DNA of 64,000 bases. It comes from Bilabrum cf. latius. Its lineage: Eukaryota. Each line of letters starts with the position of its first letter. The first letter of the stretch is position 1. Below, piece by piece: positions 1 through 64,000 of this stretch. The stretch lies in assembly GCA_965178125.1 (NCBI GenBank), contig OZ237741.1, forward strand, positions 1,302,001 through 1,366,000. Direction: 5' to 3'. Below the pieces are notes generated by a model. That model worked only from the letters and a program-made list of their open reading frames with translations, was not told the origin of the DNA and ran no database searches. The position numbers and the translations under genes are program-made.

Positions 1-2091
1 GGAAATGGCGCCGAACACGCCGTCAGTAGCGAGCAGCAGGAACGTGTCCGCGCGAGCGATGTGACGAGTGACGCACTCCGCGTGCGGAACCACCCCCACT
101 AGCTTGCCTTGCCCGAACCCCAGGCCACGGGATAGGGCCAGGCCGGGGCCCAGCTCACCGGGAGCTCCAGAGAACACGCGGGGCACCAGCCCGCGGGTGC
201 CATCGTCGAACCGCATGCACTCCACCCGCCCCCCCGCCGCCACCAGCCGCTTGCGCTCGTCTGGCCTGCCCGGGCGATGGTCCAGCGTCAGCGGGGTTGC
301 CACTACGGAACCTCCCCGGCGCCGCGCAGCCTCCTCCTCGAACCTCCGCGCCCTCTCCAGCGCTGCCTCGAATCGTTGAAGCACAGCCTCCCGGGCGACC
401 GACCTCTGCACGCGCAGCTGGTGCCTCGCGGAGAGGTCTGGTACCAGGGCACCGCTTGTTCCCTGGGCCTCTTCAACCCCACCGGGTGCAGGCGCGGCCC
501 CCGCCGCCCCCCGCAGCATCTGCACCACCTGCTCCACCCCAGCGGCGGTGACCCCACCCTCCCCTCCGCCGACACCCCCCCCCCCATGGCCCGTCCCAGG
601 CCGACTCAGGGGCCTGCCATCCTCGTCGTGGTACCGCAGTGACCGAGCCACGGCAGGCGGCACCGCGGGAAACTCGGGGAAACTCACGCTGCCCTCTGTC
701 CGCCTACCCCACCCATCTGATGCTGCGCCCCCTTGACCGTGCCTGCCACCGCCACCCGTTGACGACGGGCGCGAGCTGATGGCAGCCTCTCCAAGCACGG
801 TCATGGCCGTCTCGCCCAGCAGCTTCTGCGGCTCCACGCCCAGCCCTGTCGATCGACCCACCCCCGACAGGCCGGTGGACCCTCTGGAGCTCCCCGATGG
901 ATCGACGGTACCGCCAGCACCTGCATGCAATGCACCCGCACCCACACCCCGCCCCTGCATCTTCCTCCTCCTCGCAGCGTCCATGCCCCCCTGCATGCGC
1001 CTGAGCAGGCCCGCGGGAAGTGTGGCCGCAAGATCCAGGGGCCTCTGCCCGGCCAGTGCAGCCAGCGTGTCAGCGGTCCGCGCCGCGCTGCGCGCCCTTG
1101 CCACCGATGAGCTGAAGGCAGGCGCGAGGGAGGCATCCCCCCGCGCCCCCGCCACGCACCTGCACGAGCCCACGTGCGCCACCACGACGGTGTGGCCCCT
1201 GACCAGCAGAAGACAGGCCGACGCCCCCGACATGGAGAGAACAGCGGGGCCCAGCTGCTCGAGCAGCTGCTCATCCACGCGCTCGAACGCCCGCCGCATC
1301 GTCTGCCGGCACCGCTCGCTCCACTGGGCCAGGGCTTTGGCTTGTTCCCTGAGGATCCGCTTCTTCTCGGCCGCGCTCGTGTCATGGCTGGCCTGCCGGA
1401 TGCGGGCCGCGCTCGCCTCCTCGGTCCCTACCTAATCTGGGTCTGTGCTGCCTCCAGTGGCAGTGGCAGTGGCAGAGCCGGTGCCGGGCTTGGCCCCCTG
1501 CTGCTGGCCCGCGGGAGCACCTTCCCGCTGGCCGACGGGGCCACCCGGATTCGTCCCCCCGCCGCTGGATCCGCCCCTGGATTTCAAAATGGCCCGCAGC
1601 GCGCCCTCGTTCGCCTGCCTCGAGCCCGGCTTGACGAGCCTCGCGGAGCTGGAGGACGACGTCGCTGGGCGAGAGCTCGCCGCTGAGCCGGAGGCTGCCT
1701 TATTCGGTTTCTTTTTCAGCCGTCGTTTCTTTCGGCGCTTGCATACACGCAGAAGTGGATCTTTTGTCATTATATCTGCCAATGCAGTCGGCAGCAGCTG
1801 GGCTACACGGCCAGCCACGGCACCGCCCTCCGGCCCGTGCCCATCGATCACGGCCGCCAGCAGCTGACCCGCCGCACCAAGAAAATTCTCGATCACAAGC
1901 ACCCTATCGGACGAGGGTTCACCCCCGAGGAAGCTTGGTTCTCGCAGTGCGCCTGGCACCGAGGCGCACGACCAAGGCAGGCGAGGTGCGCGATTCCTCG
2001 TCAGATCCGAGCTGGCGTCAGGCCGGATCTCATCGACCGCTGCAAATACAGATGCCTTGTTTGAAATCGGCCTGGGCGGCCTTCTTGCCAT
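1..2091 (-). CDS. PP2C/PPM-family protein phosphatase with long low-complexity inserts; 3' end runs off the window; one in-frame TAG (1432-1434)
   Basis: One frame from ATG 2091 carries the motifs AVIDGHGPEGG, SGASACLLLVRGHTVVVAHVGSCR, LTLDHRPGRPDERKRLVAAGGRV, PGLALSRGLG and DTFLLLATDGVF. The TAG separates the DGHG motif from the rest of the domain. Confidence 0.85.
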
Positions 2092-2208
2092 TTTGGCTCT
2101 GCGAAGCAGGCTCAAGCGCCTCGAGTTTCCGTTGGGACAGCGAACCTCGAGCGAATCATCATCCCGTCCGACGGGATCTTCTCAGTTGGATTAGAGTAAC
2201 AACACACG

Positions 2209-3432
2209 ATGAACTATTTAGGTGCCTTGCCTTTGGTTACCATGCTTGTTGGAGCCGCAGCGCGGGACTGGCAAGTCGTTCGGCTAGACAACGCAACTGC
2301 TGCCGCCACCGGGGCCTACTGCCTGGCAGGCCCCGGTTCAAACCCTGCCTACTACATCAGCCCGGGTACTAACAAGACAGCGTTCAAGATTCATTTCCGC
2401 GGTGGCGGCTGGTGCTTTTCAGAGGAGGATTGCCTGAGGAGGAGCACAATGTACCTGGGCGATAGCAGACTCTGGCCAGACATTCCGACTAGCGATGAGG
2501 GAACAGATGGGTTCTGGGGAGATGATCCGGCTGTATCCGGGCAGTTTGCCGAGTGGACTACCATCTGGATGATATACTGCGACGGTACGAGCTGGACCTC
2601 GGACAGAACGGAGCCGCTGCAGGTGGAGAGCGAGACCATCTATTTTAGGGGCCGCAGGATCCTGGACGCGATCCTGGCAGATGCGGAGCAACGGCTTGGG
2701 CTGCTCACCAAATCGGACGCGGTGATCGTGGGAGGCACGTCGGCGGGCGGGCTGGCCACGTACCTGCACGCGTCCTACCTGCGGCAGCGCATCCGACCGG
2801 AGGCCAGCCTCCGGTTCATGCCCGACGCCGGGTTCTTTCTGGACGCGCCCGACACCCAGGGCGAGCACGCGTACCGCGCTAACTTCCAGGGGGCATACGG
2901 TCCCCAGCTGTGGAACGGCACCGGAGGCACGGATCAGGGCTGCATAGCGTCGTACCCATCTCAGGAGGCGTGGCACTGCTTCATGGCGCAGTACGCCTTC
3001 CCCTTCGCCTCCACCACGGGCGGCCCGTTCTACGTCCTGAACTCGATGGCGGACTCGTACCAGCTGGGGAACATCCTCAAGGTGGGCTGCAGCCCTGACG
3101 GGAACGCCCCGGGCAGCTGCAGCGACAAGCAGGTGCAGCAGATTCAGGACTACCGGCTGGAGATGGCGCAGGTGCTCTCGACGGTCGTGGTGGGGGGCGG
3201 TGCGGGCCACTCGGGGCTGTTCGCCACGGCTTGCTACCAGCACGAGGAATCCTGCAGGGACGGTGACTTTGACTCCGTCAGGGTTGGCGGCTCGACGGAC
3301 CGGGACAACTTCGAGGCGTGGTGGGTGCACAGCACGAGCGTGGGGGCGGGGGGCGACTTTGTCCGACTGGACGGGCCGTGGGGAAGCAACCCGACGTGCG
3401 ACTACAACATCACGCACCACGGATCATGCTGA
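2209..3432 (+). CDS. Secreted pectin acetylesterase/Notum-family hydrolase (407 aa)
   Basis: Signal-peptide-like N-terminus, FRGGGWC, YCDG, nucleophile motif GGTSAGG and DAGFFLD. Ends in TGA. Confidence 0.85.
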   Translation: MNYLGALPLVTMLVGAAARDWQVVRLDNATAAATGAYCLAGPGSNPAYYISPGTNKTAFKIHFRGGGWCFSEEDCLRRSTMYLGDSRLWPDIPTSDEGTDGFWGDDPAVSGQFAEWTTIWMIYCDGTSWTSDRTEPLQVESETIYFRGRRILDAILADAEQRLGLLTKSDAVIVGGTSAGGLATYLHASYLRQRIRPEASLRFMPDAGFFLDAPDTQGEHAYRANFQGAYGPQLWNGTGGTDQGCIASYPSQEAWHCFMAQYAFPFASTTGGPFYVLNSMADSYQLGNILKVGCSPDGNAPGSCSDKQVQQIQDYRLEMAQVLSTVVVGGGAGHSGLFATACYQHEESCRDGDFDSVRVGGSTDRDNFEAWWVHSTSVGAGGDFVRLDGPWGSNPTCDYNITHHGSC

Positions 3433-3622
3433 GGAAGAGGAGGAGGCGCTGCCGACAAAAACGGGAGCAAGCGGATCTGGATTTTGGGTCTTGCACATAG
3501 GATCTCCTAGTCACGTCAAGCCAACTCGGCAGGCACCTTCGGGGCAATCACAACCTAGATCGCGACCTGCCCACGGATCGGGTCCCGATCACACTTTTGC
3601 CGCTTCCTCTAGTCTATAAGCT

Positions 3623-5759
3623 TCACCCCACCAGCACCGTCACCCCCGTGACCGGCGACCGCAGCACTATCTCCTCCGCAGCCCAGTCCACCACCATCGC
3701 CCGCTCCGCCTTCACCGCGGGAGGGTCGTCCCTGGCCTATGGGGGAACACCGAAGGAGGCGGCGGCGGGGGCAGTGCCGGGGCCTGCACCGGACTCGCTG
3801 GCAGGAACCGATGCAGGTGCTGCTGCTGCTGCTGCTGCTGCCATCATACCGGCTGGGTCTGGGTTGCTTGATCCCGCTCCGGAAGCAGGCCCGGAAGCAC
3901 TTGCATCCTGTTCTTCCTTGCCCTCTTCATCCTCGCCCCCCAGCTCCGGCCCTTGTTCCCTGAGCACCCCCGCGGCCCGCAGCCTCTCCCTCCTCTTCGT
4001 CTCCCGCTCCCGCTCGGCCTCCTCCTCCTCGTCAGAGTCGGTGTCGCTCCAGTTCTGCTGCGCGCGGGACCGGGACCCGGAGGAGCCCTTGTTGTTCCCC
4101 AGGAGCGGGTTGCCCCGGCTCAGTTTCACCACGCGGTGCTTCCGCGGGACTGCAACTTCGTGCGATGCACCCATCGAGGGCTCCGTAGCCGAGCCTGCAG
4201 CGGTGGCGGCGGCGCCCTTCCCCCCGTCAGTGCCGGGGCCTTTGACTTCGCCTGTGCCTGCGTCATTGCCTCCTGCGTCTGCGGCCGCAGGTGTGCGCGA
4301 GGGTCGCCGCACGGGACGGGCGTCCTCCTCGTCCTCCTCGCTGCTGTCGCTGCCGGCCTCGTCCCCCCGCGCAGGTACCGCCACTTGCCCTGCTGCTGCT
4401 GCTGGCGCCCCGCTAGGAGTGGAACCTGCCTCGTCCTAACCCCCGTCTAGGTGGTAGCCCTGTACCTTGGCCACGGCTGCCTTCTCCTCCACTGCCGCCC
4501 GCAGCAGCGCCCCCCTCACCTGCTGGGACAGCGGGACACACGCCGCCGCCAGCCGCACCCTCCCGTGATACGCCACCGCGTTGCCCCTCAGGTCCAGCCA
4601 CGACAGGGCACACACCGAGTCCGGGGCAGACATGGCGTCTGCCATGGCCACGGCACCGTCGGTCAACGCCTGGTTCTCCCGCATGCACAGCGCCACCAGC
4701 GTGTTGTTGCCCCGCAGCGCGCCGGCCAGCTGCTCAGTCTCTGCGGGCCCGATGCCGTTGTCGTCCAGCCGCAGTGACGTCAGGCTCGTGTTAGTGCGGA
4801 GGGCAGTGGCCAGCGCGGCCGTGGCGGTGGCGCCTAGCCTGTTCCGGCTCAGATCCAGGTGCCTCAGCGTGGGGTGGGACTGCAGCGCGCCGGCGAGGGC
4901 CATGGCTCCCCGGGGCGCCGCGTGAAAGTTGCTCATGTTGTTCTCCGAGAGATTGAGCGAGAACAGGGGCACTCCCTTCCTCCGGACGTCCTCGTTCTCC
5001 GCCTCCTGCCACTCCTCCGCGTCGATGGCCTCCGCCACGGCCGCGGCGCCCTCGCTCCGGAGCCGGTTGCAGGAGAGGTCCAGGTGCCGCAGGAGAGGGA
5101 GCTCGGCCACGAGGGCGGCCACGCTGCTGCCGGCTGCGAGAGGGGAGCACGGGCGGGCGTTCAGAAAAATGGGGATACCAGCGGCAGCGGAAATTTCTAG
5201 TGAATGCGGGCGCAGTTGCAAGTCGGGCTCTTGGTGCTCACCCGTCCGCGTCATCATGTTACCGCGCAGATCCAGGTGCGTGATGCTCGTGTGTCCCTGC
5301 AGAGCGTGGCAAAACTCGCGCACCGGATCCATGGACGAGCCAAAGTCTGACAGGTTTGCATTGTTGCACCGCAAGGCAGCGAACGACCTGGATGCGCGCG
5401 AGCGCAAGATCGGGGCCAGAACCTTCACGCCCGCTTTCCCCAGCTCAATGTGGGCCAAGTCTAGCACTTGACTTGAGTCAGCTGCCTTGAGGGATTCGAT
5501 GAATCCATTCGGTGCTGCGTGATGAGGCGGGACCGGTTCACGGTTCAGTCGCAATCCAAGACCTATAGAGAAGCGCTGCGGGAAGTATTGGACCACACAA
5601 CTTACGATCGCTCATCTTCGCGCTTGCATCTCCAGCTGATGCGCCCGGAGAAGCCTTTCCGGTCCCTACACCGAACGTATTAGACAGTGCGGTTCGAATC
5701 AGACCTTCATCAAGCTTAGATATTGCATCAGAGAGTTCTTCAGCGCCTGCTTTTGACAT
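3623..5759 (-). CDS. RNI-like/NLRC3-like leucine-rich repeat protein with acidic low-complexity tail; probable introns ~5515-5605 and ~5133-5240; in-frame TAGs at 4436-4438 and 3737-3739
   Basis: Repeats such as LRHLDLSCNRL, LFSLNLSENNM and LTSLRLDDNGIG. The frame continues through both TAGs to TGA at 3623-3625. Confidence 0.75.
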
Positions 5760-6046
5760 GGTTCGATTGATTGAAGTCGTACTGATTATCTACTTGGTCG
5801 TTCGATTCCTAGAATCGAGTTAGTGCAGGACTTGAGGGCGGTATTCGAATGGCCCGGAGCTGATTCGAGAATTGACGAGACATTCCGGCTCATTCACGAG
5901 CAAGTATGTCGTACAGCGCATAGGATTTTGAGTGGATCTTATCGTTTGATGAATCGGTGACGGGCCCTGCTTCCGGGGCTGGCTAGGGGCCTGAGCTGCC
6001 CGGCACCAAGCGGGAGAGACCCATCGATGATCGACCAGACCCGCAG

Positions 6047-6532
6047 ATTGAGTCTTGGATGCTGGGTTAGATTGCAAAATCAGCAAACAACATAAAGAAA
6101 CAGCAGTCTGAGCTGGACTTTGTCCTCCGATCTGCTGCAGCAGTGGCCCAGTCGCTGCATAGTTCTGAGATTGAAGCAGCCGGTGCAGGTGCTCGCGGGA
6201 GCGCGGGAGCTGGCCAAGTTGAGATGCAGTCTGCAGACAAGCTCATGGAAGACGTTACGTAGTATTGGTCGCATCTAGCGGCCACAAGTGCAGTACCCAA
6301 GCCATCCACGAGCTCAACGCAACGGGCAGGGGAGGACCGCCTGCCACTGCCAGTGTCGTTGAGCGCCGGGGAAGCCGCGCCTACGGAGCTTGGACTTGCG
6401 CAATCAATTACACTGCGCTGCGCCGAGCTTCTTGAGGCGAGTTGCATCGAAGAGGAGGCAGCAGGTGGCGACGATCACGATGGAGCTGATGCAGCGGCCA
6501 GGAAAGCAGCCCCTGCCAGTGGCCCGTCGTGA
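6047..6532 (+). CDS. Hypothetical protein exon visible only if TAG is sense (TAGs at 6068-6070 and ~6260)
   Basis: After a CGCAG acceptor the frame reads IESWMLG*IAKSANNIKKQQSELDFVLRSAA...EDVT*YWSHL... to TGA 6530-6532. No recognised domain; 5' exon not located. Confidence 0.35.
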
Positions 6533-6757
6533 GCGTGCTAGAGTGAGCGGCCCGGGGGCGCATCATTCATAGAAGCGCGGTCGGCAGATTTGCAGACTCG
6601 CGAAATGGGCATGATGGCGCGGCATATGACACAACACGGGAATTGAAGAGGCACCTGGCTCAGTCTCAAGGCATCGATCGATGGATCGATGGATGGATGG
6701 AACTATCCAATCCGGGATGGCATCAATCAACAATCAACGATCTACAACCATGAACCA

Positions 6758-9700
6758 TCAGATCAGGTTGGTGTCCCACTTGCCGTTACCCCCCAGGACC
6801 ACCCATTGCGTGGAAGCCCCTGGGTAGGACCCCAGCTTGATCCACTGCCCCGCGAACGCAGAGGCAGTGGGACTCACCTGGTAGTTGGGAGCCAGTGCGC
6901 CGAATGTGGCCACGTAGAGGGTCTCCAAGGTGGGGGCGTTCGCGTCCCCCGGGCCCCCATGGTCCAGGAAGTGGCCGTACAGGACCGTGGGAGTGCCAGA
7001 GTTGCCGAGGCTCTGCCGGATGCCGATGTCGCAGGCCGGAGGCAGGCACCCCGTCCCCTGCAGCACGATGGTGACTTCGCACCCGTGCTTGCTCGTGCCT
7101 GCGGTCACCTCGGGCAGCCGCACCACAGACTGCGCCGTGGCGAATCCAGCGGTGGACCCGCTGTTCCCCAGCGACACGGTGCTCCCGCACTCGTCGTGCG
7201 ACAGGTCCACGATGGTCCCGTCGTTGTCGCTCGCGGCGTCTCGATGCGCCAGGCGGCCCCTCAGCGCCCCAACGTAGGCAGACACAGGGTCGCCGTCGTC
7301 GCCCACCTGCCCGTCCAAGTAGGTCCCTGCGGGGAGAATGAGCTCGCCCGTCACCGTGGTGGCTCCGGAGCCCGCCACGCTGAGTCTCTCCGTGTAGGTG
7401 CCTCCGCCCCCCGTGTCTTTGGCCTGCACCGAGAGCAGCGTGTAGTCAGAGGTGGTGTCGGACTCGCCCCGGACACGCACAACGCCCTCCCCCGTGCCCT
7501 GCCCCGTGGAGGTGTGACGAACATCCAGGGCCAGCGTGGCATCGGCAGACGCGAGTGACACGAGCCCGCCGTCCTGGATGGTGGCTCCACCCGCCACCAC
7601 CGTGAGCCCCCCCGCAGTTGCCTGCAGCCCGCCGGTGGCTGCCACCACGGTGCTGCCCTCGATGGTGCTCGTGCTGGCCGTGATGTCACCAGCCAGCACA
7701 TCGATGCCGTCTGCGTCCACCTGCAGCCCACCCTGCCGCAGCCGCAGGTGCCCGTCTCCAAACCAGTCGCCCAGCGCCACCCCGGCGCTGTCGCGCACCC
7801 GCAGGAAGGAGAATCCCTGGCTTGCGGCAGTGTCGGTCCGCAGGTCCAGCACCGCGTCGTCGAAGGCCGTGGAGGTCGCGCGCAGGGTGGCCAAAGGGGC
7901 GCCCGTGTCGTCAGACACCACGCTCAGCATGTCATCGGTCACGTGCAGCCCGCCCGAAGACACGGTGGCGCCTCCGTCAGAGACCACGAGCCCACCGTCC
8001 GAGATAGTGAGCCCCCCCCCGCTGATCTCCTGCCCCCCGGCCTGCACCTCAAGGGGCCCGCGGTTCACGTTCAGCTGGCCCGTGCCCATCAGCTCGAGGA
8101 CTGTTCGCTTGCCCTCCCCGTCGTTGTCAAAGTCGGTGAACGCTTCCAGGAGCTTGAAGGTGCCGGCGCCGTCCAGGTCTGCTTGCAGTGTCAGCAGTGT
8201 CTGGGAGAATGCCTCCGAGGCCGCGTGCAGGGTGGCCACGCCACTCGAGGGAACGCTGTTTGCAACGCTCAGGGCCCCATTGCCAACCACTAGGTCTCCA
8301 GTATCTACCTCCAGCCCCCCAGCGGTCACCTGCAGCCCCCCCGACATGATGGTCTGGCCCCCGCCCATGACGCTGAGCCCCCCGGAGTTGATCGTGATGC
8401 CCAGCTCTGCCCGCATCCGGCTGGACTGTAGGAGGCCGTCCCCCGTCAGCTTGAAGACCGTGATGCCGCTCTATATGGCCCGCATGAAGTTGAACTGGGA
8501 CGAGCCGGGGAAGGTGGACTGCAGCCGCACCACGTCAGAGACGAAGCCAGGCTCCATCACCCCGAACACGGTCTGGGGCGAGTTGACGGCGGTCGTGCCT
8601 GACTGGGAGCTGCCCACGGTCATGTGGCAGGCCACTCCCTCCGACCCTGGCAGGCAGAAGCACAGGCCAGTGGTCACGTCGCACGTGCCGATGCCCCCGC
8701 ACATGTCGAACTCCCTGTATCCCGGCCGGGTGACCTCCCCGTCGGTGGCGATGAGCCAGGACGCGCCCAGGGTGTGATGAGTGACCGAAGTGAAGGAGAT
8801 CTCGGCGCTTCCTGCGCTGATCATCGTGGCTGTGTTCCCCGAGGAGGTTGCGACCATGTCGAGTGGCCCGTATGACACCCCGTTGATGATGTAGCTGAAC
8901 TGGTTGGGGCTGCTCGAGGCGTCCGTCACCTGGATCTTGATGGCAGCCGCCGAGTACCCGTTGGCCGTGTAGCTGATGCTCTGCACGTCGATGTCCGTCC
9001 ACCCGCAGTCCACTGCGGTGTCCGCAACCATGCTCATGTCGCAGCTGAACAGGGTAATGGGGAGGTCCCCAGTAGGCCGGAAGAGGTTGTTCTCAACGCT
9101 GCGGGCGGACTCGAGGGTCAGCTTGATGTCAAAAGTGTTGGTGCCAGCCCCTCCCGCCAGCACGGGGGTGCATTCGACCGCTGACACGAGACTGGAGGCC
9201 TCGATGGCGGCCTTGCAGGCAGAGGCGGTGAGGGCTGTGCCTGCGTGCAATGCACCCACGTCGATGGGGTTGGCGGTGTGGCCCGCGATGCGGAATTGGG
9301 CGAGTTGCGTGCCGTCCGCGGGCACCGAGGTGGCACCCGTGGTGTCTATGGTCAGCCGGACGGCCCGCTGCTGCTGCTCCGTGGTCAGTGGGTTGTCGCC
9401 CCTTGGGCACACCGCGATGGAGCATCCCGGCCCCGTGCGGCCCCAGTTGCACACGCAGGCGTGGGAGACGTACTCGTCCCACACTCTGGCGCTGGAGACC
9501 GTGCCTCCGTACTTGGGGCCGATTCCGTCGCCTCGCACGCCCGGGTCACCATCGGCGCCGTACGCCTCGCCAAGGGAGCGGATGGAGGTGCACGAGCCGT
9601 GCAGCCCGCACTCGTTCGGGCATTCGATGCGGCCGCATCCGGCCCCCGCATGGCCGTCAAAGCACTCGCACTGACCTGTTTTACGATTGCAAATGCCTGC

Positions 9701-9949
9701 TCTGCCGCACTCGGCGTGTCTGTGCGCGTCAATTCCGAAGTATGCTGTCGAATCGAGTTTGCCAACGAACGCGGTCGCTTTGTCGCACGTTCGCATGGAA
9801 CAATCCGGTCCGGTGTATCCGTCGAAGCAAGTGCAGAGATCTTGTAGGTCACATGTACCATGCCCGCTGCAGTGGCGCGGGCACGAGCCTCTGGACTGCA
9901 GGGAGAGGGCCGCAATGGTTGCAAGCAGCTGCAAGATGAAGTGGCTCAT
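6758..9949 (-). CDS. Secreted EGF-like protein of the stramenopile mastigoneme (Sig1/Ocm1-like) type with a C-terminal GGLxVxxG repeat region (~1,063 aa); in-frame TAG 8471-8473
   Basis: Signal peptide, then CPRHCSGHGTC...GPDCSMRTC...AHRHAECGRAGICNRKTGQCECFDG...CPNECGLHGSC...WD...CPRGDNP, and a later CGGIGTCDVTTGLCFC. ORFs 8471..9949 and 6758..8416 share a frame joined through the TAG. Ends in TGA. Confidence 0.75.
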
Positions 9950-10205
9950 GACTCGCCTGCCACGATTCTTTCGTTGCTTCGTATTGTAGCGGTTTTAAAT
10001 CAGCCAAGCTTCATTTGCATCGTGGTATTTGCTGATCGAAACGACTGTTGGACCTGCGGTGCGCTTGCTTTTGCGAGCTGAGCGTTCGGCCAGTCTGAGT
10101 GGTTCCGCCAATGGCAGTGTATTGCGCGGCGCCGCCTCACCGACGTGGACGAGTTGCTGTTTCGCAATAGCCAACGATCTCATCCATTGCTTGTCCTGGA
10201 TAGCA

Positions 10206-11666
10206 ATGATTGGGCGTATTCATAGCCAATTGAATCCATCCGGCGTGTTTCGAAGATTGAGAGCTTGTGTGCCTAGAGTAATTGTCCCTGCAAAGTCTTA
10301 TAGGTGTATTGGATGCTCGGCGACGGCTGCAAAAGACAATTTGGAAGGTATTGATGCGTATCCGCAGCCAAGTGTGGGACTTTCATCGCTTGAAGGGATA
10401 GAGAGGCGAAATGACGGGAAGCATAGCAACGAAATGCAGCCGAGTGCAGACGAGGAAGGGCCCACGTTTTCGTCTACAGTTCCAACACTGAGGCGGAAAC
10501 TCACGAAAGCAGAATTAATCCGCGCATAGGAAAATATGCCAGTCAGTAGGGAGCCGTTGTTTCGCCCGCAACCGTTCACTTGGTACGAATACCACACAAA
10601 GTGGTTCTTGCGAGCAGTCGGGGCCTACTCGAAGCACGGGCAAATTGCTGAGAATGTCAGGACCGTTTGGAGGAGCGTGGAAGAGCACGCAACCGCTGAC
10701 TGCTGGTTCGAAAGCCTGGGCATCCGGAGGACTTTCATGACTGAGCACGCCTTGCTGGCCCTGCACATTTGGATGCTGCACCGGCGGCACATGGTGGACT
10801 ACTACGCTGACGGGGTCTTCAGCGGCCGTTTGCAAGACTAGGAGTTGTTTGATGTCTTCTGGAAAGACACTGAGAGGCGCATCCGGCACGCGGGCGTGCC
10901 GTCGACGTCGATCAACCGTCAGTTGGAACAGCTGCAGAAGCACACGCTGACGGATTTCCTCGAGTACGACGTGGCAATCAAGCAGGACGACGACAACATG
11001 GAGCTCTCCGGGGCGCTCTTCAAGTCCATCTTTTAGGAGGACGACGAGGCGGAGGTCGAGGACGTCATCGTGCTGGCGGACCACGTCAGGGCAGAGTTCA
11101 CGAACCTTCTCACGCAGCCAGCCGAGGACGTGTACAGGGGTTGGATCTCGTGGCTGCCCGCCGTGGGCGAGACGCAGAGCGAGAAGCTGGAGCGGCAGAA
11201 GCGCATGTTCGAGGGGGAGTGGAGGGAGGCGATGCTGCCGGACGGGAAGGTCTATTTCTTCAACACGCACACGGGCCGGTCCCGCAAGGGGGACGACCCG
11301 CCCACGCCGGAGGAGGGCCTCTACGGCCGCAGGAGGTTCGCGCTGGCCCACCACCTGCAGGCGCTCGCGGACGACGGGAAGATCGACCAGGCCATGGTGA
11401 ACCCCGGGAACCTTCGCTCCTTCGCCGCCGAGGAGCTTCCCGAGCACTTGTTGGAGGAGGGCACGTTCGACATGAGCAAGGTGGTGCTGCCCGGGGGCGG
11501 TGATGCTGCCTCCAGGTCCAGGCAGCTCGCGCTGGAGACTGACGACGATAGCACTGCGGGCTAGCTGGGCCAATCGGATGGACAGGGCTAGCTGGAGCAG
11601 CAGGGGGCGGGGACAGGAGGTCGTGGGTAGGCTCAGGCGGGAGGGGAGAGCGCGGAGAATAGATAA
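10206..11666 (+). CDS. UQCC1: Ubiquinol-cytochrome c reductase chaperone (Cbp3/UQCC1 family) with a WW-like domain (~486 aa); six in-frame TAGs
   Basis: Arg-rich presequence-like start and the motifs FMTEHALLALHIWMLHRR, LQD*ELFDVFWKDTERRIRHAGV, YDVAI...LSGALFKSIF and LADHVRAE. TAGs at 10527, 10839, 11034, 11562, 11589 and 11628. First non-TAG stop is TAA 11664-11666. Confidence 0.8.
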
Positions 11667-11860
11667 TCCGGGGCTGTGTGCGTGCCGGTGGAGGGAAGGA
11701 ATGGCGGGGCCGGTCTGCAGTGCAGAGTCTGCACGTACCCGTGGGCGAGTGAACAGTTGAATCCAACACAGGTAGGCAGTAGGCAGGCTGGCAGTGGTCA
11801 GACAACGACGCGCAAGTTGGCGATAGTCTCACACACACATCAATCCAATCTTATATCCGT

Positions 11861-14800
11861 TTAGCCTCTCCCCGCCCCCCCCGTGGCCGCCATCGTCTTG
11901 CCCCCCGTCTCTCGGACGCTCCTCGGTCCCTTGGAGGCCCCTCCTGCACCTGCACCGGAGGCCGCAGGTGGGTCCAGCTTGTACCCCTTGGACAGCCGCT
12001 CGCACATGAGCGCAATGCGCTTGTGGACCTTGCTCGTGTCCGGCGGCATGGTCAGGGGAGTTGCCACGGCCCTCGCCGCCGCCTGCACTAGGCTTGCATC
12101 CCCGTCCGCGGCGCCCCCCAGCTTGGTCCTAAGCAGGTGGGACAGGGCAGAGTCGGTCGTCTCTTCCCACCCCTGCTCCGTCGTGTCTCGCACCACCACT
12201 CCCAGGTGGGAGGACAGCACGGCCTCTGCAGCCGCACTCATGCCGAACCTTAGAGCCAGCAAGAGGCAGAGCAGCTTAAGCGCCGCCCCCAGCGCGTCCT
12301 AAGCCATGGCCAGCGCCGCCTGACCCTCCTCGATGTCGTTGATGGCGCGCATGCACTGCGCGTGCGCGTCGTGGAGTAAAACGTCCATGCCGCCCATGGC
12401 TGCCGGCGTCCTATCTCTGTACCTTGACAACAGCCGCCTCTGCACCATCCTGTACTGGTGCCCACGGTCGTTCAGCGACCTGTGCGCCTCCAGCACACGC
12501 ACCCTAGCAGCGAAGTGCTGGTCCACAGCAGCGAGCACGTCCCTCAGGGGCACCGCGCTGGCGTACCACATGCGGTACCTGGCGCCCTCGCCCGCACTGT
12601 CCCCGTCCTCCTCGCCCCCTCCATCGGCCTTGCCCTTGGGAGCTGGGGTACCCTGAGTAGTCGCAAAGTGCCTGGCCAGTCGTCTCCGGAGGTCGATGGC
12701 AGCCAGGGCCCGGGCCTCCAGCGAGGCTGCCTGCACCCTGTATCGACCGCTGCTCTTTGAGGCCAGCACCTGCACGTCCGCCCCGTTCCTGTACCTGAGG
12801 GTGATCAGGTTGCTGGCGTGCTCCCCGATGGCGTGCATGTCGGCGTGTGACACCTCCTCCTGAGCCAGCACGTCCTCGTACAGGGTGGAGAGAATTGGAG
12901 GCATCATGTTGGTCTCCAGGGTCAGGGGGGGGACCTGCAGCCGGACGGGGGGCACGGCTCGGCAGAAGAGGGCAAGGGGGAGTTCGGCCTCGGCGTGGGC
13001 CACGCGGGCCTCCCCCTTGGCCCCTTTATACGTGGCGATTCCCATCAGCTCCGTGGTGGCTGGCATCCCGCGAGTGGGGTCGCACATCACGTGCAGCCGC
13101 ACCTCGACCGGCTCCGACGCACCCCCCTGCAGCCGGGGCACAACCGCCGTGCCTGCCTCCTCCGATCCGCCGGGGCCGCCTCCGGCCACGGCCACGGCCC
13201 CCGGCGGCAGCCTCAGCGAGATGCGGATGTCCTCTGCTGCTGTGTCTGCGCCTCCCGTGAACTGAACGAGGGCGCGGACGGTCGTGGTGGCAGGCGGCAG
13301 CACGGGGGCTCCCACGCTCTCCCCGTGGGCCGCCGCGGCCCTGGCCTCTGCAGACCCGGGAGGCAGCGTCTGGACCTGAGGCTGCACCGCGAGGCGAAGC
13401 ACCACCACGTCAGAGGACCCCGACCCCTTGCCCTCCGCCACTGCCTGCTGCTGCTCGATCTGCCCCAGAAGCTCCCTGTACTCCTTGTCGATCGCCCCAT
13501 AGTCCACCTGCTTGCCCTCTGCGCCCACGATGCCGGAAGCAGACTGCTTCGGCGGCTCGGTGCCCATGTACGTCACCAGCACCCTGCCCTGGGTATCCAG
13601 GGTCACCAGCAGACCGGGCACGCCGTCGAACCGCCCAGATCGCACAGCCACGGGAGTGGCCTGCAGCCTCGCAGACCACAGCAGGTCGGGCCCGTCCTCG
13701 CCCAGCACGTGCAGCTGGCTCGCCGTCCCGCTCTACCCGCCGTATCCCGTGTCTGCGCCGGGCGCGCACACCACCAGCCGTTCCCCCGGCCCCGCCCTCG
13801 AATCGGGAGCGGACGTCGTGGAGGTCCCATCCTGCCCCACCACGCACGAGCACAGCGGAGTGTACCCCAGCCTCCGCTGTGCCCTCACCGCGCTGGGTGC
13901 CTCGGACCCGTGCGCTGCCGCTGACCTGGACGTGACCTGCGCCCCTCCTGCCGCGCCCCCGTCCGGCCGCACGAGGAAAATAGACCGCCTTCCCACCAGC
14001 ACAAGCTCCGTGGCCCGATCCGCCGCATGGGCAGAGGCCGTCTCGGAGAGCCTGGCCACTTGCACCGAGAGGCACGGCTCGCCCAGGTTGACGCTCCACT
14101 CGGAGGACACCCGCCGCCCCGCGCCCAGCCCCCCCGATCCACCGCCTTTGCCCACCCCTGCACCCCCATCTGCCCCCCCCCTGCCTCCGGCCTCGCCCCC
14201 CTCCCCCCCCTCGGCCGCCTGGCTCTCCGCCCTCGGCCTCCTGTGCTGGGGGAGGGAGGAGGTGGCGGCCGCAAGCACCGAGTACTTGAATGCCCTCAGC
14301 TTGTTCTCCGTTCCCAGCACCGCGAAGGCATCAATCGAGGGCACGTAGCACATAGGTCCGGGCAGGAGAGAGTCGGGCAGCTGCCTCGTGAAAGCCGCCC
14401 GGTCCTGCTCGAACACCGCCAGCTGCCCGTCCATGCTCTGCACTGCCAGGGACTCGCCCTCTGCGCGATGGAAGGAGGGAAATGAATCACGAGGAACAGG
14501 TCCATGACCGGTGCGCGCGCGGGTCAAGCAATAAGGGCAGCCATGGGCAGGTGCGTCGGGTTGCGATCTCAGTGCTCACCCCCTCGTCCGCCAAATGGAC
14601 CGGCGCACATGTTGTAAGCCGTGAAGTGCAGGCCGCCAATGCCTAGCTTGTGCTCGTACAGTTTCGTGAGCGACAAAAAATCCGGTCCTTTGCCGCTCTT
14701 GCTCGCCGCCAGGCCCTCGCCCGAGGCGAATTTGACCTGTGTCTCGTAAACCACGAGCGACCGAGGATGCAGCACGGCAAGCACCAAGTGCGTGCGACGG

Positions 14801-15242
14801 CTGCGCAAAAGCACCCATAAATAAGTAGTGCAGAAGCAGGTTCGACTTCTTTGGACAGGTGCGGACAGGAAAGCGAGCCACTTGGCCTAGCGATAGTCTC
14901 ACGATGCAAAACGGCCAATTTCTAGCTGCAGGACGGGCTACCCGACTGACTGCTCCAACAAGAGGTGTTCAACATCGCCTTTGTCGCGACGGGGAGCATA
15001 GATTCGCACGATTCCATTCAAAGACCCGGTCACTATCTTGTCTGCGACAATTGGTTCGAACACGCTGGCTTATCTCAGCCTTTGCACACTCGCAAGGTGA
15101 TAGCTAGCCGACTACAGCAACAATTCTCACCATTGCCATCTGCGGAATTATCGACATTACCCACTGCGATTGCACCGTGCACAAACTCCTCGCTGGATTC
15201 CACAGCCGTGCTCCACCATTCGCGGGCCTCGAACAGCGACAT
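11861..15242 (-). CDS. BBS9: BBSome subunit BBS9/PTHB1; several 5' introns; in-frame TAGs at 14938, 13733 and 12299
   Basis: N-terminus MSLFEAREWWST...EEFVHGAIAVGNVDN, DKIVTGSLNGIVRIYAP, PVLQLEIGRF, LAVLHPRSLVVY, VQSMDGQLAVFEQD, LLPGPMCYVPSIDAF, ASKSSGRYRVQA, QYRMVQRRLLSRYRD and EQGWEETTDSALSHLLRT. Ends in TAA 11861-11863. Confidence 0.9.
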
Positions 15243-15635
15243 GACGACAGGGTACCCTCTAGCTTAGAATTATGCGTATAATCAATGAACTGACAGATTT
15301 TCACGAATAGTTGACGATCAGAACCAGTGCAGCGGGGACGCAATTGGGTTGCTCGCCGTTGCGCTGGGCGGTTGTAACCACTCGAGCTGCCGAGCGCAGA
15401 GCCACGGCGCCAACGCAACGTTCGCAAGGCCTCGTTCGATGCTACGGGCAAGCTGTTCCATATAAGGACGTATGCCTGGTTCAGGCTGGGCCGCCGGCGA
15501 TGGCTGCCCTACCTCTCCGAGTCAGCACTCAAACGCGCAATGCGAAGGCTGCTGAGCAATAGCCGTGATTCATTGACCACGGAACAGAGGTACAACTATG
15601 GGATGAAAGCTCATCCCATGCTGCATCGGCTAAAA

Positions 15636-16883
15636 TCACCCCATCGCCTCCTCCAGCACTCTCACGCACTCGGCATGCCCACCACGCCGAGCCGCCTCCA
15701 GCGGTCCCATGTGCACCGCACGACCCGTATTGTCCCGAAATAATCCCTCCCGTTCAATCCCACCGGCTAGCTTGCCCAGTTTTAGTCGTTTGGCCAGCTC
15801 CATGGGCCTACCCTCACTCGCCGCCTGGAAGACCATACTGGCATCTCGCTTTGCCTCGACTGCCCTCCTCCACTGCAGCACGGCTGCAGCTCGGAACCTG
15901 AGCGCCAGCTCTATTTGGAGCTTTTCCGAACGGGTGCAATGGGGCATCATTTCTAAAACACGCTGTTTTGCGCTGTCAAACTCAAGCTGCGGTCGCAGCA
16001 GCAGCCGCAGCGCGGGGTGCTCTACTGTGCTGGCCGGCACGTCGCCTGACTGCGCGCGTCGCTAGTAAGGGGCGTTCCTAAGAACACAGACAGTGCAAGG
16101 ACAACAGCGGCAGTAGGGCCTGGGTTGACCTTCCTTTCTCACGAAATCCACCGCATCCACGTCCTCGATGGCCCCGGCCATTGCGAGGACGGTGCATGTT
16201 ACCAAGTGCTCGTTGTTGGCGGCCAGGTGCAGTGGGGTCTCAGAAAACTGCGACACCGTTCTGTGTAGCAAGGCTGTTGATAATAGATGGACAGCGAATC
16301 GTGTGCTCATGGTTTGGCTGCATGCTGGGCCAAGCTCACTGAGGTCACTGCACGCATGTTTGCACCGTATCTCGCGAGCAGCTTGCATACCGCCCAGTGG
16401 CCGTGGCACGCGGCAAAATGAATTGGCCGGTAGTACTCCTGCGACGAATTAAACACGTGCTTGAAAAGCACAGCGCGCCCTTCGGATGCGATACGGATCG
16501 GATCGATCCAACCCGATTGACTAGAGAAACGGCCTCACACAGCCTTTGCCCGTTTTAGCTTCTGTATTCGCCCCATATTGTAATAGGAGCGTACAAATGT
16601 CTTTGCTTCCAGCCCTACTGGCAAGGTGAAGCGGCGATATCAACTACGAAAAGCGGATCCATTGCGAAAAGGGAGCGGCTAAACACTGTGTGCCGGATAA
16701 AATTGCAGCCCCAATTTTCTACTGGCTACTTACAGTTGATTCGATGCTTGCGTATGGTTCACCGAACTGAATCTCCATCAGGCAGCTGGCATTTGCCAGT
16801 GACGGGTCCAACTGCAACAGTCTGCAAACTTCTGTGCTGGTCTTTAGCTTGATTGCTTCAAAGAGCAATTGCTTGGGATCCAT
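15636..16883 (-). CDS. Multi-exon ankyrin-repeat protein
   Basis: Exons read MDPKQLLFEAIK..., SPLHLASRAGSKDICTLLLQYGANTEAK, FSETPLHLAANNEHLVTCTVLAMAGA and PLEAARRGGHAECVRVLE, with GT-AG boundaries. Ends in TGA. Exon limits approximate. Confidence 0.7.
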
Positions 16884-17061
16884 CTCGAATTGATGCGGAT
16901 TCAGTTTGTGGTGAATCTAGCAGTATTGGAACACAAAAATGGGGACACGAATTCGAGCAGTAGATCCTGTGGTGGGCTGATCGGATACGGAACCTCAGGC
17001 AGTGTCTTCAGGTCGGCAGGGCCTATCTAATCGATTTCTGGCGTCAAAAGTAAGACAGCAG

Positions 17062-20000
17062 TCAAGTGCGTGGGAATGCATGGAGCAGCGCACCGGGAGC
17101 GTAGCTGCGCAGCATGGTGTGCACCACTCCCACGACGGCCAGTCTTGCCTCGGAGGCAGCGATCCCGTCCCGGTCCCGCTGATCATCGCCACTGGAAGGC
17201 AGAACACGCCGCTGACCCGCAAGCACCGCCACCCTCCTTGCCGCCCTGGTGCCCAGCATATCCAGCCCCGCCACATCCACAGCAACCCGACGGGCCCGCC
17301 TCCGGACCTGTCTCAAGTGCTCGTCCTCATCCACTCTACCCGCCGCACCGGCCCGCCGGCCCCCTTCGCCGTCACCAACCGCCGCCTCCAGCAGCGTCCG
17401 GACAACATGGTCGGTCGCATCCGCCATGCAATGCACCTGAGACGCCACCCTCGCTCCCCCCAGCGCGTTCATCGTCCTCTCCACCTCCCCCAAGTGGGAA
17501 GCGCGCTCTGCAGCCAGAAGGGTCCCCGGGGTGGCCGCGTCGCTCCACACGTGGAACGGGCTCAGCAGTGGGGCGCACGCGCGCAGCACGTGGTAGGCAG
17601 GATCCCGGAGAAAGGTGGCCGCGCCTGTGGCTCCTATCCCGGCACCGGGGACGCTTCCACCTCTTGTCGATGTGGACGCCCACAGCGGCTGTGCCCCGGA
17701 AACATGCAGCAGCGGCTACGGGCCAGGACCTAGCCTGCCGTGGCAGGCTCTCGCAGCTTCCCGCAGCTGCTGCACGAGCCGCCGATGCCCCTGCATTCCC
17801 AGCTGCTCCGATTTCTCACCCCCATCCACACCTCCAGCTGCATCCCCACCCGCAGATCCACCAGTCTCCTGCCCCTTCATGCGCGGGTCGTACATCCTCA
17901 CTGGAGCCAGGCCCGGTTCCCGCATGGGTGGCCACAGGTGCGGCAGCCCCACACCAACGTGCGCCGACAGAAACCCGAAGAACACCATGGGCCACTTGGA
18001 CGCACGACAGCTCTGTTCGACCGCTGCCAGCAGCTCGCTCTCGCTGGCGGCGGGGCCGGGCGTGTCTGGCGACGCCTCGGTATCGCTAGGACTAGCAGGT
18101 GCTGCTGCTGCTGCAGCAGTACGAGGACTGCCATGCAAAGCAGATCTGCCTGGTCCGTACGCTCCTGCCTCCCTCAGCTGCGACAGGGCCACTCGCATGG
18201 CAGGCGCGCCCACCATCACTGTGGCATGCCTCGAGGCACTGGTCTCTGGGAGCAATTGCCCGCGATCCAGCCTCTGCGCATAGGACGGCACATATGCCTC
18301 TTCATCCGAGTCTTCTCCGCCGTCCATCGAGAGGCTAAAGCCGACCGACTGCTCCCCTACCGCACCTTCTCGCCGCCTCGAGGAGGAGGAGGAGGAGGAG
18401 GAGGAGGCTCCACCCTCGGTGCCATAATCACCCTAGCCTCTACCGTCGTCCTCCTCCTACTCGGAATGGAGGCAAAAAGCCTCGCTGGCCCGCTCGCCCG
18501 ACACAAATCGATCGGAGCCTGGATCCAGTTGCATGCCGACTTCTATGCCTACTCCAGCGGTACTAGCCGCATCGGCAGGCAGGCCTCGGGCTGCCGAGGC
18601 CTCGTGCACAGACCCTCGATCCGAATCTGAATCACCACTGCCTGATCCGGACCAATCGCTTGCCGCCGCTGACCCGGCTGCGGCGCGGCTCCCATCCACC
18701 GGATCTCGTCTATCCTCGCCGCCTGCCACCCTTGCGGCAACCTCCAGCCACCGATGCTCGCCAGCACCACCTCTGCAGTACACCTTGGCACATTCCCTCA
18801 GCTGAGTGTCCGACAGCGGCTACAGGGGTCCCTCGCACAGCGTGTCAACAGAGCCACCCGCCTGCGAGTATGCTGGCCCGGGTGCCTGACTTCCTATGGC
18901 TCCGCCTCCGCCTCCATCCTCATCTTCATCCTCATCCTCATCGGTGCTCGATTCACCTTCATCTCCATGGACGTGCTGGAAGGGCTCTCCCGCCGCTGCG
19001 AGGTAGTCCAGCCGCTTGAATGCAAAGCCCAGGTGGTGCAAGCACCGGGGACAGTGCATGGACTGCCACGCATAGCCCGCGAACCAGGAAAAGCTGGTGG
19101 TGGGGAGGTCCTTCAGCTCGGGCATGGGCAGCTTGCAATGAGCTCTCACCGAGTCATCCTCAGCCGCCTCCCGCGCGTCATCGCCCTCAATCTCGCTGAT
19201 GCCCGCCTGCCGCAGCATCTCCACCAGCAGATCTCTCTCACCCTTTGAGCTGAATGCCGCCCTGCTCTCGGCCGTGAGATCGTCCCCCATTGCCTCCATG
19301 AGCTCTCGCACCTGTACTCCCTGCAGCGAGTCGCCCAGCCCGGGCAGGTTAAGCACCCGGTCAAGCCCCCGCTTCACGTGCACGTCATGAAGACCTTTCT
19401 GCAGCGCACCAAACGGGCCCGAGGACTGCACCACGGGGCGACTCAGCTAGGCAAGGGCCACGCGGGCCAGGGCAGGACGCTTGATCCGAAGCGCTGCGGG
19501 CGGGACGGAGGTCTGTGCCGATGCTCCCCATGCATGGAAGAGCTCCCGGGACTGGGCGCGCAAAGCAGAGAGGCTGGTGGGGTCACTGGGATCCGTTGAG
19601 GGGCTCGGGCGGCTGCTCCACTGGCTGGTGGCAGGTGCTGGCGCAGGAGCTGAGGACGACGCTGACGCCACAGAGGCCGGTGCAGGTGCGACCGGTGCCG
19701 GTGAGTCTGGAAGGCTCACCGCAGGCCGCGGGCTTGGAGGGGCGGGCGTGTCCGTGTCCCGGCTGTGGTACTCTGGGGGCATCACGGCGCACAGCAGAGG
19801 GGCCTGCACGCCCCCTGGGTTCTCGAAGCGGGGTGTGTGCTCCGGTCCGTGGAAGTTGTAGGCGCACCGGAACGGGAGGAGGGACTGCCCACACTGGGAG
19901 CAGCGAATCATCGGCACTGACGTCACAGCTGACTCGCCAGCTCGCCGGGGCACGCGGCCCGTCCCAGCCGAGTCCTGAGTGACGCACGACTCGGCTGCCT

Positions 20001-23000
20001 CCGAGGTGACGCTCCCACTCGAGACACCCTGCGTGAGCCCCTCAGTGGCCGCGGTGTCCGTCTGCTTCACTCCATCCAGCCAGCTGACCTTGGGCGTCCC
20101 AAGCGCGGGTGGTGACCCGCTGGCACTTCGGCCCTTGCTACCACTTGTGGCTCGGTCTGTCGGCCGGCCACGGTCAGGAGACATCCGAGGGGATGTCCTT
20201 GGGGAGATCGTTGGGGAGTTTTTAGGGGAGTGTCTGCTCCATGAAGCTGCACTTGCCGGAGTTCTAGGGGATCCCCGCCCCCTACCAGGCTTGGCTCCGG
20301 CTCCGGCTGCCTGCCTCTCCAGCTCGGCGCGGGCGGCGTGCACATCCGCCGAGCAGTGCACCCCTGTCTGCACTTTGTCCAGCAGAAGCATCTTGGCTAC
20401 CAATCGATGTGCTATGATCCGAGATGAAGCATGCCCCGGCTCCACTGCATCTCCTTGCGAGGCTGCATGGAACAGAGCACCAGCCATCCTCACGTCTCTG
20501 CTGAGGCACCGGGGCACCCGCGCGAAGGCGGGCTGTTCCCCCTGCAGGCAGTGCGCAGTGAATTCCGCCTCGACGGGGCACGGGCCGTGGTGCCCTCCCC
20601 TCGCGCTGGGCCTGGGCCACTGCCTGCCCTCCCCACGCCTCCACGCCTGGGCCACGTCGATCGCCATCCTCCTGCTCGCGCTGACCCCGGCGGGCAGGCG
20701 CTGCTCCTGATCGAAGGGCGGGACGGAAGCGCCTGCCGCACCACGGCTCGCCGAGCTGTCACTTTGGCCACCTTCGCCTCCGAGTTGCCCCCTGTGGCTC
20801 GGCAACGGATGCAGCAGTCTCTCCTCCTGGGCCCCCGCCGCGTGCACCACATACCTCACCGCGCTGTGCGACACGCCGAGCAGATCCTAAGTGGGCCTCC
20901 GCAGAGCCTGGCTCAGTCGCACCTGCAGCCCCGCAGCGGGGTGCAGGTGGTCGAACATCTGCATGGGCTGGCTCATGGTGCCCAGCAGACTGGCGGTGTG
21001 CTGCCACCGAGCCACCGCGGGGCCAGTCCACCCAGCGCCTGCTGTGGACTCGGCCGCCTCCCACGCCTCGGGAAGCGGGTATTGCACTGCAGAGACAGAG
21101 GGGGCACTTGCTGCGACAGCCGACTAGATGTGTTTCTGCCGTGATGCATGCCATGCAGCTGCTCCTGCCCCAGAGCGGACGAGGGGCCTGCCTGTGCTGA
21201 CAGCAGGCAGACAGGCCGCCGCCTCGCTGGCAGCCACCACAGGGGCGCACTTCCTGAGGGCGCGGAGGGACGAGGCCCACTCGTCACACGGGGCCCCTGC
21301 CGCGGCTCGGCGGCTCGCGAGGTCCTTAAGGCGGTCCAACAGCGGAGTGCGGGATCGAGAAGCGGTGCTAGACGGAGTCGCTAGCACCGCTGATGCAGCA
21401 GCAGCTGCTGCTACTACCGGCAGTTGCAGACGCGGGGGAGGCCAGCTCGAAGACTGTGACGACTAGGCCCGGTTAACTGCCGGGCTTGGGTGAGCCCCGT
21501 GTTCCTCCCGTTCGTGGTCACTCTGACTGCCATACCCATAACCCTGACTGCCATACCCATAACTCTGACTGCCATACCCATAACTCTGACTGCCATACCC
21601 ATAACTCTGACTGCCACTCCCAGAGACAGGGCGGAGGTACCTCAACCACACGGGAAACCTGCCACCCCCACCACCACCACCACTATCGGCTCTCTTTCTG
21701 CCTTCTCGAGGAGGAGACACGGAGGCCCCGGGCCTTGCCCTCTCTAGCCTCGCGAGCCGCGCGTAGGCGTGCGATCGACCCACCGGCAAAGAAGGTGAGG
21801 GTGAGGATGAGGAGGAGGAGGCCCCGCTGCGGCCCAGCCCCGCCCGTGATCCAGACCGAGAGGATGCGAGCCCGCTGCTGATGCCCCCGCCCATCCCTCG
21901 GTCGCTGGCCAGCTACAGGCGCGAGGTCTCCTGCATCTGCACGTGGGCCGGGGCCATCAGGCTGGCGCTCGATGCCCCCGGAGGAACCCCAGCGAACCTT
22001 CCCCATAGCTCCATAGAGTCACGAGAGGACGCCGGAGCTGGCATCGATCGAGATGCGTGCACCCTCCCGGGGCCCAGCCTCGGCAATCCCCTACTATGCG
22101 CCCCATCGGGTGGACCAGGGCGATCGCCTGTGGCCGAGCCCCGGGATTCTGAGCCGGTGCTTCCTGCAGACAAGCCAGCACTATGAGCTGGACCATGTTC
22201 ATTCCTTTCTTTTGCCTGTCGGTGCCTTCGATGCCCGCGCACCCCTGGGTGCAGGGCCCGACGCAGCAGCGCCCGGCGAGCACCAGGCCCGAGGCAGCTC
22301 CCTGCCATCAGGGGGTGCGCGGGCGGGCGGGAGGGGAACTCGGGGAGGGGGCGAACCTTCACGAAGGCGGGTTCCTGCCCGCCCATGGTAGCAGCGGCGT
22401 GCACGGCATGGTCTCCTTCTGGATCGAACACGGGGCAGGGAGCAGACACCGACAGCGGCGGGAGCGGCAGATCATGAAGACGCGAACGGAGCTCCAGGGC
22501 TGATGCATCGGGCCAATCGAATAGTACCCGCTATACCTATTTACCAGCCGCATCTGAACCTTCGCATAGCCGGAATACCGGGCGGATGGACGATTCGACG
22601 AGCTCCTAGAGGTGCTCACTCACGCGAGCACCGGCACCGGCACCGCTGGAGCACCGTGTAGCGTGCTGTTTGAGGGCGCTAGCAAGCGCAGCAAATGGCT
22701 TTGTCGATGTTACTTTTCCTCGAGCCAGGACTTTCACGACGCACCCAAGCGATTCGTCGGCTCCTAGCGTGCTTGACGATCCAAGATTGCACACGAAGAC
22801 GACCTCTGCAATCAATACGACATCATTTGGCATGGCTGAAGTACGCCTCCAGCTCGTTACCATTGTCTGTGCTTCTGATGGAAGCAGAGCCACAAGCTAA
22901 GGACGAGAAGGCACCTGTGATCGGTCTTTTGGTGGCTGCAACACAAGCTTGTGCAAGGTCTCGGCCTACGACGGCCCTAATGGGACACGTTGGCCGGGTG

Positions 23001-23181
23001 TGATAGCTCCTTGGTCATATAGCACTTGCTTATTCATGCAAATCAGCGGTATGATCAGGCCAGAAGCGCTGTGGCGCTTCAGGACACGATCTCCACCAGA
23101 CGGCAGGTCATACCCGGCTGGATGATCCGGCGTGAGCAGGTACCTATGCGAAGCGCACTGCCCATGCAGCAACGACTACAT
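17062..23181 (-). CDS. CRBN: Cereblon homologue (LON-N-like region plus split CULT/thalidomide-binding domain), ~2,040 codons, 15 in-frame TAGs
   Basis: One frame from ~23181 to TGA 17062-17064, interrupted only by TAG. ASHRYL...IIPLIC...ITPGQRVPL resembles the CRBN N-terminus. IRCSQCG...FENPGG and FSWFAGYAWQSMHCPRCLHHLGFAF match the CULT domain. Start uncertain (an upstream exon is possible). Confidence 0.75.
21520..21616. repeat. Coding tandem repeat, 21-bp unit x ~4.6 (ACTCTGACTGCCATACCCATA), encoding GSQSYGY repeats in the cereblon frame
   Basis: Directly visible; one unit has a single substitution. Confidence 0.95.
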
Positions 23182-23975
23182 ACGGACAGTTCAATGCTAT
23201 CTTGATGTCGGCCCAGCACGCGACAAATAGGGCTCACTGGGCCCGGTAGCACTGGGTTTCGTTCCGATTCCGAACCACGCAGTCCTGGGCCAATTATTAG
23301 GTGAGTGCAACGGCTGATGGCACGTTGGGAACCTAGTGAATGCTTCGGAGATATCAATTTCAACCTAAGGCTCGGTATGGGTAACGCCGCACGTCTAGGA
23401 AGCGCACCTCGCCATGGGCGGATAGTAATCAACCACGGCAACCATCCGGTCAATTGGCAGCTGCACACCTGGTGGTGCTGCGGCATCCTTATCGATACCG
23501 GTTTGCCTCACGCATTACAGGGGCCTTCCCCCAAGGGTCCTAGCTGCGTGCGCTGGGGCAGGCAGGTAGAAGCGCCCTTTCAACCGACGGGCCCTGCCCC
23601 GCCCTCCGACAACCGCGATGCATGCCGCACCGTTACGACAAGCACCGATATGACCAGCATCGGCAGCGGCCAAAACAGCAAGAAGTGGCTGCAGGTCCCA
23701 CTCGTTACCCTTGATCAATATACACTCTTCCCCACATCACACAATCGGAAATACCAGTCCAGTGGCAGTGAGTGATATTGACCAGGACCTGTCAAACACC
23801 AGAGGGCCACATGGCATATGTTGTGCTATGACTTATGACCCGAGATCGATCGATCGCGCGGCGCCACTCCCACGCCCGGCTCGCTCGCTCGCGATACTAG
23901 TACCCGCGGGGCGGCACGGGCAGACCCTTGTGAACACCATGGCGCATTCGTGCACAGTACCTGCTGGGAGATGGA

Positions 23976-24374
23976 TCACCACAACCACCCCCGTCTGCCA
24001 CCTCCAGCTGCAGTCGCGGCCATGTCTGCAGGGTCTTGCCCGGTAGCGGTGGTATAATGCTGCGTCACGTCGATCCCAAGCCGCCCCCCGACGAACGTTA
24101 GCAGTGACAAGGGGCTATGCCACAGCCAAAGTCCCAAAATGAGGGAAGCTCCTGACAAGAACCCGCTAAGGTACACAATCAGGCTTCGGATTGTTAGCGA
24201 AATGCCTACTTGCAAGGGCGTCATCTCTTGCGCCGGCTCTGCCTCCGAGGTATCGTCTGGTGCCGCGACCTCTCCAGCATCTGGCGCCGACTCTTCTGCT
24301 GGTACGTCTTCAGTACTCCGAAAGCGCTGCTGCTCAGGCGCTACGAATGGAGCGGCGATGGCTTCATCTTCCAC
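23976..24374 (-). CDS. Exon of a hypothetical membrane protein (acidic N-terminal part, then hydrophobic helix); remaining exons unresolved
   Basis: EDVPAEESAPDAGEV...LQVGISLTIRSLIVYLSGFLSGASLILGLWLW. No family recognised with confidence. Confidence 0.35.
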   Translation of the reverse strand: MEDEAIAAPFVAPEQQRFRSTEDVPAEESAPDAGEVAAPDDTSEAEPAQEMTPLQVGISLTIRSLIVYLSGFLSGASLILGLWLWHSPLSLLTFVGGRLGIDVTQHYTTATGQDPADMAATAAGGGRRGWLW

Positions 24375-24703
24375 TGGTCCGGTAGCCCGAGGCGACAGGT
24401 GCCCCTATCGAAGTACGGGCCCATAAGCGAGCACACCCGACGAGACCGCCAAAGCCACGCATAATATCGCACTAATTTGACGAGTCATTACCGCAATTTT
24501 CTCATTTCTTCTGTAATTTGGGATGAAAGCGGCCCGGAAAGTTCCGAGCCGAATTTCGCTGGTTTTTAATCTTCTTCTTGATGAAAGTTCAACTGTTTGG
24601 TTGCAACCGATAAAAACGAAAAATGAAGATCATACCAGACGCGCGCTTGCCGAAGGAGCTTTCCGTGGGGCTTTTCGCATATCAAACACGAGCATTGGCT
24701 GCA

Positions 24704-26840
24704 ATGGCAGGTGAGTCATGGTAGCTCTCGCTTTGATTTAATGCGACTTCTCGCGTGGCGGGTGCATGTGCCCTGGAATGTTGCCGTAGCTCTGGTCGAG
24801 CATCCCATCACCAAACACTTGTGTGCTGTCGGATCTACTCCAATTGCGTTCGCGCACAGCGCCCTTGACCCTTTATCGCAGCTGCAACTGGCGGGACATT
24901 CTGGGAGAAGCAACAGGTGAGGGAGTTTGTCGCCATTCTGAGCTATCCTACGCTCTCATGCCGGAGCAAGCGTCCGTCGCGTCGACGCTATCACGCCACT
25001 CTGTCTCCTCTCGTTCTCTATCCCGTTGCGCGCGCAGCAATGGCAAATTGACTAGGTAACCACAAAGTTTGAAGTTAAGGTATTGAACCCCGAGCAGGTC
25101 CGGGAATTCTTCTCGTCCTACACGATCTACACGATCACGAGCCCCTTGATCAAGGGCGGGGTGAAGCGTCGCTACAGCGACTTTGACTGGATGCGCACAA
25201 TACTGGTGGCTCGTTTCCACGGGATGGCCGTGCCGCTGCTGCCCGAGAAGCGCGTGGTAGGCAACACGGGCGACGCGTTCGTGGAGGAGCGCAGGCGCGG
25301 GCTCGCCCACTGGCTGCAGATGGTGGTGGCGAACCCCTACCTCAGGCACGACCACACCCTGCGCCTGTTCATGACCGTGCAGACCCCCATGGAGTGGGAG
25401 CAGGCCAAGCGCGCGGCTGCCTCAGGCACGGGCTCCAACCCCGCCGAGAACGAGGGGCTCGGCCAGTGGTTTGGCTGCCTCAGGCACTACCCCATCCCCG
25501 CCGACCACGAGCGGGCCGTGGCCGAGGTGTCTGCCGACCTGAACGAGGCGGAGGCGGACCTCGTGCAGCTCCTGCAGTCGGTCACGGAGTACTACGAGGC
25601 CAGCAAGCGCATGACCAACGCACTCAAGGGCGTGAGGGCGGCCATCCAGGGGGTGGCTGGACACGCCGAGAAGCGGTCCGCCGCCGCCTGCGACACGCTC
25701 GCCCCGAGCAAGGAGCACCTCGGGCTGCTGGCTCGCGTGAGCAAGCAGTGCTCCCAGGGCTGGATGGAGGCCGCCGAGATGAGCGGCTACTGCCCCAACG
25801 AGGTGCAGCTCTTCCTCATGGACGCCGTCATCAAGGAGATCCAGAGGACCCGGAGCGGGAAAGCCCTCATCGCGGTGAGGGAGAGCGCCAAGGCCGCATA
25901 CGCCCGGTCCTGGGAGGAGCTGGACCGCCTGCAGTTCCAGGAGAAGCAGGCGAGGGACAAGGGACAGGAGGCCTACGTGAAGCAGCTCGTGCCCCAGATC
26001 AAGGAGAAGGAGCAGCTGACCAAGCAGCTCAAGGAGAGGCTGGACGACGTGACCAAGGGCGTGCTCCTGTACGAGGCGCGGGCGGTGACCGTGTCCAGGC
26101 TCAGGAGGCTCAAGCAGGCCTTCGGGTCCTTCGCCGCTCTGCAGGTGGCCAGCGGGTCCAAGCAGGAGCAGATCTGGAACAAGTTCCTGGGCGCTGCCCG
26201 CATGACGCACGAGGGGATGGCTGAAGTGGCGCAGAAGGTGCTTGGAGGGAACAGGGGTGCCGACGACACGGTCGGGGCCATGCCGGTGGCACCCGGCGCT
26301 GGGGATGACAGGGCACTCGCTGCGCATGCGGCCGCGGGGGGCACCTCGGACCCTGACGCCATGGCGGGGGAGAGCGATTTCAAGGCGGCCAAGCCACCCA
26401 CGGGGGGAGCCGCCCCTGCCCCTGCCCCTGCCGCTGGGGGCGCCGCGCAGGGGGGTGCCGCAGCCGCAGAATCGGGAGCCAGTGCCGGTAGTGAGGGAGA
26501 GAGCAAGAGCAACGCAGAGCCGGCCGCAGCGCCCGCACCTGCGCCAGCTCCGGCGCCCGAGCCAGCACCAGCACCCGCCCCCGCCCCGGAGCCGGCCGCG
26601 GAGCCCGCACCTGCGCCCGCACCGGCTCCCGAGCCAGCGGCCGCAGACCCCGCCGCCAAGGAGGACGGGGGCGAGGGGGAGGGCGGTGATGCGGCCGCCG
26701 CGGGGGAGAGCCCGGCGGCAGGCGGCGATGGGGAGGACGAGGGCGAGGGCGAGGGGGAGGGCATGGGCTTCGGTGGGGCGGAAGAGTCGCCTTTCGGTGA
26801 TGCGGAGGACTCGCCCTTCGGCGACGCAGACACCTTGTGA
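24704..26840 (+). CDS. PX-BAR sorting nexin; exons 24704-24710, 24882-24916 and 25038-26840; in-frame TAG 25053-25055; Pro/Ala/Glu-rich tail
   Basis: PX motif VKRRYSDFDWMR...VPLLPEK...FVEERRRGLAHWLQ...PYLR, followed by a helical BAR-like region. The spliced start reads MAAATGGTFWEKQQQWQID*VTTKFEVKV. Ends in TGA. Confidence 0.85.
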
Positions 26841-27358
26841 GCGAGCGCGATGTGATGAGTGATGCGTGTGATGAGTGAGGGTTCCGTGGTGCCGATCGTG
26901 CGTCGTGTGTCGCGTGTGGCTGTGGCTGGGCCTGCTCGGCGGGGGCTTTGGGCGGATCGCAGACGATAGACAAGCCAGCCGGGGCGGGGCTCAAGGTCGT
27001 GGCCCCCATGGCAATGCGGCGCGACGGGGCGTCCCATCCCATTCAACCATGCATTGGGTGCCCTGGCGGTCGGAACTGGCCCGGTTTATTCCAGTTGGAA
27101 ATGGAGGTTTGCATTGCTGATAGGGAGTCTTATTACTTTGTCAATGCGTGACCGCACACTGTTCGTGACCGCTCCACGTTCTGCAGCCCTATCCTTGCCT
27201 GCTCGTCGCCGTCGCAAACCAATCTGGATATTGTTTGCCATAAGTGCACGCAACCAGCCTCGGCATCCGATCGACTGGAAAGGTAAAGATTCGGATTGTG
27301 ACGTCGCGTCGTACTGCGTAGAAGGCTCAGTCACATCCTGCTTGTTTAACTAGCTCGG

Positions 27359-30300
27359 ATGGCGTCGCTTTGGCAGGAGCCAAGAGGCAAGAGTCAGCTC
27401 GGAGCCAAGGCTGGGAGCTCCGACGAGAGTGCAGCTTCCGCAATCGCAGTTCGCCCGGATTTACAAGAGGGATCAAGGGTCTGGGTGCCTAACCCGCATG
27501 CAAAGGGTAATGATAGGTGAGATACGAACGCGTAGCTGCATCTGGCTCGCACTGCGGCGGCTGGACTGAACGGATGAAGGTGGATCGGGTCGCTTGGGGA
27601 TGTAAGCGAGCGGTTTGCGGGACCCTGGATGCCACCAAGCCACTGGGTGCTAGCCAGGTGACGTCTCTCTTGCGCTTTGATCTAGCGCATGCAGCCGATT
27701 GACGATCGATTGCGTATTCGCTTGCCTGCAGTGACGTTTGCCTCCCTGCTTGGTCGTTGACCCGGGTGCAGTGCTCGCACCAGTCGACCCCAAGCCGCGC
27801 TGCACCTCTGCCTTGCATTCTCCTTGCAGATATCGAGAAGACTGGATGCCCCCGACGCTGGCCGCGCGCCCCCTCTGGGTGCCTGCCGAGGTCACGGGAG
27901 CCGTCACCTCGCAGGAGGCCGCCTCCTCCAGCCGCCCTGGGGGGAGCCAGGGGCGGGGGGCCGGCCGCCGCTCGCAGCAGGAGCCCGTCGTGTCCGTGGT
28001 AACCTCCTTGCAGCCGCGCATCCCCCTCGTGGTGCCCATTCGGTCCACGCTGCCCATGAACCGCGTCACCGGTGTGGGCGACCACAGCGATTTCGCTCAC
28101 CTGCACGAGGCGGCCGCCCTCTACAACACCATCAGGAGGTTTCTCGAGGGCAGACCCGTCACCAGGGCGGGCGCGGTGGCTGTGCTGCTCAACCCCTGCG
28201 GCGTGGTCACGGACAGGGACGGCGTCTGGGTGAGCCACCCCCTGTACGCGGAGAGGTACGCCACTGCGCCTCCGAGGCATTTGGCCGACTCGCTGCCGGC
28301 GAGGGAAGCCAGGGCGCTGAGGATGCCCCCGCATCCATTTCAGGAAGCCGAGGATGCAGTCAGGGTGAGTTCGAACGGCGCACGGCATTGATTTCTGTTG
28401 TTGTTGTTGGTTGGTCCCGCCCGTGACAGCCAGGTCGCACCCCCCATCTCTCCTGTGCATCCCTACGGATTTTCTCTCTCTCATCGCAGGCTCTCCTGTC
28501 GGGTTCGGACCCGGGAGCCCTCAGGGACCCGCTCTGGAACCTCGAGCAGAGCCTGCGTGGCGGGGCCATCCGCGCCCCCGGGTATGGGGGTGCCGATGCC
28601 AGCGACCCCGAGGCGGGGGTGGGGCTCTACCCCGAGAGCAAGGAGGAGGGCGGGGGCAGCGACCCTGTGCCCGTGCCCGCCCCCTTGCCCGTGCACCAGG
28701 TCATCTCCGCCGCGGGTCCCTCTGGCGGAGGCAAGACGGAGATGCTGCGCCGCGTGCTAGAGTTCTGGTTCATCCGCTCCGAGGTGATCCGATCTGCCTC
28801 CCAGCGGAGGGCCCGCAAGCGGAGGTAGGACGCACTCCTCGGCGGCGGCACCTCCTCATCCTCCGGCAGGAGAGAGGACAAGGGCCCGGGCATCGCCGTG
28901 GATCACCAGGGAACAGGCACAGCCGGGGGCATGGGGGCCCCTCTGGCCCTGCCCTCGGCCCTGCTCCGAGGCAGCGCCCCCTCCTCCAGTAGGTCCTCCC
29001 CCTCCGCACCGAGGTTCGTGCTGGCCCCGCTGCCTCCACCAGGGGCCAAGGAGCTCGACGAGGCTGCTGCGGACGCAGACACTCGGCTGGCGGCAGTGCC
29101 CGCGCCCGTGCGGTTCGCTTCGACGGGCCCCGGTGCCGCCGCCGAGGAAGAGGAGGGGGACGAAGAGGACGAGGAGTACAAGAAGGAAGAGGAGGAAGAC
29201 GAGGACGATGCAGCCGGCAAGGCGGGCCAGCAGGACCAAGGCCAGGGCCAGGGCAAGCTCCCCCGGCCGGTTGTGGTGCCCCCTCCGCTGCCCCCCTCCC
29301 TGGGTACGCCCGGCAATGCCTCGCCCGCCATCCAGGTGCTGCAGGCAGCTGCAGCCTAGCGGGCGGCAGCCGGGCGCGCCACCGGGGGCTTCGGCTCCCG
29401 CTCCCGCGTGGCCCGCGACTCTGTGCTTCCCCTGATCCATCCGGACCTGCAGGCTGGCACGAAGGGCATGCAGCCAGACGTGGCCGCCGCTGTGCGCGCC
29501 GTGCGAGAGGTGCGGAGCGCCACCCTGCGGCAGGCCCGGGGAACAAGCGCGGCCCTGGCCCGCCGCGCGCTGAGCGCCCTGGCTGCCCTGCAGGCCATGA
29601 CCTCTGCACGGTCCGCCGACAACGCGGGGGGCCTGGGCAGCTCTCGCGCCGCGGTGGCCGTGCGGCTGTTCGCGGTGCAGGACGGGAGCGAGGGCGGGGA
29701 GCAGCCTCCGATGACCGGGGGTGCCTCATCATCCGGCGCGGCAGGCAGGAGCAGAGGACCGTCGCCGTCAGCGCCCGGCGGACTCGGTCGCAGCAGCCCT
29801 CACGGGCGCGCGGCCGGGGCATCCCCAGCGGGCCGCGGGGGCGAGGCCGGCGCCGACGCGGAGGGCGCTGCCCCTGACCTAGTGGTGGTGGGCGCCCATG
29901 TGTCCGTTGGGCTGCTGGACGCGTCCCCCGCCGCGGGGGGCGCGGGCATGGCCCCGGCCGCCGCCATCCGCCACGAAGGGGTGCGGGCCAAGGCCAAGGC
30001 AGCGGCGGGTGCCGTGGCTCGAGCTGCCTCGGGTGGGCAGTCCACGGGCGGCTTCCTCCCTGCCCGCTCTCCGCTCGCTGGCGGGGCATCCTTCCCGCCC
30101 CGCTCCGTGAGCGGCACCCGCACGCTGCTGCGGGCCGCCAGCGTGACTCGCCCCGCCTTTGCCGCCTTGCACCTGCTCGCGGAGGGCGGCTTCCCCGACG
30201 ACGAGGCCGAGAGGAGCAACTGCGGGCTGGACGCGCACGTGAGCACCCAGGTGGCGGCGGAGAGGATCCGGCGGGAGACAGTGGCGCGGCTGAGCACCCA

Positions 30301-33300
30301 GGGGGGCCTGCGGGGGCACGCCAAGAGCCAGAGCGAGGGGCACGGGCACAGTGGAGCGCTGGGACCAGACTACGGGGGGTCGGCCTACGGGACCGGCCCC
30401 GAGGCGCTTGCGGAGGCGGTGGTTGACGGGGGGGCCTCGGCGATGGCTGGCACCAAGACACCCGCGGGCCGCCTGGGGTTCCCCGTGCCCATGGGCTGGG
30501 GCTTTCGGGCTCTTAGGCCTTCCATCGCCACCCCTGCGGCCGCCCTGGCGCTGGCAGCCGCGCGGCCCCGGGTGCTGCCCACGGCTGTGGCGCGGCCGGA
30601 AGCGGACCCGGCCCGGCAGTGGCGCTGGCTGGACGCCTGTCTCCGGGACGCTCTTGGGGAACAAGGGGCGGCGGCCGACGTGCTGCGGGCCAACGGAGTC
30701 GGCGGCAGCGGGCTGGGGCTGGGGCCGGGTGGCGGCGCGAGCACAGGTGGGCGCGGCCCGTCGGTCCGTTTCGCCTCTGGGAGCGCCGGCCGCGCGGGGG
30801 GCCCCTCGTCCCCTGTTCCGGCCTCCACGCAGGTGTGGAGGGGCATGGCCGCGGCGCTGCAGCTCACCAACGTGTGCGCGAGGGTGCAGGCGGACGCAGC
30901 AGCGACGGCCCGCCCCGGCCCCTTGTCCGGCTCGCAGGGACGCAGCAAGGAGAGCCCCGCCGCCGCCGTGGTGGTGCGGCTGCAGGCGCGCGTGGCAACC
31001 CCGGCTGGGTCCTCTTCCCGGGAGGCCCTGGCGGCCTCGGCGCGGTGCCTGGGCGTGCAGCAGGGCTCGCTGGCCAGGGCGCTGGCAGCGGGCGTGTCTG
31101 CGGCGAACGCCGAGGCGGACGGCTCCCCCGACGGCGTGGCGGGAGGCTGCGTGGCGACCGCCCGGGGGGGCGGGGCCGACGGAATCGGCGCTTGGGTGGC
31201 GGCGGCCCGTCGCCGAGCGGAGGACAAGGCCGCGGGGGGCGCGCTGGCCTCCAGTGCAGCGGGGAGCGGGCGCTCCAGGGGCCGCGCGCTGACTCCGGCC
31301 TTCTACTCGCAGGCCATGAGCGCGTGCGCGGCTGCCCTGCACGAGGCACTCGTCAGGTGGGTGGCTCGGCGCGCGAACCTCGCCCTTGCACCGCCGGGGG
31401 CGCTGTACGAGGGAGACGTGGGGCGGGCGGCGGCGGGCCTTGCCGAGGCAGCGGCAGCGGCGGGGGCGGGGCTGGAGGGCGACGATCCCGCGAGTGTCCA
31501 CGACCCAGAGGCGCCCCGCCCCGCCCCCGCGGCGTCATACACTCGTCACATCCTGCGCCAGCCCCCGTCGCTGAGTCCGTCCGTCCCTCTGCCGCAGCTG
31601 TCGGTGGTCGACGTGCCGGGCAGCCACGGGGCCATGGACAATGCGGCGTGCCAGGGGAACGACGGCGACGGGGAGGAGTCCTCCTCCACGGGCGCGCAGG
31701 CGGCCAAGAGGGCGGCGCACGCGATGGCTTGTTCCCTGGTGGGGGGAGGGGGGGCCATCGGGGCGGACGGGTCGCTGGCCGCGGGCCCCGGGGCGGGCGT
31801 GGGCGGCGGGTCGCTGGCGCTGGCCGTGGCGGGGGAGCGCGCGGCCGCTGCGATGCGGGAGGGCGTGTGGGGCCGGGAGGCGGAGGTGCTTCGGAGGGAG
31901 TGCGCGGGGGGGGACGACGCTGTGGAGAGGGGCGGGGCGGGGCTGGGGGCGGGGCTGGCGCTGCTGGAGGACGGCCGCTTGGGGCTTGTGGGCGCCGCGG
32001 GGGAGCCTCAGAGCCGGCGCGCGGCCAGGCAGTCGGCCCGTCGCAGGACCAGGGCCAGGGCCGGCGGGGAGGCCTCCTCGTCTCGCGAGAGCGCCATCGC
32101 TGGATGGACACGCGTGGGGGCCATGGCGGCGGGTGCCGCGCTGGAGGACGGCGCGGGGGAGGCGGAGGACGCCTCCATGGTGCAGGAAGTCGACTCGGTG
32201 GAAGCCATGGTGCTGGCCGCCGTGCCGGGGGCGCCTGCAGAGCCGGCGCTGGCAGCTGCGCATCCGTTCCTTGCGCCCGCCCTGGGCATGGGGCGGACGG
32301 AGGGAACAACGCAAGTGGCGGCCGTGCCGGGCGCAGCGGGCACTGGCATGCTGGACGACCACTCGTCACACGCGGGCCTTCCGCTCCGCGTGCGAGGCAC
32401 TGCGGAGGAGCAGCGCGCTCTGCAGCAGTGGCACCAGCGGGCCCGCAGGACCAGCGAGTACCTCGGCCTGACCGTTGCGGGCGCCCAGGGGCACGCGTCC
32501 GCCAGGCGGGTGCTGCCCATCGCCGCGCTCGCGGCGGCGGCGGCGGCTGCGGACGTGTCCGCGCCTGGCGGTGTGCCCCAGGCCCTGGCGTCGCAGGCAG
32601 ACGATGCCGTCGGGCGGGCCGCCGCGGTGGCCCGTCGCAGCGCCGGCGTGTCGGTCGCAGGGGGAGGCGGCGGCCCATCTCCCGCGGGCAAGAGGGCGGC
32701 AGGGGCTGCTGGGGGCTAGGGCGGGGGCAGCGCCCCCAGCAGCCTCGGGGCTCTGCCTCTGCACGGGTGGTCCGTCGGCGTGTCGCTGGCCGCCGGAGAC
32801 ATCGCGCTGGACGCTAGGGGCATGGTCGGGAGCGACGCGGCGGCGGTCGCGCTGGTGCATCCCGGGGGTAGGGCGGCGCCCGGGGCCCAGCACCCGGCGA
32901 TGCGCGTGGAGGTGGTCTCCGGGGGGAAGGGGCCCGGCGGGAGTTCCGGCTCCGGGTCGTTGCCGGCGTCGGCGGGCCCGGCCCCTGCCTCGGCGATGTG
33001 GTGGCCGCTCATGGCCCTGCTGGCCCGCGAGGCGGCCTCGCCCACGGTGCGGGAGGCCGCCGCGGAGTACGTCCGGGACGTGCTGGACCGGGCCGAGGAG
33101 GACGACGCCCCGGGAGCAGGGGTGCACAAGGCGGGTGACATCGAGGCGCACCCGGCTGTCCGCGTGGCGCTCCTGGGTGATGACCGCGGCGCTGCCTCCT
33201 CCTCCTCCTCCTCCTCCTCCTCGTCCTCGTCAGTGGCAGAGGACGGCACGGGGCTGGCCTACCCGCCTCCTCCCGCCGGCGGGTCTGCGGGTGCGGGTGC

Positions 33301-36300
33301 CGCCGCCGAGGGTGCGGATTCCCTTTGTGTGACGAGTGCGCTGGCTCCGGATCAGGGCGAGGTGGTGCCGGTGGGCCTGCTGCGGCACGCCTCCACCCCC
33401 TTCGTGCGGGGCCAGGAAGAGGCCTCCGCCGTGGCGGAGGGGCTGTGGTACGCCACCGAGGCAGCCAGTCCCTCCGTGCAGTGGATGGCCGACGCAGACG
33501 AGGCAGAGGCCAGGGGTCTGGACTCGAGCGCGGTGCCGCCGGCCCACGTGCTGACTCTTCCCACGGCGGCCGCCCTCGCCTCTGGCCCGTGGAGGGTCGC
33601 GCTCCCAGTGACCTCTGCGGCTCAGCAGCGGTGGGCCGTGTGCCTGCCGCCCAACCGCCAGCTGAGGGAGGCATACGCAGACCCTGGCTTTTTGCTGGCG
33701 CTTCTCAGGAGGTACAGGTGCCTTCACGCCGCTGCACTGCGACACAGCGGGCATCCGCACCGGCTGTCCTACGACGACTTTTACCGACGGTACATCTTGC
33801 TGGCCAGCCAGCGAGACCTCACCGACGCGGAGGCTGGTGGCGGGGCGGACGGGGGGCCTGGCGGAGGAGCGAGCCAGTCGCTCGCCCTCACCTCGCCCTC
33901 GGCCTCGGGGTCCCCTCGCACGCGCTGCCGGCGCCTGCTCACGGTGCTCCTGCGGCACCCCGCCTTCGAGGGCGTGGATCCCAGGACGGCGGCCCTGTAC
34001 GGGGCCACTCGCCTGTTCCTCCGGAGGCACGTGTTCGAGGCCCTGGAGACCATGCGGTAGGCCCGGCTCATGGCCATGGACTCGCTGGCCCGAAGGGTGC
34101 AGTCGGCCTGGAGGGGGTACCGCGCCCGGAAGGGCCTCAAGCACATCATGAGGGGCGTCCGGCGGGCGCAGGCGCTGTGGAGGTGCCTGCTGCTGCGATC
34201 CCTGTGGGAGCGGAGGCGGTGGTGCGCCTCTGTGATCCAGCACGCGGTGCGGGGGTGGAGGGCGAGGCGGAGGTTTGCCGCGCTGCGGATGGCCGTGGTG
34301 CGGCTGCAGGCCTGGTGCAAGCGGCTGCGGCACAGGTCCAGGTGGCTCACGATGAGGAGGGGCGTGGCGCTGCTGCACGCACTGGCGAGGGGAGTGGTGG
34401 TGCGGACCCACGTGCTGGCCATGGTGGGGACGGTGATCCGGCTGCAGGCGGCCGCGAGGGGCCTGCTGGGCCGGCTGCGGGTGCGGCGCATGAAGATCGA
34501 GGCGGCCGCCCGCATCCAGGGGGCCTGGCGCGGGTGGCTGGCGCGCACCCGCCACAGCCGCGTGCTGGACTACCTTCGGCTCAAGCGGGTGGAGAGGGCG
34601 GTGCACCGCGCCGCGCGCGTGATCCAGGGGCGGTGGAGGGGCGTGGCGGTCCGGGGGAGGCTGCTGGCGGCGGCCCGCGTGGCGGTCAAGGCGCAGTCGC
34701 TGCTGCGGATGGCCGCCTGCCGCCGGCGGTTCCTGCGGCAGAAAGGCGCGGCGGGCAAGCTGCAGCGATTCTCGAGGGCTCTTGCGGGCCGCAGGGGAGC
34801 GCGCAAGGGGCGCACCCTGGCCGTGCTTGCGGATGCGCTGTGGAGGGCGGACACGTGCCGCCGGAGGGAGGCACTGGCCCTGTACGCGACCTGCGTGGAC
34901 GAGACGGGGGCCACCCGGCGGGCGGATGCCCTGGCCAAAGCGGCGGACCGGGCCGAGACCGAGGCAGAGCGCTCGGGTCTGCTGGGGGCGATGGGCGCGG
35001 ACCACAAGGTGACGCTGGGCCGCGAGACCGTGCTGGACGCCAGCGGCTCCGGAGGCAAGGGCGCTGGCGGCAAGGGTGCGGGGGCCGTGCGGGACCTGAT
35101 GGGGTCGAGATCGGGGGCTGGCGGCAGCGGTGCCGGGGGCCCGTCGGGCAGGCAGTCTGCGCGGGACAAGCGCGGTGGGTTCCTGCGCACCGGTGAGGAG
35201 GCGGGGGCTGCGCTGCAGGGGCCCTCTGCCCCCGCGGCTGCCGGGCAGGGGGCCAAGGCAGGCCCCTCCACGATCGCGGACTCGGCCGCGCAGGCCCTCG
35301 TGCCCACCTCGTACCCGCCCATGCTCTCTGTGCTGGACGTGGACCCCACCATGGACGTGCACGGGTCCTCCTTCCCGCGGGGCATCGTGAGGTCGCTGCT
35401 GGCGGCGGAGCGGGCGGCGCTCTCGGGGGAGGCGCTGGCTGGCGACATGCTGAGGACGCAGGTGGGGCGGCCAGGGGGCGCGCTGGTGGCTGGGCCGGCG
35501 GGCGGGGGCGGGGACGGGGGCGGGGGCTCCGCCGGTGCGGGCGACGGCATCGTGAGGAGCGCGCAGGAGGTCTTCTTCCTGGGGTAGGGGCAAGGGGGGG
35601 ACGCGCTTGGGGACGGGATGGCGGGGGCAGAGGCCCTGGCCCGCGAGCTGGCGCTGGGCATGGTGGGGAGGCAGGCGGCCGGTTTCGGGGTGGTGCTGCC
35701 CAGGCCCCGACGGGGGACGAGGGCAGCTGCCCAGGGCGCGGCGTCCCCTCGGACCCCCAGGGGTGGGCCCCGCACCCCCCGCAGTGGGGTCGCCGTGCAG
35801 GGCAGCCCATTGCACTCGTCACATGGCGGTAGCATGTCCTCTCTCGGGTTTGTTCCCCGGACCCTCGCGCACGAGGCAGCGGCGGGGTCACCATCCGGAT
35901 CCCCGCACTCGTCGCACCATCCGCACCGCATCCAGCTGCCCGCCATGCTGATAGCGTCGCTGCTCCGGCCCGCGGGCGGGGAGTCCCCGGCGTCACTCCT
36001 GTTCGCCCTGCTGCTGGCCGCAGGCCACGCCCCCGCGGTTAAGGCGCACGCGGAGGCCGCGGCGCAGGCGGTGCACCTCGCGTGGCGGGCGAGGAGGGAG
36101 GCGGAGCAGCGGGCCGATATGGGCGCGGGGCAGGGCGAGGGCCAGGGGGTGGATGCGGTGCTGGTGGGTCAGGCCCCCTCTGCCGCTGGCCTCGAGTACG
36201 GCTGGAAGCGCAGCTGTTGGTCCGCCCTGTCCGCCGCGAGTCTGGCCCCGCCCCCCCACGATGAGGAGAGGGCCACCTTCGCGGATACCATGCGGGGCGC

Positions 36301-39300
36301 GGACTCGCCCATGCTCACCAACGGGAGCGTGGGATCCGCCTCTTAGCACCAGCAGCAGCAATCGCAGGGAGGTGCAGGCGGGAATGGTACCAAGATCGCA
36401 TCGCCGGCACCCGCGGGTCGGCGAGGCACCCCTCAGGGGTCAGCGTCCAGGCGAGCCCCCGGCGGGTTCGGGTTCGGGAGCTCCCCGGGCCCGCGCTCCC
36501 CCCTGCAGGCCAGGAGCAAGGAGGCCGAGGTGCAGGAGCTTATGCGGTCCCGCCTCTCGCCGTTCTCCTCCCTGCCGTCTCCCAGCGGGGGCGCGGCGGG
36601 GCAGGGGTCCTCCCCGCACCTGCACCTGCACCACCGCCACCACCACTACCACGGTGCCGGGGTCAGGCTAGGGGCGGCCCCCCGGCAGGCGGGCCAGCGG
36701 GCGGGTTCGTTGGCACTGCACGGCATGGTGGTGCGGCCGTGGGGGGCGGGCCGCGCCCGCTCCGTGGAGGAGGTGGGAATGGGCGAGGGCTTTCTGCTGC
36801 TTCGAATGGGCGGCGGCCTGCTTGCCACCATGGGCTTCGGAGACCATGGGCAGCTGGCCCACGGCGCGAGGGAGAGCGAGCCGAGCGCGAGGGTCTGCGA
36901 GGAGCTGGCGTGGGCGCCTGAGGTGGTGAGCGAGTGGGAGGGCGAGGCGGGGCCCCAGGGGAGGGTCTGGGAGGAGATCGCCTCGGAGCAGGCGGGGATG
37001 GACTGGAAGCGGCCCGCGGTCGGTGCTGGTGCTGGTGCTGGTGCCCAGGGCAGCGACGGCGCGGAGGCCTGTGCGGAGGCCTGTGCCCGCGCTCGCCTGC
37101 CCCTCCTTTCCCCCACCCTGATCGCCCAGCTGGTCAGGGCACACAGAGCCGCGCTGGTGAGGGCCGCGCAGCGCGCCGTGTTCGGGGCTCTCGACAAGCA
37201 GGCGGACGCAGCGGCCAAGGCGCACGCGCAGGCCAGCCACTCTGGAGTCCCCGGCAAGGGGGCGAGGGGACAGGGCTCCAGGGCGGGTTCGTTGGCGGGG
37301 TCTCCCGCGGGCAGGGGCAGGGGCAAGGGATCACGGACGCCGTCGTCCGCGCGCCCTCTTGCGCTGATGGACGACGCTACGGTTGTAACCTCGCGCACGA
37401 GGGGAGGGGGCGGCTCTACGGCGGGCTCGCTGGCTGCTTCGGGCATGTCTGGGGGCTCCTCCCACGCCATGGGCAGGGGCGGGGGCAAGTCCGGTCCCAG
37501 GGCAGGGCCCTCGCTGCTCCGGCGGGTGTCCCAGGTGGCCGCGGGGGCCGACTTCAGCATCGCTCTGACGCAGGGCGGGGAGGTGCTGGCCTGGGGGGAC
37601 AACTCCAGGTGCCAGCTGGGTCTCTCGGCGAGGCCCCCCGCCCCCAAGCAGGGGGCGGTGAGGAGTCCTGCCTGGGACATCATCCACGGGGTGAGCCCCC
37701 AGCCGCTCGCCCGGTCGGCGCGCCCCGTGCAAGTCAAGGGGATCCACCGGCGGTGCGTGCAGGTGTCGGCTGGCGGGTCCTTCGCCGCCGCGCTGGACTC
37801 GAGCGGTCGTGCCTGGCTGTGGGGCCGTGGCGAGTGCCTGGGGCAGGGGTCCCTTGCCGACGTGCTGGGGGACTCGCTCCGGTGGTGGTGGCAGCACACG
37901 GGCAGCATGCCCGAAGCCCAGTGCCAGGCCGAGCGGGAAGACGTGCTCGAGCCCCTGCTGGAGGACGGGGCCTGCGCCGTGCCGCCCGAGGATGCGGACG
38001 AGCTGCTCGCCGCGGTGATGCCTCGGGACGCGCACTCGCTCCCCCCCTTCGACTCGCCCGTGCCCCTGCCCCTCCCCCGCAGGGAGAGGGCCATGCGACT
38101 GTGCGACGCCGAGCCCGACCTCTCCTCCCGCCTCTCCGCCCGGGGAGCGGGCCCCGAGGGGGTCACAGGATCGGATCAGGGGCGAGGCGGGGCGCTCGGC
38201 CGTCCCAGCGCGGCGCTCTCGGGGCCTGAGGCGTGGCCGGCCGCGTGCGCGATGCTGTCGGCAGACGTGGGCAGGGGGGCGGTGCGGATCAACCGCCGGG
38301 CCTTCCACAGACGGCTGGGCGCGCACTCGGACGAGCGGCAGCCCGCGACGGTGGTGCTGGACGGGACGGACCCGGCATCTTCGCACGGGGAGGAGTGGGC
38401 GGGCGGGTATGCTGGGGCGGGCGGGGACAGGCCTGGCGAGATGCCGCAGCCGCTTGACAGCGCGGAGGCGGAGGCGGCCGCGGCCCGTCGGGCCAGCACG
38501 AGCAGCACCTCCTCTGGGCTGAGCGAGGGGAGCACCGGCCTGGGGATGGGGATGGGGATGGGGATGAGGAGGGGCCCGTTCGTGCAGGGGTTCGCGCAGG
38601 GGCAGCGGCTGAGGCAGTTGGTGTGCGGAGAGGAGCATTGCATTGCGGTGTCGCACGGGGGTGCGGTGTTTGCGTTTGGTCGGTGCAGCGAGGGCCAGCT
38701 GGGGCTGGGGCTGGCGGTGGCGATGGCGGGGGGCGCCGCCGCCCGCATGGCTGACGCTGGGCTGGAGGGCCTGGCGAGGGGGAAGGCGTTCGGCGGCGGC
38801 GATTTGCTGTCATCCCCGGGCAGGTCGGGCTTCGCGAGGGGGAGAGAGGCGGGCAGCTCGATCGCAGTGGACCCGCTGACGAGGAAGGTTGCCAGGTTGC
38901 CACTCCCCCGGGGTCTCTGGAGCTGCTTGCAGGAAGATCAGGAGGCGCAGCGGCTGGCTGCATCGGGGCGGGGGGCACCGGGGACCCCGCGCGGGGGGCA
39001 GGGGCACTTGGTAAGCAGCAACGGTGCCGCGGCCATGTCGGGCCCGGGCAGCCCGCCCGCTGCCTCGCAGCAGCGGCTTGACGGCGCTGGGGGCCAGCGC
39101 CCACTCAGCGTGGTTTCCCAGAGCGCCTATTTGCTCGTGCCCACCAGGGTGGACGGCGTGCACACGGCCTCGGCTAGGCGTCGGTCCATCACCCAGCAGC
39201 TGCAGCCCACCATGGACCAGGCCCCTCAGGGTCGGAAGGAAGCCGGGGGCGCCGGGCGGGGTGCCTCCCGCGTGATCCAGGCCGCGGCGAGCACTCGTCA

Positions 39301-42300
39301 CACGGTGCTGCTGACGTCCACGGGCCGCGTGTTCACGTTCGGCCTCAACGAGTGGGGCCAGCTGGGGGCGGGGGACATCCGGTGGAGGCCCGCGCCCCAC
39401 CTGGTCGCCTCGCTCAAAAACAGGCGGGCGGCTCAGGTGGCGGCCGGGCCCAGGAGCACGTACATCCTGCTGGATTCGGGCGAGGCCGTGGTGGCGGGGG
39501 CCTCGTTGGCGGCGCGGCCGTTCTTTGTGCCCCCCGTGGAGCTGCTTGAGATTAAGGACGACCGCAGCGGGGTGGAGGCCAGCCCCAGTCCCAGCCCCAT
39601 TGCGGGGGACGGGGCGGGGGCTGCCTAGAAGGGATCCACCACCACCAGGGGCCAGGGGCAGGGGCGAGTTGGCCACCGCTCCGGTCCCCGTAAGCTGCTG
39701 CTGCACTCGCACACTGTGTTCCTCTCCTCGCTGCCCGCCCTGGCCACCTCCCTCCCCCGCCTGCCACGGCGACAGGCCCGGGCGCTCATGGCGGGCGGGT
39801 ACCGCTCTGCCGGCCTCGCACTGGTGCGCATGCAGCAGGCGGGGCACGTGGGTGCTGACGAGTGCGAGCGGGCGGTGAGGGCGAGGGAGGAAGCGGCCGT
39901 GGCCTCTGCCGCCAGCCGCGCCCAGCGGGTGGCACTGGCCCTCGCCACGCCGGCACCCACCCCGCCCGGCTCCCCGCCGCCAGGGGCAGCGGACTATGAG
40001 GAGGACGAGGAGGAGGAGGGCATGGGCAGCAGCAGTAGCATGGACACCGGGGCGTTCCCTGCCGCCCCAGAGGTGAGGGCGCCGGCCACGCGCCGCGCGG
40101 TCGCTGGCCTGCGGCTGCCGCTGCCCCTCACGCCCCTGGACGCGCCCACGCTGGACTACGGGAGCAACTGGGGGACGCAGCCCTCTGAGGGCAGAGATGG
40201 AAGCGGCAGCCGCACCAAGAGGTCCAGGAAGGGCCCAGGGAACAAGCAGGGCGCCCCCGCTGCAGAGGAGGCCGCAGCTCTGGCCCCCGAGGGTCTCCCG
40301 GGAGTGTCTCCTGTGCCCTCCCCGAGGGCCCAGCTGGCCGACGTGGTGGGGCAGGGGCTGCTGCGGGGCACCAGCAGCGGGGCGGACGAGGCCTTGTTCC
40401 CTCTGCCGCAAGGTGCACTGGAGGCCGCCCGCGCCACGGTGAGGTCGGAGGCGTTGGCGGGGGCGCTGGAGCGGGAGAGGGCGAGGCAGCGGCGGGAGGA
40501 GATCCGGCGAGGGGGCGCGCATGCCGCCACGGAGGCCTCGTGGAGGGACGGCGAGGACGAGGACGGGTCTGGACTTCATGGACCCGCGGGAGAGGAAGGA
40601 AAGCACATCGAGGGCGCCCGGCGGCCGAGGCGGCTGTCCGTGTCCGACTTTTTGCGGGACGCGAAGCTGGCCGTGGCGGAGGCGGCGGCGGGCGTGGACG
40701 AGGACCGCCACGACCACCGCCAGCGCCACTCTGATCACCAGGACGCTGGGACTGGGGCCGTTGGTTAGGCCGTGACGGTCGAGGGGCAGGGCGCCGTGCC
40801 CGGAGTCGGGAGTGGCCCCTCGTCCACCGGGATGCTGCGGGATCCTCGCGGCACGGACGCGATGGGGCTGGCGAGTGCGTACGACTGGTCAGGGTCAGGC
40901 GGCACCACGGCGGGGCGGTGGCGTGAGGGTGGGGGGAGCAGCCGGATGGTGGGATCCGTGGGTGCCACTGCGGCCGAGCTGAGCAGCAGCCGGCGGCACC
41001 TGCTGCGGCCCCGGTCCCTGCACCCCCGCTCGGCCTCTGCCCTTCTGCTGCTGGCTCCCTCCCGCGTGGCCCGCATGTCCCGCGAGGACCTGGAGCTGGT
41101 GCTGCGGCGGTGCGAGGACAGGGCGCGGTGGGAGGCCGCGGGGGCGGCCGTGGGAGAGGAGCAGGAAAAAGAAGAGGAGGACCAGGACCGGGCGACGCGG
41201 GGGCAGGCGGGGGCGGCAGGGGCGTGGGCAGGCCGCCACTGGCACCCTGCCGTGGGTCTCTTTGGGGCATCCACCGGTGGGGAACAAGAGGACGGCGGCA
41301 GGGCGGCGGGCGGGTTCGCGCCCTCGGCGGCGGCCTATGCAGCCAGCGGCCCGTTCGGGGCTCAGGGGTCGGGCTCCAGGGCACACACGGCGGGCGGGGC
41401 GCAGTCGGTGGTGGTGGCAGCCGAGGGCGAGTCGGTAGCCAAGGCGGCTCGTCGCATGGGCGTGCCGCGGTCCCTTGCCGAGGCGGCGCTCAGAGCCCGT
41501 CACACCACGCTGCAGTGCCTGCAGGCGGCCAGGCAGGTCGGTGCGCTGACTCCTGAGGAGGTGCACGACACTGCAGCGGCGCTGGCCAAGGATCGGCAGC
41601 GCAAGAAGCAGGAGGAGCAGGAGCGCAGGGAGCAGGAGAGGCTCGATCGGCAGGCAGAGCTGGAGCGACAGAACACTGATGCCCTGCGCGCACGGACAGG
41701 CCTGGAGGGCGGTGAGGAGGAGGAGGAGTAGGAGAAGAATGCCGCGAGCCCGCGGACCAGGTCTCCCATGCGGCCGGGATAGGCGCGCGGGAGGAGGCCC
41801 AGGGGAATGGGGTCCCGCCGCAGGACCGGCGGAAGCCCGAATCGCCGAGGGGGTCCGTCGCCCGCGGCTGCGGCTGCCCGCAAGCAGGTTCAGCTCGCCA
41901 CGGGGTCCTCCCCCGGGGGCCAGGTGCTCGGGTTTGCCAGATCAGGGGAGGCATCCGGGGAGTCGTACGCTGCTGCGATCCGCGCTCTCAGGGAGTCCGA
42001 GGGGCTGCGGGTGCCCCCCCCAGGAGGGGACATCGTGAGGAAGCACACCCCTACCACCAGGAGGAGGAGGGACCGGCGCAGCCCCCATCATTAGCAGCAG
42101 CAGCAGCAACAAGAGCAGCGATTATCGCCTCCAGGTGGCAGGGAACAGGGCGGCTCGCCAGTGGTCCCACCGGTGCCGCTGCAGCAGGCACCCCCCCCGA
42201 GGGCAGCGCAGGATGTAGGCAAGCAGGGCAGCCCGGGACCATCGACGGGCGGGCAGCAGCCTGGCGAAGATGAAACCGGGCAGGCACAAGAGGTCGCCGA

Positions 42301-43411
42301 TCAGGGCAAGGGGCAGCAGGAGGAGGAGGAGGCCGCGCCCGCGCCCCCCACGCAGGAAGAGCTCGAGGCATCTAGGGCCAGGGAACAGGAAAGGCTGGCG
42401 CAGGAGGCCGAGGCACAGCGGAAGGCCGCCGCCAGGGCAGAGGAGGAGCAGGCTCGGCTGCAGCGCAATGCAATGCGCCGCAGGGGCGTGGAGGCACTCG
42501 TGTCGCACGTGGCGGCACCCAGGGACTCTACGGCTCCGGGCGGATGGGACCGCCGAGAGCGGGGCGGTCCGCCGGTGCAGGAGGGGGGGCAGGAGCGGCG
42601 GCCCGCTGCTGTTACCTCGCAGCCCGCAGCGCACAAGCCGGGCGCCTCGTCCTCCGCCTCCCCACCCCCCCACACGGTGGCCTCGCTGCTGCATTAGGCC
42701 CGCTCCCCGCACGTGGATCTCCTCGCGCAGTTGCAGCCTGCCACCCCCCCGAGGGTACCTAGGGGTGTCGGGTCGGCTGCGACGGGCGTATCCCCAGGGA
42801 GTGCGGGGAGCGCCGGCACCCCCACCTTCCCCCGGACGAACGTTCCCTTGCCACTGGAGGAAGCCACGGCGCGCGCCGCGGCGGATGCGACGGAGTGGGC
42901 GAGAGAGGACGGCGTTGAGGCGGCGGTGCGGGGGCAGGCGCAGGCCGAGTCCCAGGGGATGAGTGCCGGTGAGATGCGCAGGGCACTGGCGGGGATGCGG
43001 GAGCAGATGGAGCAGCTGAGAGCCGAGAGGGGCGAGGGGCTGGCCGGGGCGCTGGCGGGACCTGTCGAGAGGTCCGATCAAGGGGGCAGTGCAGCGGTGC
43101 AGGCCAAGGCCAGTGCCAGTGCCGTGGAAGGTGAAAAGGATCAGGGTCAGGGTCAGGCTCAGGCTTCGGCGCCGTCTCCCGCTGGCGTGTCTGTGCCTGG
43201 CGGTGACATGCTGGTGGGGCTGCTGCGGGGGCAGGGCGGGCTCCTAACAGGGGCTGGGGCTGAGGATGAGGATGGGCTGGCTCCTCGGTCCCTGGGAGGC
43301 ATTAGGGGCTCTTTCGCGCCGAGAGACCCGGCTGAGTCTGCCCTGTCAGAGGCGAGGCAGCGTGCGAGGGAGCTGGCTGATCGCATGAGGGCAGAGATGG
43401 GGCAGCAGTGA
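27359..43411 (+). CDS. Giant divergent myosin (motor-like domain, multiple IQ motifs, RCC1 repeats, low-complexity/coiled-coil tail), ~5,200 aa; exons 27359-27516, 27830-28364 and 28490-43411; 12 in-frame TAGs
   Basis: Myosin motifs in order: GSRVWVP, DFAHLHEAAALYN, VLLNP, PPHPFQEAEDAVRAL, GPSGGGKTE, LHEALVRWVARRAN, VVDVPG, VCLPPN, GHPHRLSYDDFYRRY, GATRLFLR. IQ motifs (VQSAWRG, IQHAVRG, IQGAWRG, IQGRWRG). RCC1 motifs (QVAAGADFSIALTQGGEVLAWGDNSRCQLG, VFTFGLNEWGQLG). First non-TAG stop is TGA 43409-43411. Confidence 0.8.
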
Positions 43412-43584
43412 GGGAGCGGCTTGGAGCGTGCGTGCTCCGCATGTCAAGAGCATCGGTACGTTGAGAAATATAGAATCGGATTCGTCGATCAGTCCCGTGC
43501 CGGTTCTGGCTCCGGAGCCGATTTACCCCGGGCCGCTGGCCGCTGCAGGAACTTGCAAAGATCAGACAAGAACGCGCTTCAAAA

Positions 43585-44211
43585 ATGGCAGCAGCCGCCC
43601 CAGGCGACAAGCCCGCTCCTGTGCCCAATAAGGATGAGACCATTCGAGAGCTGTTGTTGACATTCAGCGAGCTAGATCACGATCATACAGGCCATGTGTC
43701 CGCGCAAGATTTGATTGAACTCTCCAAGAAGAGGCGGAAGACGCCCTTATCGCTTGAAGATGCCAAATTATCGATTGCTATGAAAGATCTAAATCAAGAC
43801 GGCACGCTGAGCCTGAGCGAGTGGCTGCATTTCTACACAACGGGCACTAGGCTCGAGGATCCATCGAGCGACGATCACGTCCTAGAGTTCATGTACTCGT
43901 GGTTTGACGATGACGGCAGCCACGCAATTGATAGAGATGAGTTGCGCGGAGCCCTTCGAGCACTGGACTGCCCGGCGAGTGATGTATTTGTAGATAAGAT
44001 CATGACGGACCTTGTCGAGCACCGTCCCCACATGAAGGGCAGCGACGCGGCAGGTGAGGGCAAGGCCGACGGTGGATCAAAGAAGGTGATGCTTAGCCTT
44101 GACGAATTTAAGGAGGCTGTCCGAAAGGGCATCAAGGCGGCACCCGACTTGGTGAAAGAGCGCGAAGAGGCAATCGAGAAGGAGTCGTACCGGATTTGCT
44201 CAGTAGCATAA
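43585..44211 (+). CDS. EF-hand calcium-binding protein with C-terminal CaaX-like motif (CSVA)
   Basis: EF loops DHDHTGHVSAQD, DLNQDGTLSLSE and DDDGSHAIDRDE. Ends ...ICSVA-TAA-TGA. Confidence 0.85.
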   Translation: MAAAAPGDKPAPVPNKDETIRELLLTFSELDHDHTGHVSAQDLIELSKKRRKTPLSLEDAKLSIAMKDLNQDGTLSLSEWLHFYTTGTRLEDPSSDDHVLEFMYSWFDDDGSHAIDRDELRGALRALDCPASDVFVDKIMTDLVEHRPHMKGSDAAGEGKADGGSKKVMLSLDEFKEAVRKGIKAAPDLVKEREEAIEKESYRICSVA

Positions 44212-44462
44212 TGAGATTGCTCCGTTGCAACGTGCCGTGGGGATGCAATCTGACGTCTGGGTTTCCTGTTCTTTGTGAGCCCTGCGAGCATTCATGGTGC
44301 ATGCAGCCCTGTTGGCGTGTTTGCCCCAGTTTGACATAGTCCCTTGTGATTTAGGCATAGCACTCAGAAGAATCCATTCGAGCTCTGACCAGACAGACCA
44401 CGCAATCAAGGTGATGTCACCCAAGACCACTCCCTGCTCACCACCCCCGCGACCAGTGCAGC

Positions 44463-45459
44463 TCACTGTCCCCCACCCACAGCGGCATCGCCCCCCTCGT
44501 CATCATCGTCGGCAGCTGCCTCCGCCCTGGCAAGCACATCCGCGAGCTGCTCCCGCGTGTACAGGGAGTATCCCCCCGTGGGCGTGACGGTGGCGATCTC
44601 AATGTTCTCGTCCGTGACCCGCTCCTCCATGGTGGCCCTCAGCACCTTGGCCACCAGCACCTCCGCGTCCGCGATGGACATGCCCGCGGACCACTTGTCC
44701 TCCAGGGTGCCCCTTGCCCCCTCCGAGCCGCTGCCGATGGCGTGTGCCTTGTACTCCACGAAGGTGCCGCTGGGATCCACGCAGAAGAGCTGCGCGCCCT
44801 TCTTGCGGTCCACGCCCGCCATGAGGAGCGACACGCCGAAGGGGCGGCTCATCTTGCTCTTGTTCTCCTTGCCGCCCTCTCCGAAACTCATCATCAAATC
44901 ACTCACGCTCTGACACAACGACTCGGGCCGCAGCGGCTCGTCGTAGGTGAACCTGTGGTTCTGAGCCTCCACGCGAGCGTGCTCGATCAGAGTGCGGGCG
45001 TCTCCTGACAATCCCGAGATTGCAGCACCAATATGAAAATCTACTTCACGAATCTTTTCAACGCTTGATTTCTCCATCAATTTATGGGTTATCCTCTTCT
45101 CTACGCCTAGCACGACGCCATCCTTGGTCTTCACGCCAAGTGCGCAAGATCCAAGCTACGAGACGAGGAGGGATCATTCAGCAGGACAGCGCGACGGATT
45201 TGACACCAATACATAGAAATCGTGATGCTGTATGCGAGCCATTCGAACCAGAAGCCTAGACTGGTAGGCTTTTAGCCCATCTTCAAACCGAGACAGTGGC
45301 GCAGTTTTTGCGAGCAGCATCCGGGCCGCAACTCACCTCGATAGCCTTAAGAGCATACTCTACCTAGAAAAGACGACCATGGGGGGAGAATGTGGACACT
45401 CCGCGATCGTAACCTCCTCTGCGTCCAGAATTGCAAAACAGGCCAAGAGTGAGCAGCAT
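44463..45459 (-). CDS. PSMA5: 20S proteasome subunit alpha type-5; intron 45156-45336; in-frame TAG 45364-45366 at the conserved Gln
   Basis: YDRGVSTFSPHGRLF*VEYALKAIE|LGSCALGVKTKDGVVLGVEKRIT...ARVEAQNHRFTYDEP...MSRPFGVSLL...DPSGTF...AIGSGSEGA. Ends in TGA. Start uncertain (in-frame ATG 45459, or a short upstream exon). Confidence 0.95.
45364..45366 (-). other. Diagnostic recoded TAG = Gln in the proteasome alpha signature GRLFQVEYA
   Basis: Minus strand reads GGT CGT CTT TTC TAG GTA GAG TAT GCT. Confidence 0.92.
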
Positions 45460-45661
45460 GGTCGTGGCAGATCTGTGTGCGCCTTATGCGCCGGATCACA
45501 CCCGTAGCACGTGTAGCTGTAATAAAAGGCTTACCTATTCTCATACATAGCTGGACTGGTCGACCTAGCACAATGCGTTCGGATGCCTTCCCATTCGACG
45601 GCGTCGCTCGAGAATCGTGCGGAACCACCCGCAGCGCGGCGCCTACGTACTCACTCATCAC

Positions 45662-48600
45662 ATGAGCACCGATAAAGCGAAGAAAACTCACGCCGCCCTG
45701 GCCACCCGACGAATGCTAGATGAGGAAGTAGAGTTTCGTCAGATCGGTGTACTAGGCTAGTGGCTACTCGGTGTGCGGACCCTTGGGGCACCTCCCACCC
45801 CAGACCCCTTGCTGATTTGTATTGCGCTCGTTGCAGTTGCTTGCTGCATCGCTTGGCTCCTACATGAGGAGCCAAACATCAGGGATCTGGAAAGCGTGGA
45901 TAAGTGGGCGTTGGAGAGCGATTATCCCGGGGTCTCCATGGAAAAAGTGGTCAGTGCCGCCAAGGCGTGCAAGGATCGCCGAGAAGTCCTTCGTGCTCTT
46001 CGGCAGGAGGCCTTTCAGGTCCCTGACGAAAGGCGTCCGTGGTGGACCGGTCTTCGCTCCTTGTATGGGAGGCCCATGCTAGCTGTGTGCTTGCTTGTGT
46101 TGGTCGTTAGTGCTACGGAGGCATCGCTGCTTGCCCTGCCACTGGGATGGATAGACCCACACCCGCCTGGTCAGGAATCGGGCCAGGACGAGCGGTCCTG
46201 GGCCGCCCTCGCGCTTGTCGCCGCTAGAAGTTGGGGACAAGCAGCGATGCTATACTACTTGGCTTGCTTGTCGGCGCAGCCCTCCTGCTCGCCCCTCTCG
46301 CTCCGCAGGGCAGAGGCAGGCGGCGCTCTCCTGGCGGCAGGGCACGCAGTCCTCCCCGCCCTGATGGCCGCCACTGTCGGTGGGATGCCATTCCGGCTGC
46401 TCCCGGGGCCAGAACAGGGCAGCAAGGGCGAGACGGACGCGGCGGTTGCGTGCCCAGAGGGTGCGAGGCTGGCAGCGGGGGCGACAAGCGCGGTGGTGAT
46501 GCGGCTCGGTGTCCTGCTGGTCTCGAGGGCCGCACTGGCACGGGCGGGGGCCGGCCTTGGGGGGTGCTTCGGGTGCCTGTGCAGGTGTCTCACGCAGCCA
46601 TGCCCGGAGCATGACAACTCTCGGGCGTGCGAACCTGCGTGTGACGAGTGCTGCTCCCTGTGCCTGGTCCGCCGCAGGCGCGTTGAGAGTCAAGGCAAAG
46701 GCAAGGCCAGGGCCAGGGCCAAGGGGAAGGGAATCGGGCCCACGGGTAAACCCAGTGGATACTGTCCGTCCTCATGTCCTCCTTGCGCCCTCGCGTGCTG
46801 CCCTCATGTGTTCCCCGGTGGAGCTGCGGGCACCCCCACTGGCATCTCCGTGCCCATGCAGCACCCCTGCTGCCCGCTGGGATTCGCAGAGCAGTCCCGG
46901 CCTAGTGCGAGCCTCGTACAGGCTGCAGTCGCTTTTTCCATGGCCGTGTGCGTGCTGGCGCTGGCTGCTGGGGCAGCACTGGCGGTTGGGACTGCGCAAG
47001 CTGGCGTGGCGCAGGACACCGACGACGGCGGCGGGGGGGAAGAGTCCGTGTTCCAGGCATGCGCCTGGCCGCGGGAATACGACTGGGTGGCGCGTGCGGC
47101 GGGCTGGCTGAGCGTGCTGCTGTTCCTGGCCGACGGAATTGCTCTGCCGGTCGCCGTGCTGTGCATGGTGAGGCAGGAGACCGTGCTGGCCCTCGGGCTG
47201 GGGCCCCCTGAGAGCCTCGCCGGCACGGTGGCGGCAGAGATCGAGAGGAGTGACGGGCCGGGGGGACTGACGTGCTGCGGGTCTGATCAGCTGTGCGGGT
47301 GCAGGCAGCGGGCTGTGTTCCCCGGTCTGAGGGGCACCGTCGCAAGCGACATGTCGGTGCCGTTCGGTCTGGTGCTGGAGCGGCTGCCGGCGCTACCCGA
47401 GGCAGCCACAGGCAGCACCGAGGGCACGGGTCTCGTAGGCGCATCCAGGAAGAATCCGCTCGTAGGTGCATCCTACGGGACGGGCAATAGCAGCAGCCGC
47501 GCGCAGCGAAGACCAACCGCGCGCAGCACCAGCATCAGCTCCTCCACCACCGCTGGGAGGCCGCGCTGGGAAGCAGGTACGGTCTCCTTTGCCACTCCGC
47601 ACGGGCTGGTGAAGCTGCCCCGCAAGGTGGTCAAGCAAGGATTCCTCGAGGACACTCTGCTGAAAGAGGGGATGCAGACTACCAGGCAGCAAGTTTCGCT
47701 GGCCCTCCGATCCTGGGCCTGCTTCAGCTCCGATTCGAGGACAGCCGCGCGGGAGCCCGCCTTTAGGGAGCACGTGCAGGCGATGGCCGACCAGGTGGGT
47801 GACGCAGTCATCGGGCCGGATGAGGCATGTGCTGTGCGGGTGCTGCGCGTACAGGGGGACGTTGTGATCGTGGACGCCGCTGTGCGGAGGGCGGTGGCAG
47901 CGCGGGCGGCGGCCCGGGACCGGCGGGCATGGGAGGAGTGGAGGGCTCGCAGGACCGCGGGGATGAGTCCGGAGCAGGCCGTGAGGCAGTGGGGCTGGGA
48001 CGAGAATGATGCTGTGGACGAGCGGGACAGGGAGGATGACGAGAGCAGGCAGCTGGGCGAGCCGCCGCGGTGGAGGCTGGATCCTACGGCAGCCCGGGTG
48101 GTCCTGGGAGAGAGCGGAAGCGGGAGCGAGAGCGGCAGCGAGAAAGAGCGTGCTCTCCTTGCTCGGCCAGCCCCACTAGTGCCAGCAGACAGACCCGAGG
48201 ACTGGGTGCGGGCCGTACTGAAGACCTAGTCGGTGGCTGTGACTGCTGCTGCCCTGTCCGGCACGGCCCGTGAGACGAGGGCCCAGATCGATGCCGCACA
48301 CCCGTGCGTGGCCACGGCATTCGGACTGGCGGTCAGCTGCCCCGACGCGATGCTAGCCATGCCCCTGTATCCGCGGGGCTCTCTCAGCGACGTGCTAGAG
48401 AAAGCCATGAGGGCCAAGAGACGGGTGGCGGCTGCCATCGGGGCCTCGAGGAAGCTGAGCACACAGGTTGCGCTGGTGTCTGGACTGCTGTACGGGGCAA
48501 TGCGTGAGCTGGACGAGACCGACGAGGTGCTTGACAGGGGCACGCAGCACCTGGAGGAATAGGAGCAGGCGCAGGAGGGCGTCGGAGAGGGACGGCAGCA

Positions 48601-50671
48601 AGGACCGCGGGCGGGGGAGGAGGTAGGAGCGGCGGGCAGCGACAGCGGGGGCACCACGAGCAGCGGGGCGGCAGCAGATGTGGGCGGTGCTGCCGCTTCG
48701 TATGTCGGGCGTAGCAGCAGCCGAGACAGGGGCCGGCGCTCGTCTGTGAGCGGCTCCCTGTCCGGCCGCTCCTCCGTGCGAAGCACCATCGTGACCAAGC
48801 CGGGCTCCCTTCGGACCATGCTGTTCACAGAGATCACGGATCGAGGGCCCCGTCAGCTGCAGCGCGTGCTGCAAGACATTAGGGAGAGGCAGCCAGCGCT
48901 GCAGCTGCTTGAGAACGACCTGCGGCGAGATGGGCTGGCTGGGTTTGGTGTGTGGACAACTGGCAGCAGCGGGGCTGGCAATGGGAAGCAGTCGGCAGCA
49001 CCGGACGGGTAGGCGGGGGCAGCAAGCCCGGCAGACATCGGGGTGGATGCAAGCACGTCTGCTCCGCGACTAGCGACCCGATCGGTGATGGGTCGCCGGT
49101 GGTGGCAGCGCGTGACGGTGCGAGACGCATGGAAGGGGCAGCTGATCTCATTTTATGACCGCGCGGGGCTGCAGTACCACCCCCGCATGGCCCAGAAACT
49201 AGTGGGCAGACCCAGCCGTAGTGACACGGGCGGCAGCACCAGCAGCTCGCGCGACTCTGCACCGACGCCCTCACCGATGGCCAGCACCCCGTCCTCGATG
49301 CGGAGTGGCAGCAGGCAGCTGTCGCCATCTGCTAGAAGGCTCCGCCGTGGGCAGCACAGCAGGAACGAGAAACAAGTGTCTCCGCTGCGTGGGAACTCGG
49401 AATCGCAATCGGGGGATGACTCCGGGTCCGACGCAGCGTCGGTGGCTTCGGACGTGTCCGGTGCAGGGAGCGTGGGGAGCTCGGGAAGTGGGGCAGCCGG
49501 CACGGCAGGTGCAGCGGCCCCGAGACAAGCCCCGCCGGCTGCTCTCGTGGGCCCCCCGCCGGCCCGCGAGGCGCTGCGTGTGGACCCGCGAGCCATGGGC
49601 CTGTTGAGGCACCGCACGGTGGAGCAGGCGCTGGGCGCGGGGCCTCTCGACAGGGCCAAGATCGCGGCGGCGGTGCGCGCGCAGCAGGCAGAGGAGGCGA
49701 GGCGGAAGGACAAGGAGGCCAGGACTGAGACCGACACGGAGATATGCGACTCGCTCAAGACGCAGAGCAGACTGCTGTGCGTGCTGTCGTGGCCCATGCG
49801 GCTGCGCATGGCCATAGACGCATGCCGCGGGGTGGCGCACCTCCACAGCGGGGGTGCCTCTGTGGATGGGGCCCCGAGGCTGCACCGAGATATCAAGCCG
49901 GGGAACCTCTTCGTGACGGACAGGTTCAGGCTGCGGCTGGCGGATTTCGGGGAGCAGAGGGCCAGGCGGATGCAGACCACGGGGGGCGGGGGACAGATGT
50001 CGTCGCCTAGGGGGGGAGCGAGGGGCATGGCCTCCCCCAGGAACCCCGCAATGGGGTCAGGCGAATTCCCCTCGGTCCACAGCGGGCACTGGCAGCAGCG
50101 GGTGGGCGGAGCCAAAGTAGTGGTATCCGAGTGGGGAGGGGGAGGGGGCTCCCGTGGGCCCAGCTCTCCCGCAGTCTCGGGGGCCAGCCCCGGACCTGCT
50201 TCCGGCTCCGGCGGCCAGTACTCGAGCGGGTCGAGAGGCGACCGGGCAGTGCAGATGACAGCTGACAAGGGAACTCCCACGTACATCGCGCCCGAGGTGC
50301 TGGGTCACGGACAGGGGGGGACGGACGGGCAGCAGCAGCCCGGTGGTACCCTCGCGGAACAGATGAGGAGGAGGCAGCAGCAGGGGGTGAAGCAGGCCTC
50401 GTACAACCTGCGGGCGGACGTGTGGTCGCTGGGATTTGTTCTGTGGGAGATATTCACCCTGCACAGCCTCGGTGAGATGCTGCCCGGGGCGAAGGCCCCC
50501 TACCCCGGCTGGACCCCCCCTCTTCCCCTGGACCTGCCCCTGCTCGCCCGCGTGCTCCTGGAGAAGATGTGGGAGAGGGATCCAGCAAAGAGACCGCCGG
50601 CAAAAGAGGTGGTGCAGGCGCTCCGGCGGCTACTGGGGTACGCGGAGCTGCAGCTACTCGGCCGTGGGTGA
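45662..50671 (+). CDS. Multi-pass membrane protein with Cys-rich loops and a C-terminal TKL-like protein kinase domain split by inserts (~1,670 aa); in-frame TAGs at 45758, 48227, 48560 and 49010
   Basis: Several hydrophobic segments, then AVLKT*, HPCVATAFG...MPLYPRGSLSDVL, LSWPMRLRMAIDACRGVAHLH, HRDIKPGN, ADFG, GTPTYIAPE, DVWSLGFVLWEIFT and DPAKRP. Ends in TGA. Start is ATG 45662 or 45713. Confidence 0.8.
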
Positions 50672-50992
50672 AAGGGCGGGCGGGTCGAAGGGGGGACGCG
50701 CTGCCAGAGGTCGGCATCGCAATTGGACACCCCACTGGCAGACTGGCAGTGAGTGGCACGACAGGCCCGGTGACCGATGCTGATTGCTTTGCACTTGCAA
50801 GTTGAATTATTTGAGGGGCCAGACGTAAGCTTATCTCTTGTATGTTGTCGAACTCGTCGCGCCCACTCATTTTTAGATCAGATCCATCCGGCGGATCCAT
50901 CCGGATCCATCCGACAAACTGCGAGTACATCTCGAGTACGCCGAGTCGATAGCCATCCCGCTCCAGCCGCGTACTAAGCATGGATCCATTCA

Positions 50993-51733
50993 TCACAATT
51001 CCGCCTTGCCCGCGAAAGCAGCGGCTTGGATGGACTGCCAATCCCCGTACTGCGCCTGCAGCTCGGGCAGCAGGGCCCACTTGCCGCTCATCGTCTCGTA
51101 GTACATGTAGAAGTCGCTCGCCAGGCTCCAAGACGGGTAAATAAACGTAGCGGGGCGGTTGTGCTCGAAGCCAAAATGGCCAAGCCACGCAAAAAAGTAT
51201 CCGCACAGGGGGAAATAGAGCGCGTAGGCCCAGCTGCCGGTCGCACGCCATGCCACCAGCAAGAAAAAAACGACCACCACTGCCCCCTCCACGATGCCGT
51301 AGTCCATGAACCGAAGCAAAGGAAACAAAACATGGCCCATGTAACCAGCAGAGATAAACGCTCCGATTACCTTGGGGTTACGGAGTATGCCAAGCAAAAC
51401 CAGCGTGGTTCCCATTATGTGCAGCAACCGGCACATTGGATCGCTATGCTCCTTCTTGTACAGCTCATAGAAGCTAAAGAAGTCCCCATACGGCTTGTTA
51501 TCGGAGGATGGATGGGATGTCTGCCATTCCTGTGCAAAGTCTGGATCTCTAAACGTAAAGTAGTGGATCACGTTCGCCGCAAAAATCACGAGCGTGGGCC
51601 AAGCGATCCACTCGAACTGACGGAATGTCGATTCCTGTTTTACCATTAAATTGGCCAACTTTCCAGCTTCAGTCTGGCAGATATTGAGGAAAGTCATCCG
51701 GTAGAAAATCATTGTTGCGTGCAGGTTTGACAT
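50993..51733 (-). CDS. DUF962/Mpo1-like membrane protein
   Basis: FYELYKKEHSDPMCRLLHIMGT and GYFFAWLGHFGFEHNRPATFIYP...SDF. Ends in TGA. Start uncertain. Confidence 0.8.
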   Translation of the reverse strand: MSNLHATMIFYRMTFLNICQTEAGKLANLMVKQESTFRQFEWIAWPTLVIFAANVIHYFTFRDPDFAQEWQTSHPSSDNKPYGDFFSFYELYKKEHSDPMCRLLHIMGTTLVLLGILRNPKVIGAFISAGYMGHVLFPLLRFMDYGIVEGAVVVVFFLLVAWRATGSWAYALYFPLCGYFFAWLGHFGFEHNRPATFIYPSWSLASDFYMYYETMSGKWALLPELQAQYGDWQSIQAAAFAGKAEL

Positions 51734-51825
51734 GCCGCCGGCTCCCGGCGGACCGGCGGCGCCCCCCCCCTCTCGCCGCCCACACAGGTGTGCCCAGCCT
51801 GGCGGCTGCGTCCATACATGCCCCT

Positions 51826-54492
51826 TCAAAACTCGGACAGCGGCCTAGTCTGTTCTGCCGCCCCCTTGGCAAAGTTGCTCGGATCCGCCGCCCTGGTGGC
51901 AGCCCCCCTCGAGTGCTCCTTCCAGCCCGCGGGGTCTGCCCTCCTGCGCGCCTCGGCCGCGTACACGGGATTCAGCTGGTCAGCAAACAGCACGGGAGGG
52001 GGCGGCGGCAGGTTGCCCGTCCCCTTCTTCTTGTTCCCTAGCGCCCTCAAGTCCCCGTATCCCCCGAGCGGCACCTGGCTCGTGCCCATTCTCTGGGCCA
52101 GGGAGCGGGGCGAGTGGGCGCCCGTGGCTCGGCGGATGGTGCGCCGCTGGTCCTCACTCATCACACTCATATCCACGGCCTCGCCCGTCCTCGACACGGC
52201 CAGGTGGGCGCTGGGCACCCGCCGGCCCACCCTGCTGCCGCCCTGCCTGCCGTCTGGCGCATCGGCCTGGGGCGGGGGCCGGTCCCTTCGCAAGGAAGCT
52301 CTGAGCGCTGCCTGCCGCTCGCCTTTGCCCACCCCCTCCGTGCTCTCCACGCCTACCCCGAGGATAGGATCGCGCGTCAGGTGTGACGTGGACGTGCGGG
52401 TCACGCCCAGCCCTCCGGTCGCCGACATGCCAGCGATACCCCCCGGGGCAGCACCGGGCTTTGACGTCGTCGTTGATGGCCCTGCCCCGCCTGCCGCACC
52501 CCCCGCACCGCTGTCCATCTTCCTCGTCTGCGTCAGCGCGAGGTCAGCCACCTTCGAGGAGCGGGTCACCCTCAGGTCCTCCCCCCTCGCTCCCGTGCTC
52601 CGCTCCCACTCCCGCACTCTCCAGGGAACAACGCGCCCCCTGCCGTCCGCCTCGTCCACCTGCTCCTGCTGCCTCCCGGCGCCTCCGATCGTGCCCACGG
52701 TGGCAGCCAGCTCCTGCTCCACCTCGGGGGCCGCCAGCTCCGGCTCGGATAGGACCACTTGCCCGTGCAGCACCCCCTTCTTGGGTCTCCTCCGCCTCCT
52801 CTCCTGCGGGCTCATGCGGGCCGCTCTCCTCTTGCTCTCCTCCAGCATGGCCCGCCCCTGCTTGGCCCCCTCTGTGTGGAACCATGACGGAGCAAGGTCA
52901 GACACGGCACCGCCCGCCATGCGATCCGCCGCCACGCGCGCCCGCTCCTGCTGTGGGGGAGGGGGCCCCTGCTCGCCCGCTGTCCGCCGCAGGAAGGGGG
53001 GCGCGTCGGCTGACTCGGCGATGCGGCGCCTGGCCAGCGCCCTCCGCTTCCCGGCGCCCGCTTTGGCCACCCTCGTGCGCCGCTCGGCCTCCATGCGCAG
53101 GGCCTTGGTGGGATCCCCCGCCGTAGCCGCGGCCTGCAGCGCGGTGCGGTGTGAAGCGTGCGCCAGCCTGGCCTGCGCTCCTAGCTGCGCCGCCCCCGCC
53201 TCTGTGACCCAGGGATCGACGGCCTCTTTGCCCTCGTGCGCCCGCGTGCGCCGAGCCGCCAGGGAGGTGGCCAAAGAGGACGGCGCACCCACGGGTGCGG
53301 TTCCTGTGAGGGTCCCCGTGACGAGTGCAGGGTCCCCGCTGTACCCGTCCCCGTCCCCGTCCCCCGCCGTGGGGTCGCTGTCCAGCCCTGCGGCTCCCTG
53401 CCGAGTCCACTCCACCGGGTCTGGGGCGATGGGCGCCTGCATCCCGGCCAGCACTGCCTCCCGCTCACCCTCAGATCGAGCCGCGCGCAGTGGTGCCGGT
53501 TCCGCTGCACGGCGATGGCCGGTGGGGCTCGACCCCTGACCCCGAGGTGGGGGTCTCCCGCGGTCACCCCCCCATCCCCGGGCCCTCCGCTCCGCCGCTG
53601 CCCGCCGGGCCGCCACAGCAGCCTGCGATGCCACCCCTGCACCTGCGCCTGCACCGGCCCCAGCCCCATTTTCAACCATCTGGGTCCCCCCGAGCCCCAG
53701 CCCCAGCCCGGCACCGGCCGTCCCTCCGCCCCTCAGACGAGCCCCCTGCTCGCGGAGAGTGGCGGTCTGCGACAGAGCCCCCGCCCGACCGTACTCCCCG
53801 TCCTCCCTGGGAGCCCCCCTCAGCCTGGTGGTGAAACCCGCCCCACGCCCCAGCACGCCATCCTTCCCGTGGTGACCCGTGTACCCAGACGGCGCGCGGG
53901 CTGTGGCCGCAGCCACGTCACCGATGCCGGCGGTCCTGGAGAGCATCCCGGTGGTCCTGGCCCACGTCTCGTCCTCTATCTCGAGGTTAGACCTGGTCCC
54001 GCCCCTCACGTCGGGCCCTCCTCCCTGCTTCTGCTGGCTCGCGGCGATTGCGCGCCGCTGCTGGTCTGTGGCAAGCGAGCGCATCCCGGCGCTGGAATGC
54101 AGGGCGCGGCGCTCTCCTGCCAGCACAGCCGCCGTTCGCGTCTTTGACTTGTCGGAAGGCCTGATGTGCAGCGAGCCATCGTCTCCAACGGCCACGCGCC
54201 GTCCCACCAGAGCCGGCCGCGAGAGGCGAAATCCGGCCGCCTGGACCGGCCTGCCCACGCGAGGCCGGAGGGTCGGCGGTTTGCCAACGGTGCCGTCCTC
54301 ATAGTTTGTATCATCTTGCATTTTTCGGCTAGGTTCATCTCGAATGGACTGGTCCAACCTCTGGGATCGACCTGCATGTGTCCTCCCCTATGTCATCAGC
54401 AGCGGCCTCCGGCGGACCTTGGAGATCGCGTCGCCGCTAAATTCTTTCGTGACACGACCCATAACTCCAGTCCGTTCGCGTCGGCTGGGCAT
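51826..54492 (-). CDS. Hypothetical low-complexity Gly/Ala/Arg-rich protein (~890 aa); the frame extends 5' through TAG 54388-54390
   Basis: 843-codon open frame with coding-like composition, ending in TGA. No recognised domain; start approximate. Confidence 0.55.
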
Positions 54493-54813
54493 CGCACCTT
54501 TGCCGTCCTGTGAAGGGGTGCTGCAGCTATGTCAGAAATTCGCTTTGCACCTGAACGGATCCATCGCATTGTTCCGGTTTTTCACTTTGGGGAGGCCTGT
54601 TGGTCGCAGGGTTCGACATGGCATTTTTCATCAGATTTTATCATAAACTCCAGATTATCACCACTAGATGCCGCGTGAACCTGTCCTCCGTCGCAAGCAG
54701 CTATCGCCGCTTGCAACCGTCCTACCCAGCCACCTCGCCGGCCCCGCGTCGTTTGCCTCGATCCGATGGCCGGTGCCCGCTTTCCAAATCACAGCGTTAC
54801 AGCATCATCTGCG

Positions 54814-56769
54814 TCACCCTCTGCCCTCCTTGGCCCCCGTGCCATCGTCCCCGTCCACCTCGTTCCCCCCGCCGCGGTGTCGATCCCCCGGGGGGCCCTC
54901 CCCCGTCTGCAGGTAGTGCGCGAGTTTCTGCATCCCCTTCCGCACCGAGGGGGCCATCTCCTCCAGAAAGCGGTCCTGCTCCTTGCCCACGGGGTGGTCT
55001 GGAGCATCCAGATACTGCGCGGGCGTGCTTGCGTACCGCCCGAGCACGTCCTCCTCCTCCTCGACCTCCTCCTATCCTGCAACAGCACCGGCCCCGCCGC
55101 ACGCGCGACCGGGCTGCCCGGACTCCGGCCCCTCGGTGCCCGCACTCGTCACACTCCTCATGGCCTTGTCCCCGTCGAAATCCACAAAGGCCAGTCGGGC
55201 GCATGGTTCCTCCGGCAGCCGCCCGAAGGCAGTCCCCGGCAGCATGGCCACGCCCGTCTGCCTCAGGATGTCCTCCATCAGCCAGGCCGATGTCATCTCC
55301 TCCCCGGGGGCGCGTGTCTCCCGCTAGTAACGCGCCCTGACCGGCTCCAGCCCGGGGCACTTGCTGAAGTCGGGGAAGGTGTAAAATCCCCCGGCTGGGT
55401 CCTGCACCTTGGCCCCCGCCTCCTTGAGCGTGCGCACCGTGTACGAGGACACGAGCCGCAGCACGTGGTTGGCGCGGTCCAGGTACCTGAGCACGGCCTC
55501 CCCCCTGCCTTGCTCGTCCTGGAACGCGCCCATGGCGGCGTGCTGCACAGGGGCGCACACGCTCGAATAGGTCTCCGACGCGGCGGCGATCATCGTGTTC
55601 CGCAGCCAGGAGAGCTCCTTGGGGAACACGAAGGCTCCGAGCCTCCACCCGCCCGCCCCCGCCCACTTGGAGATGCCATCCAGCACCACCGTGCCCTCTG
55701 GGTAGTGCGCCGCGATGGACTTGTGCTGGCGAGTGTGCCGCAGGCCCAGCTTGGCCGACTGCTCGTCGTGGGGGTACTCCTCGTTGTAGGTCAGCCGCCC
55801 GTAGATCTCGTCCGATAGGACCAGGATCCCATGCCTCCTGCAGATCTCCGCGATGGCCTGCAGCTCGTCATCCGTGTAGGAGCTGCCCGTGGGGTTGCTG
55901 GGGTAGTTGATCACCAGCAGCACGGGATACTGGTAGGAGTACTGCGCCTGCTGCCTGAGGGCGTCGTCCAAGATCTCGGGGTGCAGCTTCCAGCCCACCT
56001 CGGCGGACGTGTCGAGCCACAGTGCCCTCCTGCCGAGCATGGAGCTCTGCGGCTAGTACGTGACCCAGGAGGCGCTCTGCAGCATCAGGTCCGCGTCCAG
56101 GCACAGCTGCATGAGAAAGATGAGCTCCTTGGTGCCGGGGCCCACCAGCACGTTCTCCGCGGTGTACTCGTAGGGGCCCCCGACCCTCTTGGTGGTGTGC
56201 TCGGCGATGGCCTCCCGGAGAGGGAGCATTCCCGCGGTTGGAAGATACGTCTTGTTGTGCGCGTTCGCCTTCATGTCCTGCGGAACGCGTCGTAAGCACT
56301 AGTAAAACGAGTTGTGATCCGCTTATGGGGAAAGTAGCAGCGAGATTGGCGCGGCATGATTCGCCGAGTTCTCAAGCCGAAACCGCCCGATCTCAAAGCT
56401 CACGTCAACCATGAATTCTGGCGGAAGAAACGGGCTTTCTCCTAGCCCAAAACGGTGAATAGTTTGTCCTCTAGCTTGAAGCGCCCGGGATTTTTCGCTG
56501 ATTGCGAGCGTGGGAGACTGGGGGACCCTCAGCATATTTTGGTGGATGTGGGCCTGCTTCCAGGCGGGCTGTTTCCCTTCCTGTACGGAGCGTCGCGGCG
56601 ACGAGCCCGATACCCGGCGATGACTTGCTCGCTAGATACCTTCCTGCCTATTTCTGCTCCCCGAGTCAGGTCTGACGGTCGTTGCTTGACTGGATGATGA
56701 CCTGAACGACCGCCGTCTCCAACAGCGCAAACCTACCGATCTCGACAAGATAAGCTTGCGAGATTGCAT
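54814..56769 (-). CDS. Class I/II PLP-dependent (aspartate-type) aminotransferase with presequence-like N-terminus; intron 56278-56403; in-frame TAGs at 56632, 56053, 55324 and 55072
   Basis: SPTLAISEKSRAL...FGLGESPF, YLPTAGMLPLREAIA, VGPGTKELIF, SWVTY*PQ, NYPSNPTG, LSDEIYG, PLP-Lys motif GISKWAGAGGWRLG, GGFYTFPDF and GVAMLPGTAFG. Ends in TGA. Confidence 0.9.
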
Positions 56770-57031
56770 GAGGAGATCAACAGATATACTCGTTAAAACT
56801 CGGTCCGGTCCGTGTGCGATGATGCTTCTGTGTGCGGGCTTGCAGTCCCGGTGTTCGTCAGTTGCAGTTCGCAATAAACGGCACTTTCTGTGCAGAATGC
56901 GAACCTTGGCAGTTGGTTTTGATCTTCTTCTTCTTGAAAATTGAAACCGCAATTGGTTGCAACCGGTGGACCGCGGAGCAGGTGCTGCAGGAACAGTCTA
57001 GCCGTGACTAGGCGCAGGTGTAAACTGCAGG

Positions 57032-58309
57032 ATGGCTGCCGACGGAGACTTTGACGAATCCTTTGCTGGGGTGCAGGAGGCTGACGACGCAGGCAGTGAC
57101 TTCTCCCTGTCATCCGAAGAAGGTGGTGCATTTGAAGACGATGACGACGTGAGGACATGCAGGATATTCCATGGAGTACTCGCTTTTGTCATGAAGTAAA
57201 GTCACTATGCTTTCCCACTAAAAATGGTGTCTGCTTGCTTTGTCGCTGGATACGCGCAGGATTTTGATTTTGAGGAGGAGGAGAAGCCGAAACCCAAATC
57301 AAAAAAGAAGAAATCCCCAGCTAGAAAGCAGGCATCTCCCAAGGCCAAGAAGTCTGCACCGGCCAAGAAAAAAACAACTGCTTCAAAATTCAAGTCGGCG
57401 GGCAAATCTTCGGGATCCGCAAAGGCGAAAGCCGCGCCCGCGCCCAAGAAGAGCAAGTTGAATCCGGCCTCAATGGAAGACGGGGGCTTGGCAAGCGCGG
57501 CCGCTGGAAAGTTGGACAAGGGAAGCATTAAGGAAAAAGACGCAGGCCCCGTCCTGCTACAGTATCTCGAAGATCAGAACAGGCCTTACAGCGCGATCAA
57601 TATTCACGACAACCTGCACGGCGCCGTGAAAAAGGTGCAGGTGACGCGCGTGCTGGACTCGCTCGCCTCCAGCGGGTAGCTACGGTCCAAGCAGTGGGGT
57701 AAGTTCAAAGTATTTTGGCCGGACCAGGCCCGCTTCGGCGAGATATCCGAAGAGTCCCTCCGCGAGGCCGAGGGCCGCCTGGAGGCAGCCAGGAAGGCAG
57801 CCGCGCAGGCCAAGGACGACAGGAAGCGTGCGGAGGGGGCGGTCGCATCCCTGGCCAGCGAGCCCACGGACGCGCAGCTGGAGGAGCTCCTGAAGCAGCG
57901 GGAGGCGGAGGTGTAGGCGCTGCGGGCCAGGGTGCAGCAGCTCAGGGAGCTGGCCGGGGATGGCGCCGGGGCGGGGGCGGGGGCCGGGGCGGGATCCACG
58001 GGGCAGAGAGCGGGGGCGGGAAAGGCGCCGGAGGGGCGGGAGGAGCTGGAGGCGCGCATGAACCGGTATGTGAAGGTGTGGCGGCAGCGCAAGCGCAAGT
58101 GCGACGAGGTGACAGGTATGATCGCGGAGGGCCTGGGCCTCAAGAGGAGGAGGGTGGAGGAAGACGTCGGGGTAGAGACGGACCAGGATGTGGGGTGTCC
58201 GGAGCCAAAGGCGTTCCTGCAGTTGCCGATCGAGGCGCCTGCAGGGGCCGGGCTGCAGGGCTCCTCGTCCTCATCGTCGTCGTCGGCTGCCGCGGCAGGA
58301 GGCACCTGA
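57032..58309 (+). CDS. HOP2: Meiotic recombination factor HOP2 (TBPIP/PSMC3IP) with acidic and Lys-rich N-terminal extension; intron 57149-57259; in-frame TAGs at 57677 and 57914
   Basis: Winged-helix region LLQYLEDQNRPYSAINIHDNLHGAVKK...LDSLASSG*LRSKQWGKFKVFWPDQ, a coiled coil, then VWRQRKRKC...VGVETD. Ends in TGA. Confidence 0.85.
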
Positions 58310-58353
58310 AGAGTTCGCTGTACTGTTGAGTCAATTCCAATGTGCACGTGCTA

Positions 58354-58528
58354 CCATTCAACACCCCCTACACTAGACAAGGCCCTCCCCATTCAACACC
58401 CCCTACACTAGACAAGGCCCTCCCCATTCAACACCCCCTACACTAGACGAGGCCCTCCCCATTCAACACCCCCTACACTAGACGAGGCCCTCCCCATTCA
58501 ACACCCCCTACACTAGACGAGGCCCTCC
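58354..58528. repeat. Minisatellite, 35-bp unit x5 (CCATTCAACACCCCCTACACTAGAC[A/G]AGGCCCTCC), between the convergent 3' ends of HOP2 and COG4
   Basis: Exact 35-bp period with no spacers. Copies 1-2 carry A and copies 3-5 carry G at one site. Confidence 0.95.
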
Positions 58529-58579
58529 TGCGCACATACATGTGCCTTGACTGGATCTACTCCACCGCGCAAGGTCCTG

Positions 58580-61500
58580 TCACCAGTCCGTCCGCAGGGC
58601 CAGCAACCCCCGCACCTCGGCGGCACTCAGCGAGTTCCGTTCCCCTGCCTCCTCGTCCCCGCGCCACCATTCCGATTCTGAGTCGCCACCCCCCGAGTCG
58701 CCCTTCCCGCTCCCTCCCGGCGCGGTCACAGACACAGACCCAGACCCAGACCGAGACCTTGTGCCTGTGCCCGTGCCCGTCGTTGCCTCCGCCGCCGCCG
58801 CCAGCTCCTCCAGGGCCTCGCTACGACTCGGAGCCGAAAGAAGGCGGGCTGCCAGCTGCAGCCTGCGGAACTTCGCCCTCGCCGCGGCGCCCCCCACTGC
58901 CTCGAAGAAGTCCGCCAGCGCCCGCGAGTGCCTCGCGAGCGCCCGCGCGCCCCCCCCCACGAACCGCCGCTTGCCCACCATGCCTTGCATACGGCGCGCC
59001 ACCGCCTGCGCCGCCCGCACCGCTACCTCCCTGGCCGCCTCGGGCAGCAGCAGCAGCTCCACGGGGGCCATGGCTCTCGCGAGAGGCTCGAGCACCTCCT
59101 CCTGGAAGAGCGCGTCCTGCTCCTGGGGGCCCAGCCGGTGCCCCTCCCCGTCGAACCGCACCAGGGGGGCCCTCCCCGCCATGGCCTCCAGGGCGGAGCG
59201 CAGCTGGGGCGCGTGGAACATGGCGAACCGGCTGACGGCCGCGTCGCTGAGTTCCTGGAGGGCACTGGCGGTCTGCTGCAGCTCGTGCACGGCCGCGGTG
59301 GCCTTGGCAACCGCGCCGGTGGACGCTCCCTCCCCTTGTTCTCCGAGTGCCTGTTCCCTGGCGTGCCGCACCAGCCCCGCGCACTCCTCCGCAGCCTCCC
59401 AGGCGGAGTTGACGGCCAGGGCCCGCCGGGCCACCGCTGCCGACAGCCGGGACAGGCCTTCTGCGGCCTCGGCGGCGGTGGCCCCACCTGGCGTGCCCGG
59501 TGTGGCAGCCTCGCCCCCCGAGCCCAGCCCGCCCCCCCGCATGGGGGTCAGCGGGGCGACTCCCCCGGCCCCCGACACCCCGGCGCGCCGCGGGGAGCCG
59601 GGGGTACCGGGCGCAGAGGCCCCTGCCCTCCCCGCAACACCCCTCTCCACCGCTTGTTCCCTGGCTGCCCGCGCGAAATCGTCCGCCGCCAGCCGGATGG
59701 GGGTTGCCAGTAGCGCCTCACCGGCGGATTCGAGGGCGGCGGCGGCGGCCCTGGCCTGCGCCTGGGCGGCCCCCGTGCGCATGGAAGCGAGCCTGCGGGC
59801 GGCAGGACCCAGCTCCAGGACCCCGCCTCCGAATCTCTCTCCTCCTCCCGCCGCTCCTCCCCCTCGCTTGCCGGCGGCAGTAGACCTCCTGGCAGCAGCA
59901 GCAGCAGCAGCAGCGGCAGCATTGCCCCCTCCTGTTCCCTGCAGCGCGGCCTCGGCCTGCACCCTCAGTCGCTCGAAGAGGCCGTCCCCCAACTGCGCCG
60001 CAATGCCGTGCAGCACGCCGCACAGGCAGTCCGCGTTCCCCGTCGACAGCGCCCTGTCCACGCACACCCGCGCCACGTACATGCAGTCCCCCACCGCGCT
60101 CGTGGAGCACGGCAGGGAGCCCCCCACCTCCTCGAGGGCAACCGCCCGCCGCAGCCCAGCAGACAGGAGGGCCCCTTCCGCTCGACCGTACGAGGCCGCC
60201 AGGGCACCGCACGAGGCAGCCAGCTCCCTCCACTCCCCTTCGTCCCCTCGAGCGCGCACTGCCACTGGCCCATCCTCGGCCCCCTTCCCCTTCCCCTTCC
60301 CATCGCCCTGCTGGACGCCCCCCCTCCCCCTCCCCCTCTCCACCGCATCCTCGGCCGTGTCCCTGAGCACGGCAAGGAACCGCTCGATGCGCTGCAGCAG
60401 CAGGGCACTGCCGGTTGCAACCGCAGTCAGGCTCGCCTCCGACTCCGAATCCCCTCCTCCCTCCTCGTCGCCCTGCTGCTGCTTCCCGTCACTTGTTCCC
60501 CTTGCACTGCCGCGCCGGCCCTTGCCCTTCCCACTCGCTGCCGATGCCGCCAGCGCCCCCCGCACGGCCGGCCCGTCCACGAACGCATCCACCGCCCTGG
60601 CCAGCGGCGCCTCTGCCGCTCTCCTCGCGGCCCCCAGCAGTGCCAGCGGGGCGGAGGGGTCGTCGGCGAAGGCGGTCTGCGAGAGAACAAGAGCCTCCCT
60701 GAGAACAGCGAGCACAGCGTTGAAGCCGGCAGACAGGCCGTCCACGGCGCCGCGCGCGCTGCCAGATGCCATGTTCCGCAAGGCCTCCTCCCAGCGCGGC
60801 GCCCCACCGGCCAAAGCACCAGTCCCAGCAGCACCAGACCCAGACCCAGCCGCCGCAGCCTACCCTGTGAGGTCGGCCCCCTCCCGATCGCTCGCGAGAC
60901 CCTGTGCTCCCTCGCGCCCCCCCTGAGAGGGAGAGGGAGAGGGGGGGGAGGGGGACGGCGTGCCGAGGGAGGCCATGTGCGCAGCTGCCACGTCGTTCAC
61001 CCGCCGCTGCACGAACTGGAGGAAGAGCCGGAGCCCCTCGCTGCTGCGACCAATGAGGGCGAGCAGCTGGCAGTGCTCGCCCACGGCGGCAGCGTCGCCT
61101 GCCTCCATCGCCCGACGCAGCTTTGAGGCCACGGATCTGGCGGCTCGCTGCTCCATTTCGTCGAGCGAATCATCTCCGGCGGCGCCCGCCCCGTCCGACG
61201 GCCCACCGAGCGTCGCGCCCGGGAAGCTGCCCTGCACCTACCGGAGCCGTCTCAGGTGAGTGCAGGCCGCCCCCACGTCGTCGCGTGCAATGGCCTTCCT
61301 AGCATCTTCCCGACAAGAATCAATTTCGAGAATGTCGTCGACTCTTTCTACCACTGCGCGTATCCTCTCCCGCTTCCGCTACAGCTTGCCGATCCTGCTG
61401 GCGTGGTCGGACACGAGCTGCAGCTGACGCCTGAGACGCGATCGCGCCAAGTACAATTCGTCTTTGGCCGCCTCTAACTCAGGGATGGACGCTCTCACTG

Positions 61501-61630
61501 ACGCAGCCAGGCTGCTGCGATCGTGGGAGCTGGACTGCTGCCGCGCAGAATCGGACATCACTTCAGCCAGCCTAGCGCGCGCGTTCCTGGCTGCCAGCTA
61601 GAACGCCCCCGCCACATCGTACTGTGACAT
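58580..61630 (-). CDS. COG4: Conserved oligomeric Golgi complex subunit 4-like protein (~1,016 aa); in-frame TAGs at 61598, 61379, 61238 and 60860
   Basis: IRAVVERVDDILEIDSCREDARKAI...ACTHLRR, LLALIGRSSEGLRLF, TSAVGDCMYVARVCVDRALSTGN, ARAKFRRLQ and LSAAEVRGLLALRTDW. Ends in TGA. Confidence 0.75.
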
Positions 61631-61772
61631 AAATGTTATCCACGCGAACTAAGTCTAGGATTGGCGTCTGATTCATGGCTGCAACTCGACCTCGGCGCAA
61701 AAGGCACGGTACAAAGCCCAGAGGGGACCGAAAGGCAACCGTGGCCTCGCACTAGCGGTAGTAGCGGCACCA

Positions 61773-62432
61773 ATGCGTCGCGCGCTGCGAAGGTCCATAT
61801 TTATTGCCCATCATGCAGCTCATAGACCCTCGCTTTCCCCGTTGTCGCTCCCTTCGACATAGGCGGCCTGGGCAGCCGTGAGCCGTCCGTGCGGTGCCAG
61901 ATTCATGGGAGTAGGTCCTCCTCGCAAGAAGCGAGGCAGGATCAGTAGAAATAAGAATAAGCGCAAAATCCCAGTGGATGCACCGGAGTTTAAGGATGTG
62001 TATAGGAAGTTCATGAGCAAAGTGCACCCGGACCTGTTCACAAAGTACCCAGAGTTGCAAGAGACGAACGAAACTAGCCTACAAAGCCTGAACGAGGTAC
62101 TGCAAGGCGCCAAGAGTGGAGTCGTGGACTCCGTTCTCAAGCCAACGAGGATGGATTTGGATTTCTTCGTCCGCACAGACAACGACCACGAGTTTCTCAA
62201 AGTGCCCCTCCGGCTGCGCCTGGCCGGCGGCTACTGCAAGCGCCAGGCCGGAGAGTAGATGGGCGCGCTGTTCCACAAGTGTGGACTACCCAGAGTGTTT
62301 GACTGGGGCAAGGATTACTGGTATCAGCGCATCCGGCCCGCCGCCCCGGAGCGCAAGGAGGACGGCAGCGTGGACGAGGAGGCCGAGCAGAGAGCGCAGG
62401 CATAGAGGGAGGCCTATCGTCAGCGCGGGTGA
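61773..62432 (+). CDS. DUF4460/TCAIM-like putative mitochondrial protein (~219 aa); in-frame TAGs at 61860, 62256 and 62403
   Basis: Arg-rich presequence-like start MRRALRRS, then YRKFMSKVHPDLFTKYPELQETNETSLQSLN and LFHKCGLP. Ends in TGA 62430-62432. Confidence 0.7.
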
Positions 62433-62646
62433 ATGGCAGCAATGCACAGCATACCAGGTATTATGGTTCTCTGACATGCACACAGAACCCACCCAGTCAG
62501 CCGTTTGGATGACTTGCATCGCCCTGCACATGCACTGCCAAGCGGTGGACTATCCATCTCGCGGGGGGCCCCCCGGGCGCGTGGCCGGCACCATCACAAT
62601 AGCTTCGAGCGTACTGTATTCACGCTATTGATTACCACTGCAATCC

Positions 62647-64000
62647 TCACGACTTCCACACGAGCACTTTATGCGCCGCGCCCGCCGCCCTCGACAGCAG
62701 CACGGCAGCCGCGGAACCGGCCCCGAGACCCCCTCCCTCCTTGGCGAACGAGCTCGCTCGCGCCGCCGCCTCGTGCCCTTTCAGCTCCAGCGCCTGCGCG
62801 CGGGCGGTGGGCAGTGCACACATGGCGGACACGGCCCTGCAAGCCTGCGCCGAGGCAACGCCGGCGGCCCTCGCGGCTGCACGGGGGGCCTCCGCTGCGG
62901 TGGTGCGCGCTAGCTGCGAGCCGGCGATGGACGCCGGCGACGCAGCGGAGACCGCAGATCCCGCCGCGCCATCGCCGCTGCTTGCCGCCAGGAGCTTGGA
63001 GGGGTCAAGCACCCCCACCAGCGCACTCGTCACACCTGCCTCGTGGAACGCACGCTTGGCGTCGTCGTCCACCGCCGCCAGCGACACCAGGGAACACAGC
63101 TGGCCCAGGGCACGCACCGCTCCCATCCAGGCCGCCGCCCCCGCACTACCCCCCGCTCCCCGCGCCGCCTCGGCCCATGCCTGGAGCTGTGTCCCCACCG
63201 TGGGGCAGCCCCCCTCCTTGACGAAGGCAGCCTTGCCCCCCGACGGCACGGTGAGGCCCACGAGGGCCCTGGCCGCTGCCTCCACGATCCCTGCATCGGC
63301 TCCGGGTCCCCCTTTCTCCCTCGCGGCCAGCAGCCGCAGCACCGCGTCGATGGCACCCGCGGCCAGCGCCCCCTCGCAGCCGCTCCCACTTGCCGCCTGG
63401 GAGCAGCCGGCAAGCGATTCCAGCACTAGCCGCAGGCACCGAAGATCTTTCTCCGTGCCACACCGCTCGCAAAGCAGCTTGGGATATTCTGCGTCCACTA
63501 GGCTGTCGCAGGCGTCCCCCTGGGCCCTGGCCATCGCCTCGACGCCGGTCAGGGCCGAGAGGCGGGTGGCGGGGTCGCCATCCACAACGAATTTCCCGAG
63601 CCCAGAAAGAATGGCGCCCCTATGTTTACTTTCAACCAACCACATCCTACCTGTGGACTGCGCCATGGCGTCTCGCAAGCAATCAGAGGCTCGTCGGCGC
63701 GCCTCAACCGCAGCGAGCTGGTGCAGCTCCGAAATCAAAGTCAACATTCCGGCATCCGCCGCCTCCCTGCAAGCAGTTGGCCCTGGTATTAATCTCTAGC
63801 TGCGCTGGAGCGCGTTCAATATTACAATTTTGTCGCGTTTTGCGACCGCGGTGCGTAATCTTGACACAAGCTCTGGAAACCTGTCTCGCTCGAAGGCGAG
63901 GGTAACCGTGGAGGCCCCTTGCGGCTTGAAGTTGGACCTAGTGGCATGAACCGCATATACATCGCTAACAAATGCATCTGGAGGCCCGCCTGCAGCCGCC
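62647..64000 (-). CDS. RSPH14: Armadillo-repeat radial spoke head protein 14-like; 5' end at or beyond the window edge; in-frame TAG 63796-63798
   Basis: VTLAFERDRFPELVSRL...ALQRS*RLI, ARM-like helices, and C-terminal AAHKVLVWKS resembling the RSPH14 ...WKP end. Ends in TGA. Confidence 0.6.

What the first reader, a model, noticed from the sequence alone, without database searches (positions are those of the whole stretch)
1432..63798. Variant nuclear genetic code: UAG reassigned to a sense codon (Gln) in a probable stramenopile
Seen in sequence: about 60 in-frame TAGs in about 17 independent genes on both strands, including conserved housekeeping genes (PSMA5, COG4, UQCC1, BBS9, aminotransferase, HOP2). 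Recognisable domains continue in the same frame on both sides of the TAG. A 14.9-kb myosin exon has 12 TAGs and a 6.1-kb cereblon frame has 15, with no TAA or TGA. No gene I could trace ends at TAG. Established knowledge: nuclear codes that reassign UAG alone are rare (UAG=Gln in the fornicate Iotanema spirale, UAG=Leu in an uncultured rhizarian, some phyllopharyngean ciliates), and UAG=Gln corresponds to NCBI table 15. Inference: the organism is a stramenopile, a group in which I know of no such code. This could be an undescribed independent reassignment, which would need a tRNA-Gln(CUA) and an eRF1 that ignores UAG.
Basis: partly seen in the sequence, partly recalled or inferred. Interest (0 to 1): 0.97.

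Follow-up and report, generated by a model that had tools for sequence, protein, structure and literature searches.

The report
UAG read as glutamine, stramenopile nucleus
This GC-rich protist, whose nearest named relative is the stramenopile flagellate Cafeteria, uses the stop codon TAG as an ordinary glutamine codon inside its nuclear genes, a rare change of the genetic code that my searches did not find reported for stramenopiles.

Summary
In 15 gene frames (16,466 codons) there are 51 in-frame TAG, 0 TAA and 0 TGA. The other two frames of the same stretches predict about 61, 18 and 216. A 52nd TAG sits in a proteasome alpha-5 exon, at a site where 73 of 73 homologues carrying the motif have Gln.

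Contigs from three other runs lack four GT..AG introns, so they derive from spliced RNA. They show no letter differences from the window, and listed pieces cover 11 of the TAG sites.

A relative in three metagenome contigs (about 77% protein identity) has in-frame TAGs at other positions. Of 11 well-aligned TAG sites whose partner codon is not TAG, 8 pair with CAG (Gln), 2 with Arg and 1 with Ala. Gln beats the next residue by about 16 log-likelihood units. All 16 frames end at TGA (14) or TAA (2).

Cafeteria is the best named hit for 2 of 2 proteins checked.

No tRNA-Gln(CUA) or eRF1 could be examined. Seven literature searches found no stramenopile nuclear UAG reassignment. Verdict: a real UAG=Gln code (as in NCBI table 15) in a new lineage.

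The parts
44463..45548 (-). Proteasome alpha-5 (PSMA5) gene. Exons 44463-45155 and 45337-45418, plus an upstream exon ending at 45535 with its ATG near 45548. In-frame TAG at 45364-45366 in '...GRLF[TAG]VEYA...'. Ends at TGA.
   Evidence: Sequence read. Introns 45156-45336 and 45419-45534 are skipped in contigs of X6 and X7. 73 of 73 homologues with the motif have Q at this site. PF00227 relatives found.
10206..11666 (+). UQCC1 (ubiquinol-cytochrome c chaperone) gene with 6 in-frame TAGs, starting at 10527, 10839, 11034, 11562, 11589 and 11628. Ends at TAA.
   Evidence: PF03981 match aa 239-382 spans two TAGs. The relative's frame ends at TAA at the equivalent place.
11861..14575 (-). BBS9/PTHB1 gene (the 5' exons lie further upstream). 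TAGs at 13733-13735 and 12299-12301. Ends at TAA.
   Evidence: Four PTHB1 Pfam domains. 746 codons align with L002, giving 7 TAG sites in one or both species. Sibling P0156 has Q at aa 281.
54814..56276 (-). Class I/II aminotransferase, last exon. TAGs at 56053-56055, 55324-55326 and 55072-55074. Ends at TGA. The TAG at 56299-56301 lies in intron 56277-56402 and is not coding.
   Evidence: PF00155 E 1e-39, aa 15-379. PDB relatives. Spliced contigs X5 rec 11, X6 rec 17/18 and X7 rec 24/25 cover the sites with 0 other letters.
57260..58309 (+). HOP2/TBPIP gene, second exon (intron 57149-57259). TAGs at 57677-57679 and 57914-57916. Ends at TGA.
   Evidence: PF07106 aa 115-172. Mouse Hop2 2mh2 aligns across the first TAG. 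Spliced contigs X5 rec 12 and X6 rec 19.
58580..61627 (-). COG4 gene. TAGs whose first base on the minus strand is at 61600, 61381, 61240 and 60862. Ends at TGA.
   Evidence: COG4_N aa 92-147 and COG4_m. Contig X5 rec 13 (60447-61659) covers all four with 0 other letters.
28427..43411 (+). Giant frame of 4994 codons: divergent myosin-like head, IQ-like repeats, RCC1 repeats and much low-complexity sequence. 12 in-frame TAGs. Ends at TGA.
   Evidence: Two TAGs sit in Gln runs ('HH[TAG]QQQQQQ', 'AS[TAG]HQQQQ').
17062..23190 (-). Frame of 2042 codons with a cereblon-like CULT motif. 15 in-frame TAGs and weak codon bias. Ends at TGA.
   Evidence: ln P(no TAA/TGA) = -37 by off-frame rates.
45761..50671 (+). 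Protein kinase gene. TAGs at 48227, 48560 and 49010. Ends at TGA.
   Evidence: PF00069/PF07714. Contig X5 rec 9 (47314-48401) covers 48227.
6758..9994 (-). EGF/teneurin-like secreted protein gene. TAG at 8471-8473. Ends at TGA.
   Evidence: Syntenic homologue in L002 and L004.
3623..5611 (-). Leucine-rich-repeat protein gene. TAGs at 4436-4438 and 3737-3739. Ends at TGA.
   Evidence: Coding signal continues after the last TAG.
1..2181 (-). PP2C phosphatase gene (runs off the window). TAG at 1432-1434.
   Evidence: PF00481; TAG position.
24956..27085 (-). Not a gene: a long antisense frame with 9 TAGs, opposite the PX-domain gene 25056-26840(+).
   Evidence: GC3 periodicity fits the + strand frame. 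PF00787 on the + strand, nothing on the - strand.

Best explanation
The nuclear genome in this window uses a variant genetic code in which UAG is an ordinary glutamine codon, while UGA and UAA remain the terminators. This matches NCBI table 15.

Shown here: TAG occurs inside conserved coding sequence at about the unconstrained rate. It survives into spliced transcripts. It alternates with CAG between close relatives. It sits at an invariant Gln of the proteasome alpha-5 subunit.

Inferred from how other such codes work, and not tested: a tRNA-Gln with anticodon CUA, one base change away from the abundant tRNA-Gln(CUG), decodes UAG, and eRF1 has lost UAG recognition.

The trait is shared by at least three related lineages: the window, a sibling about 96% identical, and a lower-GC relative about 77% identical seen in metagenomes. 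Their nearest named relative is the bicosoecid stramenopile Cafeteria, whose nuclear genome paper reports a non-standard code only for the mitochondrion.
For: (1) Stop codon counts. 15 frames, 16,466 codons: TAG 51, TAA 0, TGA 0, against about 61, 18 and 216 expected from the off-frames.

(2) Eight TAGs lie within single Pfam domain matches of five genes.

(3) Transcripts.
- Contigs of runs X5, X6 and X7 (two studies other than the likely source) skip four introns with GT..AG ends that the DNA run X1 keeps.
- The table of other letters is empty.
- Listed pieces cover 11 TAG sites: 45366, 48227, 55074, 55326, 56055, 57677, 57914, 60862, 61240, 61381 and 61600.
- PSMA5, which carries a TAG, has the highest depth in those runs.

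(4) Gln.
- PSMA5 site: Q in 73 of 73 homologues with the motif, out of 120 listed.
- Window against metagenome relative L002/L003: 14 TAG sites. One is TAG in both. Of the 11 well-aligned sites with a non-TAG partner, 8 pair with CAG, 2 with Arg and 1 with Ala. Two further sites lie in a poorly aligned tail (V, E).
- lnL is -14.4 for Gln and -30.2 for the next best, Lys.
- Sibling P0156 has Q at BBS9 aa 281.
- Two TAGs lie in poly-Q runs.

(5) Terminators. 16 of 16 frames end at TGA (14) or TAA (2). UQCC1 ends at TAA at the same place in the window and the relative, after three TAGs in the window's tail. Coding signal continues after the last TAG of the aminotransferase and LRR genes.

(6) Fragmented database proteins. 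Standard-code gene calls of these lineages stop exactly at TAGs: P0269 ends before aa 759, P0266 before 281, P0231 before 547, P0238 before 699, and P0003 before the relative's UQCC1 TAG.

(7) Placement. Cafeteria is the best named hit for UQCC1 (61% identity) and PSMA5 (67% identity). In the PSMA5 tree the window plus two relatives are sister to Cafeteria at 91/82.
Against: - No tRNA gene is present in the window or in the nine related loci, and no genome is held. The decoding tRNA and eRF1 are therefore unseen.
- Distant homologues do not support Gln at most TAG sites.
  - In 143 BBS9 representatives, Q is the commonest residue at none of the 6 alignable TAG sites. It is second at one, and the seventh site falls in a gap.
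  - PDB aminotransferases have P or E at aa 90.
  - Mouse Hop2 has K.
  - UQCC1 aa 281 aligns with A, E, K and K.
  - These are variable sites, so they are weak evidence either way.
- Three of the 11 close-relative pairings are not Gln.
- The runs called RNA here are not on record as RNA. I infer it from the spliced contigs.
- Placement rests on two proteins and a single-gene tree without strong support. No rRNA is present in the window.
- 16 gene ends cannot exclude occasional termination at UAG.
Confidence: 0.9

Rival explanations
1. Ambiguous code: UAG is read as Gln inside genes but still terminates some genes, depending on context or position near the 3' end, as described for ambiguous stop/sense codes in some ciliates.
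For: Not excluded by the data. Frames were delimited by TAA/TGA, so a true TAG terminator followed by a short open tail would be missed. UQCC1 has three TAGs within its last 34 codons, and the LRR gene has one 37 codons before its TGA.
Against: - Coding signal continues after the last TAG of the LRR and aminotransferase genes.
- The UQCC1 frames of the window and the relative end at TAA at the same place.
- Domains lie downstream of the last TAG in HOP2, BBS9 and the kinase.
- 16 of 16 frames reach TGA or TAA.
Confidence: 0.06
2. UAG is a sense codon for an amino acid other than glutamine (for example Lys, Glu, Arg or Leu), as UAG=Leu in an uncultured rhizarian or UAG=Ser in Scotinosphaera.
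For: At several variable sites, distant homologues carry K, E, A, S or P rather than Q. Two close-relative pairings are Arg and one is Ala.
Against: - The invariant-Gln PSMA5 site, 73 of 73.
- 8 of 11 pairings are with CAG, and lnL for Gln exceeds the next residue by about 16.
- Q at BBS9 aa 281 in the 96% sibling.
- TAGs lie within poly-Q runs.
Confidence: 0.02
3. No code change: the TAGs are removed or repaired (introns, RNA editing) or lie in pseudogenes, or they are assembly errors.
Against: - Spliced contigs from three other runs keep the TAGs, with no letter differences.
- TAA and TGA are absent from 16,466 codons, which pseudogenes or introns would not show.
- Independent metagenome contigs of a relative show the same habit at other sites.
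Confidence: 0.01

Closest known systems
NCBI translation table 15 type code (UAG=Gln, UAA and UGA stops), as reported for the fornicate Iotanema spirale, the ciliate Protocruzia tuzeti and two phyllopharyngean ciliate lineages (passages of PMC11687900; PMC5304391 seen only as a listing and abstract start)
   Same: UAG alone is reassigned, and to glutamine. UAA keeps its stop meaning, so the usual coupling of UAA and UAG is broken.
   Different: The host lineage is different: a stramenopile close to Cafeteria. The genome is GC-rich (67%), and TGA is the main terminator (14 of 16 frames).
UAR=Gln codes (NCBI table 6: many ciliates, ulvophycean green algae, Hexamita, Streblomastix, Amoeboaphelidium; passages of PMC11687900)
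   Same: A stop codon is reassigned to glutamine. This presumably happens through a tRNA-Gln whose anticodon differs by one base from a normal tRNA-Gln.
   Different: Here TAA is not a sense codon. There are 0 in-frame TAA where about 18 are expected. Two genes end at TAA, one of them at a position conserved with the relative.
UAG=Leu in an uncultured rhizarian, and UAG=Ser in the green alga Scotinosphaera (passages of PMC11687900)
   Same: UAG alone is reassigned in a nuclear genome outside the ciliates.
   Different: The amino acid differs. The data here favour Gln strongly over every other residue.
Cafeteria roenbergensis / C. burkhardae nuclear genome (passages of PMC6972860)
   Same: It is the nearest named relative by two proteins. 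It shares a very high GC content (about 70%) and few short introns.
   Different: The passages I read report a non-standard code only for the Cafeteria mitochondrion (UGA=Trp). The Cafeteria-like contig L004 has 0 TAG in 1,976 codons of three supported genes.

Membership tests
UAG=Gln nuclear code (NCBI table 15 type) | In-frame UAG inside conserved protein-coding genes, with homology continuing in the same frame on both sides | tested here: met
   8 TAGs lie within single Pfam matches of 5 genes. There are 51 TAGs in 16,466 codons of 15 frames.
UAG=Gln nuclear code (NCBI table 15 type) | UAG positions correspond to glutamine in orthologues | tested here: met
   PSMA5 site: 73 of 73 Q. 8 of 11 close-relative pairings are CAG, with lnL favouring Gln by about 16. 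Q in the 96% sibling. Distant homologues are uninformative at variable sites.
UAG=Gln nuclear code (NCBI table 15 type) | UAA and UGA are kept as terminators and are absent from coding frames | tested here: met
   0 TAA and 0 TGA in frame, against about 18 and 216 expected. 16 of 16 frames end at TGA or TAA.
UAG=Gln nuclear code (NCBI table 15 type) | UAG is no longer used as a terminator | tested here: inconclusive
   No frame needs a TAG terminator, and the coding signal or a conserved end lies beyond the last TAG where this was checked. However, 16 gene ends are too few, and the frames were defined by TAA/TGA.
UAG=Gln nuclear code (NCBI table 15 type) | The TAG codons are present unchanged in mature mRNA | tested here: met
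   Intron-less contigs of X5, X6 and X7 cover 11 TAG sites with no other letters. That they derive from RNA is inferred from the splicing.
UAG=Gln nuclear code (NCBI table 15 type) | A cognate tRNA-Gln with anticodon CUA | not testable with these tools
   No tRNA in the window or in 9 related loci. No whole genome is held.
UAG=Gln nuclear code (NCBI table 15 type) | eRF1 N-domain changed so that UAG is not recognised | not testable with these tools
   eRF1 is not in the window, and no genome is held.
Stramenopiles, near Bicosoecida | Orthologues group with bicosoecid/stramenopile sequences | tested here: met
   Cafeteria is the best named hit for UQCC1 and PSMA5, and the next named PSMA5 hits are mostly ochrophyte stramenopiles. 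In the PSMA5 tree the window is sister to Cafeteria at 91/82, which is below the strong-support mark. This rests on only two genes.
Stramenopiles, near Bicosoecida | 18S rRNA or multi-gene phylogenomic placement | not testable with these tools
   No rRNA or other Rfam match in the window. No genome is held.

The most novel reading that the evidence does not exclude
This is the first nuclear stop-codon reassignment in stramenopiles. It would be an independent origin of the rare UAG-only=Gln code, in a clade of bicosoecid-like flagellates that spans species from 53-56% to 67% GC and is also present in environmental metagenomes. Its GC-rich setting (TGA the main terminator, CAG the main Gln codon) makes it a natural test of how UAG can be uncoupled from UAA. 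It also means that standard-code gene calls for this clade in public protein databases are systematically truncated.
Probability: 0.6. Interest if true: 0.82.

Novelty: new member of a known kind. Interest (0 to 1): 0.78.

Why it matters
Nuclear code changes are rare, and cases where UAG and UAA have different meanings are rarer still. The passages read in PMC11687900 list only a handful.

A further independent case, in a major eukaryotic group with none on record in my searches, adds a data point on how stop codons are captured. It offers an apparently culturable flagellate lineage in which tRNA-Gln(CUA) and eRF1 changes can be studied next to standard-code relatives such as Cafeteria.

There is also a practical consequence. 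Public proteins from these organisms are cut at TAG, so annotation and phylogenomic matrices need table 15.

Tried and rejected
- Whole genome: none is held, so there was no genome-wide codon inference and no tRNA or eRF1 search.
- No tRNA in the window or in L001-L009, and no Rfam family in the window.
- The look-up of sequencing runs: no RNA holder listed.
- The BBS9 word-index search returned only 1 hit, because low-complexity words swamped it.
- Distant-homologue tabulation for BBS9 (143 representatives, after leaving out 7 near-identical fragments) gave no Gln majority at any of the 6 alignable TAG sites. PDB alignments gave P/E (aminotransferase aa 90) and K (HOP2). I set these aside as variable sites.
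- My codon-usage log-odds score separated sense from antisense frames poorly, so I used it only for flanks of known genes.
- Frames rejected as genes: 24956-27085(-), 55385-56305(+), 61563-62780(-), and L004 2156-5341(-).
- Halocafeteria seosinensis was considered as the source and set aside. The passages read give 46.8% GC and no mention of the code.
- Literature: seven searches found no nuclear UAG reassignment in stramenopiles or bicosoecids. The Vipsania preprint was irrelevant.
- Subscription journals and supplementary files were not searched and could hold such a report.

Full report
**What the window is.** The window is 67% G+C, with a 75% stretch at 28-44 kb. When TAG is allowed as sense, very long frames appear that the standard code breaks up. 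Pfam identifies real eukaryotic genes on both strands:
- PP2C, 1-2181(-)
- pectinacetylesterase, 2200-3432(+)
- an LRR protein, 3623-5611(-)
- an EGF/teneurin-like protein, 6758-9994(-)
- UQCC1, 9999-11666(+)
- BBS9/PTHB1, 11861-14575(-)
- a PX-domain protein, 24942-26840(+)
- a giant myosin-like/RCC1 protein, 28427-43411(+)
- a protein kinase, 45413-50671(+)
- an Mpo1-like protein, 50993-51979(-)
- an aminotransferase, 54814-56322(-)
- HOP2, 57200-58309(+)
- COG4, 58580-61672(-)

A proteasome alpha-5 gene lies at 44463-45548(-). The 6.1-kb frame 17062-23190(-) has no Pfam hit. It matches cereblon's CULT motif over about 33 residues at E about 2e-4.

**Checking the observation.** Over 15 gene frames (16,466 codons) I count 51 in-frame TAG, 0 TAA and 0 TGA. 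The other two frames of the same stretches predict about 61 TAG, 18 TAA and 216 TGA. TAG is thus essentially unconstrained in frame, while TAA and TGA are excluded.

Eight TAGs fall inside single Pfam domain matches: aminotransferase aa 90 and 333; UQCC1 aa 281 and 346; the PTHB1 hairpin aa 759; COG4_N aa 98 and 145; TBPIP aa 160.

- One TAG (56301) is in an intron.
- Several lie upstream of likely start codons.
- The 9-TAG frame 24956-27085(-) is the antisense of the PX gene, as the GC3 periodicity shows.
- Frame 61563-62780(-) has no coding signal.

These exclusions rest. About 52 TAGs remain in supported coding frames.

**Transcripts.** One run search found the stretch in 12 runs from 7 studies. 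I laid four of them on 43400-63399. X1, the likely source, covers the DNA colinearly. Contigs of X5, X6 and X7 come from two other studies. They skip 45156-45336, 45419-45534 and 56277-56402 (CT..AC, that is GT..AG on the minus strand) and 57149-57259 (GT..AG).

I take these contigs to come from spliced RNA, although the runs are not on record as RNA. The table of differing letters is empty for all four runs. Listed pieces cover 11 TAG sites in PSMA5, the kinase, the aminotransferase, HOP2 and COG4. The TAGs are therefore neither spliced out nor edited, and PSMA5, the most deeply covered gene, carries one.

**Which amino acid.** Four lines point to Gln.
- The PSMA5 TAG (45364-45366) sits in '...SPHGRLF[TAG]VEYA'. 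Of 120 listed homologues, 73 carry the N-terminal motif, and all 73 have Q there.
- A metagenome scan with UQCC1 returned nine loci. L001-L003 are one relative, with 87% identity in the core and about 77% over whole genes, and 53-56% GC. L002 keeps the gene order EGF-UQCC1-BBS9.
- This relative has its own in-frame TAGs. Codon-by-codon comparison of BBS9 and UQCC1 gives 14 TAG sites:
  - one is TAG in both species;
  - eleven are well aligned with a non-TAG partner, of which 8 are CAG, 2 are Arg codons and 1 is Ala;
  - two lie in a badly aligned acidic tail (V, E).
- Using the substitution counts of the same alignments, the log-likelihood is -14.4 for Gln and -30.2 for the next residue, Lys.
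- A third lineage, 96% identical (P0156), has Q at the window's BBS9 TAG (aa 281). Its called protein stops just before a window CAG, at aa 483.
- Two TAGs sit in Gln runs.

Some results give no such support. Distant homologues mostly do not show Q at TAG sites. In 143 BBS9 representatives, Q is the top residue at none of the 6 alignable sites. PDB aminotransferases have P or E. Mouse Hop2 has K. UQCC1 aa 281 aligns with A, E, K and K. These positions vary even among standard-code species, so they carry little weight, but they do not add support.

**Terminators.** All 16 frames with a 3' end in the window stop at TGA (14) or TAA (2). UQCC1 ends at TAA at the equivalent place in the window and the relative, even though the window has three TAGs in its last 34 codons. 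Coding signal continues after the last TAG of the aminotransferase and LRR genes. TAA is therefore a stop, not a second Gln codon, and nothing requires UAG termination. With only 16 gene ends, a dual role for UAG cannot be excluded.

**Who it is.**
- The UQCC1 search gave four hits. One cluster (61% identity) holds Cafeteria roenbergensis/burkhardae proteins.
- For PSMA5, the best named hit is again Cafeteria (67%), followed mainly by ochrophyte stramenopiles.
- A 25-row PSMA5 tree puts the window and two unnamed relatives as sister to Cafeteria, with support 91/82.
- Passages of PMC6972860 give Cafeteria about 70% GC and 1.7-1.9 introns per gene, with a non-standard code only in the mitochondrion.
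- The Cafeteria-like contig L004 (73% GC) has no TAG in 1,976 codons of three supported genes. This weakly suggests that the change is confined to the window's own clade.
- Halocafeteria (46.8% GC in the passages read) is not the source.

**Side effect in databases.** Standard-code protein calls of these lineages end exactly at TAGs. P0269 ends before aa 759, P0266 before 281, P0231 before 547 and P0238 before 699. P0003 ends before the relative's UQCC1 TAG.

**Mechanism.** Shown: UAG is translated, as Gln, in expressed genes, while UGA and UAA terminate. Inferred from established knowledge of other UAR=Gln codes: a tRNA-Gln(CUA), derived by one anticodon change from tRNA-Gln(CUG), plus an eRF1 that no longer binds UAG. 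Neither could be looked for.

**Novelty.** The passages read in PMC11687900 list these cases:
- UAG-only=Gln in Iotanema spirale, Protocruzia tuzeti and two phyllopharyngean ciliate lineages
- UAG=Leu in a rhizarian
- UAG=Ser in Scotinosphaera

No stramenopile is named. Seven full-text searches found no stramenopile or bicosoecid nuclear case. Supplements and subscription journals were not seen. The code itself is known, and the lineage appears new, so I class this as a new member of a known kind.

Noticed in passing
27735-43411 (+): A giant gene. A short upstream frame (27735-28391) reads like a myosin N-terminus (my reading of the sequence; no Pfam hit). It is followed by a 4994-codon exon with a P-loop-like 'GPSGGGKTE', a weak Myosin_head match, IQ-like repeats, RCC1 repeats and kilobases of Ala/Gly-rich low complexity, all within a 75% GC block.
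   Followed up: partly
L002 1-4674; L004 8013-16813: The gene order EGF-like protein, UQCC1, BBS9 is conserved in the 77% relative. EGF-like next to UQCC1 is also seen in a more distant 73%-GC contig.
   Followed up: partly
57009-58309 (+): A HOP2/TBPIP meiotic recombination gene is present and appears in spliced contigs of three runs. A passage of PMC6972860 says no sexual cycle is known for Cafeteria, the nearest named relative.
   Followed up: no
45337-45760, both strands: The first two PSMA5 exons (minus strand) lie inside the upstream part of the long plus-strand kinase frame. The three TAGs of that frame at 45548, 45566 and 45758 are therefore not kinase coding sequence.
   Followed up: yes
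L001-L003 against the window: Close relatives sharing the code differ greatly in base composition (53-56% against 67% GC). The lower-GC relative uses TAG more often: 6 TAGs in about 750 BBS9 codons, against 2 in 904.
   Followed up: partly
17062-23190 (-): The cereblon-like frame stays open for 2042 codons but has almost no codon bias (mean log-odds 0.00), and its TAG density equals the off-frame rate. It may be a weakly expressed or fast-evolving gene, or it may hold unrecognised introns.
   Followed up: no
P0003, P0156, P0231, P0238, P0266, P0269: Public protein predictions for this clade are fragments cut at TAG. Anyone using them for phylogenomics gets truncated genes.
   Followed up: yes
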